This document shows, piece after piece, positions 1-64,000 of a stretch of 64,000 nucleotides of DNA; position 1 is the first letter of the stretch; the number at the start of each line of letters is the position of its first letter. The notes beneath the pieces were generated by a model, which did not search any database, was not told the origin of the DNA, and was given only the letters and a program-made list of their open reading frames with translations. The position numbers were made by a program, and so were the translations under genes. The stretch is taken from the sequence record MT135026.1; one strand, 5' to 3'.

Positions 1-414
1 CACCACAGTTGGGAAAATTCCGTATACAGTTGCCGAAGTAGTCGGATCACCGTTACGGTCTAACTGTGTGATTGTACCAGTACGTTTGTACTGGTCAGGC
101 GTTTCACCTGAAATGTCTTTGCCTAAGCCTACAGCACGCGCTTGCCATGCCATAATTGCTTTGCGAATGTCGTGAGTTTCATCGTTGTACACAGTAACGT
201 TCCAATCGTCGAACGTACGGTCGCCCGCAATGTTGTACTTACGGTTTTGATATGAAACTTCCACTTTCTCAACACTGCCCGGCGGCATTGAAGAGGCGCG
301 ACATTGAAATTTAAAGTTCTGTCCCAGATACGGAATCTCAACTTCGAACAAGTTAGGACGAGCGAAATCACCGTTGCTGAAAGCTCTTTTAATGTTGTCT
401 ACATTAAGTGCCAT
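1..414 (-). CDS. 19: Tail tube protein gp19 (3' end runs off the window)
   Basis: Not in the ORF track; hand translation from ATG 414: MALNVDNIKRAFSNGDFARPNLFEVEIP...AGDRTFDDWNVTVYND, typical gp19 motifs; directly downstream of gp18. Confidence 0.95.
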   Translation of the reverse strand, partial: MALNVDNIKRAFSNGDFARPNLFEVEIPYLGQNFKFQCRASSMPPGSVEKVEVSYQNRKYNIAGDRTFDDWNVTVYNDETHDIRKAIMAWQARAVGLGKDISGETPDQYKRTGTITQLDRNGDPTTSATVYGIFPTVV

Positions 415-464
415 TTTCTCTTACCTTTTATTTAGAGGGGCTTTTTAGCCCCTCGTGATTGCTC

Positions 465-2480
465 TTAACCGATGATTTCTGCGAAGTCAGCGTCAGTTGA
501 CGTTGCTACGAAGTTCAGCGTAATGAAGTTGATTGACTTAGCAGGTTTCACGTAGATACTTGCCACAAACTCGTTTCTGTCGATGACAGAGCCAGGGTTG
601 TTAGTTTCATCACACACAACGCGGAAGTCGTATATGCCACCTAGATCTTGAATGTTAGTCAAGTAAGCGTCGATCTCTGACTTGAAGCTTGAGCGTGTGA
701 ACTCATCGTTCAATTCAAATAGGCGGTACTTAGCAGCGTCTGAGATTGCTTTCTTCAGCAAGTTGAACAGACGACGCACGTTGATGCGGTCAAATGCACT
801 TGCTTGCTGTGTAGCAGTCTTATCACCGTACAGTACGAAACCTTGACCAGCAAAGCCGACTACAGGGTTGATACCGATTTGATACAGTGCATCACGATGC
901 GCACGACGCAAGTCTACGGCCAGACGGTTTACGCCCTTGATCTGACCGCGGTTGAAGCCCGCTGGCGACATCCAAGGTTGTGATACTTGATCAGTGTACG
1001 CACATAGACCAGCAATATCACCTGCTAGTGGAACCCAGCGATTGCGGTCGTTGTACTTGTCGTATTGATACTTATAGTTGCCGTCAATCACTGCGTAAGT
1101 TGTGCTTACGTTTAGATTGTCAACTACTGCTTGACCATTCGTAGGGTCGATGCCCGTACGCCAGCCTTGAATATTCGCCACCGCAGTACCTGCTTGCTTG
1201 TTAACAATCAGTGACTGAGGCGGAGATACGAATACCACACAGTCTTGACGAACGTTACCAACTGAGTCAATCGCGTATTTCTGAACAGTTGAAGCAATTG
1301 AAACTTCTTCAGCCGCAGCGTTACCCGCAATAACTAGGTTAGTGTAAAGCACTTCTGGGTCAGATAGCATGTCTAGACCGAACATCCAATCGTCAGCACC
1401 TGCGTTAGCATCTGATCCACCACCGAAGTTGTACGCACCAGATTCAGTTTTCCATCCCTCTGCGATAGCAGTGATGTAAGCCGACCCACTGTTTTCAAAG
1501 TACTCATCAATGAAGATTGATTGACCGTTTACGTCTTTGTCGCCTGGGTTAGTCGAAACGATGAACGCTTCTTCAACTTCACCAGATACACGAACGATTA
1601 CAGCGTATTGATTGCTGTTCGACGGACCGAATGTGAAGTAGCTCGATAGGTTGATCGAACGTGTACCGCCATCTGGGTAGATTGGAAGTTCGATGTCGCC
1701 TAGTGTGTGACCCGCTGCGAATGCAAATGCAGTCTGATAATCAGCGTAGTTGATGATCTCTACTGAGATTGCATCACCAAAGTCGCCTACATAGCGTGCA
1801 GAAAGACGTGGGAAACCTTGCTTCTCGATTAGATCAGCGTATTTCAGCGCACCGCCTTCAGTTTCGATTGCTGTCAACGCATCAAAAGCAAGCTCGATGT
1901 TAGGGAAGTAAACTGAACCCGTGTCGATAATTTCAATGTTTGTTAGTGCAATGTCACCTTGAGTTGGCTGAAGTGTGATAGTACCTACACTCGGGTAGTT
2001 CCCGTCAGCTTTCGCAGCAGCGACGATTTCAGCAGAAGGCAAGAAAATCTTCGATGCAGCGTTGTTGTTACCAGCGTCAACTTCTAGAACTTTACCCTTT
2101 GCAGTTAGCGCACCAACGCCCGAGTAAGTGATTGTAATGTCATCACCCACAACACAACCGTTTGAAGCACCGATAGTGTATTCAACTGCGTTGTACAGCG
2201 GAGTCGCGTTCTGTGCAGTTGTTGCATCACAGATACGAACCAAACGCAGATCGTTACCATACTTCAAGAAGTTGTTTGCAGTCATGAATGAAGCTGCGGT
2301 ATAGTCGTTTGGACGACCGAAAATAGTAACCAAGTCAGACTCTGAAGTTACCTGAGTGATGCTGTAAGCTGGACCCCACTCAAATTTCCCCACCATAGCC
2401 GCACGACCTGTAGCCGCACGACCGATAGCACTTGCAAGGTTAATCTCTTTATTTTCGATGCCCGGAGATAAAAGAGTCAT
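465..2480 (-). CDS. 18: Tail sheath protein gp18
   Basis: 671 aa; MTLLSPGIENKEINL, GKFEWGPA, WMSPAGFNRG, FDRINVRRLF motifs. Confidence 0.98.
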   Translation of the reverse strand: MTLLSPGIENKEINLASAIGRAATGRAAMVGKFEWGPAYSITQVTSESDLVTIFGRPNDYTAASFMTANNFLKYGNDLRLVRICDATTAQNATPLYNAVEYTIGASNGCVVGDDITITYSGVGALTAKGKVLEVDAGNNNAASKIFLPSAEIVAAAKADGNYPSVGTITLQPTQGDIALTNIEIIDTGSVYFPNIELAFDALTAIETEGGALKYADLIEKQGFPRLSARYVGDFGDAISVEIINYADYQTAFAFAAGHTLGDIELPIYPDGGTRSINLSSYFTFGPSNSNQYAVIVRVSGEVEEAFIVSTNPGDKDVNGQSIFIDEYFENSGSAYITAIAEGWKTESGAYNFGGGSDANAGADDWMFGLDMLSDPEVLYTNLVIAGNAAAEEVSIASTVQKYAIDSVGNVRQDCVVFVSPPQSLIVNKQAGTAVANIQGWRTGIDPTNGQAVVDNLNVSTTYAVIDGNYKYQYDKYNDRNRWVPLAGDIAGLCAYTDQVSQPWMSPAGFNRGQIKGVNRLAVDLRRAHRDALYQIGINPVVGFAGQGFVLYGDKTATQQASAFDRINVRRLFNLLKKAISDAAKYRLFELNDEFTRSSFKSEIDAYLTNIQDLGGIYDFRVVCDETNNPGSVIDRNEFVASIYVKPAKSINFITLNFVATSTDADFAEIIG

Positions 2481-2517
2481 TTATTTTTCCTTACCATTAA
2501 GTTGTTTGTTCATTCAA

Positions 2518-2525
2518 TATTTATA
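2518..2525 (-). promoter_or_regulatory. T4-type late promoter (gp18)
   Basis: TATAAATA on the minus strand upstream of gene 18. Confidence 0.85.
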
Positions 2526-2526
2526 A

Positions 2527-4837
<2,311 letters not shown>

Positions 4838-4948
4838 ACGTTCCTCTCTAAAACGCTCTATGAGCGTCTTTTCAATAATATGAGTACAAACACTCAATAA
4901 AATAGACAAACGCTGCGTACGAGCTGCACACAGCGTTAAACTAAGCAT

Positions 4949-5497
4949 TTAAGCGTCAGTGTCACCGCGCAATGAGATTGTTGCAGTTTCTGCCGCTGCC
5001 GCTGCACCCGGACTGATTGTACGACGAACCCAAACGGCGCGTTGTTCACCTGCTTGTAGATTACCGATGTCTAGACCTGATGCAAAATCAGAATGTTCAC
5101 CGAATACTACCGCAGACAATTCATTACCTGAGTCAACTTCATCATCTAGCAAGATCAGCGAGTCAACGCCATTGCCTGCTACAGGGTCCAGGCCGATTTC
5201 GATTGTTGAATCTGGCGATGCTGTATTTGCAAAGATGAATACTTTCGCATCATACAGTGTCAATGTAGCGTGTGTGTTCTGTACGTAAATCAAACGATAC
5301 TCAACACGTCCTGATGCTGCTTCCGCTGACGGCACAGCATCAAAAAGACCGTGCAATTCACCAGACACTAATTCAGTAGCACTAATACCGCCACCAAGTG
5401 AATCAATTTCTAGATCATGCGTATTGCCGTTACCCGGTCCCGCTGCAACTACGTGCAGACTTTTCTTAAATTTCAAATCACCTGTTACGATAGGCAT
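4949..5497 (-). CDS. Conserved phage protein, probable virion accessory (182 aa)
   Basis: SLGGGISAT...LFDAVPSAEAASGRVEYRLIYVQN; late-promoter-like TCTAAATA upstream (5532-5539); sits between gp15 and gp16. Confidence 0.8.
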   Translation of the reverse strand: MPIVTGDLKFKKSLHVVAAGPGNGNTHDLEIDSLGGGISATELVSGELHGLFDAVPSAEAASGRVEYRLIYVQNTHATLTLYDAKVFIFANTASPDSTIEIGLDPVAGNGVDSLILLDDEVDSGNELSAVVFGEHSDFASGLDIGNLQAGEQRAVWVRRTISPGAAAAAETATISLRGDTDA

Positions 5498-5551
5498 TGT
5501 TAGCTCTCCAAAAAGATAAGGATGGTCTTCATATTTAGAAGACCATCCGTA

Positions 5552-6904
5552 TTAGTTTTCAATGTTGTACGTCACGTCAGTGAAGTTCCAAGCAAGTTCA
5601 CCCGGTAGGTAGTACATTTCGTAGCTGCTTGTTACTTGTGAAGACATGTTGTAGTTAATATCAGTAGATGCCGATAGTTCAGAACGTGTTGACCAATCTA
5701 TGTCATTGACCGATGTTACGACTGCGCGAGTCGACCAATCTATGTCTGACACTGCTTCAACATATTGAGAACGATTCCAATCAACATCTAAGCTACTTTC
5801 AGCAATTGCACCCTCTGACCACTGAATGTCGGTGTTGAGTTCAACAAACCCACGTGTATCCCAGTTGATTGCCAGTTCATTAGAAGCAATAGGTGATACG
5901 CCCCAAGGCGATTCGTACGTGCTTTCAATGATCTGACGGTTGTACCAGTCAACATCGTAGTCTCGACCGACGACATCACGAATATTCCAATCAACCAATA
6001 GCTCAGAACTCGCGCTTGAACGTGTTGACCAATCAATTTGCAATGCATCTGTGATGCTGAATCGACGATTCCAGTCAATTTCAAGATCGCTGACAATATC
6101 GCCACGTGTATTCCATACAAGACCGTATAGACTATCAACGCTATGACGCCACCCGAACGTATTAAGTGCTTCAACCTCTGAGCGAACTTTCCAAAGAATG
6201 TCGTAAGAGCTTGTAACTGCTTCGCGCTCTGCGTGAATGATCGTTTGTTCTTCATCTTGAAAGTTTAGGTAAATCGTTCTGATTTCACCAAACTGTGCGT
6301 TTGTAGGCGGATATAGCCAACCTTTCATTCGCAAGTTAAGCGTCCATTCGATGTGTCTCATATCACCAGCCGCACCCTCGAACGTTGTCTCAGGAACAGC
6401 CGATTCTAAGATGATCGGAATATCACGCTGGTCTACCACAACTTCATTTTCATCAAGCTCTTTGATCATTGTATTGAACTGAGGTTGAAAATATGGTAGT
6501 ATTTGTTCTATAATCTGAAATGCATCATCCTGATGTCGCGTATAAACGCTCACTTCAAATTCGAAGTCGTAAGGGACAGGGTTAAACAACTTGTTCGACT
6601 TAGGTCGGTCTCCCGTAAAGTCACGTGTCAGCTTACGATTTGCAATGTTTGTCTTTCGAGTAGCGTCATACGTACACGAAACCATGTCCAAGCCAATTCT
6701 TGGTAGCAGCGTAGCTACATTTGCCACGCTACCGTCGCCGTTAAGCTCTTGACTGTTCAAAGATGCAACAAAGTGCTCCTTTGATGAAACTGTAATTGGC
6801 ACCTTTCTATACCCGTCTCCGCGAGACACGTATATGTTAGAGAACAAGTTTCCCATCAAGAGAACGTATTTTCGTATCGATCTGTGATAGAAATACCCTT
6901 TCAC
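5552..6904 (-). CDS. 15: Tail sheath stabilizer/terminator gp15 with a long Trp-repeat C-terminal extension
   Basis: YFYHRSIRKYVLLMGNLFSNI, VPYDFEFEVSVYTRHQDDAFQIIEQILPYFQP; about 210 aa of 14-residue repeats at the C-terminus. Confidence 0.95.
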   Translation of the reverse strand: MKGYFYHRSIRKYVLLMGNLFSNIYVSRGDGYRKVPITVSSKEHFVASLNSQELNGDGSVANVATLLPRIGLDMVSCTYDATRKTNIANRKLTRDFTGDRPKSNKLFNPVPYDFEFEVSVYTRHQDDAFQIIEQILPYFQPQFNTMIKELDENEVVVDQRDIPIILESAVPETTFEGAAGDMRHIEWTLNLRMKGWLYPPTNAQFGEIRTIYLNFQDEEQTIIHAEREAVTSSYDILWKVRSEVEALNTFGWRHSVDSLYGLVWNTRGDIVSDLEIDWNRRFSITDALQIDWSTRSSASSELLVDWNIRDVVGRDYDVDWYNRQIIESTYESPWGVSPIASNELAINWDTRGFVELNTDIQWSEGAIAESSLDVDWNRSQYVEAVSDIDWSTRAVVTSVNDIDWSTRSELSASTDINYNMSSQVTSSYEMYYLPGELAWNFTDVTYNIEN

Positions 6905-6913
6905 GATGCCCCC

Positions 6914-7750
6914 TTAAAAACTGTCGAATGGATTACTGTTATTTACATTGAAACCAATCGTTGCGTTGCGCGGGTCTGTAGGCTGAACGTCACTGCCGCT
7001 AGGCACGACTTGCTCAGACTCATAGAACTTGTCAACTTCATCTTCGATTTGAGTAATTTCAGCACCTTGTTCGATACCAATATCCCAACGCCCGTCAAGT
7101 GCATTGATTTTGTCAATGTCAATCATTTCGTCAGTATCTTCTCCAAAGTTTAGAATATCGTCAATTGAATCAATGACTGCCTCTGGCTTCTCAAGATTAA
7201 TTTCTTCACCAGAGTAAACGAATTTGGTCATTTTCATCTTGCGCATAGGTAAAACACCGTTCATATACCACGGGTCTTCGCGCTCAATCCAACTAATCTC
7301 AAAAAGACTATTTGCAAGCGGGAAGTAAATTAAATCACCCATTAACGGCTGCTTACCGTCGCCTTGTTGAGCGAATAATTTCGGGTTGATACAGACGTTC
7401 ATTTCATCATTCACTTGAAATCCGAATTTACTGTACCAATCGCCGTCACCATCCCACCCCTCAAATGATTCGACGTAAAGAGACATTCGAAAGTTCTGAG
7501 TGAATTTACTCATTGGGTCTTCGCCGAACACAAGATCGACTTTTTCCATTTCTCTTCGCAGATACACACATTCAACCCCTCGGTTGATGATTGATTCTGC
7601 TACGAGCATGTCAGTTAGATTCTGCTCATTAGTATGATTCACCCAGTTAAAATAAGGGTTGACCAAGTGATTGTTGTAAATCTGGTCATACCCTTTTTGA
7701 CTTTCTAACTTAGCGAACATACCACCCGTATTAGTGTCGTATGCTCCCAT
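6914..7750 (-). CDS. 14: Neck protein gp14
   Basis: NPYFNWVNHTNEQNL, DLVFGEDPMSKF, GDLIYFPLANSLFEISWIE. Confidence 0.95.
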   Translation of the reverse strand: MGAYDTNTGGMFAKLESQKGYDQIYNNHLVNPYFNWVNHTNEQNLTDMLVAESIINRGVECVYLRREMEKVDLVFGEDPMSKFTQNFRMSLYVESFEGWDGDGDWYSKFGFQVNDEMNVCINPKLFAQQGDGKQPLMGDLIYFPLANSLFEISWIEREDPWYMNGVLPMRKMKMTKFVYSGEEINLEKPEAVIDSIDDILNFGEDTDEMIDIDKINALDGRWDIGIEQGAEITQIEDEVDKFYESEQVVPSGSDVQPTDPRNATIGFNVNNSNPFDSF

Positions 7751-7753
7751 AAA

Positions 7754-8677
7754 TCACCCCATGAATACGCCTAGCGGAACAGTCAATGACATTAGCTCTT
7801 CACGTAGCCTCTCAATCTCTTGAGTTGCCTCATCGTAAATTTCCTTACCATCAATTGTAATTCCACCTGGCAATTGCAACCCTTGATGTTTCTTCAAGAT
7901 AATGCCGTTCATTTGCTTAGTCATAGCGGTTGCCATGTCTTTAACCCAGCGAACTGAATAAGCATTTTGTTCAGCGAATTGGTTCGGGTTACCGATTGTG
8001 TTGTTCTGACGAAGAATGCTGTATGGGTCATCCCAACGCTCTTGTGCAGTCGTATCTTCATATGAGCCGATAGTAGCTGCTTTGTTACCAATAATACCAG
8101 TTGCTGATTCAGAAACCAACAACGCGCTAGGAACAAATGCTTCAACTACAATAAGCTCACCTGCACTCAAGTTTGCATTGATTCGAAGCTGCTTGTTTAC
8201 GCCATTATACCAATAATCGTATTCAGGCGATAACAAGTCAGTCAACATATTTTTGTATGACATCAAGTTCCAGTAATCACTTAGACTACCTTGACCTAAC
8301 ATCCCCTGATGATATGAGTTACACGACCCCGCACCGGGACCGCCAGCTAGACCTTGTAGAAAATCACTAAACCATGAGTAAGTAGCATTACCATCCATAG
8401 TGAAAAACGAACTTTCTGCACGCAAAATCTTAGTGATAGCAGTCGCAGGGATATCCAAGTCGATGATGCCTGTCTTAGCTTGCTCTTCAGATAATGAAAT
8501 GATAGAATACGTTTTATTAACACCGTCTGGATGATACTCAATGTATAATTCAAGCGCACGAGAAATACAGTCGTATACCTGATCTTCAGATACTTCGACG
8601 TTGACAATAGGCGCACCTAGGCGCCTTAAAATCAAATCTTTCATTTCACGAGGCGATGTGGCGTTATACGCTTGCAT
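7754..8677 (-). CDS. 13: Neck protein gp13
   Basis: ILRRLGAPIVNVEV, QLPGGITIDG. Confidence 0.95.
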   Translation of the reverse strand: MQAYNATSPREMKDLILRRLGAPIVNVEVSEDQVYDCISRALELYIEYHPDGVNKTYSIISLSEEQAKTGIIDLDIPATAITKILRAESSFFTMDGNATYSWFSDFLQGLAGGPGAGSCNSYHQGMLGQGSLSDYWNLMSYKNMLTDLLSPEYDYWYNGVNKQLRINANLSAGELIVVEAFVPSALLVSESATGIIGNKAATIGSYEDTTAQERWDDPYSILRQNNTIGNPNQFAEQNAYSVRWVKDMATAMTKQMNGIILKKHQGLQLPGGITIDGKEIYDEATQEIERLREELMSLTVPLGVFMG

Positions 8678-8687
8678 AAATTACCCC

Positions 8688-10367
8688 TTATAGTTGCATG
8701 AAGAACGATTCGTGTTCAATCGTAACGTTTGCCGCAGTACTAGCAAGAATACTAATGTCACCAGTGTCTTCAATGTCAGCAACGTGAACAATATTGATCG
8801 GCGTAACTGCACCTGCACGAAGCGTACGTGTTTTTTCAATAGTAACACTACCAGACGGATTGACAATATCAATCTTAATCGTAAGTGTTGTTGTAGTTGG
8901 CGAAACAACTACCCAGTTCAACATGATCGGCTTTTTAATACCAAGACCAGTTCTAGTCAAAACACCACCTGTGTATGTGAAACCACTTACGTCTGATTCA
9001 ACGTTGAATAAACTGAACATGTCTGTCGGTGTTGTTGTCAACGATGCCGTGTTTGGCGTGTCTGAAGTCAACATTGCATAATCCAAGTTGGCTTCAAGCT
9101 CAAGAACACGAGCACGCAAAGTACCCACTTCAGTATCACTCTGACCGACTACAGTCAATAGACCATCAACATCCGACTGAGCTGAGTCAATCAGACCACG
9201 GTTTTCTTGAATAGTGTACCACGCTGTGAATTCAACCGGACTATCGCGATCCCCTAGACTAGCCTCTAATCCTGCCACTCTGTACGACACTGTGCCAGTC
9301 TCTGCGTCAGTAGCCCCTAAACGGCTCCATAGATTAGAAATGTCGTCGTTAAACGTCGATAGACGAGCTTTAACCGTACCTGCATACACGTCACCTACTG
9401 AGTACGAGCCAAGGTCAGTTGTAATGTCATTAATTGACTGAGCATTAGCCGTGATTTGAGTCTGACCGTCTGAAATTGCAGTTTCATTAGCCGAAACGCG
9501 ATCAATTAGACCAGTTGTTGGAGTTTCGATTTCTTGTTGCAACAAATTTATGTCTGATGAGTTGTCACTAATCGCACTCTCTGCGTCGTCAAGGCGCAAA
9601 TAAATCGTACGAGCAGGATCTGCATCTTGAGAATCGCCGATTTCGCTACGAAGTTCAGCAACGTCACCAACTTGTGAGTTTTGCTCCAACTCATACAGAC
9701 GACCATTGATTGTCAACGGGATTGTGTTTTCACCAATTTCAGCATTGATTGTTGCAGTTTTGTTGTACAAATCTTCAATCTGATATTTCATACCAGTTGG
9801 GTTTGTACTCGGAGATGAATTCCCGTTGACATCGTAGTTACGGTCGTTACCGATACGACGTTTGATGAAATACAAGTCTTTACGAATCGTGTCATTATTC
9901 TCAACGTCATTTGGGATGTCATTTGGGTTACGAACACCAATATCAGCTTCGATGTCTTCAGCGCGACGATATAAACCGGTTGCCATAACATCAATAGTAG
10001 ACGGTACACCAACATTGTCTTGAAGATCATCTACTTGATTTTCAAGAACATCAATATCGAATTCAGTCTGAGAAACACGAGCACCAAGGTTTGCGTCGCC
10101 ACCACCCGTCAGTTCGTTTACGGTATCGACAAGTTCTTCGATTGTCGTTTGCTGTGCTTTTGTATTATAATGTGTGTTCAGAACGTTTTCTTGGATCTGT
10201 ACTCCTGCGCGGTTTAGCACACCGTCAGAAACCGTGTCACCAGAAGCACCATTGATGCTTTCACCATTCTTAGCCCAGTTAATTCGAGTTTGATCGGGAC
10301 GTTGAGAAGGATCTGGTTGACCATTTACATATCTAAGCTCTGTAATGATAGGCTTTTGAATTGTCAT
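8688..10367 (-). CDS. wac: Fibritin (neck whiskers)
   Basis: QTRINWAKNGE, GVLNRAGVQIQEN N-terminal domain followed by long coiled coil; position between 12 and 13; TATAAATA upstream. Confidence 0.92.
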   Translation of the reverse strand: MTIQKPIITELRYVNGQPDPSQRPDQTRINWAKNGESINGASGDTVSDGVLNRAGVQIQENVLNTHYNTKAQQTTIEELVDTVNELTGGGDANLGARVSQTEFDIDVLENQVDDLQDNVGVPSTIDVMATGLYRRAEDIEADIGVRNPNDIPNDVENNDTIRKDLYFIKRRIGNDRNYDVNGNSSPSTNPTGMKYQIEDLYNKTATINAEIGENTIPLTINGRLYELEQNSQVGDVAELRSEIGDSQDADPARTIYLRLDDAESAISDNSSDINLLQQEIETPTTGLIDRVSANETAISDGQTQITANAQSINDITTDLGSYSVGDVYAGTVKARLSTFNDDISNLWSRLGATDAETGTVSYRVAGLEASLGDRDSPVEFTAWYTIQENRGLIDSAQSDVDGLLTVVGQSDTEVGTLRARVLELEANLDYAMLTSDTPNTASLTTTPTDMFSLFNVESDVSGFTYTGGVLTRTGLGIKKPIMLNWVVVSPTTTTLTIKIDIVNPSGSVTIEKTRTLRAGAVTPINIVHVADIEDTGDISILASTAANVTIEHESFFMQL

Positions 10368-10406
10368 TTTTGTTCCCTTGTATTGTAAATGAACATAGCT
10401 TACTAC

Positions 10407-10414
10407 TATTTATA
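10407..10414 (-). promoter_or_regulatory. T4-type late promoter (wac)
   Basis: TATAAATA. Confidence 0.85.
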
Positions 10415-10506
10415 GCAATACAAAGGATCAAGGAGGGAGATGTCTTTATGCGTTTATAATAGCAGGCACATTCATGGGTTTAAACAAGTATTTAATACTA
10501 ATCATA

Positions 10507-10593
10507 CTAATATCTCTAACTTCACTAAAACCACTAATACTACTAAGATGAGACGGAATTTTTCCGCCTCGATCCGTTTCTACCGCTTCGCTC
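10507..10593 (-). repeat. 87-bp intergenic element, copy 1
   Basis: Reverse-complement homolog of 36510-36597; 43/45 identity in the core. Confidence 0.85.
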
Positions 10594-10665
10594 ATACAAA
10601 AAAGGGTGAGAAATCAATCTCACCCGTTTATTAGCATTGACTTTCAAGCTATACTATGCTTGTCT

Positions 10666-12087
10666 TTATGCAGTTCTTTCCCACATGTAAACAGTATAGT
10701 ATGGCTGTACGTTGTTGTGCGCTTGGTTACCACCGACTGGTGATGTGTAGTATAGATAGTTGTCACTGTCTGTTCTACGAGAACCTGGGTTGTTACGACC
10801 GTATTGCTTCGCAACACCAAATCCTATACCATTACCATCGTAATGTTCACCCCAGCCAGCGTGTTTATGAGCAGGGATTGTTGCTTCAGTTAGCTGAACT
10901 TCATACTCGCCGCCAGTTTGGCGAACTGCAAAAGTTCTCCCGCCATATGAACCCTCTGAAACAAGAACACGACCTTGTGCCAATCTAGCCCATGTACCAC
11001 CGAAAAGTGTAGCCGGTGATGTTGATACTAACGACATGTAAACTGAACCGACTGGATACATATTAAGCATTGCTTGCGATTCAATTAGACCATTAGTCAT
11101 CAACTGAGTTCCGCCAACTGACTGAACATTGTTGATCTTCAGGGTACCCGTGACTGTACCACCTGCATCGCCAATCTTCTCGTTGTTCAACTTATAACCC
11201 ATTGCTGCGCTTAGAGCTTGTAACGGATCATTCGTCGTCAGGTTATTTGCTATTTTAGCAACACCCACACGAGAACTATTTGCACTGAATAGATTCAATG
11301 TGCCCACTGTAACTGCATGTTCGTTCGACGCACGAGCGTTGGCAACTGTAGCGTCGGGTAGATAAAACCCTGCCTTACGAGTCGTAGTTGCTGTTCTAAA
11401 GTTAAAACGATATGGCGAAATTGCCAAGTTATCTTCAGTCGCTAATGTACTGTTGACTTCAGTCCCGTTTGCTAGTCGAATCAACCCTTTTGTAGTTTCG
11501 GATGCGTCTGATGCAGTTGTATTTGCCCACACGTCAAGCATTTCTTTAACTCGCTGCGGCGTCATTGCTACAGTCGTTGAAAGTGTGCCTGTTGTCGTTG
11601 CTTGCGCGTTCGTCGCTAGACGCACAGCACCTGGGTCAGATTCAGTCGCGTAAAATCTAGTATTAAGAGCATAGTTCAGCGTTTTTAACGTGAATGCGTG
11701 CTTTTGTGCAGCTTCTACGGGATCTGACGGTGCTACTGTGTCGATTGTGCTTTCGGTTATCAGCTTTACGAAACCATACTGCAATTCAGTTGCAGTTGCG
11801 TGATTTTGCATCCAATAATCAAGCGAACTTGGCGTAACCGCGCTATCTGTGTTTAGCGGGTCAACTACAGCGGCTTCATCACTTAATTTCGTAATACCAG
11901 CCACAGTCGTTGACGCGACTGGATAATCAGGTAACGGATGAACAGCGTGATCTTGAATCAATTCAAGGCACGTCTGAAGATCATCGTTGCCGCCAGTCTG
12001 CCCGTCAAAGGCAGTACCAGCGACTTCAACTGTAACCGTACCCGCATCATCAATCACGTGATTGAAAATTTGAGTTCCTTTACTCAT
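10666..12087 (-). CDS. 12: Short tail fibre gp12
   Basis: AST/ATT repeat segments, YPVGSVY collar motif, C-terminal HxH metal site and HNNVQPYYTVYMWERTA. Confidence 0.9.
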   Translation of the reverse strand: MSKGTQIFNHVIDDAGTVTVEVAGTAFDGQTGGNDDLQTCLELIQDHAVHPLPDYPVASTTVAGITKLSDEAAVVDPLNTDSAVTPSSLDYWMQNHATATELQYGFVKLITESTIDTVAPSDPVEAAQKHAFTLKTLNYALNTRFYATESDPGAVRLATNAQATTTGTLSTTVAMTPQRVKEMLDVWANTTASDASETTKGLIRLANGTEVNSTLATEDNLAISPYRFNFRTATTTRKAGFYLPDATVANARASNEHAVTVGTLNLFSANSSRVGVAKIANNLTTNDPLQALSAAMGYKLNNEKIGDAGGTVTGTLKINNVQSVGGTQLMTNGLIESQAMLNMYPVGSVYMSLVSTSPATLFGGTWARLAQGRVLVSEGSYGGRTFAVRQTGGEYEVQLTEATIPAHKHAGWGEHYDGNGIGFGVAKQYGRNNPGSRRTDSDNYLYYTSPVGGNQAHNNVQPYYTVYMWERTA

Positions 12088-13622
12088 TTAACTCGTCTCC
12101 AAATATAAACGGGATAGAATGGCATCATGTTTTCATGAGCTTGACCGCCACCTACCGGTGATGTGTAATACATGTAATTATCTCGGTCAGTAGAACCCAT
12201 GCCTATATTATTGCGAGAGCCAGATTTACCAAATCTCCAATAATCAACGTAGCTGTATTCTTTACAGTAATACGTCACGCCATACGGGTTTCGATATGTA
12301 CCGTACTTAACACATGCAGATTTAGAACCCGAGTATGTTTCACCCCAGCTTTTGTGACTATGACTAGGCAAATGGCGCTCGTACAATGTAACTCGGTCGT
12401 CATCGCGATATGTCCCCGCCGAGAAGTAACGACGACGCACGCCATCGTCGCCCGTGCCTTGACCGATCATTGTTTGACCTGCTCTGATTCTATACCACAC
12501 GCCACCAAATACAACATTCGGGTCTACATTTTCGGTACAATGAAAAATGCTCCCGACTGGTCGACCTGCTAAGCCGATTTTAGCGTCAAGTTGATTGTTC
12601 GGGAATACTTCTCGCGTTTCTCTTACATTAACGTAATATGAGCCGCCATAGCTGTATTGCTTTTGTCTCGTAACAATATTACTGTAAATGTTGTCACATT
12701 GAAGCGTACCTGTAATCGTACCACCATCTGGACCCAGTTTATTTGCAAGTTCGTAGCCTAATGCCGCACTAGTTGCTTGAGTTGAGTCGTTTGTGAACGT
12801 AGCAGGGAGTTGAAAGAATCCGACCTTATCACTCGTAGCCAATAAATTATCAATTGTACCGGGAGTTATTGCATATTCGTTTGCATCACTTGCATTGCGA
12901 TCATAGTTGTTTTGTGTTAACTTAAACGCACCTCGCTTTGAAGTTGTTGCTGATACATGATTCAACCCTTTGACACTAATCGCGATAGAAGCATCTGATT
13001 TCAATGAATCACTCGGTGCTACTGTTCTAACGACACCGGTTGATGTCTCTGTTGCTTGCGCCCACGGGTTTGGAATTTCTTTTTTAATCAAGTTCCACGT
13101 TCGCATAGGCGAGATTATGCGTGATGGGTTGTATGCTAATGATTCAGCTAGAGTTGCAAACTGAGCAAACCCCTGAGATTCATTAGTTGTGTCATCGGCA
13201 AGTGCATTTCTAGTCGTCATCATTTCTTCAAGACGACGATATGAAAGCAAACGACTATCATCTGACGATGCATATGTTCGAGTCAAATCACTTGAACGTA
13301 ATTCAAGTAAGTTACCTAGCTGAGTATCGGTTGCTGGTGATACAAACTGATCAACACCGTCTAATGTTTCGGGTGTAAGAACAGTCAATAAATCATCAAG
13401 TGCATTAGCTTCTGCTTGAGTCGAGTACTCAACTGCACCGTCCTCAGTCGGGGTTGCATAAGGTAACGGCGGCAGTGGTAGCAATGCGCTTGGATCAATT
13501 TGCTCCAAAATACTCTGAACATCTCCTCCCGCTTCAAAAGCTGAACCGGGAGAAGTGAACGGTTGCAGGTAAACATATTTTGCCTCGTCACTCGCGTGCG
13601 TGAATATGTTTGTTCCTGACAT
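12084..13622 (-). CDS. 12: Second gp12-like short tail fibre
   Basis: Same architecture as neighbour (RPVGSIF, HSH, HENMMPFYPVYIWRRV); starts overlapping the gp11 stop. Confidence 0.85.
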   Translation of the reverse strand: MSGTNIFTHASDEAKYVYLQPFTSPGSAFEAGGDVQSILEQIDPSALLPLPPLPYATPTEDGAVEYSTQAEANALDDLLTVLTPETLDGVDQFVSPATDTQLGNLLELRSSDLTRTYASSDDSRLLSYRRLEEMMTTRNALADDTTNESQGFAQFATLAESLAYNPSRIISPMRTWNLIKKEIPNPWAQATETSTGVVRTVAPSDSLKSDASIAISVKGLNHVSATTSKRGAFKLTQNNYDRNASDANEYAITPGTIDNLLATSDKVGFFQLPATFTNDSTQATSAALGYELANKLGPDGGTITGTLQCDNIYSNIVTRQKQYSYGGSYYVNVRETREVFPNNQLDAKIGLAGRPVGSIFHCTENVDPNVVFGGVWYRIRAGQTMIGQGTGDDGVRRRYFSAGTYRDDDRVTLYERHLPSHSHKSWGETYSGSKSACVKYGTYRNPYGVTYYCKEYSYVDYWRFGKSGSRNNIGMGSTDRDNYMYYTSPVGGGQAHENMMPFYPVYIWRRVK

Positions 13623-14308
13623 TATGCAATCCTTCTGTAGTAATATACAGTATCAGTGAATGTTGTTGTATCAGTGTGATACAATTCCCATTCCCCGTAA
13701 CCTAAGCTCTTCTGACCGTCTGACGAACCCGTGACGACGCTTTTAGCTTGAATCCCAGTTGGACTACCTTCTGGGTCTAAAATGTCTTCAAACGTCGTTG
13801 AGTACGCAGGATTGTGCGGTCTAGAACTGCGGTGCTTCAATAGAAACGTGTTTGACGGTGCGACGTGATCTGTCGGAACGGTGTCAAACAGATTCGATGC
13901 GTGCAGAGCCGTGAAAACTTTTTCTGCAATGTCATTATCTGAATCGCCCACATTCAACTGCACTGAAACGCCATATAAGCTGATGTTATCAACTGCCGAA
14001 GTCCCAGTGAATGTAATTGTTTCGTTGAACTGGTTCGTGTTAAACGGGTTCGTTGCGTCTGTTGACGAGATAATAGTACCGACTGGCAAAATTGCTGCCA
14101 TTGCAAGCTGCATAATTGCAGCTTGAACGTTCGGGTCCCACGCGCCTTCCTGAATTTCGTCAATTGTTGAATCGCCTAATACCGCACCGCGGAAATTGAA
14201 GCGACCACCCGGGAATAAACCCGAGTCGTCAATTGCTGTTTGATCGAAAATCTTCATGCGCGAGTCATTGCTCCACACTCGTGACGCATGTCTTGCTTTA
14301 GTTGTCAT
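13622..14308 (-). CDS. 11: Baseplate wedge / short-fibre connector gp11
   Basis: MTTKARHASRV start coupled to gp10 stop (TAATG); GAVLGDSTI, LPVGTII motifs; order 10-11-12. Confidence 0.85.
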   Translation of the reverse strand: MTTKARHASRVWSNDSRMKIFDQTAIDDSGLFPGGRFNFRGAVLGDSTIDEIQEGAWDPNVQAAIMQLAMAAILPVGTIISSTDATNPFNTNQFNETITFTGTSAVDNISLYGVSVQLNVGDSDNDIAEKVFTALHASNLFDTVPTDHVAPSNTFLLKHRSSRPHNPAYSTTFEDILDPEGSPTGIQAKSVVTGSSDGQKSLGYGEWELYHTDTTTFTDTVYYYRRIA

Positions 14309-16554
14309 TATGCAGTCCTTAACCAAGTGTATGCAGTGATGTATGGCTGAGTTACGTCAACTGCTTGTGCGATTTGACCGTGGTTGACTTTGATTGGCTC
14401 TTCTTTGTAGTAAGCTAGAGGAACTGTGTTCTCTGGGTCACCAAGACAGCCGTTCAAGTTAATGTCACCACCCGATGTTGCTGAACGCGCAACTAAGCTA
14501 TATTGCTCGTTGACATTTCCAATGTCGCGTTCACCTTCACTGTTGTAGTCAGGGTTTGTTGTACTTATTAGCTCAGGGATGTTCTCTTTAGTAAGAGTCA
14601 CACCAACCGAACCGCCTGTACCACCTGCTTGAACAATGTTTTCGTTGTTATTGTTTCGATGGAATTTCCCATCATCATTTGGGTTCCATCCCACGATTGT
14701 ACGACCTGGCGCATAGCGAACCCAAGTACCGAATCCCATGTAATCGGCGGGGTTGTTCGGGTTGTTTGCATTCGTATACACTGAGCCAATCGGGAAGATA
14801 CTTTCAAATAACGAAACTAGCGTTCCGCCCGGTGCAAATGTCTCTGGGTCCGGTAGAACTTCAGTAACAGCCGCAGACGGGTTTTGTGGATCAGTGTAAA
14901 TGATCTTGTTGAATCGACGAACGTCTGCCCAGTCGTCACGAGAAACGAAAATCTCACGTGTACGCTCTTGCAAGTTGTCATCGCCTTCATCCCACGTCAA
15001 AAGCGTTCCGATTACGTTATCGTACCATCTGACTGTGATTACATCACTATCAGCTAATGCTTCTGCAAACACGATTGTATTCCAGCGCCCTTCAGTATCT
15101 TGAATGTAGTCATAATCATAATCACCGCCGTTCTGACTGTCACCATTACCCGCAGTGTTTGATTTTGTCAACTGAGTACCGTTCAGGAGAACTTCAAGAG
15201 TTTCTGTATTGAACTGAGTATATTCAGGAAGACCAAAATCTGATAGTGTAACTTGCATTCCCGGTACGAAATCTTTTTTAACAACCGCTCCCGGTGATTC
15301 TTGAACGCCATAGTTATTTTCATCAATCACTTTGATTGACTTCAGAACATAACTGCTACGGAAGCTTGATACGTCACTCAAATAAGTGACCATTGCGACC
15401 GGGTCTGCTTCATTTGCAGGCAATCGAAGACGAATTGTACGCCCATCAAGTGGTGCTAAGTCGTCATTTGTCAATTGCTTCCAGCGATTATCAGTAGTTA
15501 AGTCAGTTGTACCCGCCGCTGATGTGTGTGAAATCAAGCATTCAAATGTTTGAACAAAACCGCCTACAACTTGAGTAACCACATCACCCACTGAATATGC
15601 AGTTGAACCTGCATGTGGTTGATAATCAGGGAAATCTGCAAATTCCGCCCAGTTGTTCTCTTCCCACGTACCGATGCTGTTGTGTTCAACAATACACTGC
15701 CATACTCGGTCATCACGACCTGTAACCACGTCACCGCGAACTAAGTCACCTACGTAATACGTTTCAGGGTTATTAGCAACCCACGGTTCGACTGTGTGAA
15801 GCGGAACTGAGCCGTAGTCACTGAAGTCATTCAGGTCGTTTCCGAAGTACAGCAAGTTACCGCGGCGATATACTTCAACCGCAGCTTGGTTGTACACGCC
15901 ACCATTCAATTCAAGTGACACGTTGAAATCACGCTGATCTTGACGTGCAATAATTGCACGACGTAATACGCTCGGAACATCGCCAAATGTCAGCCCGTTT
16001 ACGTATTTCTGAGCAACATATTCCCAATGGCGGGGTGGCGTAAACACTAGCTCAAGATCTTGATATGCGTTGCTGAATTCCGCACCTGAGCCTAGTTCGT
16101 TCTGAGTTGAACCTGCAACACGTTTGATTGAGTCTTTCGAATCTGGGTATATTGTTACAAGCTGTTTGTCCCATGTACCCTTAACATCACGAACGCGAAT
16201 CGCTTTACCGTAGTCTGCTTCTTCAACACCACTTGGGAGATACACATCGACTGCACCAAGCGACGTATCGACTGTCCATGACTCGCCGAAATTCGTATGT
16301 AGTTCAGGACCCTGACCATCGCCGTTCTCGTCGAAATACAGTTCAGCGTTAGCAGGGTTGTACGATGTATCACCGTTTAGATATGTAGAAGCAAATTTCC
16401 AATTGCGCCAAGCACCGGCAGCATAGAGTCTGCTACCGTCGCCTAAGTGACTGTATATTTCGTCGAAATTGTCACGGGTCTTAATGCCACCTTGTCGTAG
16501 GTAATCACCAGTACCGTCATCAACAATTTGCCCGACGTTGATCGTCTGTTTCAT
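14308..16554 (-). CDS. 10: Baseplate wedge tail pin gp10
   Basis: MKQTINVGQIVDDGTGDYLRQGG; IFPIGSVYTNANNPNNPADYMGFGTW; QPYITAYTWLRTA. Confidence 0.95.
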   Translation of the reverse strand: MKQTINVGQIVDDGTGDYLRQGGIKTRDNFDEIYSHLGDGSRLYAAGAWRNWKFASTYLNGDTSYNPANAELYFDENGDGQGPELHTNFGESWTVDTSLGAVDVYLPSGVEEADYGKAIRVRDVKGTWDKQLVTIYPDSKDSIKRVAGSTQNELGSGAEFSNAYQDLELVFTPPRHWEYVAQKYVNGLTFGDVPSVLRRAIIARQDQRDFNVSLELNGGVYNQAAVEVYRRGNLLYFGNDLNDFSDYGSVPLHTVEPWVANNPETYYVGDLVRGDVVTGRDDRVWQCIVEHNSIGTWEENNWAEFADFPDYQPHAGSTAYSVGDVVTQVVGGFVQTFECLISHTSAAGTTDLTTDNRWKQLTNDDLAPLDGRTIRLRLPANEADPVAMVTYLSDVSSFRSSYVLKSIKVIDENNYGVQESPGAVVKKDFVPGMQVTLSDFGLPEYTQFNTETLEVLLNGTQLTKSNTAGNGDSQNGGDYDYDYIQDTEGRWNTIVFAEALADSDVITVRWYDNVIGTLLTWDEGDDNLQERTREIFVSRDDWADVRRFNKIIYTDPQNPSAAVTEVLPDPETFAPGGTLVSLFESIFPIGSVYTNANNPNNPADYMGFGTWVRYAPGRTIVGWNPNDDGKFHRNNNNENIVQAGGTGGSVGVTLTKENIPELISTTNPDYNSEGERDIGNVNEQYSLVARSATSGGDINLNGCLGDPENTVPLAYYKEEPIKVNHGQIAQAVDVTQPYITAYTWLRTA

Positions 16555-16563
16555 TATTGTCCC

Positions 16564-17520
16564 TTACGATAGTCTGATTGTTTCGATAGATTTGATTGAG
16601 ATTGACACGTTATCGTCATTTGATGTAATATCGAGAACGATTGTTCCGTTATCAACTCGCGGTTCAATCAGAACCAAGTTACCGAAATCTTTGTCTGTAT
16701 TGATTACTGAGTATTCATCAATATAAACGTCTGTTACATTATTTAGCAGCAACAATTCTGATGACATACGACGAGTAACCGCACCACCTTGAGCGGGGTC
16801 GCTGTTTTCTGCGTAAACCATCAACTTACACGCAGCATAAGATAAAGTATCAAATAGCGGCATTGTGACTGTCACTGTCTCTGGGATTGTGTAAATCGTG
16901 TCGTTAACCGGCGCACCGAAGTCACCTAAAATTGGGATGATTTTAATACCCCACTGAGGTGTGCCTGCTAGACCAGTACCATCATCAATTACTGTACAGA
17001 TTATGTGGCAGTAATTGTTACGAACGATTTGTGTGCCGTTGAGTTCAGTCGCACCAACAATTGCATCACCTGCTGATGGTGAGATAACAATCGGGTTTGT
17101 GTCTAGAGTCGCAGTCGTGTTTTGAAATTCGATTCTCTCACCGCGCTTTGCCATACCCGCTGTTGTACCGATTTTCGGCAAGTTTAATGTCATTGATGCG
17201 CCACCACCTAGTGCTGACGTGTCAATGTCATACTTACCACCAGTAATGATTGATGTTAGCAAGTTAGTGTTGTTCGGACCACCTGAACCACCCGCAGTTG
17301 AGCTTGGCGGAATTCTCTGCCAATAGCCACCTGCAAAAGGGCGTGGCGACGTATCATTGTAAGCAGGGATATAGTTTTCACCTGCTTCAGTTAGTTCAAA
17401 GTCTGCGTTAATGTGGTAGAACTCGTCAGAGTTGTCACGCAGCTTATTACCACCGTTGTGAATTGTATCACCAGTACCAACCGAACCCGCAGTACCAGTT
17501 TCTAATCTTTGTCGTCCCAT
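16564..17520 (-). CDS. 9: Long tail fibre connector gp9
   Basis: GTGDTIHNGGNKL N-terminus; ATG 17520 with GGAGA SD; order 8-9-10. Confidence 0.88.
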   Translation of the reverse strand: MGRQRLETGTAGSVGTGDTIHNGGNKLRDNSDEFYHINADFELTEAGENYIPAYNDTSPRPFAGGYWQRIPPSSTAGGSGGPNNTNLLTSIITGGKYDIDTSALGGGASMTLNLPKIGTTAGMAKRGERIEFQNTTATLDTNPIVISPSAGDAIVGATELNGTQIVRNNYCHIICTVIDDGTGLAGTPQWGIKIIPILGDFGAPVNDTIYTIPETVTVTMPLFDTLSYAACKLMVYAENSDPAQGGAVTRRMSSELLLLNNVTDVYIDEYSVINTDKDFGNLVLIEPRVDNGTIVLDITSNDDNVSISIKSIETIRLS

Positions 17521-17575
17521 CTTAATCTCCAAGAAAGGCGCGTGTTCGCGCCTAATGAGTTGTTTACTTTATTTA

Positions 17576-18607
17576 TTAGAAGTTGTAGATCAAGTTGAAC
17601 TCTTCTACTTGGTCAAGTGTTTTACGAATCGGCTGGCGATTTTCCATGTAAATTATCTGACCAGTCCCTGCTTGAATCTCGTGTGGGTCATAACGTGTTT
17701 CAGTCGCTTTCGTATCCGACGTTGCGCCTTCTTCTCGAACTAGCAACGGGTTTTGAACTAGCGAAATCTGGCGATAGCCCTGATTACCGGGACCAAACAA
17801 GTGAATGAAGTCTGCACCTGCTAGTTTAGCTCGAAAACGCAACTGCACTGCGCCTACACTGTAAATCGTCTCATCGTAGTTTTCATTGAAAACGATGTTC
17901 TGATCTAGACCCCATGCAACACGATCAGCGATAATGTCTTCAGGGAACGGGCAAACGATGTATTCTTGAGTTACGTTCGTAAGAACTTCACTCGGTGGAA
18001 TCGTGTAAAGATATTCCCATACATACCCATCACCTGTTTCGATAGCATTCCCTGTGCCGTGTGGGATGTTTTCTTGGTTACCTGGTGATGATGGTGCATT
18101 CCATTCCCCACCGACTGCTACACAGTCATTTTTGTTCGTTACTGTCGCAATCGAACACGTACCGCGAATGTTTGTGTTATTCGGGTCTGTTTCTGGGATG
18201 TCGATACAACGATAAACCATGTAACCGTTCAATGCACTTGGGTGACTATTGATCGGCATAGTGTTAACTGTTACAATATCACCGAATGTGAATCGAAGCG
18301 AGTTATTCAAATCAGGGTCGCCCCAGTCCTTACGAGGAAGAACAGGGCGAAGCTGTGATTTTGGAATCTTGATCAGACCGAGCGCACGCGCCCAAACGTC
18401 GGCTTTTCCGTCTGGGCTATCGTTCGGGTAAGGTGGCGCGAAGTTTATTTCATCTTCGCGGTCTGACCAAGGCTCATTACGACCGAACATAAGGTAAATT
18501 GTGTTCTTGTCGTCTTCATCACCTACGTTTTCGTAGAAGTTCATCAAGTTGTTAACTCGATATTCTGTTGTGATTGTTGATCTGTAAATTTTTGCCACTT
18601 TATTCAC
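17576..18607 (-). CDS. 8: Baseplate wedge gp8
   Basis: IYRSTITTEYRVNNLMNFY, FGRNEPW, PPYP, GDGYVWEYLYTIPP; alternative GTG start at 18598. Confidence 0.95.
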   Translation of the reverse strand: MNKVAKIYRSTITTEYRVNNLMNFYENVGDEDDKNTIYLMFGRNEPWSDREDEINFAPPYPNDSPDGKADVWARALGLIKIPKSQLRPVLPRKDWGDPDLNNSLRFTFGDIVTVNTMPINSHPSALNGYMVYRCIDIPETDPNNTNIRGTCSIATVTNKNDCVAVGGEWNAPSSPGNQENIPHGTGNAIETGDGYVWEYLYTIPPSEVLTNVTQEYIVCPFPEDIIADRVAWGLDQNIVFNENYDETIYSVGAVQLRFRAKLAGADFIHLFGPGNQGYRQISLVQNPLLVREEGATSDTKATETRYDPHEIQAGTGQIIYMENRQPIRKTLDQVEEFNLIYNF

Positions 18608-21600
18608 CTATTTGTTTTTGAGTCGGCGTTTCTGGGTCGTATGGGTTACCTACGTTGTCTTTCAGTCTGTAGTCAGTATCTTCGTACATATCTGAAATAC
18701 TCGTTGCCCCTGTCGACCAGTCAAACATGAATGCAGGCGCACGTTCGTACGGCGTCATCCCCCATTGTTCTGAGTTGTTCGCGTCTGCGGGTTGAATTTT
18801 CGCAGTTGGGTTGTAATTCGGGTTAAGCACGCGCTGTTTCCCTCCCCAAATGTCGTTAATGTCGCCCGTATCTGTCTCTATATATCGTTGCTCATCAATC
18901 GCAGCCGATTCGTCAAGAGCGATTACGCGATCATTACGCCAGTAGTCGTTGTATTCTGTGATTGTCACGCCTTGCGTGTTCAGAATACGATCATGAATCA
19001 CATGGTCTAACGGATTTTCAAGAGCTAATGGATGCGGCTTCACTTGAAGCTCACCGAACGAGTTGTAAACACGCTCTTCATACATGTCAAGTAATGACGT
19101 TTCTTCTGTGAAGTTTAGACCGATACCATTGTCGTATCTAATCAAACGATACGAATCAACGATTGTTTCATGGTGCTCTACTGAGATACCATGATTGATC
19201 AGTACGGTTAGTAGCGTAATACCCAAAAACCCAAATCCAATTGGATGCACAAATCGAATTACATCATCTTTGTACTGACTCAATTGCATTTCAGAACGCA
19301 ATTTCATCACGTAGTATGACTTGCTTCGATCTAAGAACTCGTTTGAGTCGTAGTCGATTCGTTCACCTTGTACGCGAGTGATCGCGGTAGCGGTAAAATC
19401 CAGACCGTCAATTGACAAAACATCACCGATGTTCAATTCACCGATTAAGTTGTTCAACGTCAATTTCCAGTAACGTTTACCCTCAATGTAATGTCTAGAG
19501 ATATACGTAACATCCGCATTGCCTGTACCTGAGTAGATACGTCGACCGACAATATCATCTGTTACATCATTTGAATTCACCACAATTGCATACTCGAATG
19601 TGTTAAGCGATTCAATCTCAACTTCAACATCTTCGTTGTACAGTAACTTGAACAGAAACTTGTATGAGTCCAAAATACCCTTCGTGCTGTAAAAGTCTGC
19701 TCTGCGTGCTAAGAAGAACTTAACAACTGCGTCGCGCTTCTCTGGCTCTAAGATACGATTTCGCTCATATACAAGCTTGTGCAAGTATTCAGTATAATGA
19801 TCGTCTAACGGGTTTTTGCTGTTCAACAAGTTGTACACGTTATTATACGCTGTCCCGTCACCTTTACTGATGAAATCTAAATAGTGCTTCGCGAATTGTT
19901 TGTAAAATCCGTCTGCATCTAAGTAATTTTCTGGCATCATTTTGTAAATCAGTGGCGTCAACGTAGGATCGAGCATAGTCGTTGGATCTTCTGCTGGCGG
20001 CTCGATGATTACAGGTGTGTAATTTGACAGACTAGCAGTTATCACACGACGCTCTGGCGACCAACGAATCGGTGCGGTGATGTCAACGCGATAAGGGAAC
20101 TTGTAGTAACCAATCACTTTGTTATCATTCTTTGAGTGAATGATTGCACCTGCCGCATACCCATTGAAACCGAAAATAGATAAGTTCGGTGCTTCAAATG
20201 TGTATTCGCCTTCGTTAAACGTTTCTTTCCAACGAACATCATCAAGATCAGCAAAATCATGGCGGAAGATGGACTCTTTCTTGTAGTACATGATTTCGTT
20301 TGCCCACGATTTCCAATCTCGCGTTTCTGCACGCTGCATCCAGTTAAAGTGCGCTGAACCGTAGTAATCTTGTGGCTTATAATCCCACGTATTCCCGTCT
20401 TTCGTTGCGATAATCTGAGTCATCGGCTTAACATAAGTCGTAAAGAACGGCTTAGTAAACATGCGAACTGCTTCGTCAACTTCATCGTTGTCTGCAACTA
20501 GGTACGGGTCATCGACTGTGCCGTAATTGCTACCGAGAGTTGAGTGATAGTTGCCAGGCGCGCCGCTAGATTCTTGACGATTATCATAAGCAGGGTTGCC
20601 TTCTTCACCATAGTTCTTTGTCAAGTCATGCCCAACGATTAGATGAGTGTTATCGCGAGAAATAACCGAACGTTCGTTTAGCAGCAAACGCTCTTCAGCA
20701 ATATTACCGTATACGCGCTCCCAAGATAGACCTGAATAGCCTACAACGATGTCGCCGTTCATGATAGCGGTGCGATTCAGACGATATACGCCGCGAATCT
20801 CATTTGGATCAGAAGTTCCGATTCGTTTGCCGTTACTATCATGCTCCCACTCACCTATAACCAGCGCATACATGTGACCATCTTGATAATCAAGACCTTG
20901 CTCAGGATCATCAAAGTACTGAATCTTTTTCACGCAAACATCGGCAGTATTTTCGTCGAAATCTGGGCGACTAATATCGTTCTGAACAATACGAGCTTCG
21001 AAATAGACCGGCTCATTGTCAAGCTCACCTACTGTTTCGAAAATACGTTCACCGTATAGGTCAGATTGAACGTTGTCGAAAATACGCGGGATTCTATTGT
21101 TGTGCCATACGTATGTGTTTCCGTATGTTACAACGGTCATTACATCATCAACCCCGAACGCATCTGCTTTATGACGCACTTGTGGTGGTAAAATAGCAAG
21201 ATCTTTGAAACGCTCAACATCAAAACCAAAACCCAAGTCAAAGTCTAGTTTATCGAACGTAAGATCAACCGAAGCGTGTGAGTATTCCAGTCCGTTATCA
21301 TGCGAGTAATCAACGTCAGTAGACGAAACGCCCTGAATAAGGTAATCGTACCCTAGAAGATAACTAAACGTGTTAGACTGCTTACAGATACAGTCGTACA
21401 CAGGGCTACCTAGACGCGAGTTGGTTGCCTTGTATGTCTGCCATGTTTTCCCACCGTCGTTTGATACTTTACAAACTTGTTGCCAACGCTCGAATGCATA
21501 TATCACATCGTCGATCACCGACGGGATCACTCGACTATTGCTCTGACAAACTGACGGCACTTTCCCGTAATTTGCGCTAAATCCTGGGTTAGTAACGAAC

Positions 21601-22097
21601 CAATACGCGGCTGAATCAGCATTGAACATATTTGGGTCAAATTCAAACCCTGGTCTTACTAAGGTTGCTTGCAACTGGTTACGGCTGTTAAGATACTGAT
21701 CGTTATCGTTGTTAAGACGCGCTTCTATAAATGAACTAGCAGGCGTGAATTCGTCTTGCGTGACAATATCGTAATCGTTTGTTTCAGACGTGTAACCGAT
21801 GTCTGACTGAATCCATTCACTCGGATTAAATCCTTGATAAACTGAACGAATGCGCCACTGATAGTAGCGCACTGATTCGTTAATGTTTGTAAACAGACGT
21901 GTTTCAGCCGTGAACGGGTTTGGGTATAACGGCGCGAAAGGCTGCGTTAAAAGCAGTTCAGCACTGACCGCCGAGCGCACGTGAATTTCATAACGGAAAT
22001 TCTCACCCACGGTTGTCCACGAAAGTTCAGCATAGTTTCGTGTCAATTTGTTAATCGACACTTCCATAATTGGCGGTGCCTGTAATACATTTGCCAT
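18600..22097 (-). CDS. 7: Baseplate wedge initiator gp7
   Basis: 1165 aa; FYSTKGILDSYKFLFKLLYNEDVE, RFVHPIGFGFLG. Confidence 0.95.
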   Translation of the reverse strand: MANVLQAPPIMEVSINKLTRNYAELSWTTVGENFRYEIHVRSAVSAELLLTQPFAPLYPNPFTAETRLFTNINESVRYYQWRIRSVYQGFNPSEWIQSDIGYTSETNDYDIVTQDEFTPASSFIEARLNNDNDQYLNSRNQLQATLVRPGFEFDPNMFNADSAAYWFVTNPGFSANYGKVPSVCQSNSRVIPSVIDDVIYAFERWQQVCKVSNDGGKTWQTYKATNSRLGSPVYDCICKQSNTFSYLLGYDYLIQGVSSTDVDYSHDNGLEYSHASVDLTFDKLDFDLGFGFDVERFKDLAILPPQVRHKADAFGVDDVMTVVTYGNTYVWHNNRIPRIFDNVQSDLYGERIFETVGELDNEPVYFEARIVQNDISRPDFDENTADVCVKKIQYFDDPEQGLDYQDGHMYALVIGEWEHDSNGKRIGTSDPNEIRGVYRLNRTAIMNGDIVVGYSGLSWERVYGNIAEERLLLNERSVISRDNTHLIVGHDLTKNYGEEGNPAYDNRQESSGAPGNYHSTLGSNYGTVDDPYLVADNDEVDEAVRMFTKPFFTTYVKPMTQIIATKDGNTWDYKPQDYYGSAHFNWMQRAETRDWKSWANEIMYYKKESIFRHDFADLDDVRWKETFNEGEYTFEAPNLSIFGFNGYAAGAIIHSKNDNKVIGYYKFPYRVDITAPIRWSPERRVITASLSNYTPVIIEPPAEDPTTMLDPTLTPLIYKMMPENYLDADGFYKQFAKHYLDFISKGDGTAYNNVYNLLNSKNPLDDHYTEYLHKLVYERNRILEPEKRDAVVKFFLARRADFYSTKGILDSYKFLFKLLYNEDVEVEIESLNTFEYAIVVNSNDVTDDIVGRRIYSGTGNADVTYISRHYIEGKRYWKLTLNNLIGELNIGDVLSIDGLDFTATAITRVQGERIDYDSNEFLDRSKSYYVMKLRSEMQLSQYKDDVIRFVHPIGFGFLGITLLTVLINHGISVEHHETIVDSYRLIRYDNGIGLNFTEETSLLDMYEERVYNSFGELQVKPHPLALENPLDHVIHDRILNTQGVTITEYNDYWRNDRVIALDESAAIDEQRYIETDTGDINDIWGGKQRVLNPNYNPTAKIQPADANNSEQWGMTPYERAPAFMFDWSTGATSISDMYEDTDYRLKDNVGNPYDPETPTQKQIGE

Positions 22098-24055
22098 TAA
22101 GAAATACCCTCTAGGACGATGTCTGTGTATTGAGGACGCAGCTCGTTCTCATATACAATCAAGCTACCGTCATCTGTGTATATATTCACACGTGTTGGCG
22201 TTGCTGACACGATCAGGTTGCCAGTAACATCCCAATCTGATGAGTTGATACCCAAGTTGATGAAGTCATAGTCCATCATGCCTGATGCGTAGTTAATTGT
22301 ACCTACACGGTAATATAGACTGCGACCGCCAATTACTTCGCGATCAAAGTCGTTGTCTGTGTATGCGCCAGTTGGCAAGCCAGTCTCTGGGTCAACTGGC
22401 GCTGTGATGTCACCTGCTGCAAATGGACCCAATAGAATTGTACCAATATCTTCTTGTGTCGGCGCAGTACGAGCTTCAGTTGTTCTCATTTGAACTTTGT
22501 AATTACCCGGGGTAAACGTGATGTCTTCGGACTTCACAGTTGCTGGTGTAATTGGGTTCAAGAAACTGTAGCCACTCATAGGAGTTTGTGCAAAGTTGGT
22601 CAATTCGCGAATCAAGCTGATGTCACAGCGTGAACCTAGAATAGACGGGTGCGCGTCATCTACGTAGCTCAACATCTTTGACACGTGAAACGATGCGTTG
22701 AAAATCTCCACTTCATTGTAGTAGTAATCTGAAATCGCATTGATGATCTGAGCTTTCAGATAGTCAGCACCCTCAGCCAATGAACCGGTACGGTAGTTGA
22801 TTCTCAGATTGTGCTTGATGTACAAGTAATCTGGGTCAACAACTTTAGGTGTTACTGTTACAATATTAAATTCTTTCAGATATTCTTCGATGTCATTACG
22901 AGCAACTTGAGGCAGAGTCAATCCGCTTTTCGGTTTAATCGAAATGAACACATATCCCGGCTTGTCTGAGCTACCGAACGCTTGAACAGCCTGAACGATA
23001 TTACCGAACTTCTGAGAAACGAACGTTTCATAGTCAAGTTTAGTCACGCATCGACGTTGCGACTCGCGGAAAATCGGTGCGAGTTCTCTAATACGTTCTG
23101 TGCCTTCAGCATAACCACCGCCGATAGATCCCACGAAGTTCTCATCGTTATTCGGATTATCGTCGATGTTCTTGTCATCCAATTGGAAATTCGGGATGTC
23201 ATCTGCCCATGTGAAACGCTGTGAACCGTTCGCAAGCGGTCCCGATGTTTTCACGTATTGAACACGAATGCGCTGACCTTCAATTGGTCGCAAACCACCG
23301 ATATAACCGGGATTGTATGCACCTGCGTTCTCGGTAAAATCAGTCAGAACACCCTCGCCGAAGTAAACCTCAGTGTACCCGTCTACTGTTTCGCGAAGAT
23401 AGAATACATTCGAGCCACCAGTTACGTTCACGATTGATTTGTCAGTCCAGTTAGTCCATTCTGCATTATCTACGAACACACGAACATAATTTCTGTCTAA
23501 ATCCGGGTCTTTGATCGTAATCGACTCACTTTCACTGAAAATCGTTTCATAGCGACCTAGTGTTCCTTGAACCAAATCAATCTGATCTTGATACACTAAG
23601 GGACTCGCAGGATCGAGCGGATCTTGTTTCGCACCGATTAGAATATGAGGTTCCCATACGATGTAGCTGTAGTAATCAACACCATCAACATCTGCGCTGA
23701 ATCGAGTACCTGTACCTAATGTGATCTCAACTGGGTTTTCAGCGTGATACGCTTTGATACCGATAGTATGTGTTGCTGCCGACAAAGAGCTTGGCGCATA
23801 ACCCATATCTTGAGCGTGCTGAACCACACTGCTGTGTTTCTGTGCAGTGCGAATAAATCCCTCGAATAGTGCTGCATTCGAGTAGTGCTGAAGATACATT
23901 GTGTTGTATGCAAGCAAATCTGTTAGTACGTTCAGGCGACTACCTTTAAAGTCGTAATCCTTGAACTCGTCTTGACCTTTCAGATATTGAATAAGGTCTT
24001 GTTTGATTGTCTCAAACGAGCCAGAACTAACAGGCAAATTCGAGTTAGTTGTCAT
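22097..24055 (-). CDS. 6: Baseplate wedge gp6
   Basis: FKDYDFKGSRLNVLTDLLAYNT, QRRCVTKLDYE. Confidence 0.97.
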   Translation of the reverse strand: MTTNSNLPVSSGSFETIKQDLIQYLKGQDEFKDYDFKGSRLNVLTDLLAYNTMYLQHYSNAALFEGFIRTAQKHSSVVQHAQDMGYAPSSLSAATHTIGIKAYHAENPVEITLGTGTRFSADVDGVDYYSYIVWEPHILIGAKQDPLDPASPLVYQDQIDLVQGTLGRYETIFSESESITIKDPDLDRNYVRVFVDNAEWTNWTDKSIVNVTGGSNVFYLRETVDGYTEVYFGEGVLTDFTENAGAYNPGYIGGLRPIEGQRIRVQYVKTSGPLANGSQRFTWADDIPNFQLDDKNIDDNPNNDENFVGSIGGGYAEGTERIRELAPIFRESQRRCVTKLDYETFVSQKFGNIVQAVQAFGSSDKPGYVFISIKPKSGLTLPQVARNDIEEYLKEFNIVTVTPKVVDPDYLYIKHNLRINYRTGSLAEGADYLKAQIINAISDYYYNEVEIFNASFHVSKMLSYVDDAHPSILGSRCDISLIRELTNFAQTPMSGYSFLNPITPATVKSEDITFTPGNYKVQMRTTEARTAPTQEDIGTILLGPFAAGDITAPVDPETGLPTGAYTDNDFDREVIGGRSLYYRVGTINYASGMMDYDFINLGINSSDWDVTGNLIVSATPTRVNIYTDDGSLIVYENELRPQYTDIVLEGIS

Positions 24056-24139
24056 GTTATTCCCCTGTTGGTAAAATTATGTAAATTTCGTTTCTTATAT
24101 TTAATGCACAAAAAAGCCCGCACAATGGCGGGCTGTTCA

Positions 24140-24559
24140 TTAAAGACGATTCACAAGTCTTGTTTTAAGCGCAAACAGTCGATCAAAGTTGGTGCGTAGA
24201 TGATACTGAACCACAATTTCGTATGTGTTCTTGTCATAAAGCGGTAGAACTTCAATCTTTTGAATCACCACACGCGGTTCCCATTTAGAAATCGCGTTCT
24301 CAATGCTGTATTTGATTGCAAACGCACTTGCAGGCGAAATGTTTTCAAATAGCTGATTGCTGATGTCACATCCGAATTCGGGATTGAAAGGTCGCTCGCC
24401 TTTCTTTGTACTCACGATTCCGATGATTGATTCTTGTATTGCTTTCAAGTCATATGATGCGCTCAAGTCATTGTTTACAACACTCTTGCCGAAATTTGCT
24501 GGGATGTCACTGAAGTAGTAACTCCCTGGCTTTAGAGTGTTCAACTCTGCAATTGCCAT
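24140..24559 (-). CDS. 25: Baseplate wedge gp25
   Basis: GERPFNPEFGC, WEPRV motifs; TATAAATA at 24583-24590. Confidence 0.95.
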   Translation of the reverse strand: MAIAELNTLKPGSYYFSDIPANFGKSVVNNDLSASYDLKAIQESIIGIVSTKKGERPFNPEFGCDISNQLFENISPASAFAIKYSIENAISKWEPRVVIQKIEVLPLYDKNTYEIVVQYHLRTNFDRLFALKTRLVNRL

Positions 24560-24582
24560 AGATTTTCTCCGAATTTTAAATT

Positions 24583-24590
24583 TATTTATA
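24583..24590 (-). promoter_or_regulatory. T4-type late promoter (gp25)
   Basis: TATAAATA. Confidence 0.85.
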
Positions 24591-24598
24591 GAAAAGTG

Positions 24599-24712
24599 TT
24601 GACAGGGGTATTTGTTTTGCCTACTATGTACTCCTCAGCGCAACGAAGCGCACAAACAAAATGAGAAATTTGTGAAAAACAACTTGACATGCTGAACTAC
24701 ACAACGTATCAT
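24599..24712 (+). promoter_or_regulatory. Two tandem sigma70 promoters for the SPFH gene
   Basis: TTGACA-17-TACTAT (24599) and TTGACA-17-TATCAT (24684). Confidence 0.8.
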
Positions 24713-24744
24713 TCACATCGTCAACTTAACTAAGAGAGCAAAAC

Positions 24745-25620
24745 ATGTTTAAAAATATCGCTAAACTTCTTTCAGTAGCAGCACTGGGCTTCGCACTAAC
24801 TGGCTGTGGTACTCCTGCTGAAATCCCAACCGGCTTCGTTGGTAAGATTCAGACTAAAGACGGCTTCGATTTGACTCAAGAGCCACGTCAACCATCTAAG
24901 TTCCGTCTTGATTGGGCATGGCGCTACCCAGATCGTCTAGTACTGCTTGATGTATCTGACAGCTTCTACGAAATGAAGTTTGACACTTTCATGCCGAAAG
25001 ACGAACTAATGCTGAAGTACGACGTTGAAATGACCATGGCGGTCGATCCTGCGAAATACAACTTCGTTTTTGCGAAGGTGCCGTTCAAATCGCAGACTGA
25101 TCAATTAGGTGTGATTTCACAGCAAGATGTGTTCGTTCGTTATGCACGAGCTAAACTGAACACGATTATTCCGTCAATCATTGCTGAATACAGCATTTCG
25201 GAAGTCGCATCTAACCGTGAAAAGCTTAACCAGTTCGTGAAACAGCGTCTTAATCAAGAACTGAAAGATACGCCATTCGTTCTTAAAGTCGTGGGTGTTA
25301 CTGACGTAGTTTACCCTAAAACGATTACTGCTGCGCAAGAAGCATCGGCTGAACGTCGTCAGCAAGAAGATACTGTAAAAGCACAACGTAAACTTGACCT
25401 GCTACAGATTGCGACTCGTGAAGAAGTTTCAAAACGTCAACGCGAAATCGAACTGTACGAAGCAGAAACCAAGAAACTGGTTGCTGACAAGCTGATGAAC
25501 AACAACGTACGCTTCCTAGAAGAGCAAAAAACTCTACGTGAGCTTGCGAAATCAAACAACAAGGTATTCGTACCTACCGAAATGCTTGACAAAATCGCAG
25601 TGCAAACTCCGATTAAATAA
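24745..25620 (+). CDS. SPFH/Band-7 domain lipoprotein
   Basis: Signal peptide with lipobox LTGC, IPTGFVGK start motif, DVVYPKTITAAQE, C-terminal coiled coil. Confidence 0.8.
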   Translation: MFKNIAKLLSVAALGFALTGCGTPAEIPTGFVGKIQTKDGFDLTQEPRQPSKFRLDWAWRYPDRLVLLDVSDSFYEMKFDTFMPKDELMLKYDVEMTMAVDPAKYNFVFAKVPFKSQTDQLGVISQQDVFVRYARAKLNTIIPSIIAEYSISEVASNREKLNQFVKQRLNQELKDTPFVLKVVGVTDVVYPKTITAAQEASAERRQQEDTVKAQRKLDLLQIATREEVSKRQREIELYEAETKKLVADKLMNNNVRFLEEQKTLRELAKSNNKVFVPTEMLDKIAVQTPIK

Positions 25621-25674
25621 TCAAAACGGGGCGGCTATGTCGCCCCTTTGTTTCACACGAAATAGGAAAATACA

Positions 25675-26034
25675 ATGGAATTTTTATTAGTTCTCGCGCC
25701 AGTCGTTGGCGTATTCGTTTCATTACTGCTAATCTTGCTTGTTGCGTTCATCTTGTCAAAGATCTTCAAGTTTGATTTGAAACTACCTTACGGCAAAATC
25801 ATTGCAGTAGCTCTAGTTCTGACACTTGCTGCTGGTGCGTTTAAAGTGTTCACATCACCAATCACACGCCCTACAGCGACCGAAGTCGTAAACGACACTG
25901 CAAAATACAAAGTCGATCCAATGACGACTGTCGAAGCACCAAAAATGGTCGATAATTCATTCAAAGCTGAAGAAGTTGACGTTACGACTCTGAATAGTGA
26001 AGAGCGAATCAAATCGCACAACGCTACGAACTAG
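25675..26034 (+). CDS. Hypothetical two-TM membrane protein
   Basis: Two hydrophobic segments in the N-terminal half; GGAA SD. Confidence 0.75.
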   Translation: MEFLLVLAPVVGVFVSLLLILLVAFILSKIFKFDLKLPYGKIIAVALVLTLAAGAFKVFTSPITRPTATEVVNDTAKYKVDPMTTVEAPKMVDNSFKAEEVDVTTLNSEERIKSHNATN

Positions 26035-26320
26035 TAACCTTCCCCGCACCACCTGCTACCGTATCGCCGCACGTCAATGTGTCGCCGATACGGATTGCAT
26101 TACTCCCCTCAATAAACACTTTCGGACTAAACGTTGCTGCACTACCGGCGTGACAATCATGATTCGGAACTGTGTTACAATGCGTAACATGAACCATGTT
26201 ATCTTTCGATAACGCAGGTTTGCCTTGTACTGTAACTCTCCCGCTACCCCCTGTTACTACTGTCGGTGGATATGTTCCGTGACCAGTAGTCGGTTCGTCT
26301 GCCCCTGCTAAAGCTGGCAT
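26024..26320 (-). CDS. 5.4: PAAR spike tip protein gp5.4
   Basis: GHGTYPP, HCN...H, RIGDTLTCG PAAR-type Zn ligands; downstream of gp5 and 5.1. Confidence 0.92.
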   Translation of the reverse strand: MPALAGADEPTTGHGTYPPTVVTGGSGRVTVQGKPALSKDNMVHVTHCNTVPNHDCHAGSAATFSPKVFIEGSNAIRIGDTLTCGDTVAGGAGKVTSS

Positions 26321-26805
26321 TAATTACCTCCCGCTGCTATATAATCTCTAAGTTGCTGTGCCCAATTATCCCATTTACCCTTTACGGTCTGACTGAACGT
26401 TTCGATTAGCTGACGCTCTTCGATAACACCAGGCACAAGTGGATCTTCATACTCGTAATTGACTGTGACTTCGTATGTGTAATCAGTTGACAGCGGACTA
26501 GGCGCTTCGAAGCGATACACGTGACCATGAGCCGGATTCGCTGGCAAATCACTGAATTTACTCACTTCATGATAGCTATTGTCTCGCGTGTCGCGATACT
26601 TCAAGCCACTTGGTCCCAAATCAAACGAATCCTGATACTGACCGTAATAACGAGCACCCTCAATCGTGATGCTCGTATTTGGTATAAAATTCGTGATGTT
26701 TATGTCAACCAATGTTTCGCCTTCATCCATAACAGCGAAGAACGTCACATCGACGTTCTCACCCTCTGCAATGATTGGCAATGTTGTTGGTGTAATACTA
26801 GCCAT
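26320..26805 (-). CDS. 5.1: gp5.1-like baseplate hub protein
   Basis: 161 aa between 5 and 5.4; TLPIIAEGE N-terminus, W..WAQQLRDYI C-terminus. Confidence 0.75.
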   Translation of the reverse strand: MASITPTTLPIIAEGENVDVTFFAVMDEGETLVDINITNFIPNTSITIEGARYYGQYQDSFDLGPSGLKYRDTRDNSYHEVSKFSDLPANPAHGHVYRFEAPSPLSTDYTYEVTVNYEYEDPLVPGVIEERQLIETFSQTVKGKWDNWAQQLRDYIAAGGN

Positions 26806-26809
26806 TCAA

Positions 26810-28075
26810 TTAACCTAGACTTACTGTTGTGCCGTCCAATGCTGCTGAACCTGCTAAATTCAAAGTTGCGCCACCACCATCATCACTTATTGATGCTGCT
26901 GAACGAGTATACGATGAACTAACACTTTCAGACATAGAACCGCCCACTGTGATTGTGTAATTACCGCTGATATTCTGCGTGTAATCGCCCGTGACGTTAC
27001 TTTGAACGTTACCGCCCACAGTTTGATTAACATCCCCGTCAACCGTCTGTGTAACGTTCTGATGCACTGTCTGAGTGACATTCATATCGACGGTTTGTGT
27101 AACGTTCTGATGAACGACTTGCGTAACGTCTTTGTCAACTGTTTGAGTCACGTTCATTTCGACGTGCTGATCAACATTACCCTTGACGTGCTGTTTCAAG
27201 TCCCCGTCAATCTGTTGAGTAACGTTTTGCTGACAGTAAAAAGTCGCGTCGCCAACAACGGTGATATTCAAGTTGCCTTTGATGTACACATTTTGATTCT
27301 TATGTACAATCTCAAAATCATCGCCTATAATCTTTGTCACTCGACTACCATCTGGGTGAATTTCTTCAAACGTTCCAGTTCTGTGATACGTATGAAGACG
27401 CTCTGCTCCCTCTGTGTCATCAATCTCATGAATGTGACCCGATTCTGATTCACGAACATGATTGTACGGATACTGTGCTGCATACGGCGTGGCTTTCTCA
27501 TCATACTTCGGACCCTCTGCATTGTAACCAGCAAGCGGGATTTCTTTCTCTTCAGCCGCTCTTTTACTTGCAATGATCGGGTGCGGTCGATATACATAAG
27601 GCGCTTCACCGTTATCAAACGCAGTCTGAGATTGACTTTCGTCATATACGTCAGGATCAACGTCATTACGAGCTAGACGGTTTGTATCTGGCTCATTAAG
27701 CTTATCTGCTAACGGATATTTCTCATTCGGGTCATTAAACCCAACGCTACCGTTCGGCAAATCTTCGGGAATCCCGGGCAATACACCCATGGCGACTGCA
27801 TCTTGACGCAACTTGTCTCTGAAGAAACCAAAAACCCACGTTCCCTCAACGACGCCTATAGGAGCATTCCCGATTCCGTTCATTGCTGCATTATCAAGAG
27901 ACTGCATGGGATGAACCCAAAGCAGTTCTTCAGTTCGAATACCTTGTTCTGAACTTTTCTTATCTGGGTGCAGACCAATCATTCGAACTTTAATTCTACC
28001 AAGTTTGAGTGGGTCGGTTGTTCGATCTTCGACAACGCCAGTCCACCACTCAAACCCATCCAATCCCATAAACAT
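26810..28075 (-). CDS. 5: Baseplate central spike gp5 (OB fold + beta-helix, no lysozyme domain)
   Basis: WWTGVVEDR.DPLKLGRIKVR, YPYNHVRESESGH, octapeptide VxGD/VxQN repeats; 421 aa. Confidence 0.95.
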   Translation of the reverse strand: MFMGLDGFEWWTGVVEDRTTDPLKLGRIKVRMIGLHPDKKSSEQGIRTEELLWVHPMQSLDNAAMNGIGNAPIGVVEGTWVFGFFRDKLRQDAVAMGVLPGIPEDLPNGSVGFNDPNEKYPLADKLNEPDTNRLARNDVDPDVYDESQSQTAFDNGEAPYVYRPHPIIASKRAAEEKEIPLAGYNAEGPKYDEKATPYAAQYPYNHVRESESGHIHEIDDTEGAERLHTYHRTGTFEEIHPDGSRVTKIIGDDFEIVHKNQNVYIKGNLNITVVGDATFYCQQNVTQQIDGDLKQHVKGNVDQHVEMNVTQTVDKDVTQVVHQNVTQTVDMNVTQTVHQNVTQTVDGDVNQTVGGNVQSNVTGDYTQNISGNYTITVGGSMSESVSSSYTRSAASISDDGGGATLNLAGSAALDGTTVSLG

Positions 28076-29346
28076 TATTTCTTGCTCCCCGCAATTGCGA
28101 TATTAACCGATGAATCACTAGACAATTCAAGAGTAGTTATAAATGAGTTGGGTTCAACACGGTGCTTCAACTCATGAACAATCCAACGACCCGATGCGTC
28201 TAAACTAGAATGATTCTCACCAGTCACCGCGTGATAATCAAGAAATACAACGTCACCAACCGTGATGTTAGTGTTCCCGGGTATTTCAACGATGATCTGT
28301 TTAGCTTTCAAATACGTCTCCTCCATAAGAGATACGCCGTGAATAGACCCCAGTGGGTGTTTGTTGTCATGTTCGTAAAAACCATCGTTCGGGAGTAGCT
28401 GAATGCTGTTTAATGGCTGCTCAGTTTCAGGAACTTCGCTTGCAAACTCAAGTTCATTAGTGTACATATGAGCGCGGTCATTCAAAATTCCAACTTGAGC
28501 AATATAATCATTTCTACGAACATCTTTTGTAGTCAATTTCTTCCGAATTAAACTATGCGAATATGTTCTAGATCCGAATAAACCACTAGAAATCTCGTGC
28601 ATATTAGATTGTTCCTTCACCACAACCCGCAATGCTGTAATTGTATTCGTGTTGCCAGAAGTCCATTTACCATCGCCCGTATCAGCACCCTTACGGATGA
28701 TGTATTCATATTCTTTGTCACGAATTGACCCAAGTGATGCGAATTTAACTGAGTCGCGGTCTTCATAGAACATGAATTTACAACTGTTATTCACGTCTGT
28801 ACTAGCATGATCGACGATACTTTTAATAATGTCGTACGGTTTACCAATCTTCGTCACAAAATCACGTTGATATAAAGACGTTTCAATTTCATATTCTGGC
28901 TTCTCATCGCCCAGATTATCCAAAATCGCTTTTATGATATTCGAAATACTAGTCTTCTTGAATACATAAGGTCGTTTAACGTAATCGTTAAGAGTCAGTA
29001 AGTTATTTGTGAAACGCACCAATACAGTCTCAAACCCACCAGTACGTGCGGGCATTCTAGAAATACCCGTTGCACGAAATGATTTTTGATAGACTCGGTT
29101 TGCTTGCTCCCCGACATACGACGCAAATTCAACGTCAATTGCTTCAAACCCAGTCATTCGAATTGTGTCAACGACGCCAATCGAATCCTTGAACATGAAC
29201 ATGCCAGAAACCAACCCGTTAAGCGATTCATAAATTTCCATGTGTGTGATTTCATTCTCCACCGACGCTGCAAAATCAAGACCGCGTATGTGAATCTTGC
29301 TAACCACAAAGTTCTCAATTGGGTTAGCGGAGCGCATTTCAAACAT
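28075..29346 (-). CDS. Baseplate hub protein, gp27-like
   Basis: 423 aa directly upstream of gp5; IYESL...SG N-terminus, FMFYEDR, IPGNTNITVGDVV, SGRWIVHELKH resemble hub/late-control D proteins. Confidence 0.6.
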   Translation of the reverse strand: MFEMRSANPIENFVVSKIHIRGLDFAASVENEITHMEIYESLNGLVSGMFMFKDSIGVVDTIRMTGFEAIDVEFASYVGEQANRVYQKSFRATGISRMPARTGGFETVLVRFTNNLLTLNDYVKRPYVFKKTSISNIIKAILDNLGDEKPEYEIETSLYQRDFVTKIGKPYDIIKSIVDHASTDVNNSCKFMFYEDRDSVKFASLGSIRDKEYEYIIRKGADTGDGKWTSGNTNTITALRVVVKEQSNMHEISSGLFGSRTYSHSLIRKKLTTKDVRRNDYIAQVGILNDRAHMYTNELEFASEVPETEQPLNSIQLLPNDGFYEHDNKHPLGSIHGVSLMEETYLKAKQIIVEIPGNTNITVGDVVFLDYHAVTGENHSSLDASGRWIVHELKHRVEPNSFITTLELSSDSSVNIAIAGSKK

Positions 29347-29347
29347 G

Positions 29348-29926
29348 TTATACCCCTGCTAATTTCATGAATGTGCTAATGTAAGTACTAACATCATCCC
29401 TCGATAGTACATTGATTACGCGATTTTCTTCGTTTCGGTTGAATTCATATTCGTCAACGGAAACAGGGATCATCACGCCGTGATATAGAAGCTCACGATA
29501 ATCTTCCTGTCCTTCTTCAGGCGCGTTGTTTTCCCAATCGAATTTATTGTACCAATTTCGAGGGTTTTCTGGGTCTTCGACCACGTCATACCACCATCGA
29601 CCTTGCTCATCTACGTGATGATGAACTTGCTCGTTGCCGCCAATAAACTGATAACGATAAATAGCGTTCTCAGAAACCGATTCGTTGGGCTGAACCCAAT
29701 CATAAAAAGGGTCAACTCGTTCGTTTAGAAGCATAATCAACCAGTATAACGACGTATCGCCATACAGTTCATATGCAATCTGTTCGGGGCGATAGTCGCC
29801 CCTGATTTTGTACTGAATAGTCGTGAATGATGGGATGATCTGCTTATGATAATAATTCAAATTCTTGAAAATATTCGCAGTCTCAACACCAAGATATTCA
29901 GTCTTGTCAAATATCGCGAAAATCAT
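29348..29926 (-). CDS. 53: Baseplate wedge gp53 (LysM-like)
   Basis: YRPEQIAYELYGDTSLYWLIMLLN..DPFYDW. Confidence 0.95.
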   Translation of the reverse strand: MIFAIFDKTEYLGVETANIFKNLNYYHKQIIPSFTTIQYKIRGDYRPEQIAYELYGDTSLYWLIMLLNERVDPFYDWVQPNESVSENAIYRYQFIGGNEQVHHHVDEQGRWWYDVVEDPENPRNWYNKFDWENNAPEEGQEDYRELLYHGVMIPVSVDEYEFNRNEENRVINVLSRDDVSTYISTFMKLAGV

Positions 29927-31065
29927 TAGAATAAACTCCCAATATCACCAAAGAATGAACCAGAATCATTACTGTTACCACTTGCAGTAGTGGTACCATT
30001 GTCGTAACCACGAATGCTACTTGCTTGATCTCGCTCGTACATTGCACGATCCATAGGGATAAGCTCAGTGAATGTTACTTCAAGTTCAATGCCTGCTGGG
30101 TCGCCTGCTGTACCGCGAAATGTGCGCCAATACTGATCTGGTGTTCTGTTTAATTTCACTGACGTGATACCCGCGGGTCCGAAAACGAATCGCGGGGTGT
30201 ATCGTGTCGCGTCAACATCTGAAACTTCTTCAATCATCCACACTGGCGGCGTCTTCAATAGCGTTGCATACTTCGCAAAGCCATTTGAAAACCCTGAACC
30301 TAATGCAGCATTACCAGTATCTAGCAAATCAGAACTAATCTGACCTTTCACTGGTAGAGAAAGTCGATAGAATGTTTTAATGACCTCACCGACGATCTTC
30401 AGTTCATCTAGTGATTTCGGGTGAAATTGATACATCAATGTTTGCTGACGTTGAGCGGTCCCTTTGTATGCAGTTACAGTAACGTTATCCGTAACTACGC
30501 TGCTGTTCTTCTCAAGCTGACCGGCAGCATTTGATTGAATGAATGAACGCTTGATCTGTGCTAACGTAGCACCGGCTGCGGTTGCTACGGCTTTCTTACC
30601 CGCTTCTACACCCTGAGAAACAGTATCTGCACCGGCTGCTGTAGCGGCTGCGGCTAAGAAGTCATTTAAAACTGAAGTCGGTGTTTTGTCATATTCATGC
30701 GAAACTTCTTCAACTAAGTTTGGCGCGTAAAGAGCCATAGTTGCCATCAACTCACTAGGAATTTCAGACGCCTGCTTAGATTCTTTCGATGATGCTGTGA
30801 ATGACTGCCGCATGTCAGTGTAATGTTGCTTTGTTGTGCTAGCCAAGTCATACGCTCGAAAAATAAAAAAGTTCGAGTGTCCAGATCTCGCGCCAAGATT
30901 GGGCGGATATGTCAGTGCAACTATATTAGACGTGCTAACTCTGCCCTGATCTGTGTCTTGGGTAATCTCAGTTGTGCTACTTTCAACGCCCCCATCAAAA
31001 GACAGTACACGATCAAGAGTATCACTTTGTTTTCCGTTAAGACCGACGTAACTTAAAAATCCCAT
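29926..31065 (-). CDS. 48: Baseplate tail tube cap gp48
   Basis: YKGTAQRQQTLMYQFHPKS, FGPAGITSVKLNRTPD, IELEVTFTE. Confidence 0.9.
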   Translation of the reverse strand: MGFLSYVGLNGKQSDTLDRVLSFDGGVESSTTEITQDTDQGRVSTSNIVALTYPPNLGARSGHSNFFIFRAYDLASTTKQHYTDMRQSFTASSKESKQASEIPSELMATMALYAPNLVEEVSHEYDKTPTSVLNDFLAAAATAAGADTVSQGVEAGKKAVATAAGATLAQIKRSFIQSNAAGQLEKNSSVVTDNVTVTAYKGTAQRQQTLMYQFHPKSLDELKIVGEVIKTFYRLSLPVKGQISSDLLDTGNAALGSGFSNGFAKYATLLKTPPVWMIEEVSDVDATRYTPRFVFGPAGITSVKLNRTPDQYWRTFRGTAGDPAGIELEVTFTELIPMDRAMYERDQASSIRGYDNGTTTASGNSNDSGSFFGDIGSLF

Positions 31066-31131
31066 GTTAGATCTCCTTTAAAATATATCTGTATTTAGAC
31101 TCGATACTAAATAAATGAAAGGAGGCGTTTT

Positions 31132-31587
31132 ATGGCATATTCTGGCAAATACGTTCCAACAAACAAATCGAAATACAAAGGCAACTATCAGAAAATTGAG
31201 TACAGAAGCTCATGGGAATTGTCTTTCATGCGCTGGTGTGACAATAACCCGCATGTAGTTCGCTGGAACTCTGAAGAAATCGTTATCCCGTATGTTAGCT
31301 CGGCTGACGGCGGTAAAAAACGTAGATATTTCATGGACTTTTACGTGAAGTTCAGTGACGGTCGAGAATTCATATTCGAGATCAAACCCAACAAAGAAAC
31401 ATTGCCACCCGAGAAACCACAGAGACTTACTGAAAAAGCTAAGAAGCGTTTACTGAAAGAGATATATACGTATCAAGTAAACCAAGACAAGTGGGCTGCT
31501 GCGATTAAATTCGCAAAGCAGAAAGGATGGCAATTCAAAGTCTTGACTGAAGTCGGACTTCGTAAACTAATAGGACTGAGAGTGTAA
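31132..31587 (+). CDS. 4: Head completion nuclease gp4 (TnsA-like)
   Basis: MAYSGKYVPTNKSKYKG, YRSSWE, WNSEE, RYFMDF, EIKP. Confidence 0.96.
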   Translation: MAYSGKYVPTNKSKYKGNYQKIEYRSSWELSFMRWCDNNPHVVRWNSEEIVIPYVSSADGGKKRRYFMDFYVKFSDGREFIFEIKPNKETLPPEKPQRLTEKAKKRLLKEIYTYQVNQDKWAAAIKFAKQKGWQFKVLTEVGLRKLIGLRV

Positions 31588-32183
31588 TGGCTAGACCAGA
31601 AAGAGCAAAGAAGAAAAAAGAGAGTCTTCTTGACAGCTTCAAAGCTCAAACGCACGAGCTTGGTCGTACTCCAATTGCAAAGAATCAGCGTAAATCACTG
31701 GCGTGGTTCAAAAAGCGCGTTCATGATGCAATTCGTAGTCGAAAAGTGCAAGTTCCTCACAAAGGCAACATGTATGTTTTCGCGTACGACGCAAAAACTA
31801 AACACCAGTTACCCTACTGGGATAAATTTCCGTGCATCATCTGCTTGGGGCAACAAAAAGGCTATATGCTAGGCTTGAACTTGCATTACATCCCACCCAA
31901 AGATCGCGAGAAATTTTTAACCACATTACTTAGATATGCTAACACGAAAACAGTGAGCAACTCCACACGATTAATGATCGATTGGGGTCGAGTGAAAAAC
32001 ATCAAGTTCAGTAAACATATGGTGAAATTATACATTCTCAAGCGAATTAAAGGGTCGCTTGAAGAAGTCAAGCCACATGACTGGTACAACGTTATTCACA
32101 TGCCATTGCAACAATTCGTTGCTAAAAATGGTCGCAACATTTCTGCTGTTCGTGCTTACGATGATCGTTATAGAAGGAGATAA
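31587..32183 (+). CDS. 2: DNA end protector gp2
   Basis: YDAKTKHQLPYWDKFP, GLNLHYIPP. Confidence 0.95.
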   Translation: MARPERAKKKKESLLDSFKAQTHELGRTPIAKNQRKSLAWFKKRVHDAIRSRKVQVPHKGNMYVFAYDAKTKHQLPYWDKFPCIICLGQQKGYMLGLNLHYIPPKDREKFLTTLLRYANTKTVSNSTRLMIDWGRVKNIKFSKHMVKLYILKRIKGSLEEVKPHDWYNVIHMPLQQFVAKNGRNISAVRAYDDRYRRR

Positions 32184-32186
32184 CGA

Positions 32187-32933
32187 ATGGCAATCGGAAT
32201 AGATGTTAAGAAGTTCTTATCTCAAATTACAAAGAACGACTTAGCCAGACAAAACTTGTATGCGGTGCGATTTGCATCGCTACAAGATACAGCAAAGCAG
32301 TTGATGAATACAGGTGAGTCATTTTTGAATGCTGACTTTTCAGACATCAAAGGCGTAGGGGTACAAGATGCCCTTGCGTCAACTGCTTCTCTTTTCGGCT
32401 CAGGGTTTGAGTTCGAACGAAACATCGGAATGATGGTGAAATCAGTTAATATCCCAGGGTCGTCATACGAAACTGACGTAGATAAAACTCGACGTAAGCC
32501 ACATCACGTAGTAAAAGCGAAAACCGACGAAACAGTGACCATGTCATTGTATCTGTCACCAACACACCCAGAACGTAAAATGTTACTTGGTTGGTTTAAG
32601 CAGATTTATTCAAATGATTCTGCTCAAGTCGGATTCTTCTCGAACTATGCTCGAACAATTGAGATTTACACATACAATCGTAACGCAGAAATGGTTACGA
32701 TGACTAGCTTGAAGAATGCGTATCCGATTCGAGTAGGTGGGGTTCAGTTAGGATACGAGAATAACAACGCAGTGGCTGAATTCGAAGTCGAGTTTGTTTA
32801 CGAAAGCGCAACATACATGACTGAAGATCTATCAAGCACAATCTCGGATAAACTGGGTATTACTCAAAACTTCGAGAAAACATATAACAGCTTTTTCAAT
32901 ACAGGCGCTGAAGCCATTTCAGGTCTATTCTAA
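32187..32933 (+). CDS. 54: Baseplate tail tube initiator gp54
   Basis: gp19-like fold motifs DLARQNLY, VKSVNIPG, AYPIRVGGVQLGYE. Confidence 0.8.
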   Translation: MAIGIDVKKFLSQITKNDLARQNLYAVRFASLQDTAKQLMNTGESFLNADFSDIKGVGVQDALASTASLFGSGFEFERNIGMMVKSVNIPGSSYETDVDKTRRKPHHVVKAKTDETVTMSLYLSPTHPERKMLLGWFKQIYSNDSAQVGFFSNYARTIEIYTYNRNAEMVTMTSLKNAYPIRVGGVQLGYENNNAVAEFEVEFVYESATYMTEDLSSTISDKLGITQNFEKTYNSFFNTGAEAISGLF

Positions 32934-32944
32934 GGTAAAACATC

Positions 32945-33793
32945 ATGACTAAAGCATTTGATATTAGCGTACTTGCTGCGCCACAATATACTGTAAAACT
33001 ACCATCAACTGGTGAAGAAATTAAACTGCGTGCAATGCTTGCAAAAGAGCATAAAGCATTGCTTATCGCAAATGAATCTGATGAGAAGATTGACGCAATC
33101 GAACAGTGTCTTGAAAACTGCATTGTATCTGACATCAAAATGGATGACCTAACGGTTGGTGACTCTGAGTATCTGTTTCTGCATATGTATATGAACAGTA
33201 ACGGTGTGACTAACATTCAAGCAGAATACAACTGCTGTGCTCCGAAGTCAGAAGAAGAACTTCAAAAGCTTTCTGAAGAAGAAGAGGCTGAACTGGCTAA
33301 ATCGGCTGATGATATTTTTGCCGAGATTATGAATCAATCAAACGAAGAAGCGATTGAAGCAGTGTTTGCACCTGAGAAGCACTTATGCGGTGAACGTATC
33401 AGAACCAATATCGACTTGAAAGCTGCATTCGTGCCTGAATTTACAGGTGAAGATACAGTTCGAGTCAACCCAAAAGTTGTTATCAAACTCCAACACCCGA
33501 CAATTCGAGTGTATGAGAACAACGACCCGAATACACCACAAGGTCTGTTCAATATTGCGGTTGAATCAATTAAAGAAGTTCATGTTGGTGATACTGTTTA
33601 CACCAAAGAAGAACTTGAAGAGCAAGGTCAGCTTGTGAACATCATGGGCGAACTTGATACGGCAGCATTCAAAAAAGTTCAGACATTCGTCGATTCAGTT
33701 CCACGAATTACGACATACGTTGACGTTAAATGTCCTAAGTGTGGTAATCACGAGAAAGTTACGCTAAGAGGCATCGAAGATTTTTTCGTATAA
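32945..33793 (+). CDS. 26: Baseplate hub assembly protein gp26
   Basis: PQYTVKLPSTGEEIKLR, KEHKALL, C-terminal CPKCG and GIEDFF. Confidence 0.88.
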   Translation: MTKAFDISVLAAPQYTVKLPSTGEEIKLRAMLAKEHKALLIANESDEKIDAIEQCLENCIVSDIKMDDLTVGDSEYLFLHMYMNSNGVTNIQAEYNCCAPKSEEELQKLSEEEEAELAKSADDIFAEIMNQSNEEAIEAVFAPEKHLCGERIRTNIDLKAAFVPEFTGEDTVRVNPKVVIKLQHPTIRVYENNDPNTPQGLFNIAVESIKEVHVGDTVYTKEELEEQGQLVNIMGELDTAAFKKVQTFVDSVPRITTYVDVKCPKCGNHEKVTLRGIEDFFV

Positions 33794-33960
33794 TGCTCGG
33801 TAGATACTCACTCGAAGAGTATTACAAGGAAAACTTTGCCATGATCACTCATGGCAATTTTTCTCTTCACGACTTAGAAACGATGGTTCTATTCGAGCGT
33901 GAAATCTATGCCGCACAGCTTATACATTACATTCAAGAAAAGAATAAGGAACAACAATAA
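33793..33960 (+). CDS. Small gp51-like baseplate hub chaperone (55 aa)
   Basis: Not in ORF track; MLGRYSLEEYYKENFAMITHGNFSLHDLETMVLFEREIYAAQLIHYIQEKNKEQQ; TAATG-coupled on both sides. Confidence 0.85.
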   Translation: MLGRYSLEEYYKENFAMITHGNFSLHDLETMVLFEREIYAAQLIHYIQEKNKEQQ

Positions 33961-35930
33961 TGGCGGCTGACGACAAGAAAATGAATGAGATAATCGGAAG
34001 ATTAGATCATATCATTCTCCAACAAGAAGACCGACCTGAAGTTTATACGATGCAGCGCGTCGCTCGTCATATCAACAACATTGATATTACGACCACGTCT
34101 ATGCTCGAAACTATGCAGTCGGTGTTTAAAACAAACGAAAAGGCGGTGGCGCAGCAAAAGAATCTGTTTCAGCGCGTTATCGAAAACTTTGAGCAAACTT
34201 CCAATAAAGTTCGTGCTTCGATTATATCACTAACGGATATTATCAAGACTACTCTTGACTTTAAAGGACATTTGTCTCGTATTGATCGTGGCATTCAAGA
34301 AATGCGCTTAACTGCAAAAATGCAGTTCGCACGTATGCAGGAGGGCTTTAATCGTTGGTTTGAACGTCTGATCTTTAGAGTCAACGACATGAAGCGCGTT
34401 ATAGGGCTTCAGAAGACGGCTGCCGACGATTTAAACAGTTTTCTACAGAACGGTGCGGGTAACAACGCCCCGTTGACTGTGGGCTTTATAAGCGCATTGT
34501 ACAAGAAAATTTTCGCGTATCAAGTCGTTACCGAAACTCGCAATCGTAAGACTGAACAACTACGCTACAAAGAGAATATGAAAGTTCAGCGCAATCAAGC
34601 TAGTGATCTGCGACGCATCGCGAATCACCTTGCTGGTGAAAAACTAGGATGGATTGCTAAATTATTCAGACTTGTCGGCGTTGGGTTAGTGATGTTAGGC
34701 GGTCAATTGGTGACATTCAGTACATCAATGGCAATGGCTGCTTCGACTGCAACAAAATTCGGAACGCTCGGTAAAATCGCATCTAACATTCTTCTAGGGT
34801 TCGGTAAGTTTAGTAAAGGAACAGGTAATATAGTTCAAGCTCTTGCTACTGATATGAGCGGCACCATAAAAGGATGGATGTGGACTGTTGTTCGTCAATT
34901 ATTCTTAGGTCTAGGTAGAATGGTTGCGATAATGCTAAACCCAGCGGCTCTAGTTGCAATGGTTGCAGGTTATGGTATTTACAAAATCTTCGAAGAAGAG
35001 CTAGACAGAATCTTCGGCGCGCTGAAGAACATTTTTAGCGACCCCGAAAAACGAGCAATGCTATTCAGTATAATCTCGAACTGGTTCACGGATATGGTTC
35101 GAGGGATTGGTGAATGGTTTGGAATCGTCGGCGAAAACATCAAAGACGCTGTACCAGAAGGCGCAGTTGAGGGAATCGTATCTGGCTTCGAGAAGGTAAC
35201 TTCTTTCGTTAGAAGTGCGTTTCAAATGTATGTCAATGCGGTTAATAAGATCATTGCAAGTTGGCTATCAATTCCCGACTCATTCAGACTTCTTATGTTA
35301 GCAATAGATGACCTAATGTTAAACGTTAAAGAGTTCGTCGTGAATGCATTAAATGCACTACCTGATTTTCTGAAGTCAGAAGGCATGGAGAAGTTCATTG
35401 CTGGCGCAGACATCGAAGGCAACCGAGCGCGTATTGACGCAAGCAAGGCTGAAGTCAAGGACAGACTCAATGCACGCTATCAAACTGACTATCTAGGGAA
35501 AGCAGGGGATATGATCGTAGACGGTGCTAAGAATACAGCACAAGCGGTTATAGACGGTGCTAAGAACGCTGCCGATGCAATCAAACGACCAGTTGAGTCA
35601 TTAGCAAGTTCAACTGAATCGCTAGACAAGTTCCTAGCGGCTGAAGTTGAGAAGAAACAAATGCAAGAAGACGCTATCGTTGCTGCTGAGAGACAACGTA
35701 TGATTGAAGAAGGGTTGATTAAGCCATTCCAAGAGATTAAACGTTCAGTGATCTTAGAAGCTGTCGCAGCGCGTGAAGCAGCATACAGAGCAGCACAACA
35801 AACAAAAGAAGTTGGGACGAACTTCGTCAACAACGCTGTAAGCTCAGTGCAAAATACAACCAACTTCACTCGCCCATTGACTACGAGTGGTGAAGCTAAG
35901 ATTCCGTCTACAAGAGGTAACGTGAACTAA
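33960..35930 (+). CDS. 29: Tape measure / gp29-like hub protein
   Basis: 656 aa, helical with central hydrophobic Gly/Ala segments; follows 26/51-like genes. Confidence 0.65.
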   Translation: MAADDKKMNEIIGRLDHIILQQEDRPEVYTMQRVARHINNIDITTTSMLETMQSVFKTNEKAVAQQKNLFQRVIENFEQTSNKVRASIISLTDIIKTTLDFKGHLSRIDRGIQEMRLTAKMQFARMQEGFNRWFERLIFRVNDMKRVIGLQKTAADDLNSFLQNGAGNNAPLTVGFISALYKKIFAYQVVTETRNRKTEQLRYKENMKVQRNQASDLRRIANHLAGEKLGWIAKLFRLVGVGLVMLGGQLVTFSTSMAMAASTATKFGTLGKIASNILLGFGKFSKGTGNIVQALATDMSGTIKGWMWTVVRQLFLGLGRMVAIMLNPAALVAMVAGYGIYKIFEEELDRIFGALKNIFSDPEKRAMLFSIISNWFTDMVRGIGEWFGIVGENIKDAVPEGAVEGIVSGFEKVTSFVRSAFQMYVNAVNKIIASWLSIPDSFRLLMLAIDDLMLNVKEFVVNALNALPDFLKSEGMEKFIAGADIEGNRARIDASKAEVKDRLNARYQTDYLGKAGDMIVDGAKNTAQAVIDGAKNAADAIKRPVESLASSTESLDKFLAAEVEKKQMQEDAIVAAERQRMIEEGLIKPFQEIKRSVILEAVAAREAAYRAAQQTKEVGTNFVNNAVSSVQNTTNFTRPLTTSGEAKIPSTRGNVN

Positions 35931-36463
35931 TGAAAAACTTGACGATGAAGAATAATTTCCGAATCGACATCCCAGATAACAACGCAACACAAACGTTTCA
36001 GTGGCAGATTCAAACTGCCACTATCCCGGGTGTTAATATGGAAATTGCAAGTATTACACGAGGTCCCAAATATGCCAAACTAGCGAACAACCATGTAGCA
36101 GGTTCTGGTACATCTTACGATGACCTGTCGATTCAGTTTCTAGTCGATGAAGAAATGCGTACTTATGCTGAGTTATACAAGTGGTTAATCACCATGAATA
36201 ACCCAACTGGTGCTAGTACAAGTGACGGGATTGTTCCAGTTACTATGTTGCTTCATGTTTTAGACAATAACAAAGACAAGATTGTTGCAACGTATCGCTT
36301 TGTCAATGCGTTTCCAAAGTCTCTAAGTGCTATTGAATGGAACTACACTGAAGCAGGTGATGTTGAAACTGTAACGTGTGATGTTGAGTTTGAATACTCG
36401 TACTTTGAAATGATCCATAAAGTCGATGGCAAAGAAGAAGTCATCACACCCTATATGGGTTAG
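35930..36463 (+). CDS. 3: Tail completion protein gp3
   Basis: ATIPGVNM, YDDLSIQFLVDEEMRTYAELYKW, AFPKSLS, VEFEYSYF. Confidence 0.92.
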   Translation: MKNLTMKNNFRIDIPDNNATQTFQWQIQTATIPGVNMEIASITRGPKYAKLANNHVAGSGTSYDDLSIQFLVDEEMRTYAELYKWLITMNNPTGASTSDGIVPVTMLLHVLDNNKDKIVATYRFVNAFPKSLSAIEWNYTEAGDVETVTCDVEFEYSYFEMIHKVDGKEEVITPYMG

Positions 36464-36475
36464 TAAAAAGCAATA

Positions 36476-36497
36476 AGCCCCTTTCGGGGCTTTTTTG
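36476..36497 (+). terminator. Rho-independent terminator after gene 3
   Basis: AAGCCCC-TTTC-GGGGCTT followed by a T-run. Confidence 0.85.
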
Positions 36498-36509
36498 TAT
36501 CTGAATCTA

Positions 36510-36597
36510 GAGCGAAGCGGCAGGTTTGGATTTGAGGCCCAAAAATTGGGCATCATCTTAGTAGTATTAGTAGTTTTAGTGAAGTTAGGGATATTAG
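36510..36597 (+). repeat. 88-bp intergenic element, copy 2
   Basis: GAGCGAAGCGG, hairpin with AAAAATT loop, TAG-rich C-free tract. Confidence 0.85.
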
Positions 36598-36695
36598 AAA
36601 TATTAGAGAAACTAGTATGCCTGGTGCATGTTTAGAAGATAGTACTTTCGTCGTATAATCAAGAGACGAAACACACTATTGACTGGTAACTCATT

Positions 36696-37334
36696 ATGAT
36701 AATAGGAATAAATGGACAAAAACGCTCAGGCAAAGATACTGTAGCTCAAGCCATTCAAGATATTCATAGTGATAATGCTTACATTTACAAGTTTGCAGAC
36801 CCGATTAAAGAGGGTTTGTACATTGGATTGAAAGAATATGGCTATGAGTATGCAGACATCGACGGGCAAAACAATTTTGATAGAGAAGTCCCGACATTTA
36901 CCCTCGACGAAGCAATTGAACTTGTTTTGACTTGTTGTGAGTACGCGAATGTAGACGCTGATTATGATTATGTCTACTACACGTTGCTCCCTCACACGAA
37001 ACTGTTCAGCATTCGTGATTTACTGCAAATGACTGGCACTGACGTTGCACGTTCGCTTGATGATCAACATTGGATCAATTACGCACGTAATAAATACAAT
37101 GAGCTAGTGTTTAAAAACCCGGATTTGGTGTTTATAATCACTGATGTTCGTTTTCAAAACGAATTAGAATTGGTACAAGAGCTTGGTGGCACGATGCTTC
37201 AAGTTAACCGAGAAGGTTCGCTTGCATCTAATCACGTTAGCGATACTGAATTGGGTTTTATCAAAGATGCAATTCAAATAGACAATAATGGTTCTCTTGA
37301 AGAACTACATGAACAAATCAACAAATTATTTTAA
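36696..37334 (+). CDS. 1: dNMP kinase gp1
   Basis: P-loop GQKRSGKDT, FADPIK, RDLLQMTGTD, ITDVRFQNE. Confidence 0.96.
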   Translation: MIIGINGQKRSGKDTVAQAIQDIHSDNAYIYKFADPIKEGLYIGLKEYGYEYADIDGQNNFDREVPTFTLDEAIELVLTCCEYANVDADYDYVYYTLLPHTKLFSIRDLLQMTGTDVARSLDDQHWINYARNKYNELVFKNPDLVFIITDVRFQNELELVQELGGTMLQVNREGSLASNHVSDTELGFIKDAIQIDNNGSLEELHEQINKLF

Positions 37335-37343
37335 GGTGAAGAA

Positions 37344-37610
37344 ATGTCACAACAAACTCCAGAACAAGTAATCGAACAGAAAGACGCGCAAATCAAAGAT
37401 CTGAAAGTTCGTACATTTGACTTGCAAGAAGCACTTCAAGCTGAACGCAATTCATTTGGTCAATTCGTTGGTGTACTAGCTCAACTGCTAGACTTCGATC
37501 AAGAAAAAGCAAGTTCTCTACAGAACTATGTTGATGAAGTCGCTTATCTAACCGGTAAAGCTGAACGCCCTGTAGAAGGCGACGGCGAAAAAGAGAAAGA
37601 AGCTGAATAA
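37344..37610 (+). CDS. 57A: Tail fibre chaperone gp57A
   Basis: 88 aa acidic coiled coil (LKVRTFDLQE) between gene 1 and 57B. Confidence 0.8.
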   Translation: MSQQTPEQVIEQKDAQIKDLKVRTFDLQEALQAERNSFGQFVGVLAQLLDFDQEKASSLQNYVDEVAYLTGKAERPVEGDGEKEKEAE

Positions 37611-38065
37611 TGAAACTATCTAAGTTCCTTGAGAGTCAGGGAACTTACGTTGGTATCAAATTAGACGAAGCAAGTAAGCAAGAGCTAGTTCGCTTGCAAA
37701 AAACGCTTCGTCTAAAAAATCCGTTAGATCCAGATAAATTCCACGTGACTGTGCTTTATAGTCGTAAGCAAATTGATGTGCCCGTTGTAGATACCACTTT
37801 CGTTGCCACTGTTGAACAAGTTGACTGTTGGAAAACGCAAGACGGTAAACACGCGGTCGTTGCTAAGATGTCATGTCCTGCTCTTGTAGAACGTCACGAA
37901 GACCTTATCTCTATCGGTGGTACTCACGATTACCCTGACTATACTCCGCACGTCACATTGTCTTATGACGACGTAATCACCCCTATGTTCATCAATACAG
38001 AGGTTCGGCTTGTCGATGAATATATCGAACCATTAGATCTAGAATGGGTTGCTAATAATGACTGA
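37610..38065 (+). CDS. 57B: gp57B, 2H phosphoesterase (Acb1 anti-CBASS family)
   Basis: Two HxT motifs (FHVTVLYS, PHVTLSY); GTYVGIK N-terminus; synteny 1-57A-57B. Confidence 0.92.
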   Translation: MKLSKFLESQGTYVGIKLDEASKQELVRLQKTLRLKNPLDPDKFHVTVLYSRKQIDVPVVDTTFVATVEQVDCWKTQDGKHAVVAKMSCPALVERHEDLISIGGTHDYPDYTPHVTLSYDDVITPMFINTEVRLVDEYIEPLDLEWVANND

Positions 38066-38312
38066 TCTATCTACCGAAGCGGTGCTGAAGAAGTACAATG
38101 AATCGCCTGAAACGCTGACGACTGATGAGAACGTTGTTCTACTAACGTACATCATTGGTATGCAGACCGATCAGATTGCTTTGCTTAAAGAGAACAACAA
38201 GCTTTATGACAAAGCTATTATTGAACTTCAGCAAGCAGTATCACAACTTCAGATCAAGCACGCTGCGCTTGAACGAGGTGAGACTGAAAGCGGCATTATC
38301 ATTTCCGTTTAA
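38058..38312 (+). CDS. Hypothetical coiled-coil protein
   Basis: ATG 38058 overlapping the 57B end; plausible composition. Confidence 0.7.
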   Translation: MTDLSTEAVLKKYNESPETLTTDENVVLLTYIIGMQTDQIALLKENNKLYDKAIIELQQAVSQLQIKHAALERGETESGIIISV

Positions 38313-38328
38313 AAAGTTAAAATAGTTG

Positions 38329-38449
38329 TTGACTTCATCTGAAAAGGATGTAGAATGTATTTCATCGAGTCGAGAGACAGAAAACAAACTTTCAACTCGA
38401 TGAAATATTTGAAAAAAGATGTTGACTTTCGCTGAGAAGCTGATAAGAT
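38329..38449 (+). promoter_or_regulatory. Two tandem sigma70 promoters heading the RNA cluster
   Basis: TTGACT-16-TAGAAT (38329) and TTGACT-16-TAAGAT with extended TG (38422). Confidence 0.75.
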
Positions 38450-38457
38450 TAACACAG

Positions 38458-38562
38458 TTGATTAAGCGAGCTAAGTTCATCGTTCTCGCCTCTTCTTGAA
38501 GATGAACAACATTGATTAAACAGACTAGACTCATCGTTTCTGTCTCTTCTCTGAAGATGAGT
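38458..38562 (+). repeat. Two tandem ~54-nt units, each an H-type pseudoknot
   Basis: TTGATTAA leader; S1 GCGAG/CTCGC vs ACAGA/TCTGT, S2 GTTCATC/GATGAAC vs ACTCATC/GATGAGT; loops conserved. Confidence 0.8.
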
Positions 38563-38563
38563 A

Positions 38564-38715
38564 ATATTTTAAATGTGCGTTAGCCGAAATGAATACATAG
38601 AGCCAGTATAAGTTCTGGCATGCAGAGAATAGTCTTAGCGGACGATGTCTCAAACAAAAACTAGCTGAGTTAAAATTCGCTCAGTCGGCGTGCAAGTAGC
38701 GCACATTTAAAATAT
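38564..38715 (+). ncRNA. ~140-nt structured RNA
   Basis: 16-bp perfect terminal stem; inner GCCGA/TCGGC, GCCAG/CTGGC, CTGAG/CTCAG. Confidence 0.65.
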
Positions 38716-38730
38716 CGAGAGTATATTGGT

Positions 38731-38853
38731 CGAGTGTTGGTGTAGTGGCAGCACACGTAGCATACTGTAATCAGACATGATTATATTCAGCAACCAATTT
38801 ACGCATATCATAGGGAGATCGTGGGAACGGTTCGATTCCGTTACACTCGACCA
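38731..38853 (+). ncRNA. Interrupted tRNA-Pro(AGG)-like gene; 49-nt insert (38758-38806) between positions 28 and 29
   Basis: Removing the insert gives CG|ATC-ATAGGGA-GATCG; acceptor CGAGTGT/ACACTCG, A73, CCA, T arm AACGG-TTCGATT-CCGTT. Confidence 0.8.
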
Positions 38854-39120
38854 ATGTACTCTCACTTATTAAGCGAGGTGAGCAATTTGATTGTATATCT
38901 TCTCGCACTGGTATTCATAGTCCTCTTTGCCTTGGACATTGAAGAAGAAACGGTGCGTAGCTGTTCTACGCTAATCACATGCGAACGGGTCATTCATCCC
39001 GTAATTAAAGCGCACGATTCCAGATTGTGTTGTGATTAGCTAAGGCAAATATAAACTAGAGGATTTTGTGCTTGCGTAGTGAAGAATCGATCTGCGTAAG
39101 CACGCCCAAGAACATATTGA

Positions 39121-39243
39121 GCAGGGTTGGTGTAGTGGCTAGCACACGTAGCATAAACGCAAACTGTTAAGTTTGTATTCTGCAATCAATTCGCATATCA
39201 TTTCAAGATCGTGACGCAGGTTCGAATCCTGCACCCTGCTCAA
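39121..39243 (+). ncRNA. Interrupted tRNA-Glu(TTC)-like gene; 48-nt insert (39149-39196) at 28/29
   Basis: CG|ATC-ATTTCAA-GATCG; acceptor GCAGGGT/ACCCTGC; no encoded CCA. Confidence 0.8.
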
Positions 39244-39255
39244 TATGTTTTTATG

Positions 39256-39368
39256 GTGAAGTTAGTTCAGTTGGTTAGAATGCCGGCCTAAACAATAGAA
39301 GTCTGTTAAGATTTCATGCTGCATTTTATGCACGCCGGAGGTCGCAGGTTCGAGTCCTGTACTTCACC
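39256..39368 (+). ncRNA. Interrupted tRNA-like gene (Asp-type body, loop reconstitutes as CT-TGC-AC); 39-nt insert in the anticodon loop
   Basis: CCGGC-CT|insert 39290-39328|TGCAC-GCCGG; T arm GCAGG-TTCGAGT-CCTGT; junction ambiguous; no CCA. Confidence 0.75.
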
Positions 39369-39378
39369 CTCAAATTCT

Positions 39379-39502
39379 GGAGAGTTAGCTCAGTCTGGTA
39401 GAGCAAAAGAATGTTAAAGAATACTGACAAGCATTCATGCTGCAAACCTTAATAACTAGGTAAATCTTTTGGTCGGTGGTTCAAATCCATCACTCTCCAC
39501 CA
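39379..39502 (+). ncRNA. Interrupted tRNA-Tyr(GTA)/Asn-like gene; 47-nt insert in the anticodon loop
   Basis: AAAGA-AT|insert 39413-39459|GTAAA-TCTTT; acceptor GGAGAGT/ACTCTCC, CCA. Confidence 0.78.
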
Positions 39503-39516
39503 ATTTTCGAGGTTTT

Positions 39517-39885
39517 ATGAATAAGTTTGATGACATAAATGACGAACTTGATTGTATCTTGCATCGCTGTGAGATTGTAAAACGCAATCTTCGAAAATAT
39601 TGTACATTTGCTGTTGAAATGCAGTACAGACTTATGATAAACTTCATCGGTATGGGTTGCTATCAACAAGTACTCCCTATATTAGATAATCTAAATCATC
39701 ACCCTGATACTAGTCAGCTTGATAACATTGAGATTATGCAATCAGTAAAAGAACTGATGAAATGCGCGGGTAAGCTAGATGTTCTACATCAACAAGACGC
39801 TTTTCATCAAATGAAATCGACTGCTTTGATTGTAGAAGAAGCAAACATCTTCGCTGCTAAAGTTGGTAGATTTCTAGAGAAATAA
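39517..39885 (+). CDS. Hypothetical protein in tRNA cluster
   Basis: GAGG SD, ATG 39517, fills the gap between two tRNA-like genes. Confidence 0.75.
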   Translation: MNKFDDINDELDCILHRCEIVKRNLRKYCTFAVEMQYRLMINFIGMGCYQQVLPILDNLNHHPDTSQLDNIEIMQSVKELMKCAGKLDVLHQQDAFHQMKSTALIVEEANIFAAKVGRFLEK

Positions 39886-39886
39886 T

Positions 39887-39964
39887 GGCCCTATAGCTCA
39901 ACTAGGTTAGAGCAACCGACTCATAATCGGTAGGTTACAGGTTCGAGCCCTGTTGGGGTCACCA
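39887..39964 (+). tRNA. tRNA-Ile2/Met (CAT)
   Basis: Cloverleaf, ACCGA-CTCATAA-TCGGT, GGCCC acceptor like Ile2, encoded CCA. Confidence 0.92.
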
Positions 39965-39983
39965 AATTAAATTGAAAAAGTTG

Positions 39984-40012
39984 TTGACAGGCGTTTCGTC
40001 AACGTGTAGTAT
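39984..40012 (+). promoter_or_regulatory. sigma70 promoter
   Basis: TTGACA-17-TAGTAT. Confidence 0.8.
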
Positions 40013-40042
40013 ACACATTATCAACTACACGAGGAAAACATT

Positions 40043-40273
40043 ATGTCACATAAATTGCTAGTTATCACTTCGATGCATGGTTACTCTGTTGATTCTGATT
40101 TCAGAACTGCAATGTTTAACAAATACATGTGTGATGTTGTGATTCCGGATGACGCTGTTGTTTTGTACTCAGGTACAGTTTCAATAGATGAAATTCAAGC
40201 AATTGCGAATGAATGTTACGCTGACATCAATATTGAAGAAGTTGATGATGATGTATTTGACAGCTATCTTTAA
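40043..40273 (+). CDS. Hypothetical acidic protein
   Basis: GAGG SD, downstream of a sigma70 promoter. Confidence 0.75.
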   Translation: MSHKLLVITSMHGYSVDSDFRTAMFNKYMCDVVIPDDAVVLYSGTVSIDEIQAIANECYADINIEEVDDDVFDSYL

Positions 40274-40280
40274 ATAAAAT

Positions 40281-40520
40281 GCCGCTAACTGGTGTACAAT
40301 ACGCAGTGTTTTCCCAACATTAGTGCAGACATAGGTTCGCAACCTGTGTTGGTACCGAATCACTGGGACCGAGTAGAAAGTGCGTGTGAGTTGTCGAAAG
40401 CTCACACGTAGAAATAACGCTCGAATGCTCCGAAATGCTGATTAGCTCTTACTTCGAAACTCTAATTGGGTGGACGAGGTGTTGTGTTTGACGTGTGTTC
40501 GATTCACACGAGCGGCGCCA
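40281..40520 (+). ncRNA. 240-nt RNA with tRNA-like ends (tmRNA-shaped)
   Basis: GCCGCT/AGCGGC acceptor, G73-CCA, GAC + GTGTG-TTCGATT-CACAC T arm, exit helix ACAATAC/GTGTTGT. Confidence 0.7.
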
Positions 40521-40533
40521 AGAGGAAATTATA

Positions 40534-41055
40534 ATGAAACCATTGAAATTCGCACAAGCGTTTTCGAAAGAAGAACGCGCTGCAATGTCTCCTGAAGTAC
40601 GCAATAAACTGCGTGCTGAGTATAACGCTCGTTACCAAGAGTACATTGACAAGCACGTTAACGTGTACGTACGAAAAGATTTTCGACGTGAGCGTTGTTG
40701 GGTTATTCTTGCTAGATGTAAGAAGACTGGTAAAATTGTCGGTGAGATTGAAAACAGCTTCAGTATGGGCTGGTCTAAGGAGCGAGTGCGTGTTATTCGA
40801 CCGTACCTCGGGCGTGTCTTTGCAAGCAATGAACGCTTCTCTAAAGCTGATTACAACAAAGCTTGTGCAGAGTATATCGCTAACTACGATAAGCGCGTAA
40901 AGGAGCTTAGAGAGCGTTACAGCGAGACTCACGATGTCTTTATCGCTCGTGTGGGGAGTAAGAACTGTCCTATTGCTATTGATTGGGGCACGTTCTATAG
41001 CACAAAGAACAAACGAAACTTTGACTGGCGTAATTTGAAGTTCAAAGTTAAATAA
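40534..41055 (+). CDS. Hypothetical basic protein
   Basis: GAGG SD, ATG 40534 just after the 240-nt RNA. Confidence 0.75.
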   Translation: MKPLKFAQAFSKEERAAMSPEVRNKLRAEYNARYQEYIDKHVNVYVRKDFRRERCWVILARCKKTGKIVGEIENSFSMGWSKERVRVIRPYLGRVFASNERFSKADYNKACAEYIANYDKRVKELRERYSETHDVFIARVGSKNCPIAIDWGTFYSTKNKRNFDWRNLKFKVK

Positions 41056-41060
41056 TTCAT

Positions 41061-41176
41061 AGTCGGGTAGCTCAGTGGTAGAGCACGAAGAATGATACTG
41101 ACAAGTATCGCTCCAGCACTCCTTCAATTGCCTGTTAAGCACGTGGTCGCTGGTTCGAATCCAGCCCCGACTACCA
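41061..41176 (+). ncRNA. Interrupted tRNA-Asn(GTT)-like gene; 41-nt insert (41088-41128) at 28/29
   Basis: CG|TGC-CTGTTAA-GCACG is a perfect arm once the insert is removed; acceptor AGTCGGG/CCCGACT, CCA. Confidence 0.82.
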
Positions 41177-41201
41177 ATTTTAATAACAAGTGAGGTACAA
41201 C

Positions 41202-41435
41202 ATGAGTTTTGACATCAATAAAACTTTACTGACTCCGAAACAACTGCATAATCTAACGGACGAACGTCTGAACGAATATCGCAAGTCGTTTCGCAAACCT
41301 CTTGGGTTCTTGAAGCATCTGAATGACACTAACGAGTTGACTTCAGATCAACACAAGAAGTATGTTGAACTGAACCGCCATTACAACGATGAAATTCTCG
41401 TTGAAATGAACAAGCGAAAACACCTAGGTCGATAA
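41202..41435 (+). CDS. Hypothetical protein
   Basis: GAGGT SD, ATG 41202. Confidence 0.7.
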   Translation: MSFDINKTLLTPKQLHNLTDERLNEYRKSFRKPLGFLKHLNDTNELTSDQHKKYVELNRHYNDEILVEMNKRKHLGR

Positions 41436-41804
41436 GAAAATCGCAGAAAATTGAATTTTTTTTTCAATTTTCTGCGAAAATACCGCAAATCGTCAAATTT
41501 GGTGTTATAAGTACTATTATACAAACAAAAACATTTTTATTTTAACGTTTAGAGAGTTTCCATGACACATTCGAATACACATTCTGATATGATTTTACGC
41601 AGCGATTTTCTGCGCTCAGAATTCGTGTATCTAGCGAATCCGTGTGCGAAACAAGAGTGGTCTCCACAAACGTAGTCCAATAGTATAACATAGAAGTATA
41701 CTTGAGGACGCACGTAGCGTCCTTTTTTATGGGCGAAGAAAAATCAAAAATTTTGTTTAACGTACTTTGAAAGCAGAGTATGATAAACAAAGTTAAAGAA
41801 CAAA

Positions 41805-41878
41805 CGGGACGTGGCGTAAAGGTAGCGTTCATGCTTTGGGAGCATGTGGTAAGAGTTCGAGTCTCTTCGTCCCGACCA
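41805..41878 (+). tRNA. tRNA-Pro (TGG)
   Basis: CATGC-TTTGGGA-GCATG, C1-G72, A73, CCA. Confidence 0.93.
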
Positions 41879-41887
41879 ATTTAAAAT

Positions 41888-41964
41888 CCGTGACTAGCTC
41901 AATCTGGTAGAGTACTCCGTTTGGGGCGGAGAAGTTAAGCGTTCGAATCGCTTGTCACGGACCA
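41888..41964 (+). tRNA. tRNA-Pro (TGG), second copy
   Basis: CTCCG-TTTGGGG-CGGAG, CCA. Confidence 0.93.
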
Positions 41965-41971
41965 GTTTAAT

Positions 41972-42047
41972 GCCCGATTAGCTCAATTGGAAGAGCAGCG
42001 CCCTACGAAGGCGAAGGTTACAAGTTCGAATCTTGTATTGGGTGCCA
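41972..42047 (+). tRNA. tRNA-Arg (ACG)
   Basis: GCGCC-CTACGAA-GGCGA, CCA. Confidence 0.93.
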
Positions 42048-42050
42048 TAT

Positions 42051-42178
42051 TTCAGAATGCCTAGAAATGGGGAAATGCAGAGTTGCAACATACTCGGTAG
42101 AGAATAATTGATAGCCTCTGGCAACAACTGTTAGTTTACGCTATTACTCGAAGTGAGTTCAAGTCTCACCATTCTGAA
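42051..42178 (+). ncRNA. ~127-nt tRNA-like RNA
   Basis: TTCAGAATG/CATTCTGAA stem, T arm GTGAG-TTCAAGT-CTCAC, non-canonical middle, no CCA. Confidence 0.65.
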
Positions 42179-42343
42179 TTGATTTGATACGCTTAGGACC
42201 GTATCTCGTTAAGTACTGTCGTGATGATAGAATTTAACGAACTTTTTCACAAATTAGTGTTTAAGATGTCTTGATCGAGTGTTAAGATTAACACATAGAA
42301 AAATGAAAACGTTAAGTTCTTCAAAATAAATTCAAAAAAAGAT

Positions 42344-42373
42344 GTTTACAACGATATAAACATCATGTACAAT
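42344..42373 (+). promoter_or_regulatory. Early-type promoter for the tRNA sub-cluster
   Basis: GTTTACA-17-TACAAT with an A-tract upstream. Confidence 0.78.
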
Positions 42374-42400
42374 GAAGAAAAGAAGTTTACAAAATTTAAT

Positions 42401-42477
42401 GCGCATGTAGCCCAATTGGCAGAGGCACTGGTCTTAGAAGCCAGAAGTTAAGAGTTCGACTCTCTTCATGCGTACCA
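42401..42477 (+). tRNA. tRNA-Leu (TAG), short variable arm
   Basis: CTGGT-CTTAGAA-GCCAG, variable region AAGTT, A73, CCA. Confidence 0.9.
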
Positions 42478-42478
42478 T

Positions 42479-42553
42479 GCACCCTTAGCTTATCAGGAAA
42501 AGCGGCGGATTGAAGTCCCGCAGTGCTCGGTTCGATTCCGAGGGGGTGCACCA
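42479..42553 (+). tRNA. tRNA-Phe (GAA)
   Basis: GCGGA-TTGAAGT-CCCGC, CCA. Confidence 0.88.
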
Positions 42554-42559
42554 CATTCT

Positions 42560-42633
42560 GGGTCTATGATGTAATGGTAGCATATGGGACTTTTAATCCT
42601 TCAGTCAGAGTTCGAATCTCTGTGGACCCACCA
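42560..42633 (+). tRNA. tRNA-Lys (TTT)
   Basis: TGGGA-CTTTTAA-TCCTT, CCA. Confidence 0.9.
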
Positions 42634-42740
42634 TATTCAAAGATACTAAAGAGTATCTGTTAGCCTACTAGCTGGGCCCGTTAAATGATTATCTCAGCTA
42701 ACTTGCTAACTTGCTAGTTTGCTAACAAATACTTTTTAAT

Positions 42741-42815
42741 TCTCCCGTGGACTAACGGTAGGTCATCACCCTTTCAAGGTGAAGTGCGCGAGTTCGAATC
42801 TCGTCGGGAGAACCA
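42741..42815 (+). tRNA. tRNA-Glu (TTC)
   Basis: TCACC-CTTTCAA-GGTGA, CCA. Confidence 0.92.
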
Positions 42816-42821
42816 AATTAT

Positions 42822-42907
42822 GGAGCGTATGCGCCAAGGTGGCGCAGGGGACTGTAAATCCCTGACCCTTAACGGGTAGAGAGGTTCGATTCCTCTACGC
42901 TCCACCA
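42822..42907 (+). tRNA. tRNA-Tyr (GTA)
   Basis: GGGGA-CTGTAAA-TCCCT, long variable arm, CCA. Confidence 0.92.
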
Positions 42908-42912
42908 GTTTT

Positions 42913-43000
42913 AGCTTGCATACTGCAATTTAACTTACTCTATTGATCGCTCGACGAACTCAGTTCAGACAGCGATAAACAGACCAAAGAACGCAAGCTG
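42913..43000 (+). ncRNA. CWGCAA-motif RNA (88 nt)
   Basis: AGCTTGC-ATA-CTGCAA ... GCAAGCT-G. Confidence 0.7.
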
Positions 43001-43009
43001 TTGAATAAT

Positions 43010-43086
43010 TGCGGGGTAGAGAAGTGGTCATCTCGTCGGTCTCATAAGCCGGAGAACGCTGGTTCGAATCCAGCCCCACGCAACCA
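43010..43086 (+). tRNA. tRNA-fMet-like (CAT)
   Basis: TGCGGGG acceptor, TCGGT-CTCATAA-GCCGG, CGCAACCA end; one extra A in the 3' acceptor strand. Confidence 0.85.
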
Positions 43087-43093
43087 AATTAAT

Positions 43094-43192
43094 GGAAGGC
43101 TTAGCCGAAAGATTCTGGGTAGCGGCAACGGTCTTGAAAACCGTCGGTCACCGGGAGGTGATGTTAGGGTTCGAATCCCTAGTCTTCCGCCA
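43094..43192 (+). tRNA. tRNA-Ser (TGA)
   Basis: ACGGT-CTTGAAA-ACCGT, long variable arm, enlarged D loop, G73, CCA. Confidence 0.88.
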
Positions 43193-43256
43193 ATTAGTTA
43201 ACCGGGAAGTTTAGTCACTTAACCGATTAACACGAGCACTGAAATGTGCTCACTTT

Positions 43257-43330
43257 AGCTCCATAGTTTAACGGTAAAACACGCGACCGATAATCGCACG
43301 TTGACAGTTCGAGTCTGTCTGGGGCTACCA
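43257..43330 (+). tRNA. tRNA-Ile (GAT)
   Basis: GCGA-CCGATAA-TCGC (C33), CCA. Confidence 0.88.
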
Positions 43331-43337
43331 AATTTTT

Positions 43338-43411
43338 AGGGGCATGATGTAAAGGCAGCATGACGGATTCCAAACCCGTTCGTTAGAGTTCGAATCTCTA
43401 TGCCCCTGCCA
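43338..43411 (+). tRNA. tRNA-Trp (CCA)
   Basis: ACGGA-TTCCAAA-CCCGT, G73, CCA. Confidence 0.9.
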
Positions 43412-43427
43412 ATTATCAGAGGTGTTT

Positions 43428-43616
43428 ATGTACAGACTAGTGATGGTAATGAATGATTCGACTGTTGTCAAGTCGAGCGCATTAGCTTGTGACAATAACA
43501 AATCTGAATTCGGTTACGAAGATCGCTCGATTGAGCGAAAGGCTAAAATGTTAGCTAAACGAATCGAAAAGTTTGACGATGTTGACTCTTGTAAAGTTGA
43601 GAAGTTTACATCGTAA
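43428..43616 (+). CDS. Hypothetical protein
   Basis: GAGGTG SD, ATG 43428, between tRNA-Trp and a motif RNA. Confidence 0.65.
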   Translation: MYRLVMVMNDSTVVKSSALACDNNKSEFGYEDRSIERKAKMLAKRIEKFDDVDSCKVEKFTS

Positions 43617-43623
43617 CAGAATT

Positions 43624-43683
43624 AAGCAATCTTTCAGCAAACAATACAAAACTTTTATTTGGAAAAAGAGAAAAGGATTGCTG
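43624..43683 (+). ncRNA. CWGCAA-motif RNA (60 nt) with an anticodon-like hairpin
   Basis: AGCAATCT-TT-CAGCAA ... CTTTT-ATTTGGA-AAAAG ... GGATTGCT-G. Confidence 0.7.
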
Positions 43684-43694
43684 TTTAATTTAAA

Positions 43695-43769
43695 GGGTGT
43701 GTAGCTCAGAGGCAGAGCAGACGGCTGTTAACCGTCAGGTCGAGATTTCGAAATTCTCCACGCCCGCCA
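43695..43769 (+). tRNA. tRNA-Asn (GTT)
   Basis: GACGG-CTGTTAA-CCGTC, G73, CCA. Confidence 0.92.
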
Positions 43770-43775
43770 TATTTT

Positions 43776-43851
43776 GCCTTATTAACTCAGTCGGTAGAGT
43801 GTCTGGCTGTTAACCAGAGAGTCGTTGGTTCGAGTCCAACATAAGGCGCCA
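43776..43851 (+). tRNA. tRNA-Asn (GTT), second copy
   Basis: TCTGG-CTGTTAA-CCAGA, G73, CCA. Confidence 0.92.
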
Positions 43852-44073
43852 GTTTGACCATGACAATGTTTGAGAGCGTTGGTTGCGATGTCTGCTTGTG
43901 TGCAGAGATTTGAAACCTCCTGCATAGCAAGATCTCACTTTCATAGCATTTGTTAAAAACAAGAACGATGATGCCCTTTAGCGAGGGAATGCGTAGTACA
44001 ACTAAGAAATCAAGAAGTCGTTCAGCTAGTGTTTGGTTTGCACGAGCACAAAGCAACGTTAAGTTGTCTTTGG

Positions 44074-44149
44074 GGAGCCGAGGTGTAAGTGGTTGCATGT
44101 CTCCCTGTCACGGAGAAGGTAGCGGGTTCGAAACCCGTCGGTTCCGCCA
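44074..44149 (+). tRNA. tRNA-Asp (GTC)
   Basis: TCTCC-CTGTCAC-GGAGA, G73, CCA. Confidence 0.92.
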
Positions 44150-44168
44150 AAGATAATTTAAGAATAAT

Positions 44169-44242
44169 AGGGGATTGATGTAAAGGCAGCATACGTGACT
44201 TTGACTCACGCAGTACCGGTTCGAATCCGTTATCCCCTGCCA
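44169..44242 (+). tRNA. tRNA-Gln (TTG)
   Basis: CGTGA-CTTTGAC-TCACG, G73, CCA. Confidence 0.92.
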
Positions 44243-44250
44243 AATACCGA

Positions 44251-44367
44251 AGAGTGTTTTCAGCAAACAATTTACTAATATTCTTCTGATGAAAAGAAAT
44301 GTTTGGGGTTCGATTCCCTTTCAGTGTTGGTATCACTGGTCTGGACGACGCAAGTAATAACACTCAG
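44251..44367 (+). ncRNA. CWGCAA-motif RNA with anticodon-like and T-arm-like hairpins
   Basis: GAGTGTT/AACACTC stem; TTCTT-CTGATGAA-AAGAA; GGG-TTCGATT-CCC. Confidence 0.72.
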
Positions 44368-44371
44368 TAAC

Positions 44372-44447
44372 GCCCTGATAGCACAACTGGCAGTGCAGCT
44401 CACTTGTAATGAGCAGGTTCGCGGTTCAAATCCGTGTCAGGGCACCA
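44372..44447 (+). tRNA. tRNA-Thr (TGT)
   Basis: GCTCA-CTTGTAA-TGAGC, CCA. Confidence 0.93.
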
Positions 44448-44472
44448 TTTTCTAAACAACTGTGAGAATAAC

Positions 44473-44682
44473 ATGAACTATATTTCAATATGGTGTGAAT
44501 ATGACATTGGTGGCTATTTCGGTGGCAACAATAACGAAGATGCTTTTTCCGTTGATGAAAAACTATCTGATGAAGAAATTGAAGCAAAAGTTGCTGAATA
44601 TATTTCTGATATTGTTGGTGAGCCGATTGAAGAGCTTGAAGGTCTATACGGCTGGGATCATATTTCAATCACACAGTTGTAA
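44473..44682 (+). CDS. Hypothetical acidic protein
   Basis: ATG 44473 with GAGA SD, between tRNA-Thr and tRNA-Ala. Confidence 0.65.
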   Translation: MNYISIWCEYDIGGYFGGNNNEDAFSVDEKLSDEEIEAKVAEYISDIVGEPIEELEGLYGWDHISITQL

Positions 44683-44689
44683 TAATTAT

Positions 44690-44764
44690 GGGCCGTTAGC
44701 TTAATTGGGAAAGCGCCTCACTTGCAATGAGGAAGATAGGGTTCGACTCCCTGCGTGTCCACCA
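44690..44764 (+). tRNA. tRNA-Ala (TGC)
   Basis: CCTCA-CTTGCAA-TGAGG, G3:U70, imperfect acceptor stem, CCA. Confidence 0.85.
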
Positions 44765-44841
44765 AATTTCGATCACATGAGTGTAGAGTCTCTTTACTAC
44801 CATCTTCTACGCAATAGCTCATGGATCGAATTCTTTTCAAC

Positions 44842-44917
44842 GTCCTCATAGCTCAATTGGAAGAGCAACGACCTTCTAAGTCGTGGGTTGTGGGTTCGAA
44901 TCCCTCTGGGGATGCCA
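44842..44917 (+). tRNA. tRNA-Arg (TCT)
   Basis: ACGAC-CTTCTAA-GTCGT, CCA. Confidence 0.92.
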
Positions 44918-44978
44918 GATTAAGCTCTATCATGCGGCGAATGATACTTGCTTCGGCATATCACGAGCATGGTTTGAG

Positions 44979-45193
44979 AGACAATATACAGCAACAAATT
45001 AAAATCTTACTAAAAATGGTAATGATCTTAACCTGGGCAGTGCTTCGGTGCAGCTTGAAAGGAAAGATTCTCTCTGCCTAGAAATAGTCAGATAGGCGCG
45101 TCGCTGAAACAGACGATATTTGCTTGTTGAGAAGCAACAAGATAGTCAACTCCGATTCATGTTAAAGACGAAAAAACACTTCGGTATTGTCTG
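44979..45193 (+). ncRNA. CWGCAA-motif RNA (215 nt)
   Basis: AGACAATA/TATTGTCT stem; shares internal blocks with 47221-47467. Confidence 0.75.
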
Positions 45194-45422
45194 TACTTAA
45201 TTCGTCGGAAACGACACTACAGCCGAAAGGCACGATATGCTAACTCAGTTAGCCGTGATACAGGAAGTATCGCGTGGCATTATTATGAACGTTTCTAGTT
45301 ATCGTCATGTAAAACAATCAAAACTAAGATGAGGTAATAGTACCCACTATGTGGTTCCTCGCTCAGACCATGAATATATGGTGTCAGCCCGTGTGCGATT
45401 AAATGAGTTAATTACTACTTTT

Positions 45423-45498
45423 GGAGATGTAGCTCAAGTGGTAGAGCAATGGTCTCATAAGCCATTAGATCCGATTTCGAGTATCGGTGTCTCCACCA
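45423..45498 (+). tRNA. tRNA-Met (CAT), elongator-like
   Basis: ATGGT-CTCATAA-GCCAT, A73, CCA. Confidence 0.88.
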
Positions 45499-45523
45499 AA
45501 TTCAAGCAAAGAGGATAAGAAGC

Positions 45524-45681
45524 ATGACTACTTTACACTAAGCAAGGGCAACATACGCGATAAGATTCGCTGTGTTGAAAATCGTCTCGCGAAAGAGACC
45601 AACCCGTTCTTTATAAGAACACTTACTGTAGAGCTTACGAATCTGCGTGCAATACGTGATTTGTTCGACGCTTCAGATTAA
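45524..45681 (+). pseudogene. Possibly frameshifted small ORF
   Basis: SD GAGGA + ATG 45524 reads MTTLH-stop, while the long open frame (TLSKGNIRDKIRCVE...) is a different frame. Confidence 0.4.
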
Positions 45682-45685
45682 CAAT

Positions 45686-45759
45686 GCGGGTATGATGTAA
45701 TGGTAGCATGACGTCCTTCCAAGTCGTTCGTCTCGGTTCGAGTCCGTGTACCCGCTCCA
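45686..45759 (+). tRNA. tRNA-Gly (TCC)
   Basis: GCGGGTA acceptor, CTTCCAA loop, U73, CCA. Confidence 0.92.
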
Positions 45760-45764
45760 ATTTT

Positions 45765-45838
45765 GGTCCCTTAGTATAATGGCAGTACGTCTCTTTTACA
45801 CAGAGAAAGAAGTGGCTCGATTCCACTAGGGACTACCA
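45765..45838 (+). tRNA. tRNA-Val (TAC)
   Basis: TCTCT-TTTACAC-AGAGA, CCA. Confidence 0.9.
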
Positions 45839-45861
45839 TTCTTTATGATGAGAAATAAATT

Positions 45862-46101
45862 ATGACGCCTGTATTACTTGAAACTCACGAATACGTAAAT
45901 CAAAACCAAATTGAAAAACTGAAACGCATGGACAGACTTATGTTTGACTGTTGGCGCGCTGGTTATAAACGCGGTAAGATTTTAGAACGTGCTCTTGAAA
46001 TTGAGTCTTCAACAACTTCTGATGACATCGAAATTTATTTCAAAAATATGTTTACGAGAGAGCTATCGCCTGATAGTATCTACTTAAAGAAAACTGATTA
46101 A
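45862..46101 (+). CDS. Hypothetical protein
   Basis: 79 aa ORF filling the Val-His tRNA gap. Confidence 0.65.
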   Translation: MTPVLLETHEYVNQNQIEKLKRMDRLMFDCWRAGYKRGKILERALEIESSTTSDDIEIYFKNMFTRELSPDSIYLKKTD

Positions 46102-46155
46102 TGCACAGGGAGCGCATTCGTTTGATGTCGTAAACATCCCAAAGTGTACTTTGGT

Positions 46156-46232
46156 GTGGCAGTGGGTGAAGTGGAAATACCCCCGGGTTGTGATTCCGGA
46201 AGATGCGGGTTCGATCCCCGTCTGTCACCCCA
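46156..46232 (+). tRNA. tRNA-His (GTG)
   Basis: CCGGG-TTGTGAT-TCCGG, C73, CCA. Confidence 0.88.
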
Positions 46233-46335
46233 AAGTGCATTTAGCGAAAAAAGCATTGTAGTAGCGCATGGGAATTCTGAATGCTTGAAATACCCATTAA
46301 GATCGCCAGTAGCTCATGCAATGCACTAACATATT

Positions 46336-46409
46336 GCCCGAATCGTATAATGGAAGTATGAGGGATTGCAAATCCCGCGGTCAGAGTTCGATTCTCTGTT
46401 CGGGCTCCA
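46336..46409 (+). tRNA. tRNA-Cys (GCA)
   Basis: GGGA-TTGCAAA-TCCC, U73, CCA. Confidence 0.92.
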
Positions 46410-46411
46410 AT

Positions 46412-46488
46412 GCGCACGTGGTCCAATTGGCAGAGGCATGAGGCTTAAAATCTCAGGGATGGCGGTTCGAATCCGCCCGTGCGTACCA
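46412..46488 (+). tRNA. tRNA-Leu (TAA), short variable arm
   Basis: TGAGG-CTTAAAA-TCTCA, variable region GGGAT, A73, CCA. Confidence 0.9.
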
Positions 46489-46603
46489 AACTCTAGCATA
46501 AGCCGCGTTCTACACGAAGCTAGACTACCGCCGTTGAAAACGGTCTCAGCCGGGCGAAAGCTGACAGGCGTTAGGGATTAAAGAGTTGCGGCAGCTTATT
46601 CAA

Positions 46604-46680
46604 GCCCAACTAGGCCAATTGGCAGAGTCGCTAGTTTCAAACACTAGAAGTTCCGAGTTCGAATCTCGGGTTGGGCACCA
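46604..46680 (+). tRNA. tRNA-Leu (CAA), short variable arm
   Basis: CTAGT-TTCAAAC-ACTAG, variable region AAGTT, A73, CCA. Confidence 0.9.
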
Positions 46681-46902
46681 AATTCACTTAGCAACGCGAA
46701 TCGAAAGAGAGTGAATAGACCGTACGACACTATGGTCTTAAAAGAAGATATAGCTGAAAGGCTATGTGTAGACCTGCTAAGAGTCCCGCTGGTCGTTAAA
46801 TTATCAAAAGGGATCTGCGAAGCGCGTGGCACACGCCAGCAATAAGAGCAAATATGTGTCTGAGCATGAGAGCAGCATGCCACTGTTTAAAAGTCGTTCA
46901 GT

Positions 46903-46910
46903 TATAAATA
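46903..46910 (+). promoter_or_regulatory. T4-type late promoter
   Basis: TATAAATA upstream of the 59-aa ORF. Confidence 0.8.
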
Positions 46911-46935
46911 CAATAAACTAACTGAGGGATGACAA

Positions 46936-47115
46936 ATGAAACTTAAAACGTTTGATGAATATCACAAGCTTGTTGAGAAAGTCGAGAAGCGTGGCGACAA
47001 ATGGGTTGCTCTTTCATCTAAAGGTCGAGTACTTGGTACTCATGACACTGAGAAAGAAGCCAACGCGCAAATCGCTGCTGTCGAGATTAGCAAAGCAGAG
47101 CGTGGTAAGAAATGA
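46936..47115 (+). CDS. Candidate internal head protein (59 aa)
   Basis: Not in ORF track; MKLKTFDEYHKLVEKVEKRGDKWVALSSKGRVLGTHDTEKEANAQIAAVEISKAERGKK; TATAAATA at 46903-46910, GAGG SD, capsid-targeting-like N-terminus. Confidence 0.7.
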   Translation: MKLKTFDEYHKLVEKVEKRGDKWVALSSKGRVLGTHDTEKEANAQIAAVEISKAERGKK

Positions 47116-47120
47116 TCTAC

Positions 47121-47209
47121 GGAGATATGGTCTAAAGGTATGACAGCACCCTGCTAAGGTGTCGGACGTTAATAGCGTTCTCTGGGTTCGATTCCCAGTA
47201 TCTCCGCCA
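47121..47209 (+). tRNA. tRNA-Ser (GCT)
   Basis: GCACC-CTGCTAA-GGTGT, long variable arm, G73, CCA. Confidence 0.92.
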
Positions 47210-47220
47210 AATTCGCAATA

Positions 47221-47467
47221 AGACATTGTACAGCAATATTACTAATCAAAGAAGCAAACTTTAATAGTAATGAGGCGCACTAGCTGCTTTCTCAGTGATG
47301 ACGTGAGCCTGTCGCATTCTCGTGGTAGGAAATGACCATTAAGACGGTGTTCGTACTGTAAAACGAAATAGGTCTCATGCCGAATCATGGGTATTTTCTC
47401 GATGAGAAACATCGAGATAGTCAATTGAGATTTAAGCAAAGACGATAAAACACTTCTCGAATGTCTG
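47221..47467 (+). ncRNA. CWGCAA-motif RNA (247 nt)
   Basis: AGACATT/AATGTCT stem; AGATAGTCAA and AAAGACGANAAAACACTTC blocks shared with 44979-45193. Confidence 0.75.
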
Positions 47468-47482
47468 TGTATTGCACATTAG

Positions 47483-47507
47483 AACCTGCCTTGAGCAGGT
47501 TTTTTTG
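47483..47507 (+). terminator. Terminator closing the tRNA cluster
   Basis: AACCTGC-CTTGA-GCAGGTT followed by a T-run. Confidence 0.85.
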
Positions 47508-47554
47508 TTTATAGCGCATGATAAATCATGTACAGTCATTATGAGGTGATAACT

Positions 47555-47932
47555 ATGTACAAATCAAACAAACGAACATCAATATCCAAAATGAAGCGCG
47601 TCGCTGAAATGCCAGACTCAGAGATAATCTTTACCTTGAGTCGTTATGAAAATATTGACGGCGTGACAATCAAAAGTTCAAATACACTTAACGCAGTAGT
47701 GGTACGCGGATTGTTTCTGTATCGCACTGTAAGCGATTATTCACAGACATCCGAACAAAGACGTTGTGAACGTATTGAATTCGACTCAGACACTGCTCTA
47801 GAGCGTTATATGAACCTTCACACACGAAAGCGAAAACGATTCACGCTTGATGATGTACTTTACGGGACTGAACGCTGTCGCTTCGAAAATGAATTTGATG
47901 TGCAGTTGAGCCGAAAACACATTTTCTCATGA
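47555..47932 (+). CDS. Hypothetical protein
   Basis: GAGGTG SD, ATG 47555. Confidence 0.7.
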   Translation: MYKSNKRTSISKMKRVAEMPDSEIIFTLSRYENIDGVTIKSSNTLNAVVVRGLFLYRTVSDYSQTSEQRRCERIEFDSDTALERYMNLHTRKRKRFTLDDVLYGTERCRFENEFDVQLSRKHIFS

Positions 47933-47969
47933 CTAAATACAAATGAACTCAATTAACTGGAGATAGGTC

Positions 47970-48176
47970 ATGAGTGAGAAAACCTTTGACAAATTCATGT
48001 CAGAAATCGAAGAGTCGCGCCCAGAAGACAAAAAGAAAAAGAAACGTTCTGTAAAAGATCGTATCAAGTCGGGCGCTAAAAAAGCCGGTAAGGCGGCAAA
48101 AACAGGTGCTAAAGTAGCTGCTGGTGTTGCTGCTGTTGGCGTAGCAAGACAAGTAACAAAGAAATCTAACGAATAA
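47970..48176 (+). CDS. Candidate internal head protein, Lys-rich
   Basis: MSEKTFDKFMSEIEE N-terminus, ACTAAATA upstream, very basic body. Confidence 0.65.
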   Translation: MSEKTFDKFMSEIEESRPEDKKKKKRSVKDRIKSGAKKAGKAAKTGAKVAAGVAAVGVARQVTKKSNE

Positions 48177-48406
48177 TGAAAAACATTCATCAAAAATCTC
48201 ATGCGCGTGAAGGGCGCGGTTTAGGTAATGGTTTTAACGATAACTGGCGAAATGCTTCGCTTTGGAAAAACATCGGTCCCGATGCTGAAAAAATCAAAAA
48301 GGAAGCTGAAGAACCCGAAGAAGAAATCAAAGAGGTGAAACAAGAAAATTTGGAAGATTTATCTGAACGCGAACGTATGCGCCGTTTGATGCGTCTAGCA
48401 CACTAA
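48176..48406 (+). CDS. Hypothetical protein
   Basis: TAATG-coupled to the previous gene. Confidence 0.7.
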   Translation: MKNIHQKSHAREGRGLGNGFNDNWRNASLWKNIGPDAEKIKKEAEEPEEEIKEVKQENLEDLSERERMRRLMRLAH

Positions 48407-48430
48407 CCTCAGATTGGCGTAACTCTCAGT

Positions 48431-48476
48431 GGGAGATATGTGGTCAAGGCAATGGGTTCGATTCCCGTGTCTCCCG
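48431..48476 (+). ncRNA. tRNA minihelix-like remnant (acceptor + T arm only)
   Basis: GGGAGAT/GTCTCCC, ATGGG-TTCGATT-CCCGT, 14-nt linker. Confidence 0.55.
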
Positions 48477-48504
48477 TATTCTATTAACTAAGAGGTGAAC
48501 AATC

Positions 48505-48717
48505 ATGGAAATACTTTCTGAAGATACACTAAAAAGCATGGAACTGTCTGAAGTTTGCAAAGTGCGCAAAGCACTTAATAAATTCATTGCCCGCTTACGC
48601 AAAGATTTTCGACAATTCCAGTGCAACCGAGTTGATGAGAAATACTACAAAGAGCATCTTATGTACTCCACGATTGTAGATCGAATGATCGAAAAGAAGT
48701 TACGCCACTCACATTAA
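48505..48717 (+). CDS. Hypothetical protein
   Basis: GAGGTG SD; followed by a terminator. Confidence 0.7.
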   Translation: MEILSEDTLKSMELSEVCKVRKALNKFIARLRKDFRQFQCNRVDEKYYKEHLMYSTIVDRMIEKKLRHSH

Positions 48718-48720
48718 ACA

Positions 48721-48750
48721 AAAAAGCCCCAAAAACGGGGCTTTTCTTTT
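48721..48750. terminator. Bidirectional terminator
   Basis: A-run, AAAAGCCCC/GGGGCTTTT, T-rich tail, between convergent genes. Confidence 0.8.
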
Positions 48751-49120
48751 ATAGCTTATGTTGAATCATTAGCTCATGCAATCCCTCAACGGCAAAGTCG
48801 TTGAGTCTATCGAGTTCAATGTCTAGTTTATCCATTGCCTGAACTAGCTCTTGACTAATTCCTTTCTTGTATCGCAGCTTGTTAATTATCTTCTTGGCAT
48901 CGAGCACATTCATTTTGATGTGTTCGTAGTTGAACCGTACGGCTTCGTATCGGTATTTGTTTTGCTTTGCTTTCTGTTCGATGTGCAGAAGCTTGGTATG
49001 CATCTTAGCTAGTTTCTTTATGCTGCGTGCATCTTCACCTGCCTTATATCTAGCCCATTGCCTTTCAAACCACCCTTCATTTAGATATTCATCAAAAGAA
49101 ATAATTTTTTCGTCGTTCAT
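48749..49120 (-). CDS. Candidate internal head protein
   Basis: MNDEKIISFDEYLNE N-terminus; GATAAATA upstream on the minus strand. Confidence 0.6.
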   Translation of the reverse strand: MNDEKIISFDEYLNEGWFERQWARYKAGEDARSIKKLAKMHTKLLHIEQKAKQNKYRYEAVRFNYEHIKMNVLDAKKIINKLRYKKGISQELVQAMDKLDIELDRLNDFAVEGLHELMIQHKL

Positions 49121-49182
49121 GTTGACTTCCGTTTGTTGAACCTGTATGATGTATTTATCAACACTAACGAAAGAGAAATATT

Positions 49183-49539
49183 ATGTACGTTATGATTGAT
49201 GATCTGCGTGATATTAATAAGTTCACGTCAGATTACGTACGTGATGATGAAAAACTCGTACTTCGAACATTCGAAGACGGTATGAATTTCGTCAAGCACA
49301 CAAATCTAACTGACATCACGCTATTCATGGATAACGATCTAGGTGATGATGTTGGTAGAGAGGGATACGATATTCTCTCTCATGCGATTGATCATCGTAA
49401 TTTTCCGCGCACTGTTGTTCTAGTGACAAGCAATCCTGTTGGTCATAGTAAAATGGCTCTGTTGCTTTCTCACTCTGGTCAGTATAAGCGCGTTGGTTCA
49501 ATTTTTATGAGGTACGATACATGTCGCACGTCAATGTAA
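49183..49539 (+). CDS. Cyclic-phosphate processing receiver-domain-like protein
   Basis: MIDDLR, RTFEDG, FMDNDLG, EGYDIL, VTSNPVG match the stand-alone phage REC pattern (LDDxR...DHDLG...GYD...HSANPVG). Confidence 0.7.
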   Translation: MYVMIDDLRDINKFTSDYVRDDEKLVLRTFEDGMNFVKHTNLTDITLFMDNDLGDDVGREGYDILSHAIDHRNFPRTVVLVTSNPVGHSKMALLLSHSGQYKRVGSIFMRYDTCRTSM

Positions 49540-49895
49540 TATCGTCTGCTGCTAATGCAATTCGAGTAACGCTACCGAACGGCGAACAGCGAGACATTGT
49601 TGTTGCTGATAGCTGCCATTTCGGTCGAAACATGCAATCAGTCTTTAAGTTATTGAAAGAACTAGGTTGTACATATGAACATCGAAACGAACTCGGTGAT
49701 CGCGGTCAAGGTTTTATCAACTATTGTGGTGAATACTTCAATCGAGCCGATTCCTATGAGATTGCGAAAGAAAGCGGTCAGCCGTTTAATGACGATTACA
49801 CGCTACCAGACATAGATGGTGATGGTCGTAAACGACTTGACAGTTCTTGTATTCGTCACTTTTCTAAGCCGATTAAGGAATATATTGATGGGTAA
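49521..49895 (+). CDS. Conserved phage hypothetical protein
   Basis: SAANAIR...HF...QGFINYCGEYFNRADSYEIAKESGQ pattern. Confidence 0.75.
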   Translation: MSHVNVISSAANAIRVTLPNGEQRDIVVADSCHFGRNMQSVFKLLKELGCTYEHRNELGDRGQGFINYCGEYFNRADSYEIAKESGQPFNDDYTLPDIDGDGRKRLDSSCIRHFSKPIKEYIDG

Positions 49896-50223
49896 TTTAT
49901 ACGATACATTAATTCAAAAAGTCAAACAGAATCGCTCAACTCGTGAAGAACTCTTCGTAGTTGAAATGCGCAAAGCAATCGAACGTAAAATCGGTGGCGT
50001 TGCTGGGTTTCAGTTTCCAATCACGATTCAGGTGAATGTTGACCGCAATGAATGTTGTGATGAAATGATGTCTCTCATCAAAGGCGTCATGCGACGCGAG
50101 GGTTTTCATAACTTCGACGCACAGTTCGGACATTACTCTGGCGATCCGCGTGATATGAGAGATTACTCATATTCTTTTGTCAAATTGACAATTCGAGAAA
50201 ACAAACAAGCGGGGTTTCAATGA
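49888..50223 (+). CDS. Hypothetical protein
   Basis: AAGGA SD, ATG 49888; overlaps both neighbours. Confidence 0.7.
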   Translation: MGNLYDTLIQKVKQNRSTREELFVVEMRKAIERKIGGVAGFQFPITIQVNVDRNECCDEMMSLIKGVMRREGFHNFDAQFGHYSGDPRDMRDYSYSFVKLTIRENKQAGFQ

Positions 50224-50534
50224 TTAATCATAATGAACTCAAACAACAAATTCACGCTCGTGAAGCAGAAGAAAAACGAATTCTTACCGAGCATTACACG
50301 AGCGAATGTGAGAAAGAATTCATGCACGCAGTTGAGTCGGGGTCTAGTTTCCCTATCATCGTGAAAGTGCCTATTCACGCTGCTGATAAAGACAAGCGTG
50401 GTGCGACTATTATTCGTACATTCTTCGAAGAGCATGGTTATCGTTCTCTTCGCACGTCTTACGAAACGGGCGGTCGTGTTCTCGTTGAGATTTACGAAAA
50501 CGGTACGAATCTCACACGAATGAATTTTCGATAA
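50220..50534 (+). CDS. Hypothetical protein
   Basis: ATGA overlap with the previous gene. Confidence 0.7.
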   Translation: MINHNELKQQIHAREAEEKRILTEHYTSECEKEFMHAVESGSSFPIIVKVPIHAADKDKRGATIIRTFFEEHGYRSLRTSYETGGRVLVEIYENGTNLTRMNFR

Positions 50535-50547
50535 AATTGAAAAAAGT

Positions 50548-50576
50548 GTTTACACGGGTTCAAATCCGTGTATAAT
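50548..50576 (+). promoter_or_regulatory. Early-type promoter for the TROVE-like gene
   Basis: GTTTAC-17-TATAAT with an A-tract upstream. Confidence 0.8.
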
Positions 50577-50589
50577 CATCACATCAAAA

Positions 50590-50632
50590 CGACATTTTAC
50601 AGCAATTTAATATGAGGAATAAACAATGTCAG
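50590..50632 (+). promoter_or_regulatory. CWGCAA-motif hairpin sequestering the start codon of the TROVE-like gene
   Basis: GACATT-TTA-CAGCAA ... GAGGA ... AATGTC-AG; ATG 50626 lies in the 3' strand. Confidence 0.75.
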
Positions 50633-52062
50633 CATTTATGAACGCTATGCAATCAAACGATTCACGTACAGCAAACGGTGCAGTTACTCACAGCACTTCA
50701 GGTAACGAGTGTCTAAACTTGTTCTTCGGTATTGCTGCTATGCGTGGTAACGATCAGTCTAAAACACTGTTCGGTCGTGCGTTTGCAGAAAACCCCGAAC
50801 TAGCGACACGCATTCTTTTATGGTCTCGTGATGTTCGCGGTGGTGCGGGTGAACGTGGTACTTTCCGTACTCTATTCACTAAACTTTGTAATGAGCAGCC
50901 TGACGTAGCTCGTGCTGTAATGTCGAAAATTCCAGAACTAGGTCGTTTCGACGACTTGATTTCTGCGTTCGGTACAAGTCTTGAGAAAGACGCGATCACA
51001 TTGTGGTCAAACGCGATTGTAAACGACAAGAACGCTCTTGCTGCTAAGTGGTTCCCACGTGAAAACAGCAAAAACGGTCATGTGTTCAAGCGCACAATCA
51101 AGTCTCTTGGTGTAACTGCGAAGCAGTGGCGTAAGATTCTAGCACTTTTGTCTGACACTGTTGAACAGAAGATGTGTGCGCAAGAATGGGATGCAATCGA
51201 CTTTGGTAAGTTGCCATCTGTAGCGTCTGCTCGTTATCAACAAGCATTCGGTCGTAACGCTTCTGCTCGTTACACAAGCTACATCGAGTCACTTCAAAAA
51301 GGTGAAGCGAAGATCAACGCTGGTGCATTGTTCCCATATGATGTCGTTAAGAGCGTTAGTCATGGTAATGCGTCTGTAGCGAACGAGCAATGGAAAGCCC
51401 TGCCGAACTACATGGAAGGCTCTGATGAGCGCATCATCCCAGTTGTTGACGTGTCTGGCTCTATGAGCACGCCGATCAACGCAGGTACAGATCGTTCAGG
51501 TGTGACTTGTAAGCAAGTTGCAATGTCTCTTGGCATCTATGTTGCTGAACGCAATGAAGGCATCTTCAAAGATCAGTTCATTTCGTTCTCAAGCGATCCG
51601 CACTTCCACCAGTTACGCGGTAGCTCACTAAAAGAGCGTCTTGACAACATGAATCGCTCAGGTGAAGACATGAGCACAAACATCGGTAAATGCTTTAACG
51701 TTCTGTTAGAGCGTGCGAAACGTGCAAATCTTTCACAAGAAGAAATGCCAACCAAGTTGCTTATCATGAGCGACATGGAATTCGACCAAGCAAACACTGG
51801 TGGCGGCTGGTATGGTCGCGGCGAACGTGCAAACTTCGACGCAATCAAAGCTATGTACGCACGTGCTGGCTATGAAATGCCACAACTAGTCTTCTGGAAC
51901 ATTCGTGGTCGTCTTGGCAACGTTCCGGTTAAAGCTGGCGAAGCGGGTACTGCACTGGTATCGGGTTGTAGCCCATCTATCCTGACTTCATTGTTGGGTG
52001 GTGAGCTTGAGCCAGTCAAGATCATGCTGAAAACTGTAGGCGTTGATCGCTACAGCTTTTAA
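50626..52062 (+). CDS. DUF2828-type TROVE/Ro60-like helical domain + vWA protein
   Basis: RDVRGGAGER, ALAAKWFPRE, KINAGALFPYDVV, MIDAS DVSGS, STN, SDMEFD, VFWNIR; architecture parallels Ro60/Rsr. Confidence 0.8.
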   Translation: MSAFMNAMQSNDSRTANGAVTHSTSGNECLNLFFGIAAMRGNDQSKTLFGRAFAENPELATRILLWSRDVRGGAGERGTFRTLFTKLCNEQPDVARAVMSKIPELGRFDDLISAFGTSLEKDAITLWSNAIVNDKNALAAKWFPRENSKNGHVFKRTIKSLGVTAKQWRKILALLSDTVEQKMCAQEWDAIDFGKLPSVASARYQQAFGRNASARYTSYIESLQKGEAKINAGALFPYDVVKSVSHGNASVANEQWKALPNYMEGSDERIIPVVDVSGSMSTPINAGTDRSGVTCKQVAMSLGIYVAERNEGIFKDQFISFSSDPHFHQLRGSSLKERLDNMNRSGEDMSTNIGKCFNVLLERAKRANLSQEEMPTKLLIMSDMEFDQANTGGGWYGRGERANFDAIKAMYARAGYEMPQLVFWNIRGRLGNVPVKAGEAGTALVSGCSPSILTSLLGGELEPVKIMLKTVGVDRYSF

Positions 52063-52071
52063 ATAAGTGAT

Positions 52072-52098
52072 AAGGGCGGCATTGTGCTGCCCTTTTTT
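52072..52098 (+). terminator. Terminator after the TROVE-like gene
   Basis: AAGGGCGGC-ATTGT-GCTGCCCTT followed by a T-run. Confidence 0.8.
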
Positions 52099-52112
52099 GT
52101 ACAGAGGTGAAA

Positions 52113-52637
52113 ATGTTCGATTGGGAAGCAATTGAAACAGCTATCAATAACAGTCATCCGAACAGTACGATTTATGTTGGGTGTGATAGCAAGCGTAAGA
52201 GTGATATGATTAGTTACGCTACTGTAATCATCATTCACCTTGAGGGTAGTAAAGGCGCTCAAGTATTCAAATCTATCGAAACTGAACCAGCGTACATGTC
52301 TTGTAAAGATGGTATTCGTAGTCGTTTGATGAATGAAGTCTATAAAGCAGGTGAAACCGCCCTGCGTGTTAAGCCAATGTGTGGTACTCGTGGGTTTGAA
52401 GTTCACGTTGACATCAACCCAGACCCATCCCATCGTTCACACGTTGCGTATAACGAAGCTAAGGGCACTATCTTGGGATACGTGGGTCAAGAACCCGTTT
52501 TCAAGCCTGATGCGTTTGCTGCGTCGTGTGCTGCGGATTATGATGCAGTTAGACGTGCAGACAAAATCGCAAAACGCAAAGAGTTGCGTAGAGCAAAAAG
52601 AAAAGCAAATAAGGCAAATCGTAAAGGGCGCAAATAG
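52113..52637 (+). CDS. RNase H-like protein (YkuK/DUF458 type)
   Basis: IYVGCDS, YATVIIIH, RLMNEV, EVHVDIN, KPDAFAASCAAD; ATG 52113 behind GAGGTG. Confidence 0.8.
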   Translation: MFDWEAIETAINNSHPNSTIYVGCDSKRKSDMISYATVIIIHLEGSKGAQVFKSIETEPAYMSCKDGIRSRLMNEVYKAGETALRVKPMCGTRGFEVHVDINPDPSHRSHVAYNEAKGTILGYVGQEPVFKPDAFAASCAADYDAVRRADKIAKRKELRRAKRKANKANRKGRK

Positions 52638-52701
52638 CGCCCTTTTTTACGGCATAATAAATACTGTCATATGAAAAATTTCAATAAATGGAATGAAACT
52701 A

Positions 52702-55700
52702 ATGGCAGAATTACGTTCAACAACCGCGATTGGCGGTAACATAGTTTGGCATGGCGGTAATTTGCGTTTCGATCCGCAAGGAGAAACAGTACTTTACAAT
52801 GGCTACAAACTTTATACAGAAAATGACAAGCCAGACCCTCATACAGATTTAACCGAGTCTGTTGTTAAACGTGCTGGTGATGTCATGAGTGGCGATTTGC
52901 AAATCGCTAAATCGACTGCGCAATTGCATTTGAGCAGTACTGCAAACACCGATGCAAGTCTATATCTAACGGAAGACAACGGAAATCACGGTGTGCGTTA
53001 TCACTATGATGGTGATGTCAATCAATGGCAGATTATCAGACGTGAATCGAATTCTGAATCGGTTGTCATGTACGGTTCTAGATCAAACAACAACGTTGTT
53101 ATCAACGGTATTGGGTATCTAAACACAACGCAGCGAATTTTTGCAGACAACTATCACCCAAATGCCGATAAATGGACGACTGCAAGAACGCTTACTCTAT
53201 CAGGCGAAGTAACTGGTTCAGTTTCAATTGACGGTAGTTCAAACGTCACTATCAATACAGTTGTTCCAAATCATACAACATACGCTGAAGTTGGTCTGAG
53301 CGCAAGTAACCCTGAATATATCGCGACGGGGCGTACTCTATCGGGTGTTGATACCACAGTTGACTGGGATACTCTTTATCGAGGTGGATTTTACAACAAG
53401 CTGTCACAGGGTCTAAATCGACCTGCTGGGTTTACTGGTTACTGGTATGCTCAGACAATGACATATGGTTCGACTACTAACGCGACTCAAGTTGCTTACC
53501 CATATGGTATAAGCGGCAACTCAGGTACAATTGCACTTCGTACGAGATACGCAGACGTGTGGGAAGACTGGGTTTATATGTACCACACCGACTACCACCC
53601 AGAAGCTGATAAGTGGACAACTGCAAGAACGTTGACGTTATCTGGTGATGTTAGTGGATCAGTTTCGTTTGATGGTAGCTCGAATATTTCACTCGCAGTT
53701 ACAGTTGCTGACGACTCTCATACTCACGATGGTCGTTACTACACCGAAGCAGAATCTGATGCTCGTTTCGTAAACGCGACTGGCGATACGATGACTGGTT
53801 ACTTGAATGTACCTACTACACAAGCTCAGTCAAGTAACGTGGTTTACGGTTTTGGTGGAACATCTGGCGGCAAAATCGGCTCGATGCAGCTATCTTCCGG
53901 TGACATTGATGATTACCAACGAAGCGGTTTCATTGATGTAAATAGCTCAATCACGGGTAAGCCTGCTGAAGAAACTGGTTGGATGTGGGGTGTTCATACT
54001 GAGCACAACAACGGTAACGGTTATGCAATGACTCTTGCTATGGGTCAGAATAGTAATCGCCTATGGTGGAAGCGTCGAGAGTCTGGTGTTAGTTCAGCGT
54101 GGATGAAGATCTTCGATGATGAATATCACCCATTGGCTGATAAGTGGACAACTGCAAGAACATTGACTCTGAACGGCGATGTAAGTGGTTCTGCTTCAAT
54201 CGACGGTAGCTCAAACGTTACCTTGTCTGTTGTGGTTGCTAATGACTCACATACGCACGATGGTCGATACTACACCGAGACTGAAGCAGACGCGAGATTC
54301 GCACCTATTGCGGGCGGCGGCTACGTACAGAAAACTGGTGATACGATGAGTTCATCATTGATCATCACTGACTCTGCTGGCAATACGGCTCCTGCATCTG
54401 AAACGGTTAAAGTTGATAAATTTGGATTGATTGGTAACCGCACTGCGGTGTATTTGCACAACTCAAACACGGCAGGCGAGGTTGTTCTTGGCGTCGGTGG
54501 TATACTAGCTGACAATAAACAATTTTCAGTTAAGAGTACTTCAATTACATCGACTGTGAATATCACAGCACCGACATTCATCGGGGCATTGAGTGGTAAC
54601 GCTACGACTGCAACATCTGCGACTTCAGCTACACAAGCGACGAAGTGGACAACTGCTCGTACGTTGACAATCGGGAAAACTGGCAAGTCTGTAAACGGTA
54701 CAGCTAACGTATCATGGTCTCCTCAAGAGGTTACAGGCACTAACGGTGCAGGTCAAATTTCATTTGGGACAAATAATCGAGTAACGACTGCTGAATTTAT
54801 TTCATTGCTGTCTGCACAAGGCGCGTTCTCAACTTGGTATTGGACATGTCGTGGTAGTTGGTCATATGCTGCTCAGGTGACGGTAGACACTGGTTTTGGT
54901 GTGTTTGGGACTGCGGGTTCTGTGATTGAAGTTCATGGTACTTCAACTACAAACTGCACAATCAAAGTTATTACACCGACAACTGCTTCTGGTGCGACAA
55001 CTAGACAAGAATTCATCTACATTGATAATGGGTCTAGCTATTCACCGGGATGGCGTGCGAACTACAACTCATCTTATCACCCGTTGGCAGATAAGTGGAC
55101 TACGGCTCGTACTCTGACTCTGAACGGCGATGTAAGTGGTTCTGCTTCAATCGACGGTAGCGCAAACGTTACATTATCTGTTGCGGTTGCGAATGATTCA
55201 CACAATCATACTCATTCTGATGGAAGCTTCACAGTCAATGGGACATTGATCTCAACTGGTGTTTCTTCTTATGATAAGATTCGAGTGTGGTCTAGTGGTT
55301 CATATACAATCGGCATGGCAAGCGGACAATCCTTTGGTTGGTTGAATGACTACGCAATGACGTTCACAATGAACAACGATACGGATCGTGGATTCTTGTG
55401 GCGTGATGAGGGTGACGCAGCGACTGATGGGGCAATGTCATTAACGACAAACGGTAACCTGATGGTTAAGAACGTCATTGCATTGGGTGGCGATACTACA
55501 CGATACATGCAGAACTCATCGAACGAAGGTAGCTGGCTTTTCCGTTCTGATAACGGTAAGACATGGCATTTCGGAGCTCGTAATACATCATGGATTCATA
55601 ACTCAACTGATGCGACAAGTGGTTTCTACTACTATCAAAGCATTCAATCTGCTGGTAATATTACAGCATACTCGGATGCGCGAGTCAAGACTAACGTTGA

Positions 55701-55977
55701 GCGAATCACAAATCCGCTTGAGAAGATTGACCGTCTGAATGGTTACACATATGATCGTACAGACGTTGAATGTCCGCGACAAACTGGTGTAATTGCTCAA
55801 GAAGTTCTTGAAGTTCTACCAGAAGCTGTTGTTGAATCCGGTGGCGATGCTGATGGTCACTATGCAGTTGCATACGGAAATATGGTTGGTCTATTGATCG
55901 AGGGTATCAAAGAAGAGAAGCGCAAACGCGAAGCTCTTGAAGAACGAATCGCTAGACTAGAAGCACTACTAAGTTAA
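52702..55977 (+). CDS. 37: Long tail fibre distal subunit, gp37-like copy 1, with S74 chaperone
   Basis: HPxADKWTTARTL and DSHTHDGRYYTE repeats; C-terminal AYSDARVKTN...GVIAQEV...VAYGNMVGLLIEGIKE. Confidence 0.88.
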   Translation: MAELRSTTAIGGNIVWHGGNLRFDPQGETVLYNGYKLYTENDKPDPHTDLTESVVKRAGDVMSGDLQIAKSTAQLHLSSTANTDASLYLTEDNGNHGVRYHYDGDVNQWQIIRRESNSESVVMYGSRSNNNVVINGIGYLNTTQRIFADNYHPNADKWTTARTLTLSGEVTGSVSIDGSSNVTINTVVPNHTTYAEVGLSASNPEYIATGRTLSGVDTTVDWDTLYRGGFYNKLSQGLNRPAGFTGYWYAQTMTYGSTTNATQVAYPYGISGNSGTIALRTRYADVWEDWVYMYHTDYHPEADKWTTARTLTLSGDVSGSVSFDGSSNISLAVTVADDSHTHDGRYYTEAESDARFVNATGDTMTGYLNVPTTQAQSSNVVYGFGGTSGGKIGSMQLSSGDIDDYQRSGFIDVNSSITGKPAEETGWMWGVHTEHNNGNGYAMTLAMGQNSNRLWWKRRESGVSSAWMKIFDDEYHPLADKWTTARTLTLNGDVSGSASIDGSSNVTLSVVVANDSHTHDGRYYTETEADARFAPIAGGGYVQKTGDTMSSSLIITDSAGNTAPASETVKVDKFGLIGNRTAVYLHNSNTAGEVVLGVGGILADNKQFSVKSTSITSTVNITAPTFIGALSGNATTATSATSATQATKWTTARTLTIGKTGKSVNGTANVSWSPQEVTGTNGAGQISFGTNNRVTTAEFISLLSAQGAFSTWYWTCRGSWSYAAQVTVDTGFGVFGTAGSVIEVHGTSTTNCTIKVITPTTASGATTRQEFIYIDNGSSYSPGWRANYNSSYHPLADKWTTARTLTLNGDVSGSASIDGSANVTLSVAVANDSHNHTHSDGSFTVNGTLISTGVSSYDKIRVWSSGSYTIGMASGQSFGWLNDYAMTFTMNNDTDRGFLWRDEGDAATDGAMSLTTNGNLMVKNVIALGGDTTRYMQNSSNEGSWLFRSDNGKTWHFGARNTSWIHNSTDATSGFYYYQSIQSAGNITAYSDARVKTNVERITNPLEKIDRLNGYTYDRTDVECPRQTGVIAQEVLEVLPEAVVESGGDADGHYAVAYGNMVGLLIEGIKEEKRKREALEERIARLEALLS

Positions 55978-55980
55978 TAA

Positions 55981-56004
55981 AAGCTCCTTCGGGAGCTTTT
56001 TTTG
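55981..56004 (+). terminator. Terminator between the two gp37-like genes
   Basis: AAAGCTCC-TTCG-GGAGCTTT followed by a T-run. Confidence 0.85.
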
Positions 56005-56048
56005 TATCTTCATAAATACATGATAAACGTACTCAATGAGAGAATAAC

Positions 56049-59000
56049 ATGGCAGAACTAAGATCAACTACCGCAATTGGTGGTAATATAGTCTGGCACG
56101 GAGGAAATCTTCGCTTTGACCCGCAAGGCGAGACTATCCGCTACCAAGGCTACAAAATTTACACAGAACACGACACACCACTGCCAGGCGAACTAGGTAA
56201 CGGTGGGACGACTTCTGCATTTACAAAAGCTGAATCTGATGCTCGATTTGCCCCGATTGCGGGCGGTGGCTACGTTCAAAAGATCGGCGATACGATGACG
56301 GGTAAACTGACAAATACGGCGAATGAAATTGAGATTCGAGGTGGTTCTCCGCGTCTGTTGCTTCAAGATAATGACGGTACAAAGCGTTGGTATCTGATCA
56401 ACGATGGTGGTAATTTTAGTTTACGTGAAAATGATACAGCGACAACTCGATTTCGTATTGATGCAACGGCAGCAAACTTCGGCATTGAGAACATTGACAT
56501 CAACGCGAAAACTGCATTTCGCGGATTTGATTCATGGTTGAGAATCAATGACCAAGCCGCATTTACAACTGGGGTATACTTCGGCTCGTCTCTAGTTCGT
56601 ACTGATGGTACGTTGCAAGTCGGTTCAGCGACTGCAAGTGGGTTTGTTGTTAATACAACTGCGATCAAGTACAAAGATAACAATGTGTTTCACGACGGTT
56701 ATCATCCAAATGCTGATAAGTGGACAACTGCACGCACGCTCACAACGACTCTAACGGGCGATGTAAGCGGTTCTGCGTCTATGACGATTGATGGGTCGGC
56801 TAACGCAACTGTGACCGTTACAGCGACTGTAGCGAACGATTCACACACGCATGATGGTCGTTACTACACTGAAACAGAATCTGATGCTCGTTTTGCTAAC
56901 GTGGCTGGCGATACGTTCACTGGTAACGTTGCAATTAGCAAAGCTGGCGGGCGTTTGAGTTTCAATGAAACTGATTACGCAAACAACAATTCAGGCATCA
57001 ACTGGATTACAAGTGCTGGTCAAAACCTTGAGTTGATTCACGAGATCACTGACGGTGATATTAACACGGCTGGTGGCAACGGTCAAGCATTGATCATTCG
57101 TGATAATGGCTCAATTGCATCACCTGCTGGTCTTGAAGTTGAAGGTGAGATTTTCGCGAAAGTAAACCAACGTGTGTTTCACGATGCTTATCACCCGAAT
57201 GCTGATAAATGGACAACTGCAAGGACGTTGACAATCGGTAACACTGGTAAGTCAGTAGATGGTACGAGTAATGTAACATGGACAGCTAAAGAGATCACGG
57301 GTGATTTCTACGGAGGGATGTACAAGTATCGCCGAGACTATGCAGTAAACATCAATGCTCCTGCTAAGTTGTTAGACCAAAATGGGGCTGCGATTACGCA
57401 AGGTTCTATCCGTGTACGAGCTGTAATTACGGGCACTGGAACTACTGACTCGGCATCTAGCGCGACATTCACTAATATCAACGGTGCATGGACGGTTGTT
57501 AATACTACTCAATCTGCGGCAAGTAGTAATAGAATCAATTTCTTCATTGATGTAGATGGCGATCCTGCTGTTTCGACATGGCACACATCGAACTATACTG
57601 TTGAAGTTTACCATGAGTTTGTCAATACGGGCGGCAACTATCACTCAAATTTCTGGGGTATTGACGGGGTATTGTCTTCAGTTGATGGGGTTTTGAAATA
57701 CGGAAGCAACAATGTGTTTCATGACGGTTATCATCCAAATGCTGACAAATGGACTACTGCTCGTACGCTGACGCTAAACGGCGATGTAAGTGGCGCAGTT
57801 TCGTTTGACGGTAGCTCAAATGCGACAATGACAGTTACTGTGGCAAATGACTCTCATACTCACGATGGTCGGTACTACACTGAATCTGAATCCGATGCTC
57901 GATTTGCACAAAATTCCGAGTTCTCGACAACTCAAACATTCGCAGGGATTGTTAACAAATACCTAGCAAAAGTTACATCTGCTGGTGTGCTTGAAGTTGC
58001 GAGATATATTGATTTCCACACGACTAATAGCACGGCTGATTATGACATTCGCCTAGACTGCAATTCGTCTGGTAATATATCAGTTATCGGTGGGACTATG
58101 AGTGGTAGCTTTGTAGGCCCACTGAGTGGGAATGCAAGTACAGCAACGACATGGGCTAATGCTCGTACATTGACAATCGGTAATACTGGCAAATCAGTAA
58201 ACGGATCTGCTAACGTTGCATGGTCATTGGCTGAAATTGGTGCGGTTAGCAAAGCAGGGGATACGATCAATGGACAGTTGACGATTCGACACACAAACGT
58301 TCAGTTGAACTTGATGGACAGTACGTACAGCGATAACTACTGGCAGCTTGACCATCAAAACGGTGTCATGGCGTTTAGATACAACGGTAGTGCATCTGAT
58401 GATTTCAGATTGAACGAAAACGGAACTGCGGTGTTTGCGCATAGTGTAACAGCGCCGACATTCGTGGGTTCTCTGAGTGGCAACGCTACGACGGCGACAT
58501 CTGCTACGACTGCTACCACAGCAACCTATCTCGGGTCTTCTTTGATTAGCTCAAATGGCGGTCAAGATTTCAAGATTCGTGATAAGAGAGCATTGGTTGG
58601 TACAACGTCAAACTTGATTGTCAACTATGGGAATGACTTTACTGATGTAACAGTTCAAAGTGCATTGTTGTCTACGGGTAGGATGACGGCTTACGGATCT
58701 GCGGCATCTTATGCATATGCTTCGCATTACACGTCACAAGCTCCGTTTTATCACTACAAATCAAGTTCGGGTAGTAGTGAATATCATGCTTTCATGAAAG
58801 GTGATATTAACCACTCGGGTGGTCGTTATCAGCACTCATTCGGTGCAATTTTGAGTTCTTCGGGAGCGCATACGGCTCAGATCGTATCGTCTCTGAATAG
58901 CTCAACGACTAAGCAGTGGTCATTTCAGTATTCAACTGGTAACTTCACTGCTCCGGGTAACGTGACAGCGTACTCAGACCGACGTTTGAAGAAAAACATC

Positions 59001-59306
59001 AAGCTTATTGACAATGCACTCAATAAAGTAGGTGAATTAAACGGGTATACATATGACAAGCGTAGTTCATTCGATTCCGACGAATATATTCGTGAAACGG
59101 GTGTGATTGCGCAAGAAGTGGAAAAAGTACTGCCAGAAGCAGTGATGGAAAGTGACGACGAAGATCGTATTCTATCAGTCGCGTACGGCAATATGAACGG
59201 TCTTTTGATTGAAGCTATCAAAGAGCTTAATGCAAAAGTAGACACGCTTCAGAACGAAGTACAAGAGCTTAAACGCCCATGGTGGAAGAAGTTGCTTCGT
59301 TTATAA
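56049..59306 (+). CDS. 37: Long tail fibre distal subunit, gp37-like copy 2, with S74 chaperone
   Basis: Same first 29 aa and repeats as copy 1; AYSDRRLKKN...GVIAQEV...VAYGNMNGLLIEAIKE. Confidence 0.88.
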   Translation: MAELRSTTAIGGNIVWHGGNLRFDPQGETIRYQGYKIYTEHDTPLPGELGNGGTTSAFTKAESDARFAPIAGGGYVQKIGDTMTGKLTNTANEIEIRGGSPRLLLQDNDGTKRWYLINDGGNFSLRENDTATTRFRIDATAANFGIENIDINAKTAFRGFDSWLRINDQAAFTTGVYFGSSLVRTDGTLQVGSATASGFVVNTTAIKYKDNNVFHDGYHPNADKWTTARTLTTTLTGDVSGSASMTIDGSANATVTVTATVANDSHTHDGRYYTETESDARFANVAGDTFTGNVAISKAGGRLSFNETDYANNNSGINWITSAGQNLELIHEITDGDINTAGGNGQALIIRDNGSIASPAGLEVEGEIFAKVNQRVFHDAYHPNADKWTTARTLTIGNTGKSVDGTSNVTWTAKEITGDFYGGMYKYRRDYAVNINAPAKLLDQNGAAITQGSIRVRAVITGTGTTDSASSATFTNINGAWTVVNTTQSAASSNRINFFIDVDGDPAVSTWHTSNYTVEVYHEFVNTGGNYHSNFWGIDGVLSSVDGVLKYGSNNVFHDGYHPNADKWTTARTLTLNGDVSGAVSFDGSSNATMTVTVANDSHTHDGRYYTESESDARFAQNSEFSTTQTFAGIVNKYLAKVTSAGVLEVARYIDFHTTNSTADYDIRLDCNSSGNISVIGGTMSGSFVGPLSGNASTATTWANARTLTIGNTGKSVNGSANVAWSLAEIGAVSKAGDTINGQLTIRHTNVQLNLMDSTYSDNYWQLDHQNGVMAFRYNGSASDDFRLNENGTAVFAHSVTAPTFVGSLSGNATTATSATTATTATYLGSSLISSNGGQDFKIRDKRALVGTTSNLIVNYGNDFTDVTVQSALLSTGRMTAYGSAASYAYASHYTSQAPFYHYKSSSGSSEYHAFMKGDINHSGGRYQHSFGAILSSSGAHTAQIVSSLNSSTTKQWSFQYSTGNFTAPGNVTAYSDRRLKKNIKLIDNALNKVGELNGYTYDKRSSFDSDEYIRETGVIAQEVEKVLPEAVMESDDEDRILSVAYGNMNGLLIEAIKELNAKVDTLQNEVQELKRPWWKKLLRL

Positions 59307-59309
59307 ATA
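59302..59309 (+). promoter_or_regulatory. T4-type late promoter
   Basis: TATAAATA overlapping the gp37 stop codon. Confidence 0.8.
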
Positions 59310-59356
59310 CACCTGACAGTCAGAGAATAAGATAAACCAACATAGGAACCAATACT

Positions 59357-59932
59357 ATGAGTAAAATGGCGCAATTTTTGTTAGCTGTTATAGGTACTAT
59401 TCTTATCCCTCTGGCTATCACCTCAATGAGCGTTGCGACAAACTACGGTAGTATGCAAGAAGCATTACAAGTTGTCCAAGAACAAGGTAAAACCGCAGTT
59501 GCTCAAAACGCTAAAATCATGCAAGAAATAACTGACATCAAACTAACAAACGCAACGCAGGCACAACAACTGATTGGCTTAGAAGGGGCGCAAGCTCTTA
59601 TCGTTAAAAAGCAAGATCAAGTGCTTGTAAACTATGGTAGTCTTGAGAGCGAAGTAAGAGCATTGAGGAGTGCGTCGGAGTTGGGCGACAAAAATCTAGT
59701 AAACTCAGTGGAGAGTATTAAAAGTACTCAGAACGCCATTATTACTAAGATAGACAGTACCCATTCACGTTACTCTAAGATTGAGACTGATTTAGCCAGA
59801 GTCGAGACATTGATTAACATTGATTCAACTGACCGCTTTACAGGGAAAGATGGAGAAATGCTTAATACTCGTATTGACAATCTTGAAAGTAAAGTTCACG
59901 AGATTGACAAGCGAACTAAGAAAGTACAGTGA
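59357..59932 (+). CDS. Late membrane-anchored coiled-coil protein (possible lysis function)
   Basis: Single N-terminal TM, long heptads, TATAAATA at 59302-59309; occupies the post-37 slot of T4 holin t. Confidence 0.55.
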   Translation: MSKMAQFLLAVIGTILIPLAITSMSVATNYGSMQEALQVVQEQGKTAVAQNAKIMQEITDIKLTNATQAQQLIGLEGAQALIVKKQDQVLVNYGSLESEVRALRSASELGDKNLVNSVESIKSTQNAIITKIDSTHSRYSKIETDLARVETLINIDSTDRFTGKDGEMLNTRIDNLESKVHEIDKRTKKVQ

Positions 59933-59934
59933 CC

Positions 59935-59975
59935 AAAAAAAAGGGAGAGTAACAGTTGTACTCTCCCTTTTCTTT
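59935..59975. terminator. Bidirectional terminator
   Basis: AAAAGGGAGAGTA/TACTCTCCCTTTT between convergent genes. Confidence 0.85.
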
Positions 59976-60270
59976 ATTCGTCGTGAACGACCCAATCTTC
60001 AGCTAAAATATCAGCCTGAGACGCTACCCATCCCGGTTGCCATTTCTGTTCAGCCGTGAACATTGCAATATACGGTTGACTGTCTAATGGCGTATCTTCG
60101 CCGATGTGTTTTGCAGTTCGATCATTGACTTTTCGCATTGTGTCTTGCGTGTTAAAAGGCGGCAAGTAAAGTGCTGGCATAAGAACGATAAACATACCCT
60201 TACCATTCCAACCTTCGCGTGATATTTTTCGACCGGCTTTTAAAGATTCAAGTGCATTTCCAAAATTCAT
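59974..60270 (-). CDS. tad2: DUF2829 protein, Tad2 (Thoeris anti-defence sponge) family
   Basis: MNFGNALESLKAGRKISREGWNGKGMF...PYIAM...GWVASQADILAEDW. Confidence 0.85.
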   Translation of the reverse strand: MNFGNALESLKAGRKISREGWNGKGMFIVLMPALYLPPFNTQDTMRKVNDRTAKHIGEDTPLDSQPYIAMFTAEQKWQPGWVASQADILAEDWVVHDE

Positions 60271-60278
60271 AATTTACC

Positions 60279-60578
60279 TTAAACATAAATGCTTTCTAAA
60301 ATTGATTCACCTTGCGGGACATTACCCCACGAGAACGATTCACGAACTTCGCGCTTAGTCCCTTGCGGAAGACGAGCAAACATTTGTCGAAACGACATCT
60401 GCGTGAATTCTTTGCCCGTTGTAGTTCTAAATCCTGCTTCATTGCACATTTCAACAAAGAGTTTCTGATTTGTGACACACTCATCATATCCCATCTTGAC
60501 TAACAGTGATGCATATGCTGCAATATCAAGAGCCAGTTCTGGAGTGCTTTTGTAAGTTGTTGTTGATACTTCTTTCAT
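60279..60578 (-). CDS. asiA: Anti-sigma70 factor AsiA
   Basis: IAAYASLLVKMGYDE...FVEMCNEAG...GKEFTQMSFRQMF aligns by eye with T4 AsiA (IITVASILIKF...FIAFLNEIG...GRKLNQNSFRKIV). Confidence 0.88.
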   Translation of the reverse strand: MKEVSTTTYKSTPELALDIAAYASLLVKMGYDECVTNQKLFVEMCNEAGFRTTTGKEFTQMSFRQMFARLPQGTKREVRESFSWGNVPQGESILESIYV

Positions 60579-60581
60579 AAA

Positions 60582-61313
60582 TTAAAACTCTTCTTCGTCT
60601 AACGACATTAATACTTTATCTAAATCGGATACATCTGGAATAACAATCTTTTTGTGAACTTCTTCGAGTTCATTTTCATCATTCCAATCGTCTTCATCAT
60701 TATAGTCTAAACACTCAATAACGTCAACCGTCTTCTTCCCGATCTGCGCCGGACAGTTTAGGTTAGCAGTCTTGTCATAAGCGTCTACAACATACCTAAG
60801 TTTACCTATTGCAAATGCATACAGCTTCGGCTTTTGATTCTCATCTAGAACGAGCATTGCACATGCTTTATCCGCTGAACGTCGAACGTTCGAAAGTCGC
60901 AACCCGCACGTGTAGAACATCGGTAATTTCTCGCGAGTCTCTCCGTTTGGATATTTCACTTTGATTTTGTGTTGACGTAATATTGATTTGAACCAATCTT
61001 CTTGTTGCTGATAATAATGATGATAGTCGTATCTTGCCGATTTGATACGCTTCATGCCGTTGTTTGCTCTGTTAGATTCAGTGAAGTTAGCATATAGATT
61101 CATCGAGTTTAAAAAAACTAGTGATTCCGCGTCCATTAGCGTAATTTCTGCTCTGAAACCATCTAGTTTTGACCCTTTGATTCTATTGTCGTACAGTGTG
61201 TTTGTAACACAGCGCACGTGATAGTGATCAAGTTTGCTAGTATCGATCACTTCGAACTCATACCCCGCATTCCTTACACTTTTTGTAGGAATGATGATTT
61301 CTGCTCTTTCCAT
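60582..61313 (-). CDS. Hypothetical protein with acidic C-terminus
   Basis: Long ORF; ATG 61313 with GGGG SD preferred to the upstream start. Confidence 0.7.
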   Translation of the reverse strand: MERAEIIIPTKSVRNAGYEFEVIDTSKLDHYHVRCVTNTLYDNRIKGSKLDGFRAEITLMDAESLVFLNSMNLYANFTESNRANNGMKRIKSARYDYHHYYQQQEDWFKSILRQHKIKVKYPNGETREKLPMFYTCGLRLSNVRRSADKACAMLVLDENQKPKLYAFAIGKLRYVVDAYDKTANLNCPAQIGKKTVDVIECLDYNDEDDWNDENELEEVHKKIVIPDVSDLDKVLMSLDEEEF

Positions 61314-61473
61314 TAATCGCCCCGACGTGCTGAAACGCACTCTTGTTGAGATAATCTGTAGATAGTGTTTGGAAGATTTTCGTAACCGACATGTCACGAA
61401 ATTCGGGTAACTGCATTAGTTGTTCTGCGATATGAATAGAACATCGAACTTTCAATTGTTGCTTGTCTTTCAT
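61258..61473 (-). CDS. Small protein, possible ribbon-helix-helix DNA binder
   Basis: GGAGGT SD; MKDKQQLKVRCSIHIAEQLMQL...MSVTKIFQTL pattern. Confidence 0.5.
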   Translation of the reverse strand: MKDKQQLKVRCSIHIAEQLMQLPEFRDMSVTKIFQTLSTDYLNKSAFQHVGAINGKSRNHHSYKKCKECGV

Positions 61474-61547
61474 CGACACCTCCCGTCTAGATATTTTAAT
61501 GTAAGTTTAGGGAGTTCTAAACAAAAAAAGCGCCCGAAGGCGCTTTG

Positions 61548-61856
61548 TTAATTGAGTTTCGAAGTTACCTGAATTCTATGTCGGTCTTTCTTCATGTCGT
61601 AATCCGGTGAATTACGGTCTTGAATTAAAACGCCGAGCACGTTCGTGTAATGCTTCGAAGTTTTTGTGATGTGAGAATACACGCCACCAGGAACTGTCGG
61701 GTCTTGGAACGTCTTGATATTAACGATTTCGCCGACTTCTAACTGAAGTTCAACCGAATCGTTAGTTCCGCCGACTGCATACCAGTACTTGACTAGTGTA
61801 TTGAAATTGCCTGTATCAGTGATTTTCACAGTCTGATTTACAATCATTTTTCCCAT
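61548..61856 (-). CDS. Hypothetical protein
   Basis: TAATG-coupled to phoH. Confidence 0.75.
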   Translation of the reverse strand: MGKMIVNQTVKITDTGNFNTLVKYWYAVGGTNDSVELQLEVGEIVNIKTFQDPTVPGGVYSHITKTSKHYTNVLGVLIQDRNSPDYDMKKDRHRIQVTSKLN

Positions 61857-62563
61857 TATTGAGCCTTGTCGATGATGTCAAGAGCAAGCTTACAAGCACC
61901 AGAACGAACTACGTCCTTGTTTGTGAACTCAATAATCTCGATGCCTGAGCGTTGCTGATTACGAATTTCATTGACCATCCACGCTAGACCACTGATTTCT
62001 TTCTGACCAGTACGATAGATCATCTTGTGGTCGTCTTGTTTCAAGTCACCACAGAAAACCATTTTCGTATTCTCGCCGATACGAGTCATGATGGTCTGAA
62101 TTTCAGTTTTAGTTAAGTTCTGAGCTTCATCGACGACGATAAAACAGTTGTCGAATGTCTTGCCTCGAACGAATTGAATAGGTTCAGCGTGAATGCGTTT
62201 GTTCCAGTCGCATTTGAATTTATCTGCGCCTAGTCGGTCTTTCAATGGCTGCGTTACTGTTTGAATCCAAGGTTCCATCTTTTCTTCAAGAGTACCGGGT
62301 AAGTAACCGAGTTCTTCACCGCATGAAAGCGTCGGCTTCAAGATGATGAATTCGGTGTAGTCAAAAGCTGAGTACATGTCTGCACCTAGAGTCGTTGCAA
62401 GCCATGTCTTACCTGTACCCGCAGAACCAATCGCAAATACAAATGCACCTGAGCCGTCTTCACCGACTTCTTCCTGCAATGCAGCCGCGTATTGCTCTTG
62501 GTTGAAGGTCAGTAACTCGATGCGTTGTAGTGTGCGTTCTTCAGAGTTCTTCTTTTTGCCCAT
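61856..62563 (-). CDS. phoH: PhoH-like ATPase
   Basis: GSAGTGKT, LGYLPGTLEEKMEPW, FVRGKTF, DEAQN, GDLKQDD, DVVRS. Confidence 0.95.
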   Translation of the reverse strand: MGKKKNSEERTLQRIELLTFNQEQYAAALQEEVGEDGSGAFVFAIGSAGTGKTWLATTLGADMYSAFDYTEFIILKPTLSCGEELGYLPGTLEEKMEPWIQTVTQPLKDRLGADKFKCDWNKRIHAEPIQFVRGKTFDNCFIVVDEAQNLTKTEIQTIMTRIGENTKMVFCGDLKQDDHKMIYRTGQKEISGLAWMVNEIRNQQRSGIEIIEFTNKDVVRSGACKLALDIIDKAQ

Positions 62564-62627
62564 GTAGTAGACCTTTTGTTGTGTTGTTTGACAGATTTAT
62601 AGTAACGGCAATGTATCGGCAGATAAA

Positions 62628-63113
62628 CTAAAGTTTTCTGCGGATTACTTCGTCAGCATCAATAAAGCCTTCTTTTGGAGACCAGCATTGAACATCTTCG
62701 CTGTTACGTACGTCGATGTGAACCCATGACATAGATGTTCCGTTTGCAAGCGGGCTACATTCAATGAATTTCACATAAGGGAATTCTTCTGGGTTCTCTA
62801 AGATGTATTTACGCACTTGATCTGCGGTGTGATTTCTGAATTTGCAGTCGGCTGCACGACCGTATTTGTGCTGAGAACGGCTATCAAGGTACTTTTGTGT
62901 CGATCCGTAGAAGTTTTCGTCTCTGAAACCGCTGTATTTGAACGATCCGCCCCAACTCCAATCGTTTATGGTGCAGGGACCGAAACGTTCTCTGAGCGCG
63001 TCTAGCGTGCGTAATAGACGGTCATCGAAAAGTGACCAACATCTTTCACCCCATGCAGCGTGCATTTGTGGAGTTACAAGCTCTTGGATTTTGAAATGTT
63101 TACATTTATACAT
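62628..63113 (-). CDS. Peptidase M15 family endolysin-like protein
   Basis: SGFR, SQHKYGRAAD, WVHID zinc-site motifs. Confidence 0.85.
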   Translation of the reverse strand: MYKCKHFKIQELVTPQMHAAWGERCWSLFDDRLLRTLDALRERFGPCTINDWSWGGSFKYSGFRDENFYGSTQKYLDSRSQHKYGRAADCKFRNHTADQVRKYILENPEEFPYVKFIECSPLANGTSMSWVHIDVRNSEDVQCWSPKEGFIDADEVIRRKL

Positions 63114-63154
63114 GATTCAGTCCTAAAAAAGGGAGCGTTATTGCTCCCTAGTAT

Positions 63155-64000
63155 TTAGTCCCAATCTTCGTCTTCTTCCTCGTCTTCGTATTCATCTTTG
63201 AGATCATCCCAAAGTTCTTCGAAGTGAGCAATGAATTTAGTGGGTTTGAATTGATCCCAGTAGTCGAACGAACGGTGGTTGACTGATTCAGTACGCATTT
63301 CTGCCATGTCGAATTCGCCGTCCATTTCCCAATACATTTCTGGCATTGATTCTTCGATCACGTCACCGTCAGCGTAGATGAAATTGAAATGACTTGCAGG
63401 GATTCGACCTTTGTACCCGAAGATACCGATGCGAGTACTCAATCCGCCTAGGCGTTTACCAAATCGACTTTCGATGTCGTCTCTGTGATACTTAGTACCG
63501 TCACCTCGCGAATGTGGCATTTGATAGAAGATGTCAGCATACCCAAGCTCGGATGCTTCTTCCGAATTAGCGCCTAGAACATCAATTACAACGTCATAGT
63601 CAGATACAAGCTTGCTTTCGTCTGGAATGCGTAGCTCGATAATCACAGGGAACGAGTTGTTTCGGTTCGCTGAGTGTGTCGCGTGGAACATTGCTTTGTC
63701 AAGTTCTGTTGTAATAAAGACTTTATCAGCATGTTCAATATTATCGAATTGCGTTTCATTCGGATTCGGTTTCAGACCAAATTTCAACATTGATTCAATG
63801 AACGTAGTCGATGTACCGTGATAGAACGTCTTCTGAGACAGTTTCTTGTTGAATTCTCGACGGTCGGTCTCGAAATCGTGCTCAACTTCATCGTAATCAG
63901 GGTTAAATGATTGCGTCCGACGAGTCACGCCGTTCAGGTTAAGGGCTTTAATAGTCTTGCGAAGCGTGTCAGACGCTACAGACGGGCGATAAGATGATTG
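63155..64000 (-). CDS. ADP-ribosyltransferase-fold protein (5' end outside the window)
   Basis: Frame is open to base 64000; FYHGTS, GLKP, VFITTELDKAMFHA, IIELRIP, GRIP resemble H-Y-[EDQ]/Tpt1-like ART. Confidence 0.55.
   Translation of the reverse strand, partial: QSSYRPSVASDTLRKTIKALNLNGVTRRTQSFNPDYDEVEHDFETDRREFNKKLSQKTFYHGTSTTFIESMLKFGLKPNPNETQFDNIEHADKVFITTELDKAMFHATHSANRNNSFPVIIELRIPDESKLVSDYDVVIDVLGANSEEASELGYADIFYQMPHSRGDGTKYHRDDIESRFGKRLGGLSTRIGIFGYKGRIPASHFNFIYADGDVIEESMPEMYWEMDGEFDMAEMRTESVNHRSFDYWDQFKPTKFIAHFEELWDDLKDEYEDEEEDEDWD

Follow-up and report, generated by a model that had tools for sequence, protein, structure and literature searches.

Is the 55-codon ORF found between gene 26 and the putative tape-measure gene of this phage a gene of its own, or is it the end of a longer gp26 that is made when ribosomes slip one base back just before the gene 26 stop codon? 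The window, i.e. the whole stretch of 64,000 nucleotides of record MT135026.1 that was analysed, is from a KVP40-type Vibrio phage, the region being 100% identical to phage phi-pp2 and 99% identical to KVP40. The features discussed here are listed in Table 1. On the plus strand the gp54-like tube-family gene, gene 26, the 55-aa ORF and the gene for a 656-aa protein follow each other, an order that fits a G/GT-type layout. The counterpart of the protein encoded directly 5' of gene 26 is annotated gp54 in phages nt-1 and CZ01. The gp26 protein is clearly related to the PF12322 family (T4_baseplate; E-value 3.1e-49, 168 bits with the gathering cut-off at 24.5, over positions 2-218 of the 219 in the profile) and also matches the phrog_150 baseplate hub family. 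The phrog_634 match of the 55-codon ORF covers only profile positions 59-113 of 121. Stop-start overlaps are frequent within this gene cluster (33960, 35930), and no T4 late promoter motif (TATAAATA) was found between 31 and 37 kb. In KVP40, the 177-aa protein encoded at 35930-36463 goes under the name gp3 (tail completion / sheath stabilizer); its match in the present analysis is to the tube family.

Table 1. Features of the gene 26 region and its surroundings, numbered from the first nucleotide of the window.
Feature	Position	Strand	Basis or remark
gp4, head closure	31132-31587	+	TnsA-like endonuclease N-terminal domain PF08722 (E 1.4e-23)
gp2, DNA end protector	from 31587	+	
gp54-like tube-family protein	32187..32933	+	PF06841 and phrog_45; directly 5' of gene 26
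Gene 26, short chaperone form (TAC-N), 282 aa, C-terminus ...RGIEDFFV	32945..33793	+	PF12322, phrog_150
Shine-Dalgarno-like AAGAGG, candidate dnaX-type stimulator	33766..33771	+	9 nt upstream of heptamer
Slippery heptamer T_TTT_TTC (X_XXY_YYZ, gp26 frame)	33781..33787	+	
Predicted -1-frame extension after the slip, gp51-C or 'T-like' tail (RIMLGR...KEQQ)	33787..33960	+	57 codons and stop
Zero-frame TAA of gene 26	33791..33793	+	one codon past heptamer
Annotated 55-aa gp51-like ORF	33793-33960	+	phrog_634 'baseplate hub assembly catalyst', E 3e-20
Hairpin, possible weak stimulator	33800..33825	+	12 nt downstream of heptamer, further than usual
656-aa tape-measure-like protein	33960..35930	+	position, size, language-model lead
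177-aa tube-family protein	35930-36463	+	PF06841 (E 2.7e-8), phrog_45, TIGR02241

The 3' end of gene 26 reads GAT (33779-33781) TTT TTC GTA TAA, and the ATG of the small ORF (33793-33795) overlaps with the stop codon in the sequence TAATG. This ATG is one base back from the gp26 frame, i.e. in the -1 frame. A slip of one base on the heptamer would give the reading TTT TTT CGT ATA ATG CTC and a product in which ...EDFF is followed by RIMLGRYSLEEYY. From 33748 to 33957 no stop interrupts the -1 frame, which ends with a stop codon at 33958-33960. The ORFs of at least 100 aa on both strands of the window, about 18,000 codons in total, contain 18 Phe-Phe pairs, and the only in-frame T_TTT_TTY among them is the one at the end of gene 26. 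A previous reading of the letters of this DNA (the sequence-only reading) had pointed to an in-frame heptamer near the end of gp26, to a -1 frame entering the small ORF without any stop, and to a TAATG overlap that would also allow coupled initiation. The heptamer and the open frame were both recovered from the letters, and the overlap, which may permit some separate initiation of the 55-aa ORF, is present. That the next gene is tape-measure-like, another claim of this reading, is borne out in part. No match of the 656-aa protein to T4 gp29 was obtained with Pfam, NCBIfam, HMM or BLAST. Judging from its position, its size and a language-model lead (T4_Tape_measure PF25671 as the nearest named clusters, score 0.95), the 656-aa protein is probably the tape measure.

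The junction was then compared in 92 non-identical sequences from Vibrio, Aeromonas, Cronobacter, Stenotrophomonas, Caulobacter and cyanophage relatives. The sequence-only reading had proposed to look in gp26 orthologs for TTTTTT(C/T) with the downstream ORF in the -1 frame, and this is indeed the arrangement that they have: the first Phe codon is TTT in all 92 junctions, the second one is TTC in 91, and the base preceding the two codons is T in 92/92, provided by six codons (AGT, TCT, GAT, AAT, GCT and GGT) for five amino acids. Since codon choice is fixed at three synonymous positions, amino-acid constraint cannot account for the heptamer. Third positions of the codons around it show an entropy of 1.1-1.9 bits over the same 92 junctions. 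None of the 70 other Phe-Phe pairs in the same genes is encoded by the heptamer, and, given how these genes use their codons, about 0.13 T_TTT_TTC would be expected per sequence. The distance to the stop is also constrained, with a gap of exactly one codon in 90 junctions and of two codons in the other two. Ten KVP40-like genomes, down to about 75% nucleotide identity, have kept GAT TTT TTC while nearly all adjacent synonymous sites vary. At larger distances, six relatives whose gp26 is only 26-36% identical (Aeromonas avDM6, Vibrio EniLVp02, cyanophage S-CAM1, Stenotrophomonas DLP_6, Cronobacter S13 and Caulobacter Cr30) have in common a gene 26 ending in NNT TTT TTY, one codon and a stop, and in each of them the -1 frame contains a homologous ORF. 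Eighty metagenomic cyanophage-type loci present the same gene 26 end and -1-frame ORF. The slip site and the frame relation are thus kept across at least six host groups, in every one of the unique junctions. On these counts, the conservation of the heptamer is not due to chance. Sequences of the H_HH.U_UU.Y class, including U_UU.U_UU.C, are highly shift-prone in Escherichia coli, in which U_UU.C outranks U_UU.U and U7 is avoided (PMC4066793). This ranking fits with the fixed final C of the heptamer.

A second line of evidence comes from phage T4 and its close relatives, which have two genes where KVP40 has a single PF12322 copy. Both T4 gp26 and T4 gp51 match PF12322, the latter through its residues 1-201 (E-value 3.9e-52). 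The remaining part of T4 gp51, its last ~48 residues, aligns with the small ORF, and the alignment is continuous across the junction (DVFKLL in T4, DFFRIM here). A virtual fusion of gp26 with the tail aligns end to end with T4 gp51, junction included, and the end of T4 gp26 is that of the short form. T4 gp51 thus consists of a gp26-type domain and a ~50-aa C-terminal tail, as in the predicted fusion. It is encoded by one continuous ORF in a gene separate from gene 26, whereas the two parts are here in different frames. From this homology the predicted long product is gp51-like, but the gene is not. Full-length gp51 is present in about 1,380 records, from T-even-type, RB49-, RB43- and 44RR-type phages and from Acinetobacter phages. 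These two-gene phages constitute a natural control: they need no slip, and the slippery codons are not kept. The heptamer is found at the end of gene 26 in none of seven such phages; the Phe-Phe codons are TTC TTT in T4, and the other two-gene phages have Phe-Leu or Phe-Val.

It is of note that gp26 of the two-gene phages (T4 gene 26, at 2803-3429 of the T4 locus used, and five others) extends 3-5 residues beyond Phe-Phe, with ends such as FFELL, FLKIL, FLKVVG and FVEVL. These ends resemble the -1-frame or gp51 reading (F-K/R-L-L) and not the zero-frame end of the frameshifting phages. Genes 26 and 51 are divergent in T4. In Escherichia phage RB16 (610-3187), genes 54, 51, 26 and 25 are on one strand with a full-length gene 51 directly before gene 26; the duplicated pair was rearranged within the two-gene group. 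The gp26 ends of the two-gene phages suggest that genes 26 and 51 of T4 both go back to an ancestor fused in frame, one copy of which was later truncated.

The fold of gp26 was predicted with AlphaFold (pLDDT 76), the model showing an N-terminal domain of about 90 residues. Using an exhaustive structural aligner on 48,161 chains, the best matches of residues 1-96 were 3fgx (Z 8.0), 2ob9, which is the tail assembly chaperone of HK97 (Z 7.2), and 3klu (YqbN; Z 6.8), Z values of 7-8 being at the edge of the safe range of this aligner. The next match was at Z 4.9. In the three chaperone-fold matches, 83-88 residues are aligned with a sequence identity of 7-10%. We take 3fgx and 3klu to be prophage chaperone-like proteins. 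With Foldseek the gp26 model gave no significant match, 2ob9 having the highest probability, and a sequence search of the PDB with gp26 gave no match. The model therefore argues with moderate strength for a tail assembly chaperone-like fold in the N-terminal ~90 residues of gp26. Compared with 2ob9, 3klu and 3fgx, gp26 has about 190 further residues, including Cys pairs that resemble a zinc ribbon. KVP40-type gp26 also presents an acidic insertion of about 50 residues at ~100-150, in which the model is of low confidence (pLDDT below 50 for residues 120-146) and which is not found in the other aligned lineages.

Elements that could stimulate a slip were searched on both sides of the heptamer. 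Upstream, 82 of 91 junctions have a Shine-Dalgarno-like 4-mer whose first base is 12-15 nt ahead of the heptamer. Its Glu codon is GAG in 64 cases and GAA in 6, against 36 GAG and 77 GAA in two nearby Glu columns. In the window, AAGAGG is located 21 nt before the ATG of the small ORF, a distance too large for the ribosome-binding site of this ATG. A Shine-Dalgarno-like stimulator about 10 nt upstream of the dnaX heptamer was reportedly described by Larsen et al. in 1994, and the spacing of the candidate found here is the same. The E. coli dnaX site and the present one share a heptamer, such an element at ~10 nt upstream, and a zero-frame stop close by. They differ in that the dnaX shift operates on A_AAA_AAG with a strong downstream hairpin and shortens the protein, whereas a tail would be added here. 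Downstream, the 70 nt past the heptamer are more stable than shuffled sequences (z -2.9 in the window, mean z -2.1 over 93 junctions). RNAalifold on the region downstream of the heptamer in 87 junctions gave no consensus structure across lineages, and one helix register shows modest covariation; for these reasons we do not claim a universal stimulatory hairpin. The GAGG of the Shine-Dalgarno-like element (9-10 nt upstream) and the stop one codon downstream may together constitute a conserved stimulator in the T4 superfamily. Another structure, a 9-bp terminator-like hairpin at 33836-33857 on the plus strand, is located within the tail ORF, 48 nt past the heptamer, and is followed by TTTTTCTCTT (T-run up to 33867). 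It is kept in KVP40-like relatives, and Vibrio phage D479 has at the same place a hairpin of other sequence and a T-run, which looks like compensatory change. This hairpin could act in attenuation, or as a pause site ahead of the tape-measure gene.

Could the small ORF be translated without any frameshift, as a separate gene reached by termination and reinitiation at TAATG, with a T-run that does nothing else than encode a conserved Phe-Phe? Besides the TAATG of the window and the other stop-start overlaps of the cluster, this is favored by the ATG that about two thirds of the relatives have within 4-8 codons of the slip site. But a start codon (ATG, GTG or TTG) is missing from the -1 frame in 30 of 91 junctions, both upstream of the slip site and up to 8 codons past it, and these phages keep the full tail nonetheless. 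Vibrio phage D479, Aeromonas avDM6, cyanophage S-CAM1 and Cronobacter S13 are examples. In D479, ACG replaces ATG. A -1-frame stop (TGA in D479) directly precedes the T-run in D479, avDM6 and EniLVp02, and the whole tail is nevertheless conserved. At the first -1-frame position past the slip, Arg is found nearly always, although the same bases give Ala, Gly, Val or Asp in the zero frame; this points to selection on the -1 reading ahead of any start codon. Reinitiation is further opposed by the lack of a ribosome-binding site 5-10 nt before the ATG, by the synonymous choice fixed at three positions of the slip site, by the non-slippery codons in which T4-type genes keep Phe-Phe or Phe-Leu, and by T4 gp51, in which the tail functions when fused to a gp26 domain. 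As the only route to the tail, reinitiation thus appears very improbable, and on these alignments the small ORF is dependent on gene 26. Reinitiation may still add to the frameshift: in the ATG-keeping phages, the window phage included, a free 55-aa tail may be made as a third product. The small ORF has been missed or shortened by annotators or gene callers in D479, avDM6, S-CAM1 and S13. The records of these four phages show, before the next large gene, an unannotated gap of 90-185 nt or a 30-aa stub at the position of the ATG-less tail.

The same long protein could also result from the RNA polymerase, if one U were added to the U6 run in a minority of the mRNAs. The extra U gives an identical product, and homopolymer runs are known slippage sites (PMC5009743). 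In 91 of the 92 junctions the run found here has exactly six T's and then a C, and it is never longer; it is always in X_XXY_YYZ phase, and the Shine-Dalgarno-like element at a dnaX-type spacing points to the ribosome. Known bacterial sites of transcriptional slippage are runs of about 9 or more. With a run that is short and whose length is strictly held, we give this explanation little chance. It is harder still to believe that the arrangement came about by chance or is inert, with the small ORF as the decaying remnant of a gp51 gene. The ORF is short, as such a remnant could be, but the tail is 30-50% identical across phage families without any stop, and the heptamer is conserved with it. 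The tail is also collinear with the C-terminal ~50 aa of T4 gp51 and is predicted to form three helices (pLDDT 71).

Taking the observed signals, their conservation, the homology and the fold together, a -1 ribosomal frameshift of the lambda G/GT type very probably fuses gp26 to the small ORF. The sequence-only reading had proposed this fusion, and the conserved heptamer, the ATG-less ORFs, the in-frame fusion represented by T4 gp51 and the chaperone-like fold all speak for it. We infer the slip itself, its rate and the binding partners of the products as follows. In this KVP40-type phage, gene 26 would encode the tail (tape-measure) assembly chaperone. Stopping at the TAA, most ribosomes would release the 282-aa short form. 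A minority would slip one base back with two tRNA-Phe on TTT TTC (33782-33787); the pair would re-pair on TTT TTT, and CGT ATA ATG and the following codons would then be read. A helical tail of 57 residues would thereby be added, giving a minor long form of about 338 aa (gp26 and the gp51-C tail). On the model of lambda G/GT, the two forms would both coat the 656-aa tape-measure protein via the N-terminal chaperone domain that they have in common, and the rare long form would use its tail to recruit components of the tube or the hub. The finished virion would be expected to contain neither chaperone form. T4 and its close relatives would make the same two forms from the paralogous genes 26 and 51. 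T4 gp51 is essential and absent from particles (PMC3004832). As far as the homology carries, T4 genetics supports the idea that both forms would be needed and that neither would be present in virions.

The parallel with lambda, where the -1 frameshift of G/GT was reportedly established by Levin, Hendrix and Casjens in 1993 and by Xu, Hendrix and Duda in 2004, concerns the layout and the predicted products. In both systems, the tape-measure gene (here putative) is directly preceded by two overlapping ORFs, with a heptamer a few codons before the stop of the first ORF, and in both a -1 shift gives (here, is predicted to give) a short major and a long minor chaperone. However, the lambda heptamer is G_GGA_AAG whereas it is U_UUU_UUC here, gp26 is larger than its lambda counterpart (282 aa, with domains added past the ~90-aa chaperone fold), and no sequence similarity is detectable between lambda G/GT and gp26 or its tail. 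That gp26 and the gp51-like ORF are the equivalents of lambda G and T, as the sequence-only reading also suggested, is nevertheless supported by the comparative evidence, the gene order and the fold. We find it doubtful that the following three proposals all hold together: that GAGG and the nearby stop act as a stimulator across the T4 superfamily, that a free 55-aa tail is made by reinitiation, and that genes 26 and 51 of T4 come from an ancestor fused in frame.

The kind of feature described here is already published. According to two papers that cite it (PMC10885494, the PRFect paper, and PMC12846349, a phage paper from 2025), the study of Vladimirov, Gautam and Davidson (Virology 2022; 566:9-15, PMID 34826709) recognized gp26 (TAC-N) and gp51 (TAC-NC) as the tail assembly chaperones of T4-like phages. 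As cited there, it also reported poly-T -1 frameshift signals in the TAC-N genes of T4-like phages, with both a short gene and a long fusion gene in others. The gene arrangements found here follow this pattern exactly. The sequence-only reading had held such a frameshift to be undescribed for T4-like phages; this was contradicted by the credit that both citing papers give to the 2022 study. In a GenBank record of 2020, gp26 and gp51 of Acinetobacter phage Octan were named 'tape measure protein assembly chaperone'. The value of the present analysis is thus one of confirmation and annotation, given what the citing papers credit to the 2022 study. The dnaX-like Shine-Dalgarno-like stimulator and the free 55-aa product may be new relative to that study as cited. 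The GenBank records of KVP40, phi-pp2 and relatives contain no frameshift annotation. For these two phages and dozens of relatives, the small ORF is given as a separate 'baseplate hub assembly catalyst', truncated or omitted, and the long product should be annotated. A comparison in 2010 noted that gp51 of cyanophages and vibriophages is devoid of its first ~200 residues and left this unexplained (PMC3037559); the predicted frameshift would explain the absence of this part of T4 gp51. A review in 2016 considered G-T frameshifting as conserved in long-tailed phages 'except T4' (PMC5009743). T4 has long been listed as an exception, and with the frameshift predicted here the T4 superfamily would follow the near-universal frameshift rule of tail chaperones.

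Follow-up and report, generated by a model that had tools for sequence, protein, structure and literature searches.

What are the two short, repeat-like elements that stand at the head of a non-coding locus in a Vibrio phage, and what might they do there? The DNA analyzed (the window, 64,000 nt in full) comes from a KVP40-like Vibrio phage, and is 100% identical to V09 and 99.8% identical to KVP40. V09 and KVP40 are T4-type Schizotequatrovirus phages. The same locus was found in approximately 50 Vibrio phage records at 79-100% identity. Genes here run in order from dNMP kinase through a small ORF, gp57B and an 87-aa ORF to the non-coding locus. The gp57B gene (37610-38065) matches the anti-CBASS phosphodiesterase family Acb1 (PF23474, E 1.7e-46), so that an acb1 gene lies approximately 400 nt upstream of the RNA locus.

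A protein-coding explanation of the region was ruled out, as the minus-strand frame annotated in KVP40 is not conserved, and the elements are for the same reason taken to be RNA. A 107-codon minus-strand frame that runs over them is broken in relatives. The reading frame of the KVP40.0320 ORF (38241-38534, minus strand) is not conserved, and neither are those of tiny ORFs called over the elements in QD01 and K566 (L001 1510-1734). KVP40.0320 and several tiny ORFs over the region in relatives are most likely not genes and probably artefacts of annotation.

Two adjoining units share a plan but differ in their stems

Two units abut each other on the plus strand, with lengths of 54 and 55 nt and a combined cassette of 109 nt. 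Both were defined from sequence and covariation, and score 71.8 bits (unit 1, 38458-38511) and 80.9 bits (unit 2, 38512-38566) against covariance model R1. Each follows a common plan, consisting of a 5' tail, the first strand of a 5-bp stem (S1), a 4-nt loop (L1), the first strand of a 7-bp stem (S2), a GTT junction, the second strand of S1, a long loop of 11-12 nt, the second strand of S2 and a short 3' tail. In unit 1 the 5' tail (38458-65) reads TTGATTAA, S1 pairs GCGAG (38466-70) with CTCGC (38485-89), L1 is CTAA (38471-74), S2 pairs GTTCATC (38475-81) with GATGAAC (38501-07), GTT lies at 38482-84, and the long loop and 3' tail occupy 38490-38500 and 38508-11. In unit 2 the 5' tail (38512-19) precedes an S1 of ACAGA (38520-24) with TCTGT (38539-43), followed by L1 (38525-28), an S2 of ACTCATC (38529-35) with GATGAGT (38556-62), GTT (38536-38), the long loop (38544-55) and the 3' tail (38563-66). 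All letters quoted in the initial annotation of this locus are present at these positions, with the units 54 nt apart.

The two units are 71% identical overall, agreeing at 27 of 31 unpaired letters and at 12 of 24 stem letters. The compensatory changes that had been claimed between them were confirmed, with four S1 pairs and two S2 pairs changed on both sides. The long loop is rich in C and U; its A residues are the two at the 3' end and, in some relatives, no more than one other. Across the 17-unit alignment described below, L1 is 4-5 nt long and S1, at 5 bp, is shorter than S2, at 7 bp. A pattern of the loop letters matched exactly two sites in the window, which are units 1 and 2, and the covariance model found no further copy there; pattern scans also found no further copies elsewhere in the KVP40 genome or in the marine contigs discussed below. 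Tandem Repeats Finder did not report the pair, given that the two sequences agree at only 71% of positions.

Covariation supports both crossing helices

Loci were gathered from 13 relatives and three public contigs, and 17 distinct units were aligned (alignment A1). All 201 comparable stem cells form standard pairs when both crossing helices are imposed, and double, compensatory changes occur in 7 of the 12 pairs. When the partner strands were slid by 1-3 columns, pairing fell to 25-56%, and none of 500 shuffles attained the covariation score. Alignment A1 holds seven states of S1 and four of S2, with a fifth S2 state seen in metagenomic relatives. The single unit of phage 1.081.O combines an S1 of the unit 2 type with an S2 of the unit 1 type, each with its matching partner strand. 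This naturally occurring mix-and-match shows that the proposed pairing of the interleaved segments holds. Full S1 and S2 pairing was seen in none of approximately 50 chance matches to the loop letters in public collections.

The minimum-free-energy z score of the units was close to 0, as computed with a folding tool that models no pseudoknots. The folding energy is not significant, and the support is thus comparative and not thermodynamic. Judged by covariation, both units are genuine H-type pseudoknot RNAs. Promoters, tRNA gene orientation and G-U pairs, of which one is in S1 and others are in the neighboring RNA X, assign the RNA to the plus strand.

Conservation is concentrated outside the helices, with 17 of 31 unpaired columns invariant but only 10 of the 24 in stems. 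Hardly any variation is seen in the 5' tail, L1, the GTT junction, most of the long loop and the inner end of S2. Since stem letters change freely while pairing is kept, the pattern argues that the interleaved helices serve only as a scaffold and that the loops are what is selected.

Promoters and neighboring RNAs

A consensus scan placed a sigma-70-like promoter, P2 (38422-38449, plus strand), directly before the units, with TTGACT, a 16-nt spacer, and TAAGAT preceded by TG. A gap of 8 nt separates P2 from unit 1, and transcription is predicted to start 1-2 nt ahead of unit 1. The arrangement is kept in nt-1, K566, QD01, 1.081.O and L320. That tandem covarying H-type pseudoknots lie just downstream of a promoter, as the initial annotation proposed, is fully supported, and extends to the approximately 50 phage records and to a second lineage. 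Another promoter, P1 (38329-38356, plus strand), lies 93 nt further upstream and is stronger than P2, with 10 of 12 matches in the promoter scan. Transcripts from P1 would read through P2 and both units. A conserved hairpin follows P1 (38360-70 paired with 38395-405, plus strand); both strands of its stem have changed in 1.081.O and in the metagenomic relative L324, and the hairpin is kept in L324, where the pseudoknots are absent. The stem of this hairpin and S2 of unit 1 share the letters TTCATC/GATGAA, so that an alternative pairing between hairpin and unit 1 is conceivable in P1 transcripts.

The RNAs that follow the units are non-canonical. The first, RNA X (38565-38714, plus strand), is a structured RNA of approximately 150 nt for which RNAalifold predicted 41 pairs from eight orthologues, 21 of them with double changes. 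It is made up of a 22-bp closing helix and three inner hairpins, and this closing helix begins within the 3' tail of unit 2, 2 nt past the last S2 base (38562). RNA X has no match in Rfam, and the interval it occupies is only 96 nt long in phage VH7D. Beyond it come two tRNA-like RNAs, two tRNAs with inserts, small ORFs, tRNA-Met and a third insert-bearing tRNA, in that order. The tRNA-like RNAs (38728-38855 and 39118-39250) are paralogs with acceptor, D and T arms in which approximately 55 nt replaces the anticodon arm. They were called neither by ARAGORN nor by the Rfam tRNA model, and are listed as tRNA-OTHER in some phage records.

The insert-bearing tRNA genes (39256-39368, 39379-39499 and 41061-41173 in the window, and 2298-2410 in L324) match the tRNA model end to end while carrying inserts of 44-49 nt in the anticodon loop. 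These inserts contain small hairpins with TGTTAA or TGACAA loops. Two of the genes are labeled pseudo-tRNAs in the KVP40 record; from sequence they look functional, as one is conserved in the more distant relative. An ORF inside the RNA region (40495-41052, 186 aa, phrog_15953) is also conserved. Its assignment as a Colicin_D-type tRNase was rejected, as the match was below threshold (E 0.015) and was unsupported in a PDB search. Farther along, 44690-44761 is a tRNA by the Rfam model (44.9 bits) that is missing from the ARAGORN list.

A strong hairpin resembling an intrinsic terminator lies at 41704-41724 (plus strand), and further promoter-like sites occur at 39984 and 42345. The canonical tRNAs of the main array (41805-47209) come only after this terminator, and the array has its own promoter-like sites. 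With the terminator and the additional promoters, the "RNA operon" splits into several units. The placement of the pseudoknots at its 5' end therefore holds for the first unit of approximately 3.3 kb, which contains the odd RNAs and the small ORFs, and is not provable for the whole array.

Copy number and distribution

Variation in copy number among related phages, which had been suggested as something to look for, was found, with two, one or no units per locus. Every KVP40-like locus examined has two, as do two metagenomic relatives, and phage 1.081.O has one. The more distant L324 has none and keeps P1, its hairpin and an insert-bearing tRNA.

Searches of public collections used degenerate probes derived from loop letters that were constant or nearly so in the units then collected. 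These scans demanded exact loop letters and took one genome per species, and diverged relatives would for the first reason be missed. With these patterns, the genomes of 185,579 species, each represented once, yielded no cellular copy, and 241 million metagenome records gave none apart from that of a marine element. No plasmid copy was found by blastn among 72,556 plasmids. Two loose pattern scans of IMG/VR gave chance matches inside ORFs among the matches listed, three tighter scans matched KVP40 and VH7D only, and a scan of IMG/VR for neighboring proteins gave nothing new. The unit is a single-locus element, and so is not a general processing signal repeated at each tRNA.

Rfam at permissive thresholds, over 12.5 kb and over 291 nt, gave no match to the units. 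For 38440-38730 with E up to 10, Rfam 15 returned nothing meaningful, the only hits being two snoRNA models with E of 7-10, and ARAGORN called no tRNA or tmRNA at the units. These results bear on the idea that each unit belongs to a new class of self-contained, ligand-binding aptamers or of small self-cleaving ribozymes. In size, in its H-type fold and in having an invariant junction and loops beside freely covarying stems, the unit is like small riboswitch aptamers and ribozymes, a tandem arrangement is known for some aptamers, and placement at RNA boundaries would suit self-cleavage. No riboswitch or ribozyme model was matched at E up to 10 over the 291 nt, however, and no expression platform, be it a terminator or a ribosome-binding site, lies downstream of the units. 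New classes are also rare, and we consider this explanation very improbable.

A single unit in an unrelated marine element

Apart from chance matches, the exact-pattern scans of genomes and metagenomes found a single unit on each of five marine contigs. These comprise Tara Oceans contigs, marine contigs of JGI, and one contig of 75 kb (PBMB01000011.1) that is assigned by binning to a Chloroflexota MAG. PBMB01000011.1 (L158) carries the same element as the Tara and JGI contigs (L174, L177, L188), and this is probably not host chromosome but a virus or mobile element. Besides eight tRNA genes, the element carries genes for SIR2, a metallophosphatase and DUF4942. No PHROG matches and hardly any Pfam matches were obtained for its ORFs, which have almost no relatives among cultured phages, and tblastn of all ORFs of the window against the marine contigs found no shared protein in the parts sampled.

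The marine unit shares 25-26 of 31 unpaired letters with the window units, as against 14 of 24 stem letters. The ten stem letters that differ from each window unit are spread along both helices, and the pairing is perfect. Similarity between the RNA loci of the two lineages is confined to the unit and to tRNA-like segments. The unit thus behaves as an autonomous and portable module. With just two lineages recognized so far, their near-identical loops could also reflect recent transfer and not long-term selection. In the marine element the unit lies approximately 170 nt downstream of a promoter-like site (read by eye), after another unmatched RNA stretch, and ends 9 nt upstream of a canonical tRNA-Asn(GTT). 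As this copy is single and internal to its transcript, neither the tandem state nor the extreme 5' position can be defining.

Cis-acting roles

The units lie directly behind a promoter in the vibriophages and directly ahead of a structured RNA in both lineages, a position as compatible with cis-acting roles as with a role in trans. One such role would be in maturation, with the unit acting as a folding insulator, a nuclease block or a 5'-processing guide for the next structured RNA. A distance of 2-9 nt separates the end of the unit from the terminal helix of that RNA (RNA X in the vibriophages, tRNA-Asn in the marine element), and the linkers are A/U-rich. More than 30 RNA genes lie in the region, however, and the unit accompanies just one of them, and simple insulation does not need approximately 27 invariant letters. 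Phage VH7D keeps both units despite its shortened RNA X. The 5' tail of the unit is single-stranded, which leaves the 5' end unshielded, and the single mid-transcript copy of the marine element argues against any role specific to a 5' end. We regard a maturation element as quite unlikely, and the exonuclease block or processing element that the initial annotation gave as its alternative is left unsupported.

Alternatively, the nascent pseudoknot might modify RNA polymerase or recruit Nus factors, so that the transcript resists Rho-dependent or intrinsic termination in the manner of put or boxA. In each lineage the transcription unit has the element once, close to a promoter, and the unit of transcription is mostly untranslated RNA that ends at a strong terminator. 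The put RNA of HK022 and boxA are likewise promoter-proximal elements that head long, poorly translated transcripts. The put RNA consists of two stem-loops, whereas the fold here is a pseudoknot, and no put-like Rfam match was found. At its start, the long loop is similar to the first half of GYTCTTTAANA, the boxA consensus of gamma-proteobacteria (PMC5725501). The match is partial, with 6 of 10 specified letters in the window units and up to 8 of 10 in F86, D482 and K566; the 3' half is missed everywhere and one relative alters the third loop letter, and identity with boxA was rejected on these grounds. Antitermination would also leave the invariant 5' tail, L1 and junction unexplained, and L324 keeps P1, its hairpin and a downstream tRNA while having no units. 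This role seems distinctly improbable.

Comparison with type III antitoxins

The function favored in the initial annotation was that of a type III antitoxin mimic. The units would then copy a host RNA of the ToxI, CptI or TenpI type and neutralize the matching endoribonuclease toxin, as in phage PhiTE, which carries tandem pseudoknot repeats (pseudo-ToxI) with a proposed use in anti-defence (PMC3475682). Going by published descriptions of TenpI, on which our comparison rests, TenpI is the closest analog of the units. TenpI repeats are 39-57 nt long and occur in 1.9-3.0 copies, and the family is present in the Vibrionales, with tenpIN found in Vibrio cholerae and in Alteromonadales (PMC3401426). 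The repeats are often non-identical, with both functional (PMC12283969, PMC13682666), and each has a central H-type pseudoknot with flanking single strands that occupy the toxin groove (PMC13682666).

The vibriophage cassette resembles this layout closely. It also consists of two non-identical tandem repeats of approximately 50 nt directly after a promoter, 8 nt past the -10 hexamer, and each repeat has a central H-type pseudoknot, with covariation for both crossing helices, between single strands. Its length of 109 nt is similar to the 102 nt of TenpI (PMC13682666). Single units occur in 1.081.O and in the marine element, and single repeats have been suggested for viral tenpIN loci (PMC12283969). 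The units escape Tandem Repeats Finder, as do many tenpI arrays (PMC12283969), and the anti-CBASS gene acb1 lies 400 nt upstream.

The remaining comparisons point away from mimicry. Type III loci are recognized by repeats followed by a terminator hairpin and then a toxin gene of the ToxN, CptN or TenpN type (PMC3401426), but here the units sit in a non-coding RNA operon where no terminator follows unit 2, and RNA X and the tRNA-like RNAs come next. No toxin family, of the ToxN/AbiQ type or otherwise, and no Abi family was found with Pfam, PHROGs or PADLOC among those ORFs flanking the RNA locus that were scanned (10 here and in 1.081.O, 9 in the marine element), and these neighboring ORFs gave no informative family and no candidate partner. 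In CptI and TenpI the long loop contains a run of A that makes A-minor contacts with S1, L1 is 1 nt long and S1 is longer than S2 (PMC12283969, PMC13682666). In the units, by contrast, the long loop is pyrimidine-rich, L1 has 4 nt, there is a 3-nt junction and S1 is the shorter stem. ToxI and pseudo-ToxI have in common with the units that tandem pseudoknot repeats are borne by a phage. ToxI repeats, however, are 36 nt long and nearly identical, as opposed to 54-55 nt and 71% identical here, and pseudo-ToxI resembles host ToxI, while no host sequence resembling the units was found, either in the cellular genomes (exact loop-letter patterns, one genome per species) or in the plasmids (blastn). 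The metagenome records gave no copy other than that of the marine element. In the comparison with antitoxin covariance models that had been proposed, no Rfam family was matched, whichever antitoxin families Rfam contains.

Phages of V. parahaemolyticus, V. alginolyticus, V. natriegens, V. harveyi, V. splendidus and V. crassostreae share constant loops with one another and with the unrelated marine element. Antitoxin RNAs are reported to diverge faster than their own toxins (PMC12283969). Being fast-diverging and strain-specific, they would not lead one to expect constant loops in a mimic. As the terminator-toxin layout, the A-rich loop, the 1-nt L1 and, in the collections scanned, a cellular copy are all lacking, the units are, as far as sequence can tell, not members of ToxI, CptI or TenpI. 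They belong to an RNA family not described before, with type III antitoxins, the nearest, compared by published description. Mimicry of a host antitoxin is left unsupported as the favored function; it is unlikely, and survives as a minority rival because the layout so closely resembles that of TenpI.

A module that may act in trans

We favor, tentatively and with a probability of approximately 0.4, a self-contained pseudoknot module that is made together with the tRNA-like RNAs, is then released and acts in trans, through its invariant loops, on a conserved putative partner. This reading builds on the fold, the selection on the loops, the modularity, the variable copy number and the association with operons of tRNAs and small RNAs. 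The units would be transcribed early and in quantity from P2, and from P1, together with the other non-coding RNAs. Host nucleases that mature tRNA operons would free them by cutting the short A/U-rich linkers, and the freed units would then act in trans as abundant small RNAs. Their invariant unpaired letters would bind a single partner, which may be conserved among the hosts or otherwise common to both elements; the likeliest candidates are proteins of RNA metabolism and RNA-directed nucleases. Duplication of the unit would simply raise the dose.

By analogy with type III antitoxins, the module would work as an RNA decoy or aptamer that binds a protein. The neighbors of the unit in the phage, namely RNA X, the tRNA-like RNAs and the tRNAs with anticodon-loop inserts, are also non-canonical RNAs. 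In T4, the tRNA cluster yields two stable non-tRNA RNAs, species 1 and 2, which are co-transcribed and processed with the phage tRNAs and have no assigned function. They are like the units in being non-tRNA RNAs in the tRNA operon of a T4-type phage, but are longer and are not known as pseudoknot repeats. A precedent for protein binding is TenpI itself, in which non-identical, pseudoknotted tandem repeats of approximately 50 nt bind a protein via flanking single strands (PMC13682666). Another is ribosomal protein S1, which binds assorted H-type pseudoknots (PMC7708055) and may on this precedent be a candidate partner of the module.

A narrower form of trans action would be RNA-only counter-defence. 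The units would in this case be orphan antitoxin-like decoys that trap a widespread host RNA-cutting effector, either a type III-like toxin or a tRNA-directed nuclease, beside the odd tRNA-like RNAs and acb1. We consider this possible but doubtful.

Significance

Phage tRNA clusters are now viewed as part of an arms race with host defences that target RNA, and to our knowledge the non-tRNA RNAs within them are almost unstudied. The locus described here contributes a compact motif of approximately 55 nt with textbook covariation and invariant loops, found in KVP40 and approximately 50 relatives and in an unrelated marine element. Annotation of these phages is corrected as well, since KVP40.0320 and the tiny ORFs over the region in relatives are most likely no genes. 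The motif is a defined and tractable RNA whose partner can be sought. If it were an aptamer, a ribozyme or an RNA that modifies the polymerase, it would represent a new class, and if it proves to be a true decoy for a host nuclease, RNA-based anti-defence would extend beyond the single case of PhiTE pseudo-ToxI.

What the first reader, a model, noticed from the sequence alone, without database searches (positions are those of the whole stretch)
38772..50632. 12-copy RNA motif (WG-N8-CWGCAA helix) in two circularly permuted topologies: candidate phage Ro60/Y-RNA-like system
Seen in sequence: twelve sites share [A/T]G + exactly 8 nt + C[A/T]GCA(A) (the 50600 copy has CG in place of WG). The G and the following 4-7 nt pair with a partner strand ending C[A/T]G. 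CWGCAA starts: 38788, 39180, 39319, 39440, 41114 (hairpin form, CWG-NN-AWG loop inside tRNA inserts) and 42923, 43635, 44261, 44989, 46837, 47231, 50600 (open form, the helix closes the RNA from 5' and 3' sides). The helix sequence varies freely while pairing is kept, e.g. AGACATT/AATGTCT, AGCAATC/GATTGCT, AGCTTGC/GCAAGCT, GAGTGTT/AACACTC, GTTTGT/GCAAAC. Fixed spacing, covariation and circular permutation are the signature of a protein-binding RNA element. Established: Ro60/Rsr (TROVE + vWA) binds a helix formed by the ends of Y RNAs, and bacterial Y RNAs mimic tRNA. Inference: the DUF2828/TROVE-like vWA protein at 50626 is the binder, and these RNAs are a phage family of Y-like tethers or tRNA decoys.
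Basis: partly seen in the sequence, partly recalled or inferred. Interest (0 to 1): 0.93.

Follow-up and report, generated by a model that had tools for sequence, protein, structure and literature searches.

The report
Phage Ro60-like protein with Y-like RNAs
A KVP40-type Vibrio phage carries twelve copies of a small RNA module that, across phages and giant viruses, travels with a Ro60-shaped protein gene and has the same signature as the Class I RNAs of Dictyostelium, until now thought unique to social amoebae.

Summary
The window is Vibrio phage V09 (KVP40-like). Twelve + strand sites carry one module: a 6-8 bp helix that starts with G, exactly 8 nt from that G to CWGCAA, and a partner strand ending C-W-G. 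Five copies are hairpins capped by a GNNA loop and replace the anticodon arm of tRNA-like RNAs. Six are "open" helices closing 35-246-nt RNAs packed between tRNAs. One sits in the 5'UTR of the DUF2828 gene and pairs with its start codon.

The DUF2828/DUF7788 protein is predicted to fold like full-length Ro60 (HEAT ring plus vWA). In 80 distant viral loci holding this gene, the module lies on the gene strand 116 times against 3 on the other strand at the exact spacing. It often starts about 30 nt after the stop codon or sits just before the Shine-Dalgarno sequence, and its helix sequence varies. The pairing also holds in giant-virus contigs and in more divergent MAG loci.

Some copies frame a YrlA-type permuted tRNA. 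The short copies match Dictyostelium Class I RNAs (AAG, 6-bp stem, CCUUACAGCAA, CUGU). The Class I link appears unpublished.

The parts
38728..38853 (+). tRNA-like RNA H1. Acceptor stem, D-like arm and T arm (GGTTCGATTCC). The anticodon region is replaced by the hairpin-form module at 38766-38793 (TGTAATC-AGACAT-GATTATA-tt-CAGCAA).
   Evidence: The ortholog is annotated tRNA-OTHER in phi-Grn1. The Rfam tRNA model does not detect it at E<=10.
39121..39240 (+). tRNA-like RNA H2, a paralog of H1. Hairpin-form module at 39159-39185 (GCAAAC-tgttaa-GTTTGT-att-CTGCAA).
   Evidence: Its phi-Grn1 ortholog was called an intron-bearing tRNA-Cys.
39256..39368 (+). tRNA-like RNA H3 (KVP40 'tRNA-Pseudo-5'). 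A 44-nt insert in the anticodon loop carries the module at 39298-39324 (GAAGTC-tgttaa-GATTTC-atg-CTGCAT).
   Evidence: Rfam tRNA 54.6 bits with the insert in the anticodon loop..
39379..39499 (+). tRNA-like RNA H4 (KVP40 'tRNA-Pseudo-4'), with an encoded CCA. A 49-nt insert carries the module at 39419-39445 (GAATAC-tgacaa-GCATTC-atg-CTGCAA). The helix has one C.A mismatch.
   Evidence: Rfam tRNA 55.5 bits..
41061..41173 (+). tRNA-like RNA H5 (KVP40 'tRNA-Pseudo-3'), with an encoded CCA. A 54-nt insert carries the module at 41093-41119 (TGATAC-tgacaa-GTATCG-ctc-CAGCAC) and a second conserved CCUGUUAAGC element at 41131-41140.
   Evidence: Rfam tRNA 49.8 bits. Same design in the Aeh1-like locus L056.
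42913..43000 (+). Open-form RNA O6 (88 nt) between tRNA-Tyr and tRNA-Met: A-GCTTGC-ata-CTGCAA ... GCAAGC-TG.
   Evidence: Model R1 17.7 bits, E 0.08. The terminal helix is in the MFE fold.
43625..43683 (+). Open-form RNA O7 (59 nt), the Class I-like copy: A-GCAATC-ttt-CAGCAA ... GATTGC-TG(TT).
   Evidence: Rfam Dicty_Class_I_RNA 27.4 bits, full length. R1 47 bits, but this copy is in the training set. Compensatory C:G to U:A change in five related phages.
44251..44367 (+). Open-form RNA O8 (117 nt) between tRNA-Gln and tRNA-Thr: A-GAGTGTT-tt-CAGCAA ... AACACTC-AG. Inside are a T-arm-like GGGGTTCGATTCCCT and a following hairpin, a degenerate YrlA-type layout.
44979..45193 (+). Open-form RNA O9 (215 nt): A-GACAATAT-a-CAGCAA ... 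GTATTGTC-TG.
   Evidence: No CDS is annotated there in KVP40.
46827..46862 (+). Open-form mini element O10 (36 nt): T-GGCACA-cgc-CAGCAA ... TGTGTC-TG.
   Evidence: compensatory change in nt-1. The core is CTGCAT in KVP40, nt-1 and phi-Grn1.
47221..47467 (+). Open-form RNA O11 (247 nt), the last gene of the tRNA operon: A-GACATT-gta-CAGCAA ... AATGTC-TG. An intrinsic terminator follows at 47481-47503.
   Evidence: Fold z-score -2.2.
50590..50632 (+). Module in the 5'UTR of the DUF2828 mRNA, a candidate translational operator: C-GACATT-tta-CAGCAA-tttaatatGAGGAataaac-AATGTC-AG. The SD is in the loop and the AUG (50626-50628) is inside the helix.
   Evidence: Conserved in all six related phages. 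Analogous pre-SD copies occur in distant loci.
50626..52062 (+). DUF2828/DUF7788 protein (478 aa), predicted Ro60-like alpha-solenoid ring plus vWA domain with a DxSxS MIDAS motif (D275 S277 S279). Proposed binder of the module.
   Evidence: Pfam. PHROG 850 'RNA-binding protein'. AF2 model pLDDT 78.5. Foldseek hits to Ro60: 9kop, 2i91, 9l5y, 1yvr, E 1e-7 to 7e-6, TM 0.52-0.60, about 510-560 aligned columns.
50549..50576 (+). Sigma-70-like promoter (TTTACA-16-TATAAT) of the DUF2828 unit. Its terminator is at 52072-52094.
   Evidence: best promoter match in the region, 11 of 12.

Best explanation
The twelve sites are copies of one protein-binding RNA module. It is a short helix with an invariant G:C pair, a W:W pair and an A/G closure at one end. 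On the inner side of the G strand there are three unpaired bases followed by single-stranded CWGCAA.

The proposed ligand is the phage's Ro60-shaped DUF2828/DUF7788 protein. The RNAs are therefore the Y-RNA equivalents of a second, Ro-like RNP family. The module is the handle. The body varies: a tRNA-like scaffold, a permuted tRNA-like domain, or another 35-250-nt domain. I infer that the body brings tRNA-acting or RNA-degrading and RNA-repair factors to the protein, or gates it, during infection.

The RNAs sit in the tRNA operon and would be released by the same RNase P/Z cuts as the tRNAs. The copy in the gene's own 5'UTR pairs with the start codon, or in other lineages abuts the SD. Surplus protein would then repress its own translation.

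Shown here: the module, its covariation, its linkage to the gene family, the predicted fold, and the resemblance to YrlA and Class I RNA. Inferred: physical binding, autoregulation, and the role in tRNA surveillance, repair or decoying.
For: Module and its statistics:
- In the window, 11 hits against 0.9 +/- 0.9 in shuffles.
- In 80 IMG/VR loci chosen only by the protein (46-55% identity, one at 97%), the G-to-CWGCAA distance is 9 in 116 gene-strand hits against 3 on the other strand. Other distances are near background.
- 65 of the 80 loci have an element, 46 of them within 500 nt of the gene, and 23 elements lie within 100 nt downstream of it. Further loci score with a relaxed 3' end.

Covariation:
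- More than 10 different helices occur.
- The W:W pair, which the scanner did not require to pair (only the 3' W was restricted to A or T), is AU 39, UA 10, GU 2, other 1.
- Compensatory changes occur between orthologs.

Reverse test:
- 15 of 49 pattern matches with a helix partner have the gene on the same strand in the DNA held, against 1 of 72 matches without a partner.

Independent sets:
- Giant-virus contigs L156, L207 and L208 have 3-5 tandem copies just after the gene. R1 scores up to 36.6 bits (L156) and 26.5 bits (L207); L208's best R1 hit is 14.3 bits.
- Among 25 MAG/SAG loci at 31-48% identity, hits are 30 on the gene strand against 8 on the other.

Protein: full-length Ro60 fold.

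Operators.

YrlA-type domain framed by the module: L036:12394-12532 (RF02553 34.8 bits, full length).

RNA-repair neighbours: Pnkp, Rnl1 and a 2H enzyme in L086; cREC in the window.
Against: - No binding, expression or end-mapping data exist for any copy.
- The protein has no significant sequence match to Pfam TROVE or to solved Ro60 chains. The homology rests on an AF2 model of moderate confidence.
- The module lacks the Ro-binding motif of known Y RNAs (GNCGAA / GGUCCGA).
- In Dictyostelium, the only protein shown to bind a Class I RNA directly is an RRM protein, Rnp1A (PMC7919456), not a DUF2828 protein.
- Thermodynamic z-scores of the window RNAs are weak, +0.2 to -2.2.
- Some loci with the gene show no module in the DNA held (e.g. 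L087).
- The helix counts partly reflect my scanner's selection.
Confidence: 0.7

Rival explanations
1. The module is a processing or stability signal read by a host factor, such as an RNase or a chaperone, that defines the ends of small RNAs in tRNA operons. Its nearness to DUF2828 would only reflect that this gene tends to sit in or beside tRNA arrays.
For: The open copies abut tRNAs within 4-12 nt. The gene lies in tRNA arrays in many loci. Mature Class I RNAs begin and end exactly at the module (PMC7919456).
Against: In many marine loci and in giant-virus contigs the module follows the gene directly, with few tRNAs nearby (none in L156, one in L207). The copies over the gene's SD or AUG in several lineages are hard to explain as end markers. 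The hosts range from bacteria to protists, so a shared host factor is unlikely.
Confidence: 0.12
2. The module is bound by another conserved viral protein, for example the PF04308 RNase H-like protein or the cREC protein, or it acts on its own as a structural or catalytic RNA element. DUF2828 would be a bystander in the same functional island.
For: PF04308 follows the gene in the window and lies close downstream of it in L087. RNA-repair genes cluster nearby. The known Class I binder is an RRM protein.
Against: Across phage, MAG and giant-virus loci the neighbours change completely, and only DUF2828 stays. No ribozyme family matched. The protein has an RNA-binding Ro60 fold.
Confidence: 0.1
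3. The five hairpin copies are introns of real tRNAs that are spliced out, and the module is the splice signal.
For: tRNAscan-type annotation of phi-Grn1 calls them intron-bearing tRNA-Cys, Phe, Asn and Val. The inserts lie in the anticodon loop.
Against: The inserts are 44-54 nt, which from general knowledge is far too short for a group I intron. I saw no bulge-helix-bulge motif. Removing an insert does not leave a consistent 7-nt anticodon loop (my reading). The same module closes free-standing RNAs and sits in an mRNA leader.
Confidence: 0.04

Closest known systems
Ro60 (Rsr/TROVE2) with Y RNAs, especially bacterial YrlA (Rfam RF02553) and Thermus phage phiLo Ro60 with Yrl1/Yrl2 (PMC4201824, PMC12135203)
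   Same: - Ring-plus-vWA protein fold.
- Several small RNAs encoded beside the gene on the same strand.
- A common handle made by the RNA ends, plus a conserved motif on the 5' strand.
- Variable bodies, some of them tRNA-like domains in the order T arm, closed acceptor-like stem, D arm.
- Links to RNA-repair genes.
   Different: - The protein belongs to another sequence family (DUF2828/DUF7788, with no TROVE hit).
- The handle is G-helix-N3-CWGCAA, not GNCGAA or GGUCCGA.
- The window also has the opposite topology: a true tRNA acceptor end, with the handle as a capped hairpin in the anticodon position.
- A copy lies in the gene's own leader.
- YrlA scores stay far below the gathering score (30-38 bits against 69).
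Class I RNAs of Dictyostelia (Rfam RF01414; Kjellin et al. 2021, PMC7919456)
   Same: - AAG start.
- 6-bp terminal stem with an invariant 5' G and a freely covarying sequence.
- The 11-mer CCUUACAGCAA (the phage consensus is GGUUCCUUACAGCAA).
- A variable A-rich interior and a length of about 60 nt.
- CUG(U) at the 3' end.
- Many clustered copies.
- The Dictyostelium-trained model aligns phage RNAs end to end at 27-31 bits.
   Different: - The G-to-CAGCAA distance is 9 in phages and 10 in all 16 Dictyostelium copies I checked.
- Scores are below the gathering score of 41.5.
- Phage copies also carry bodies of 90-250 nt and also occur as hairpins.
- Class I RNAs are eukaryotic genes with a DUSE promoter.
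- The known direct binder is the RRM protein Rnp1A.
- Whether Dictyostelia encode a DUF2828 protein could not be tested here.
Translational operators that mimic a protein's main RNA target (from general knowledge: T4 gp32 and RegA, MS2 coat protein on the replicase start, ribosomal protein operons)
   Same: A copy of the target motif overlaps the SD or AUG of the protein's own mRNA.
   Different: Repression has not been shown here. The unbound helix is weak (-3.5 kcal/mol).

Membership tests
Ro60 / TROVE protein family | HEAT-repeat toroid followed by a vWA domain with a MIDAS motif | tested here: met
   AF2 model (pLDDT 78.5). The top six Foldseek PDB hits are all Ro60/TROVE chains over about 510-560 columns, TM 0.52-0.60. 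The next hits are vWA-only (TM about 0.22). DxSxS is invariant. This is a prediction, not a solved structure.
Ro60 / TROVE protein family | Sequence match to Pfam TROVE (PF05731) or to solved Ro60 chains | tested here: not met
   No TROVE hit at E<=10. The phiLo TROVE chain scores only E 1.4, over 40 residues of the vWA domain.
Ro60 / TROVE protein family | Binds Y RNAs or misfolded RNAs | not testable with these tools
   Only genomic linkage is available.
YrlA-type bacterial Y RNA (RF02553) | Stem formed by the 5' and 3' ends, with the GNCGAA(N)G motif on the 5' strand | tested here: not met
   The terminal stem is present, but the motif is CWGCAA.
YrlA-type bacterial Y RNA (RF02553) | Permuted tRNA-like domain (T arm, closed acceptor-like stem, D arm) | tested here: inconclusive
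   Clear in L036:12394-12532 and L036:11943-12014 (34.8 and 38 bits) and in the leaders of L040 and L067. In the window only O8 has a T-arm-like element. H1-H5 are unpermuted tRNA-like RNAs.
YrlA-type bacterial Y RNA (RF02553) | Reaches the Rfam gathering score (69 bits) | tested here: not met
   Best scores are 38 bits in L036 and 29.8 bits in the window. The window hit merely spans two adjacent tRNA-like genes.
Dictyostelium Class I RNA (RF01414) | AAG start, 6-bp covarying terminal stem with invariant 5' G, CUGU end | tested here: met
   Compared with PMC7919456 and its supplement.
Dictyostelium Class I RNA (RF01414) | 11-nt motif next to the 5' stem strand (U3, C6, C9, A10, A11 invariant) | tested here: met
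   The phage consensus contains CCUUACAGCAA. Window O7 has UCUUUCAGCAA. Some window copies vary at position 3 or have CUGCAA.
Dictyostelium Class I RNA (RF01414) | Same register (G to CAGCAA = 10) and the Rfam gathering score of 41.5 | tested here: not met
   The distance is 9 in 116 phage copies and 10 in 16 of 16 Dictyostelium copies. Scores are 27-31 bits.
Dictyostelium Class I RNA (RF01414) | Dictyostelid gene with a DUSE promoter; 42-65 nt | tested here: not met
   These are viral genes in bacterial-type operons. Only O7, O10 and the leader copy are that short.

The most novel reading that the evidence does not exclude
The phage and giant-virus modules and the Class I RNAs of Dictyostelia are one ancient RNA family. 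Its common partner would be the DUF2828/DUF7788 Ro60-like protein. That would make a second Ro/Y-type RNP system shared by bacteriophages, giant viruses of protists and eukaryotes. Class I RNAs would then be neither unique to social amoebae nor tied to multicellularity as such. The phage tRNA-like versions would act in tRNA surveillance or in countering host tRNA-targeting defences.
Probability: 0.4. Interest if true: 0.95.

Novelty: new variant of a known kind. Interest (0 to 1): 0.86.

Why it matters
It would assign a ligand and a testable function to DUF2828/DUF7788, a very large uncharacterised protein family. The search returned more than 7000 hits among only 8000 candidates scored, from phages, giant viruses and, per the literature, plants.

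It explains the 'pseudo-tRNAs' and unannotated gaps in the tRNA arrays of KVP40-type and other large phages.

It offers the first mechanistic lead for Dictyostelium Class I RNAs. These are abundant and developmentally regulated, and they have been called unique to Dictyostelia.

It extends the Ro60/Y-RNA principle (a common handle with variable effector bodies, some mimicking tRNA) to a second protein family. It also suggests a viral route for spread between bacteria-infecting and eukaryote-infecting viruses.

Tried and rejected
- **Pseudoknot.** I tested pairing between the loop CWG and the downstream CWG. The W positions do not covary in Watson-Crick fashion (my reading).
- **Transposon inverted repeats.** Rejected, because the helix sequence differs between copies.
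- **Ribozymes, riboswitches and other Rfam families.** Nothing at gathering score except tRNAs. At the E-value threshold only weak YrlA and Class I hits were relevant.
- **Sequence homology of the protein to Ro60.** None found; only the fold matches.
- **Model R1.** It penalises long interiors, so it scores only O7 and O6 well in the window.
- **Does Dictyostelium encode DUF2828?** I could not settle this.
  - The protein searches returned only viral and metagenomic proteins in the rows shown.
  - The proteome files in the paper's supplement are truncated, and the only DVSGSM hit was an unrelated Ras/vWA protein.
  - The 2004 paper is not held. The 2011 paper has no PMC id in the reference list I checked, so I did not try to read it.
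- **Sequence-only HMM of the phage RNAs.** It finds Dictyostelium copies only weakly: 9 of 16 at E<10, against 1 of 2000 random sequences.
- **Loose hairpin scan.** It is dominated by chance, with equal counts on both strands. Only the copies followed by a T arm are credible.
- **Folding energies.** They do not by themselves separate these RNAs from shuffled sequence.

Full report
**Source and setting.** The window is 100% identical to Vibrio phage V09 and 95-97% identical to KVP40 and phi-pp2, which are T4-like Schizotequatroviruses. Positions 38.7-47.5 kb are the phage tRNA array. ARAGORN finds 27 tRNAs. Rfam adds three tRNAs with 44-54-nt inserts in the anticodon region, which are KVP40's 'tRNA-Pseudo-5, -4, -3', plus a further weak tRNA match at 44690-44761.

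A promoter-like site at 42345-42373 precedes the main array, and a terminator at 47481-47503 ends it. The gene at 50626-52062 has its own promoter-like site (50549-50576, the best match in the region) and its own terminator (52072-52094).

All copies are conserved in KVP40, nt-1, phi-Grn1, VS1, ValKK3 and VH7D. Two show compensatory double changes:
- O7: GCAATC/GATTGC becomes GTAATC/GATTAC in five phages.
- O10: GGCACA/TGTGTC becomes GGCATA/TATGTC in nt-1.

- The true partner of the 44989 copy is at 45185-45193, not CTCTC.
- The true partner of the 46837 copy is at 46855-46862.
- The 39440 hairpin has one C.A mismatch.
- The 50600 copy is a full module, not a degenerate one.

**Anatomy of the module.** Read 5' to 3' on the G strand, it is (A)-W-G-[5-7 nt helix]-[2-3 nt]-C-W-G-C-A-A. 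The partner strand is [helix']-C-W-G.
- G pairs with C, and W pairs with W. In an alignment of 52 short copies this pair is AU 39, UA 10, GU 2, other 1. My scanner did not require it to pair; only the 3' W was restricted to A or T.
- In the five hairpin copies the helix is capped by G-N-N-A (GUUA, GACA, GUCA, GAUA in orthologs).
- In the open copies the flanking 5' A and 3' G occupy the same positions as the tetraloop ends.

The two 'circularly permuted topologies' are therefore one helix, either capped or left open, with single-stranded N3-CWGCAA on its inner side.

**What carries the module in the window.**
- *H1-H5.* These are tRNA-like RNAs with acceptor, D and T arms, three of them with encoded CCA or near-canonical ends. 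The capped module plus 20-30 more nucleotides replaces the anticodon arm. The same design, with a T arm about 31 nt after CWGCAA, recurs in unrelated large-phage contigs: L054 (twice), L056 (Aeh1-like, twice) and L113.
- *O6-O11.* These are 35-246-nt RNAs closed by the open module. Three are packed directly against tRNAs: O6 and O8 within 4-12 nt on both sides, and O11 12 nt after tRNA-Ser (O7 ends 11 nt before tRNA-Asn). The RNase P/Z cuts that free those tRNAs would free them too; this is my reading. O8 contains a T-arm-like GGGGTTCGATTCCCT followed by a hairpin. O9 and O11 are paralogs.
- *The twelfth copy.* It begins about 7 nt after the predicted transcription start of the DUF2828 mRNA. 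Its loop holds the SD (GAGGA) and its 3' strand, AAUGUC, contains the AUG.

**The protein.**
- Pfam finds DUF7788 (1e-45) and DUF2828 (6e-29). PHROG 850 calls it 'RNA-binding protein'.
- There is no significant sequence match to TROVE or to solved Ro60 chains.
- An AlphaFold2 model built from 27 homologs (pLDDT 78.5, pTM 0.76) matches Ro60/TROVE chains as its top six hits and over its whole length: phiLo phage Ro60 (9kop, 9l5y) and Xenopus Ro60 (2i91, 1yvr), E 1e-7 to 7e-6, TM 0.52-0.60, about 510-560 columns.
- The next hits are vWA domains only, at TM about 0.22. The MIDAS DxSxS motif is invariant.

**Does the RNA travel with the gene?**
1. *80 IMG/VR loci picked only by protein similarity* (46-55% identity, plus one close relative at 97%).
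   - Module hits on the gene strand against the other strand are 168 to 31.
   - At the exact spacing (G to CWGCAA = 9) they are 116 to 3. Other spacings stay near background.
   - 65 of 80 loci have a copy, and 46 have one within 500 nt of the gene.
   - In 23 cases a roughly 60-nt copy lies within 100 nt downstream of the gene, typically about 30 nt after the stop codon. In L086 the order is gene, short RNA, 260-nt RNA, terminator.
   - Helices differ widely: GGTTCC, GATTCC, GGATAG, GGTTTC, GGATCG, GAATGA, GGAAGG, GAATAC and others.
   - With the 3' W relaxed, five more loci score.
2. *Reverse test.* Of 121 IMG/VR matches to AAAGGATNNNTWCAGCAA, 49 have a helix partner. Fifteen of those have a DUF2828 gene on the same strand within the few kb held, against 1 of the 72 without a partner.
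3. *Giant viruses.* One match fell on a giant-virus MAG (L156), which encodes a RING finger protein, DUF5760, DUF2827 and a 595-aa DUF2828 protein.
   - L156 has four tandem copies after the gene, with R1 scores up to 36.6 bits.
   - Two further giant-virus contigs of 297 and 319 kb, found through the protein, show the same pattern, including capped copies.
4. *25 MAG/SAG loci with 31-48% identical proteins.* Hits are 30 to 8 for the gene strand, with 13 loci having a copy within about 600 nt.

Neighbouring genes differ completely among these contexts. Only the DUF2828 gene is constant.

**Leader copies.**
- In L035, L051 and L055, a 32-33-nt module ends 11-16 nt before the gene, directly before its SD (AAG-helix-N3-CAGCAA-N10-16-helix'-CUG-(A/G)AGGAG). 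L034, L074 and L083 show the same arrangement in the sequence.
- In L040 and L067 a whole tRNA-like RNA closed by the module (core CCGCAA) fills the leader, and its 3' strand abuts the SD.
- In the KVP40 group the helix contains the AUG.

This is the layout expected of a translational operator that mimics the protein's main target. It is the most specific pointer to DUF2828 as the binder.

**Relation to known RNAs.**
- *YrlA.* Bacterial Y RNAs have a terminal stem with GNCGAA(N)G on the 5' strand and a tRNA-like domain in the order T arm, closed acceptor-like stem, D arm. They are encoded beside Ro60 on the same strand (PMC4201824). L036:12394-12532 has exactly that body, and RF02553 aligns it full length at 34.8 bits. 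Its ends, however, form the CWGCAA module.
- *Class I RNA.* The short copies match Rfam's Dicty_Class_I_RNA end to end at 27-31 bits: window 43626-43683, L009 and L036. These E-values are already multiplied by 4227 families.
  - Kjellin et al. define Class I RNAs by an AAG start, a 6-bp covarying terminal stem with an invariant 5' G, the 11-mer CCUUACAGCAA, a variable interior, a CUGU end and a length of about 60 nt. They state that these RNAs were not found outside Dictyostelia (PMC7919456).
  - The phage consensus GGUUCCUUACAGCAA...GGAACCUG contains the 11-mer.
  - The one systematic difference is register. The G-to-CAGCAA distance is 9 in phages and 10 in 16 of 16 Dictyostelium copies.
- *Literature.* No paper in the library links Class I RNAs with Ro60, TROVE or DUF2828. 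DUF2828 is mentioned for mimivirus-like proteins (bioRxiv 10.1101/033464) and in several plant studies.

**Mechanism proposed.**
- *Shown:* a conserved, covarying RNA module in two topologies; its tight, strand-specific linkage to a gene for a protein with a predicted Ro60 fold; copies over that gene's translation start; and bodies that mimic tRNA.
- *Inferred:* the protein binds the module; the RNAs act as Y-RNA-like gates or tethers; the leader copy gives autoregulation.
- *Biological role (confidence about 0.4).* I think tRNA-centred RNA surveillance or repair, or decoying of tRNA-targeting host defences, is most likely. The reasons are:
  - The RNAs sit in tRNA operons and mimic tRNA.
  - L086 places the gene between Pnkp, Rnl1 and a 2H phosphoesterase.
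  - The window has a cREC cyclic-phosphate receiver domain protein nearby.
  - Salmonella Ro60 and its Y RNAs share an operon with RtcB/RtcA (PMC7790460 abstract; Ro60's place in that operon is from general knowledge).
  - phiLo Ro60 with its Y-like RNAs recruits host PNPase (PMC12135203).

**Caveats.**
- All evidence is computational.
- The helix statistics come partly from a scanner that demands a helix. The strand asymmetry, the spacing test, the W:W pair, the ortholog changes and the independently sampled giant-virus and MAG loci are the controls for that.
- Folding energies are unremarkable.
- I could not test whether Dictyostelia encode a DUF2828 protein. The only proven Class I binder is an RRM protein.

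Noticed in passing
window 37610-38065 (+): The 'gp57B' homolog is a strong match to Acb1, the anti-CBASS 2H phosphodiesterase (PF23474, 1.7e-46). It lies just upstream of the tRNA-like RNAs.
   Followed up: no
window 49183-49539 (+) and 52107-52637 (+): A cREC_REC (cyclic-phosphate processing receiver) protein lies about 1.1 kb upstream of the DUF2828 gene, and a PF04308 RNase H-like (DUF458) protein immediately follows it. PF04308 also lies close downstream of the gene in L087.
   Followed up: partly
L086:3738-7216 and 12989-13546: In a 119-kb freshwater T4-like contig the DUF2828 gene lies among a split Pnkp (AAA_33 plus HAD_PNKP), T4-type RNA ligase 1 and a 2',5' RNA ligase-like protein. 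This is an RNA-repair neighbourhood.
   Followed up: partly
L156:9149-11632; L207:10001-12273; L208:10001-12240: Giant-virus (NCLDV-type) contigs carry 566-595-aa DUF2828 proteins followed by three to five tandem modules, some as hairpins with 6-11-nt loops. L207 also has a tRNA-Arg next to them.
   Followed up: partly
window 41131-41140; L056:14131-14140: A second conserved element, CCUGUUAAGC, lies downstream of the module in tRNA-like H5 and in an Aeh1-like tRNA-like RNA. It resembles an Asn-type anticodon loop or the CUGUU/AAG junction. Its meaning is unknown.
   Followed up: no
L036:8605-9054: A phage-encoded tmRNA (RF00023, 75 bits) lies about 3 kb downstream of the DUF2828 gene. The same contig holds six module RNAs and two YrlA-like domains.
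   Followed up: no
L040:2844-3061, L051:629-834, L055:8529-8753, L083:9410-9660, L074:9067-9319, L034:7935-8146; also L035:150-281, L040:3134-3233, L051:1266-1374, L055:8965-9059, L067:1411-1519, L083:9735-9829; also L042:4794-5033, L044:11788-11970, L076:11438-11667, L086:9538-9797: At least three conserved classes of longer module-closed RNAs recur across phage lineages: about 210-250 nt ending TTGTCCCTTACA-helix; about 95-130 nt ending GCAAAAACTCGCCAAAA-helix; and about 180-260 nt with helix GGATCG. None matches an Rfam family.
   Followed up: no
window 42698-42730 (+): A short run of tandem 8-mers (TTGCTAAC-like) lies between tRNA-Lys and tRNA-Glu. Unexplained.
   Followed up: no
window 44690-44761 and 42821-42904: Rfam finds a tRNA at 44690-44761 (44.9 bits) that ARAGORN misses; it is KVP40 'tRNA-Pseudo-1'. 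The tRNA-Tyr at 42822-42907 just reaches the tRNA-Sec gathering score (47.6 against 47), probably only because of its long variable arm.
   Followed up: no

What the first reader, a model, noticed from the sequence alone, without database searches (positions are those of the whole stretch)
38731..41176. Five tRNA-like genes interrupted by 39-49 nt motif-bearing inserts in the anticodon arm
Seen in sequence: genes at 38731, 39121, 39256, 39379 and 41061 have good acceptor, D and T arms. The anticodon arm is split at 28/29 (three genes) or inside the loop (two genes). Deleting the insert restores 5-bp stems with 7-nt loops: Pro AGG, Glu TTC, TGC, GTA (or GTT) and Asn GTT. Every insert contains the hairpin form of the CWGCAA motif, and the first two share TAGCATA...GCAT ends. 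Intact tRNAs for all of these amino acids exist elsewhere in the cluster, so these genes are not needed for decoding. Established: bacteria lack the archaeal/eukaryal tRNA splicing endonuclease, and group I/II introns are far longer. Inference: either tRNA mimics that display a protein-binding handle (decoys for anticodon nucleases, RNA repair or degradation tethers) or an undescribed protein-assisted mini-intron.
Basis: partly seen in the sequence, partly recalled or inferred. Interest (0 to 1): 0.85.

Follow-up and report, generated by a model that had tools for sequence, protein, structure and literature searches.

The report
tRNA-shaped Y-RNA-like phage RNAs
Five "broken tRNA" genes of a KVP40-like Vibrio phage are conserved tRNA look-alikes whose inserts match a handle found on small RNAs beside phage Ro60-like protein genes, so they are probably Y-RNA-type partners of that protein, not introns or dead genes.

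Summary
The window is Vibrio phage V09, a KVP40-like phage. It has five tRNA-like genes with 39-49 nt inserts in the anticodon arm. Deleting the inserts gives clean cloverleaves: Pro-AGG, Glu-TTC, Ala-TGC, Asn-GTT and Asn-GTT. KVP40 and phi-pp2 records already list these genes as pseudo-tRNAs or odd tRNAs.

The inserts are not decay. Two genes are 100% identical, insert included, across phages whose flanking DNA is 88-95% identical. Each insert holds a 6-bp hairpin, a 6-nt loop, 3 nt and CNGCA. Five of the six hairpin pairs show compensatory changes.

The same handle occurs with open ends (terminal stem, then 2-4 nt, then CAGCAA) on 55 small RNAs. These lie in 19 loci, 17 of 20 DUF2828-vWA gene loci among them, including Lumos, FelixO1 and Listeria P100. 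Circularly permuted homologues of genes 1 and 2 sit directly after such genes and score as YrlA.

V09 encodes this protein at 50626-52062. Its model matches only Ro60/Rsr structures over its full length.

Best reading: these are Y-RNA-like tRNA mimics carrying a Ro-like-protein handle. This is a new variant of a known kind. Binding and function are inferred, not shown. Splicing is unlikely but not excluded.

The parts
38731..38853 (+). G1: a tRNA-Pro-like body (C1-G72, A73, encoded CCA). The handle insert is at 38758-38806, with hairpin GTAATC/AGACAT/GATTAT at 38767-38784 followed by ATT-CAGCAA.
   Evidence: It is 100% identical, insert included, in KVP40, R11Z, ST2, PVA8 and PVA23. The K566 copy has a fully compensated hairpin (GCTTAC/GTAAGT).
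39121..39242 (+). G2: a paralogue of G1. The handle insert is at 39149-39196, with hairpin GCAAAC/TGTTAA/GTTTGT at 39159-39176 followed by ATT-CTGCAA. The distal 'anticodon' loop varies among phages.
   Evidence: Loops are TTC in V09, TCT in K566, and 8 nt long in KVP40 and R11Z.
39256..39368 (+). G3: a tRNA-like body with an intact 5-bp anticodon stem (CCGGC/GCCGG) closing a 46-nt loop. The loop holds the handle hairpin GAAGTC/TGTTAA/GATTTC (39298-39315) followed by ATG-CTGCAT.
   Evidence: Rfam tRNA 54.6 bits. The gene is absent from ST2, VS2 and K566.
39379..39502 (+). G4: a tRNA-like body with an intact anticodon stem (AAAGA/TCTTT) and encoded CCA. The insert is at 39417-39463, with handle hairpin GAATAC/TGACAA/GCATTC (39419-39436) followed by ATG-CTGCAA.
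   Evidence: Rfam tRNA 55.5 bits. The A-C mismatch in the hairpin is repaired to A-T in K566.
41061..41176 (+). G5: a tRNA-like body with encoded CCA. The insert is at 41088-41128, with handle hairpin TGATAC/TGACAA/GTATCG (41093-41110) followed by CTC-CAGCAC.
   Evidence: Rfam tRNA 49.8 bits. It is 100% identical in the six other Schizotequatrovirus loci compared by BLAST (three of these, KVP40, R11Z and PVA8, are in the body/insert table).
50626..52062 (+). Gene for a 478-aa Ro60-like protein (DUF2828 helical repeats plus a vWA domain). It is the proposed partner of the handle.
   Evidence: Pfam PF11443 and PF25043. The AF2 model (pLDDT 77) has as its top nine PDB hits only Ro60, Rsr or phiLo Ro60, over full length, TM 0.47-0.58.
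42913..42999 (+). Open-ended (terminal-stem) handle RNA in a tRNA-cluster spacer: AGCTTGC-ATA-CTGCAA ... GCAAGCT-GTT.
   Evidence: Model R1 gives E 6e-3. It is conserved in nt-1 and VS2.
43625..43682 (+). Short terminal-stem handle RNA: AGCAATC-TTT-CAGCAA ... GATTGCT-GTT.
   Evidence: VS2 and K566 have the compensated stem GTAATC/GATTAC.
44252..44365 (+). Terminal-stem handle RNA with YrlA topology and a T-arm-like element (GGGGTTCGATTCCC): GAGTGTT-TT-CAGCAA ... AACACTC.
   Evidence: Model R1 gives E 9e-4, and this RNA was not in the training set. There is an orthologue in K566.
44980..45191 (+). Long terminal-stem handle RNA: GACAATA-TA-CAGCAA ... TATTGTC-TGT.
   Evidence: There is an orthologue in K566 (L007 14969-15204).
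47221..47466 (+). Long terminal-stem handle RNA at the end of the tRNA cluster: AGACATT-GTA-CAGCAA ... AATGTCT-GTG.
   Evidence: There is an orthologue in K566 (L007 17012-17207).
38329..38449 (+). Two sigma-70-like promoter matches upstream of G1: TTGACT-16-TAGAAT and TTGACT-16-TAAGAT.
   Evidence: These are consensus matches only.

Best explanation
The five genes encode stable tRNA-shaped non-coding RNAs of the Y-RNA (YrlA-like) kind.

Each keeps a foldable acceptor stem, D arm and T arm, and three of them encode CCA. These are the features that enzymes use to recognise a tRNA elbow and acceptor end. Each also carries, grafted into the anticodon arm, a handle: an A-rich lead-in, a 6-bp stem, a UGNNAA loop, about 3 nt, and CWGCAA.

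The handle is the hairpin-closed form of a module that, in many phages, forms the paired 5' and 3' ends of small RNAs encoded next to a Ro60-like ring protein (DUF2828-vWA). I infer that the V09 homologue (50626-52062) binds this handle. The tRNA-like body would then dock the complex to tRNA-recognising factors, such as exoribonucleases, repair enzymes or host anticodon nucleases, as part of RNA quality control or counter-defence during infection.

Shown here: the structure and conservation of the RNAs, their homology to permuted YrlA-scoring RNAs, the genomic association of the handle with the protein family, and the Ro60 fold of the protein.

Inferred: binding, the partner of the tRNA-like body, and the biological role.
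For: 1. The RNAs are under selection as whole units.
- G1 and G5 are 100% identical, insert included, across phages whose flanks are 88-95% identical.
- In 21 distinct copies the handle hairpin is 95% paired, and 5 of 6 pairs show compensatory change. Slid controls give 28-43%.
- In the G1/G2 family the acceptor stem (6 of 7 pairs) and T stem (4 of 5 pairs) covary, with 100% pairing.

2. Sequence homologues of G1/G2 lie next to DUF2828 genes in unrelated viral contigs.
- L011 has the same tRNA topology 75 nt upstream of the gene.
- L015/L017 and L163 have a circularly permuted form immediately after the stop codon. There the handle stem is formed by the RNA ends and the acceptor is closed by a loop.
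- The equivalent RNA in L019 scores as Rfam YrlA over the full model (41 bits, E 4e-8 locally). So does the RNA after the DUF2828-type 'Ro-like' gene of mycobacteriophage Lumos (39 bits).

3. I listed 55 terminal-stem handle RNAs in 19 loci (the window and 18 fetched loci). Their form is AG-stem, 2-4 nt, CAGCAA, an A-rich stretch, the return strand, then CUGUU.
- They lie in 17 of 20 DUF2828 loci, including FelixO1, Listeria P100 and Lumos.
- RNAalifold recovers the stem, with 5 of 6 pairs compensated.
- A model built from them finds two further members in this window's tRNA cluster.

4. The hairpin loop UGUUAA/UGACAA reproduces the 3' tail (UGUU) and 5' leader (A) of the open form.

5. The V09 protein model matches only Ro60, Rsr and phage phiLo Ro60 over its full length.

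6. Literature.
- Bacterial and phage Y RNAs mimic tRNA and are encoded beside Ro60 genes (PMC4201824).
- phiLo Ro60 binds phage-encoded Yrl RNAs (PMC12135203).
- Bas63 is a Felixounavirus, and its gp130 is structurally Ro60-like and sits directly upstream of its tRNA genes. gp130 counters the Ppl defence, and the authors guessed that some 'tRNAs' there are Y RNAs (bioRxiv 10.1101/2024.10.10.617714).
Against: - No binding or expression data exist for these RNAs.
- In V09 the five genes lie 9.5-12 kb upstream of the protein gene, not next to it. They are on the same strand, with the tRNA cluster in between.
- The motif differs from the GNCGAA/CGAA motif of described Y RNAs.
- The Rfam YrlA model does not hit G1-G5 themselves. 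Its only hit there, 29.8 bits at 39340-39404, spans the G3/G4 junction and is a tandem-tRNA artefact.
- G3 and G5 have off-consensus motifs (CTGCAT, CAGCAC).
- Bas63 gp130 counters Ppl when expressed alone or from T7, so that activity does not need phage-encoded RNAs.
- My terminal-stem scan is loose. Its background is about 0.07/kb in shuffles and 0.17/kb in this window. The association therefore rests on local density, shared flanking consensus and covariation, not on the raw count.
Confidence: 0.66

Rival explanations
1. The genes are intron-containing pre-tRNAs. The insert would be cut out by a protein endonuclease and the exons joined by a phage RNA ligase. The handle would serve as the recognition element, giving functional Pro, Glu, Ala and Asn tRNAs.
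For: - Precise deletion restores canonical cloverleaves in all five genes.
- The split anticodon-stem halves (CG...ATC/GATCG) are invariant in 12 sequences.
- G1 keeps tRNA-Pro identity features: C1-G72, A73, G35, G36 and G37. I read these from the sequence against textbook rules.
- RNA-repair genes lie close to the handle RNAs or the protein gene: HNH-RNA ligase and HAD_SAK in L011, RtcB in P100, and a cREC domain in V09.
Against: - Insert positions differ among the genes (28/29, 33/34 or 37/38).
- I saw no bulge-helix-bulge motif in the folds or by eye.
- The handle also occurs on stand-alone RNAs and in permuted or acceptor-replacing positions, where excision cannot yield a tRNA.
- The restored anticodon changes among orthologues. 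G1 is AGG, TAG, TGG or CGG. G2 is TTC, TCT or sits in an 8-nt loop.
- G3 lacks U33 in Grn1 and R11Z, and lacks G3:U70.
- G4 and G5 have A73, not the G73 of the phage's own tRNA-Asn genes.
- In G1, G4 and G5 the inserts are as conserved as the bodies across most phages, which is unusual for a spacer that is discarded. In G2 and G3 they run 5-21 points lower.
Confidence: 0.1
2. The RNAs are free-standing decoys or sponges for host tRNA-targeting nucleases or other tRNA-binding defence proteins. They would act without the Ro-like protein, and the handle would only block decoding or stabilise the RNA.
For: - The tRNA bodies are intact and mimic particular tRNA species.
- The exposed anticodon-like loop of G2 varies quickly between close phages, as an arms race would predict.
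- Phage tRNA clusters are generally linked to evasion of tRNA-cleaving defences. This is general knowledge that I did not check here.
Against: This does not explain why the identical handle marks dozens of non-tRNA-like small RNAs packed against DUF2828 genes. It also does not explain why the motif and the tail-like loop are conserved in sequence. It is compatible with the main explanation as the downstream role.
Confidence: 0.15
3. The genes are decaying tRNA pseudogenes disrupted by a small mobile or repeat element, as the database label 'pseudo' implies.
For: - KVP40 annotates them as pseudo-tRNAs, and papers call them pseudo-forms (PMC3468402, PMC5107563).
- Intact isoacceptors make them dispensable for decoding.
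- G3 is missing from some relatives.
Against: - G1 and G5 are 100% conserved where flanks are 88-95% identical.
- Compensatory changes occur in the handle, acceptor and T stems.
- The genes persist across Schizotequatrovirus, Mylasvirus and the K566 group.
- There are no terminal inverted repeats. The short GCATA repeat flanks the insert only in G1 and G2.
Confidence: 0.03

Closest known systems
YrlA-type bacterial and phage Y RNAs with Rsr/Ro60 (Chen et al. 2014, PMC4201824; Rfam RF02553)
   Same: - It is a non-coding RNA that combines a tRNA-like module (D and T arms plus an acceptor-like stem) with a helix-plus-motif site for a Ro60-type ring protein.
- It is encoded on the same strand as that protein's gene.
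- Several paralogous RNAs occur per genome.
- Permuted homologues of G1/G2 score as YrlA.
   Different: - Topology. G1-G5 keep the normal tRNA order, with free acceptor ends and encoded CCA, and carry the handle as a closed hairpin in the anticodon arm. YrlA has its ends in the Ro-binding stem and a closed acceptor.
- Motif. It is CWGCAA, 2-4 nt after the stem, not GNCGAA.
- Protein. It is a DUF2828-type relative found only by fold comparison, not by sequence.
- Position. The V09 genes are 9.5-12 kb from the protein gene.
Thermus phage phiLo Ro60 with Yrl1 and Yrl2 (PMC12135203; PDB 9KOP, 9L5Y)
   Same: - A phage-encoded Ro60-fold protein has phage-encoded partner RNAs nearby.
- 9KOP is the best structural match of the V09 protein model.
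   Different: - The phiLo Yrl RNAs are stem-bulge-stem RNAs with a CGAA motif, and the paper does not describe them as tRNA-like.
- Sequence identity between the proteins is about 17%.
Bas63 gp130 (Felixounavirus Ro60-like protein, counter of the Ppl defence; bioRxiv 10.1101/2024.10.10.617714)
   Same: - FelixO1 has the same layout: its DUF2828-vWA protein is encoded directly upstream of a tRNA cluster. Bas63 belongs to the same genus, and its gp130 is described as Ro60-like and directly upstream of its tRNA genes. I did not compare gp130 with the V09 protein.
- The authors guessed that some annotated tRNAs are Y RNAs.
- I find four CAGCAA-handle RNAs between the FelixO1 tRNAs.
   Different: - That work did not identify any RNA.
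- The protein alone sufficed against Ppl.
- In FelixO1 the handle RNAs are of the terminal-stem type, not tRNA genes with an internal handle.
Archaeal and eukaryal tRNA introns (bulge-helix-bulge, splicing endonuclease), including non-canonical positions
   Same: A short insert lies in or near the anticodon loop, and its precise removal restores a cloverleaf. For G4 the cut can be placed at 37/38.
   Different: I saw no bulge-helix-bulge motif. The insert carries a conserved protein-type handle that is also found outside tRNAs. The restored anticodons are not conserved. I did not look for a splicing endonuclease.

Membership tests
Y RNA / YrlA-like RNA (partner of a Ro60-family protein) | The same genome encodes a Ro60-family (TROVE ring plus vWA) protein. 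| tested here: met
   Window ORF 50626-52062 carries DUF2828 and DUF7788/vWA. Its AF2 model gives nine top PDB hits, all Ro60, Rsr or phiLo Ro60, aligned over 500-570 columns with TM 0.47-0.58. A sequence-only search of the PDB did not find them.
Y RNA / YrlA-like RNA (partner of a Ro60-family protein) | The RNA has a tRNA-like domain: D and T arms plus an acceptor-like stem. | tested here: met
   Rfam tRNA scores 50-55 bits for G3-G5. For G1/G2 the cloverleaf is 100% paired, with covariation in the acceptor and T stems.
Y RNA / YrlA-like RNA (partner of a Ro60-family protein) | The RNA is encoded next to the Ro60 gene on the same strand. | tested here: inconclusive
   In V09 it is on the same strand but 9.5-12 kb upstream. 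Homologues in L011, L015/L017, L019 and L163 lie within about 25-170 nt of the gene.
Y RNA / YrlA-like RNA (partner of a Ro60-family protein) | The 5' and 3' ends pair to form the Ro-binding stem (YrlA topology), and the RNA reaches the Rfam RF02553 gathering score. | tested here: not met
   G1-G5 have tRNA topology, with the handle as an internal hairpin. There is no genuine RF02553 hit on them. Permuted relatives reach 39-41 bits against a gathering score of 69.
Y RNA / YrlA-like RNA (partner of a Ro60-family protein) | A conserved GNCGAA(N)G / CGAA protein-contact motif is present. | tested here: not met
   The motif here is CWGCAA. It is invariant as C-A/T-G-C-A-A in the 55 open-ended copies (a consequence of the scan's search pattern C[AT]GCAA) and appears as CNGCA in the 21 hairpin copies. 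It sits at the analogous place, just inside the stem on the 5'-strand side.
Y RNA / YrlA-like RNA (partner of a Ro60-family protein) | The RNA physically binds the Ro60-family protein. | not testable with these tools
   This needs EMSA or RIP.
Functional (decoding) tRNA gene with an intron | The anticodon and identity elements of the spliced product are conserved among orthologues. | tested here: not met
   G1 has AGG, TAG, TGG or CGG. G2 has TTC, TCT or an 8-nt loop. G3 lacks U33 in Grn1 and R11Z and lacks G3:U70. G4 and G5 have A73 (identity rules from general knowledge).
Functional (decoding) tRNA gene with an intron | A recognisable splicing signal is present: a bulge-helix-bulge motif, or a group I or group II intron core. 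| tested here: not met
   No Rfam intron or ribozyme family matches at E up to 10 in 38650-41250. Folds show no bulge-helix-bulge motif. The inserts are only 39-49 nt.
tRNA pseudogene | The sequence evolves neutrally, with loss of pairing and faster change than constrained neighbours. | tested here: not met
   G1 and G5 are 100% identical where flanks are 88-95% identical. Substitutions in the stems are compensatory.

The most novel reading that the evidence does not exclude
The handle-bearing RNAs could be a set of interchangeable tRNA-shaped adaptors for one Ro-like ring protein. Each would imitate a different tRNA species, so that the complex intercepts or repairs damage from host anticodon nucleases aimed at those species. 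The fast-changing anticodon-like loop of G2 would then reflect an arms race.

A more radical version is also not excluded. The conserved UGNNAA loop, which looks like a fused 3' tail and 5' leader, could be a processing site. The RNAs would then become two-piece 'split tRNAs', or be spliced with the help of the protein and a phage RNA ligase. That would be protein-dependent tRNA splicing in a bacterial virus.
Probability: 0.12. Interest if true: 0.9.

Novelty: new variant of a known kind. Interest (0 to 1): 0.62.

Why it matters
It turns five long-standing 'pseudo-tRNA' annotations in KVP40-like phages into candidate functional RNAs with a named protein partner.

It also gives a simple sequence rule for finding partner RNAs of the very large DUF2828-type Ro-like family: a stem, 2-4 nt, then CAGCAA. 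That family has 709 phage records and more than 7000 database proteins. One member, Bas63 gp130, is reported to defeat a bacterial defence system without any RNA having been identified.

The tRNA-topology form with an encoded CCA end shows that Y-RNA-type tRNA mimicry can be built in at least three circular arrangements from the same parts. This makes the role of the tRNA-like domain directly testable in phage-host pairs that grow in laboratory strains.

Tried and rejected
- Ribozyme or known RNA family in the inserts: no Rfam match at E up to 10 other than tRNA. The YrlA hits at the G3/G4 and G2/G3 junctions are tandem-tRNA artefacts.
- gp57B, upstream at 37610-38065 and labelled 'RNA ligase' in one record, as a splicing ligase: it is Acb1, the anti-CBASS phosphodiesterase (PF23474, E 2e-46).
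- CTGWYAAG as a window-wide motif: 14 matches against 8.7 expected, so it is not informative alone.
- ATTCWGCAA with one mismatch: 64 matches against 44.5 expected, mostly coding noise.
- The direct repeat GCATA flanking the G1 and G2 inserts as a target-site duplication: it is absent from G3-G5, and the sequence is part of a block conserved in the permuted homologues.
- Pattern scans of metagenome and genome contigs: almost all matches were chance hits in coding DNA. Only L085 and L163 were true homologues.
- The KVP40 genome paper could not be opened by DOI. The supplement of the YrlA paper is not held.
- The PDB sequence search with the V09 protein missed Ro60. Only the fold search found it.
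- Model R1 cannot reach the two long handle RNAs (212 and 246 nt) or the hairpin-closed handles, so those links rest on manual comparison.


Full report
**What the window is**

The region 38500-41400 is 100% identical to Vibrio phage V09 (MT135026). It is 93.7-97% identical to KVP40 and phi-pp2, 88-89% to the ValKK3/R11Z group, about 85% to nt-1 and VS2, and about 78% to the K566 group. It is the head of the large tRNA cluster of a KVP40-like T4-type phage. ARAGORN finds 27 tRNAs between 39887 and 47209.

**Checking the observation**

- ARAGORN in default mode misses all five.
- The Rfam tRNA model matches G3, G4 and G5 end to end at 50-55 bits, skipping 44-54 nt in the anticodon arm. It does not match G1 or G2.
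- I deleted exactly 49, 48, 39, 47 and 41 nt. ARAGORN then calls canonical cloverleaves: Pro(AGG), Glu(TTC), Ala(TGC), Asn(GTT) and Asn(GTT).

So the description is accurate, including the two kinds of split: inside the stem at 28/29, and inside the loop.

The genes are already annotated, but only as curiosities. KVP40 calls three of them tRNA-Pseudo-3, -4 and -5. phi-pp2 calls all five tRNA-OTHER, Phe, Asn or Val, the Val call (and ST2's Ile call) because the software read the hairpin loop in the insert as an anticodon, and the Phe and Asn calls from an anticodon read at the 5' edge of the enlarged loop. Two genome papers simply call them 'pseudo-forms'.

**They are not decaying**

G1 and G5 are 100% identical, insert included, in KVP40, R11Z, ST2, PVA8 and others whose surrounding DNA is only 88-95% identical. 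Where sequences do differ, the changes keep the pairing.
- In a 12-sequence alignment of the G1/G2 family, every cell of the cloverleaf is paired.
- In that alignment 6 of 7 acceptor pairs and 4 of 5 T-stem pairs show changes on both sides. With the partner slid by 1-3 columns only 21-50% of cells pair.
- The D stem and the split anticodon stem never vary, so they say nothing either way.

**Anatomy of the insert**

All five inserts, and their orthologues, share one module in exact register. It consists of:
- an A-rich lead-in;
- a 6-bp stem;
- a 6-nt loop, mostly UGNNAA;
- the return strand;
- 3 nt;
- C-N-G-C-A, usually CAGCAA or CTGCAA.

In 21 distinct copies the stem is 95% paired. Five of six pairs have compensatory changes, against 28-43% pairing in slid controls. 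One example is G1, GTAATC/GATTAT in V09 versus GCTTAC/GTAAGT in K566. The perfect form of this module occurs four times in the whole window, on either strand, and all four are in these genes.

**The lead that changed the interpretation**

I scanned IMG/VR for a block conserved in G1/G2, GCATATCAT-N(3-7)-AGATCGTG. This gave two true homologues in unrelated viral contigs.
- In L011 the RNA has the same tRNA topology. It sits behind a sigma-70-like promoter, 75 nt upstream of a gene for a DUF2828-plus-vWA protein. An HNH-RNA ligase and a HAD 'Swiss-army-knife' RNA-repair phosphatase lie just upstream.
- In L015 the RNA is circularly permuted. It starts with one strand of the handle stem (GGATC) followed by ATTACAGCAAC. 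It runs through the 3' half of the tRNA-like body, closes the acceptor with a loop, continues through the 5' half, and ends with GATCC. It begins 27 nt after the stop codon of the same kind of protein gene.

That arrangement is the topology of bacterial YrlA Y RNAs. A metagenome scan added one more case, directly after a DUF2828 gene (L163), and one on a short contig (L085).

**The protein**

The window encodes this protein at 50626-52062, on the same strand and 3.4 kb past the end of the tRNA cluster. The family is very large: 709 phage records, 56 of them Vibrio phages, and more than 7000 database proteins at E below 1e-10. Some annotators call it 'Ro-like RNA-binding protein'.

A sequence search of the PDB misses Ro60. 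An AlphaFold2 model (pLDDT 77, pTM 0.74) has as its nine best PDB matches only the following, each aligned over about 500-570 columns with TM 0.47-0.58:
- Thermus phage phiLo Ro60 (three entries);
- Deinococcus Rsr (one entry);
- vertebrate Ro60, alone or with RNA (five entries).

The next matches are isolated vWA domains, with E-values more than a hundred times weaker. Near the V09 gene lie an ORF with a cREC domain (cyclic-phosphate processing) and a PF04308 RNase H-like protein.

**The handle is a general mark of RNAs encoded beside these genes**

I fetched 24 IMG/VR loci with the protein, plus FelixO1, Listeria P100 and mycobacteriophage Lumos. I then scanned for a 7-bp strand, 2-4 nt, C[AT]GCAA, and the complementary strand 30-260 nt downstream.

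Results of the scan:
- 17 of 20 distinct DUF2828 loci have one to eight such RNAs in the intergenic DNA beside the gene or among the adjacent tRNAs.
- I listed 55 RNAs in 19 loci (the window and 18 fetched loci).
- Beyond the selected features they share a leader ending in A, a stem that begins (A)G, an A-rich stretch (53% A) before the return strand, and a tail (C)UGU(U/A).
- 23 of them contain a T-loop-like element.

Limits of the scan. It is loose, with about 0.07 hits per kb in shuffles and 0.17 per kb in this window. The argument therefore rests on local density, the shared flanks, and structure.

Supporting structure evidence:
- On 23 of the short members, RNAalifold finds the terminal stem on its own, with 5 of 6 pairs compensated.
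- A covariance model built from them, almost all from other phages, finds two untrained members in this window's tRNA cluster: 44248-44371 (E 9e-4) and 42910-43004 (E 6e-3).
- The Rfam YrlA model gives full-length, sub-threshold but significant hits on the RNA after the gene in L019 and in Lumos, whose 'Ro-like' protein is DUF2828-type by Pfam.

**How the closed and open forms relate**

In the open form the order is: leader-A, stem strand, about 3 nt, CAGCAA, ..., A-rich stretch, return strand, UGUU tail.

In G1-G5 the order is: A-rich stretch, strand, UGUUAA or UGACAA loop, strand, about 3 nt, CWGCAA.

The hairpin loop therefore reads like the tail joined to the leader. The base of the hairpin corresponds to the inner end of the terminal stem. 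The same parts occur in at least three arrangements:
- a handle inside the anticodon arm (V09 G1-G5, L011, L085);
- a handle at the RNA ends with a closed acceptor (L015, L019, FelixO1 5041-5163, window 44252-44365);
- a handle replacing the acceptor stem of an otherwise complete tRNA-like body (L018, L015 9560-9490).

**Why an intron is unlikely**

- Excision cannot make a tRNA in two of the three arrangements, or in the many short handle-only RNAs.
- The anticodon that splicing would restore is not kept. The G1 family shows AGG, TAG, TGG and CGG. G2 shows TTC, TCT and 8-nt loops. In Grn1 and R11Z the 5' part of the G3 loop has no U33.
- Measured against textbook identity rules (my knowledge, not a tool result), the Ala-like G3 lacks G3:U70. 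The Asn-like G4 and G5 have A73, while the phage's own tRNA-Asn genes have G73. Only G1 looks like a chargeable tRNA-Pro.
- I found no intron or ribozyme family and no bulge-helix-bulge motif.

Splicing is not excluded. RNA ligases and end-healing enzymes do travel with these loci, and precise deletion does restore a cloverleaf in all five genes.

**Most likely mechanism, and what remains inferred**

I conclude that the five genes make tRNA-shaped Y-RNA-like RNAs. The structure, conservation, homology to YrlA-scoring RNAs, association with the protein family, and the Ro60 fold are shown here.

Three steps are inferred by analogy with Rsr-YrlA-PNPase complexes (PMC4201824) and phiLo Ro60-Yrl-PNPase complexes (PMC12135203):
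- that the protein binds the handle;
- that the tRNA-like body recruits tRNA-recognising enzymes or nucleases;
- that the complex serves RNA surveillance, repair or counter-defence.

The Ro60-like gp130 of the Felixounavirus Bas63 counters the Ppl defence, and its authors guessed that some downstream 'tRNAs' are Y RNAs. However, gp130 worked alone in T7, so that particular activity does not need phage RNAs.

**Novelty**

Y RNAs that mimic tRNA, and phage Ro60 proteins with Yrl RNAs, are known. In the library I searched I could not find the following:
- the tRNA-topology form, with the handle inside the anticodon arm and an encoded CCA;
- the CAGCAA handle rule for the DUF2828 branch;
- the reassignment of the KVP40-group 'pseudo-tRNAs'.

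I rate this a new variant of a known kind, of moderate to good interest.

Noticed in passing
window 42913-42999, 43625-43682, 44252-44365, 44980-45191, 47221-47466 (possibly also 46826-46883): The 'spacers' of the tRNA cluster hold at least five open-ended CAGCAA-handle RNAs, 58-246 nt long. They are conserved with compensatory stem changes in nt-1, VS2 or K566. One has a T-arm-like element. With G1-G5, the phage therefore seems to encode ten or more handle RNAs.
   Followed up: partly
window 44690-44761 (+): A tRNA-Ala(TGC) with G3:U70 is found by the Rfam tRNA model (44.9 bits) but missed by ARAGORN. The cluster therefore does cover alanine.
   Followed up: partly
window 37610-38065 (+): The gp57B homologue just upstream of the cluster is Acb1, the anti-CBASS cyclic-nucleotide phosphodiesterase (PF23474, E 2e-46). 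One related record labels it 'RNA ligase'.
   Followed up: yes
window 49183-49539 and 52107-52637 (+): A cREC (cyclic-phosphate processing receiver) domain ORF lies 1.1 kb upstream of the Ro-like gene. A PF04308 RNase H-like ORF follows immediately downstream. Together they suggest a small RNA-end-processing neighbourhood.
   Followed up: partly
L011 2656-4536: In an unrelated 150-kb viral contig, the G1-type RNA and the Ro-like gene are preceded by an HNH-RNA ligase fusion (368 aa) and a HAD_SAK_2 RNA-repair phosphatase.
   Followed up: partly
L043 (Listeria phage P100) 1033-1584 and 2227-2491: A ROOL RNA (86 bits, below its gathering score of 99) lies 0.6 kb upstream of three tandem CAGCAA-handle RNAs. 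These directly precede the P100 DUF2828 gene. An RtcB ligase gene lies 1.3 kb downstream.
   Followed up: no
G2 orthologues: L001 2119-2243, L003 1613-1736, L007 8607-8729: The distal anticodon-like loop of G2 differs between close relatives. It is 7 nt with TTC in V09, 7 nt with TCT in K566, and 8 nt in KVP40 (ATTCATAA) and R11Z (ATTTCCAA). The flanking 3-bp stem is invariant.
   Followed up: partly
window 38440-38560 (+): Between the promoter-like sites and G1 there are two similar units of about 60 nt in tandem (...TTGATTAAGCGAGCTAAGTTCATCGTTCTCGCCTCTTCTTGAAGATGA... and ...TTGATTAAACAGACTAGACTCATCGTTTCTGTCTCTTCTCTGAAGATGA...). Their meaning is unknown.
   Followed up: no
relatives TCU-VP03-AIR1 and TCU-VP04-AIR2 (H22 and H23): These two close relatives carry an annotated homing endonuclease gene inserted within the stretch homologous to 38500-41400.
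   Followed up: no
L015 (minus strand) 10090-9990 and 9560-9490; L019 6189-6282: Loci with a permuted G1-type RNA carry further handle RNAs in tandem. One has YrlA topology. In another the handle replaces the acceptor stem of an otherwise complete tRNA-like body, with a 7-nt anticodon-like loop.
   Followed up: partly
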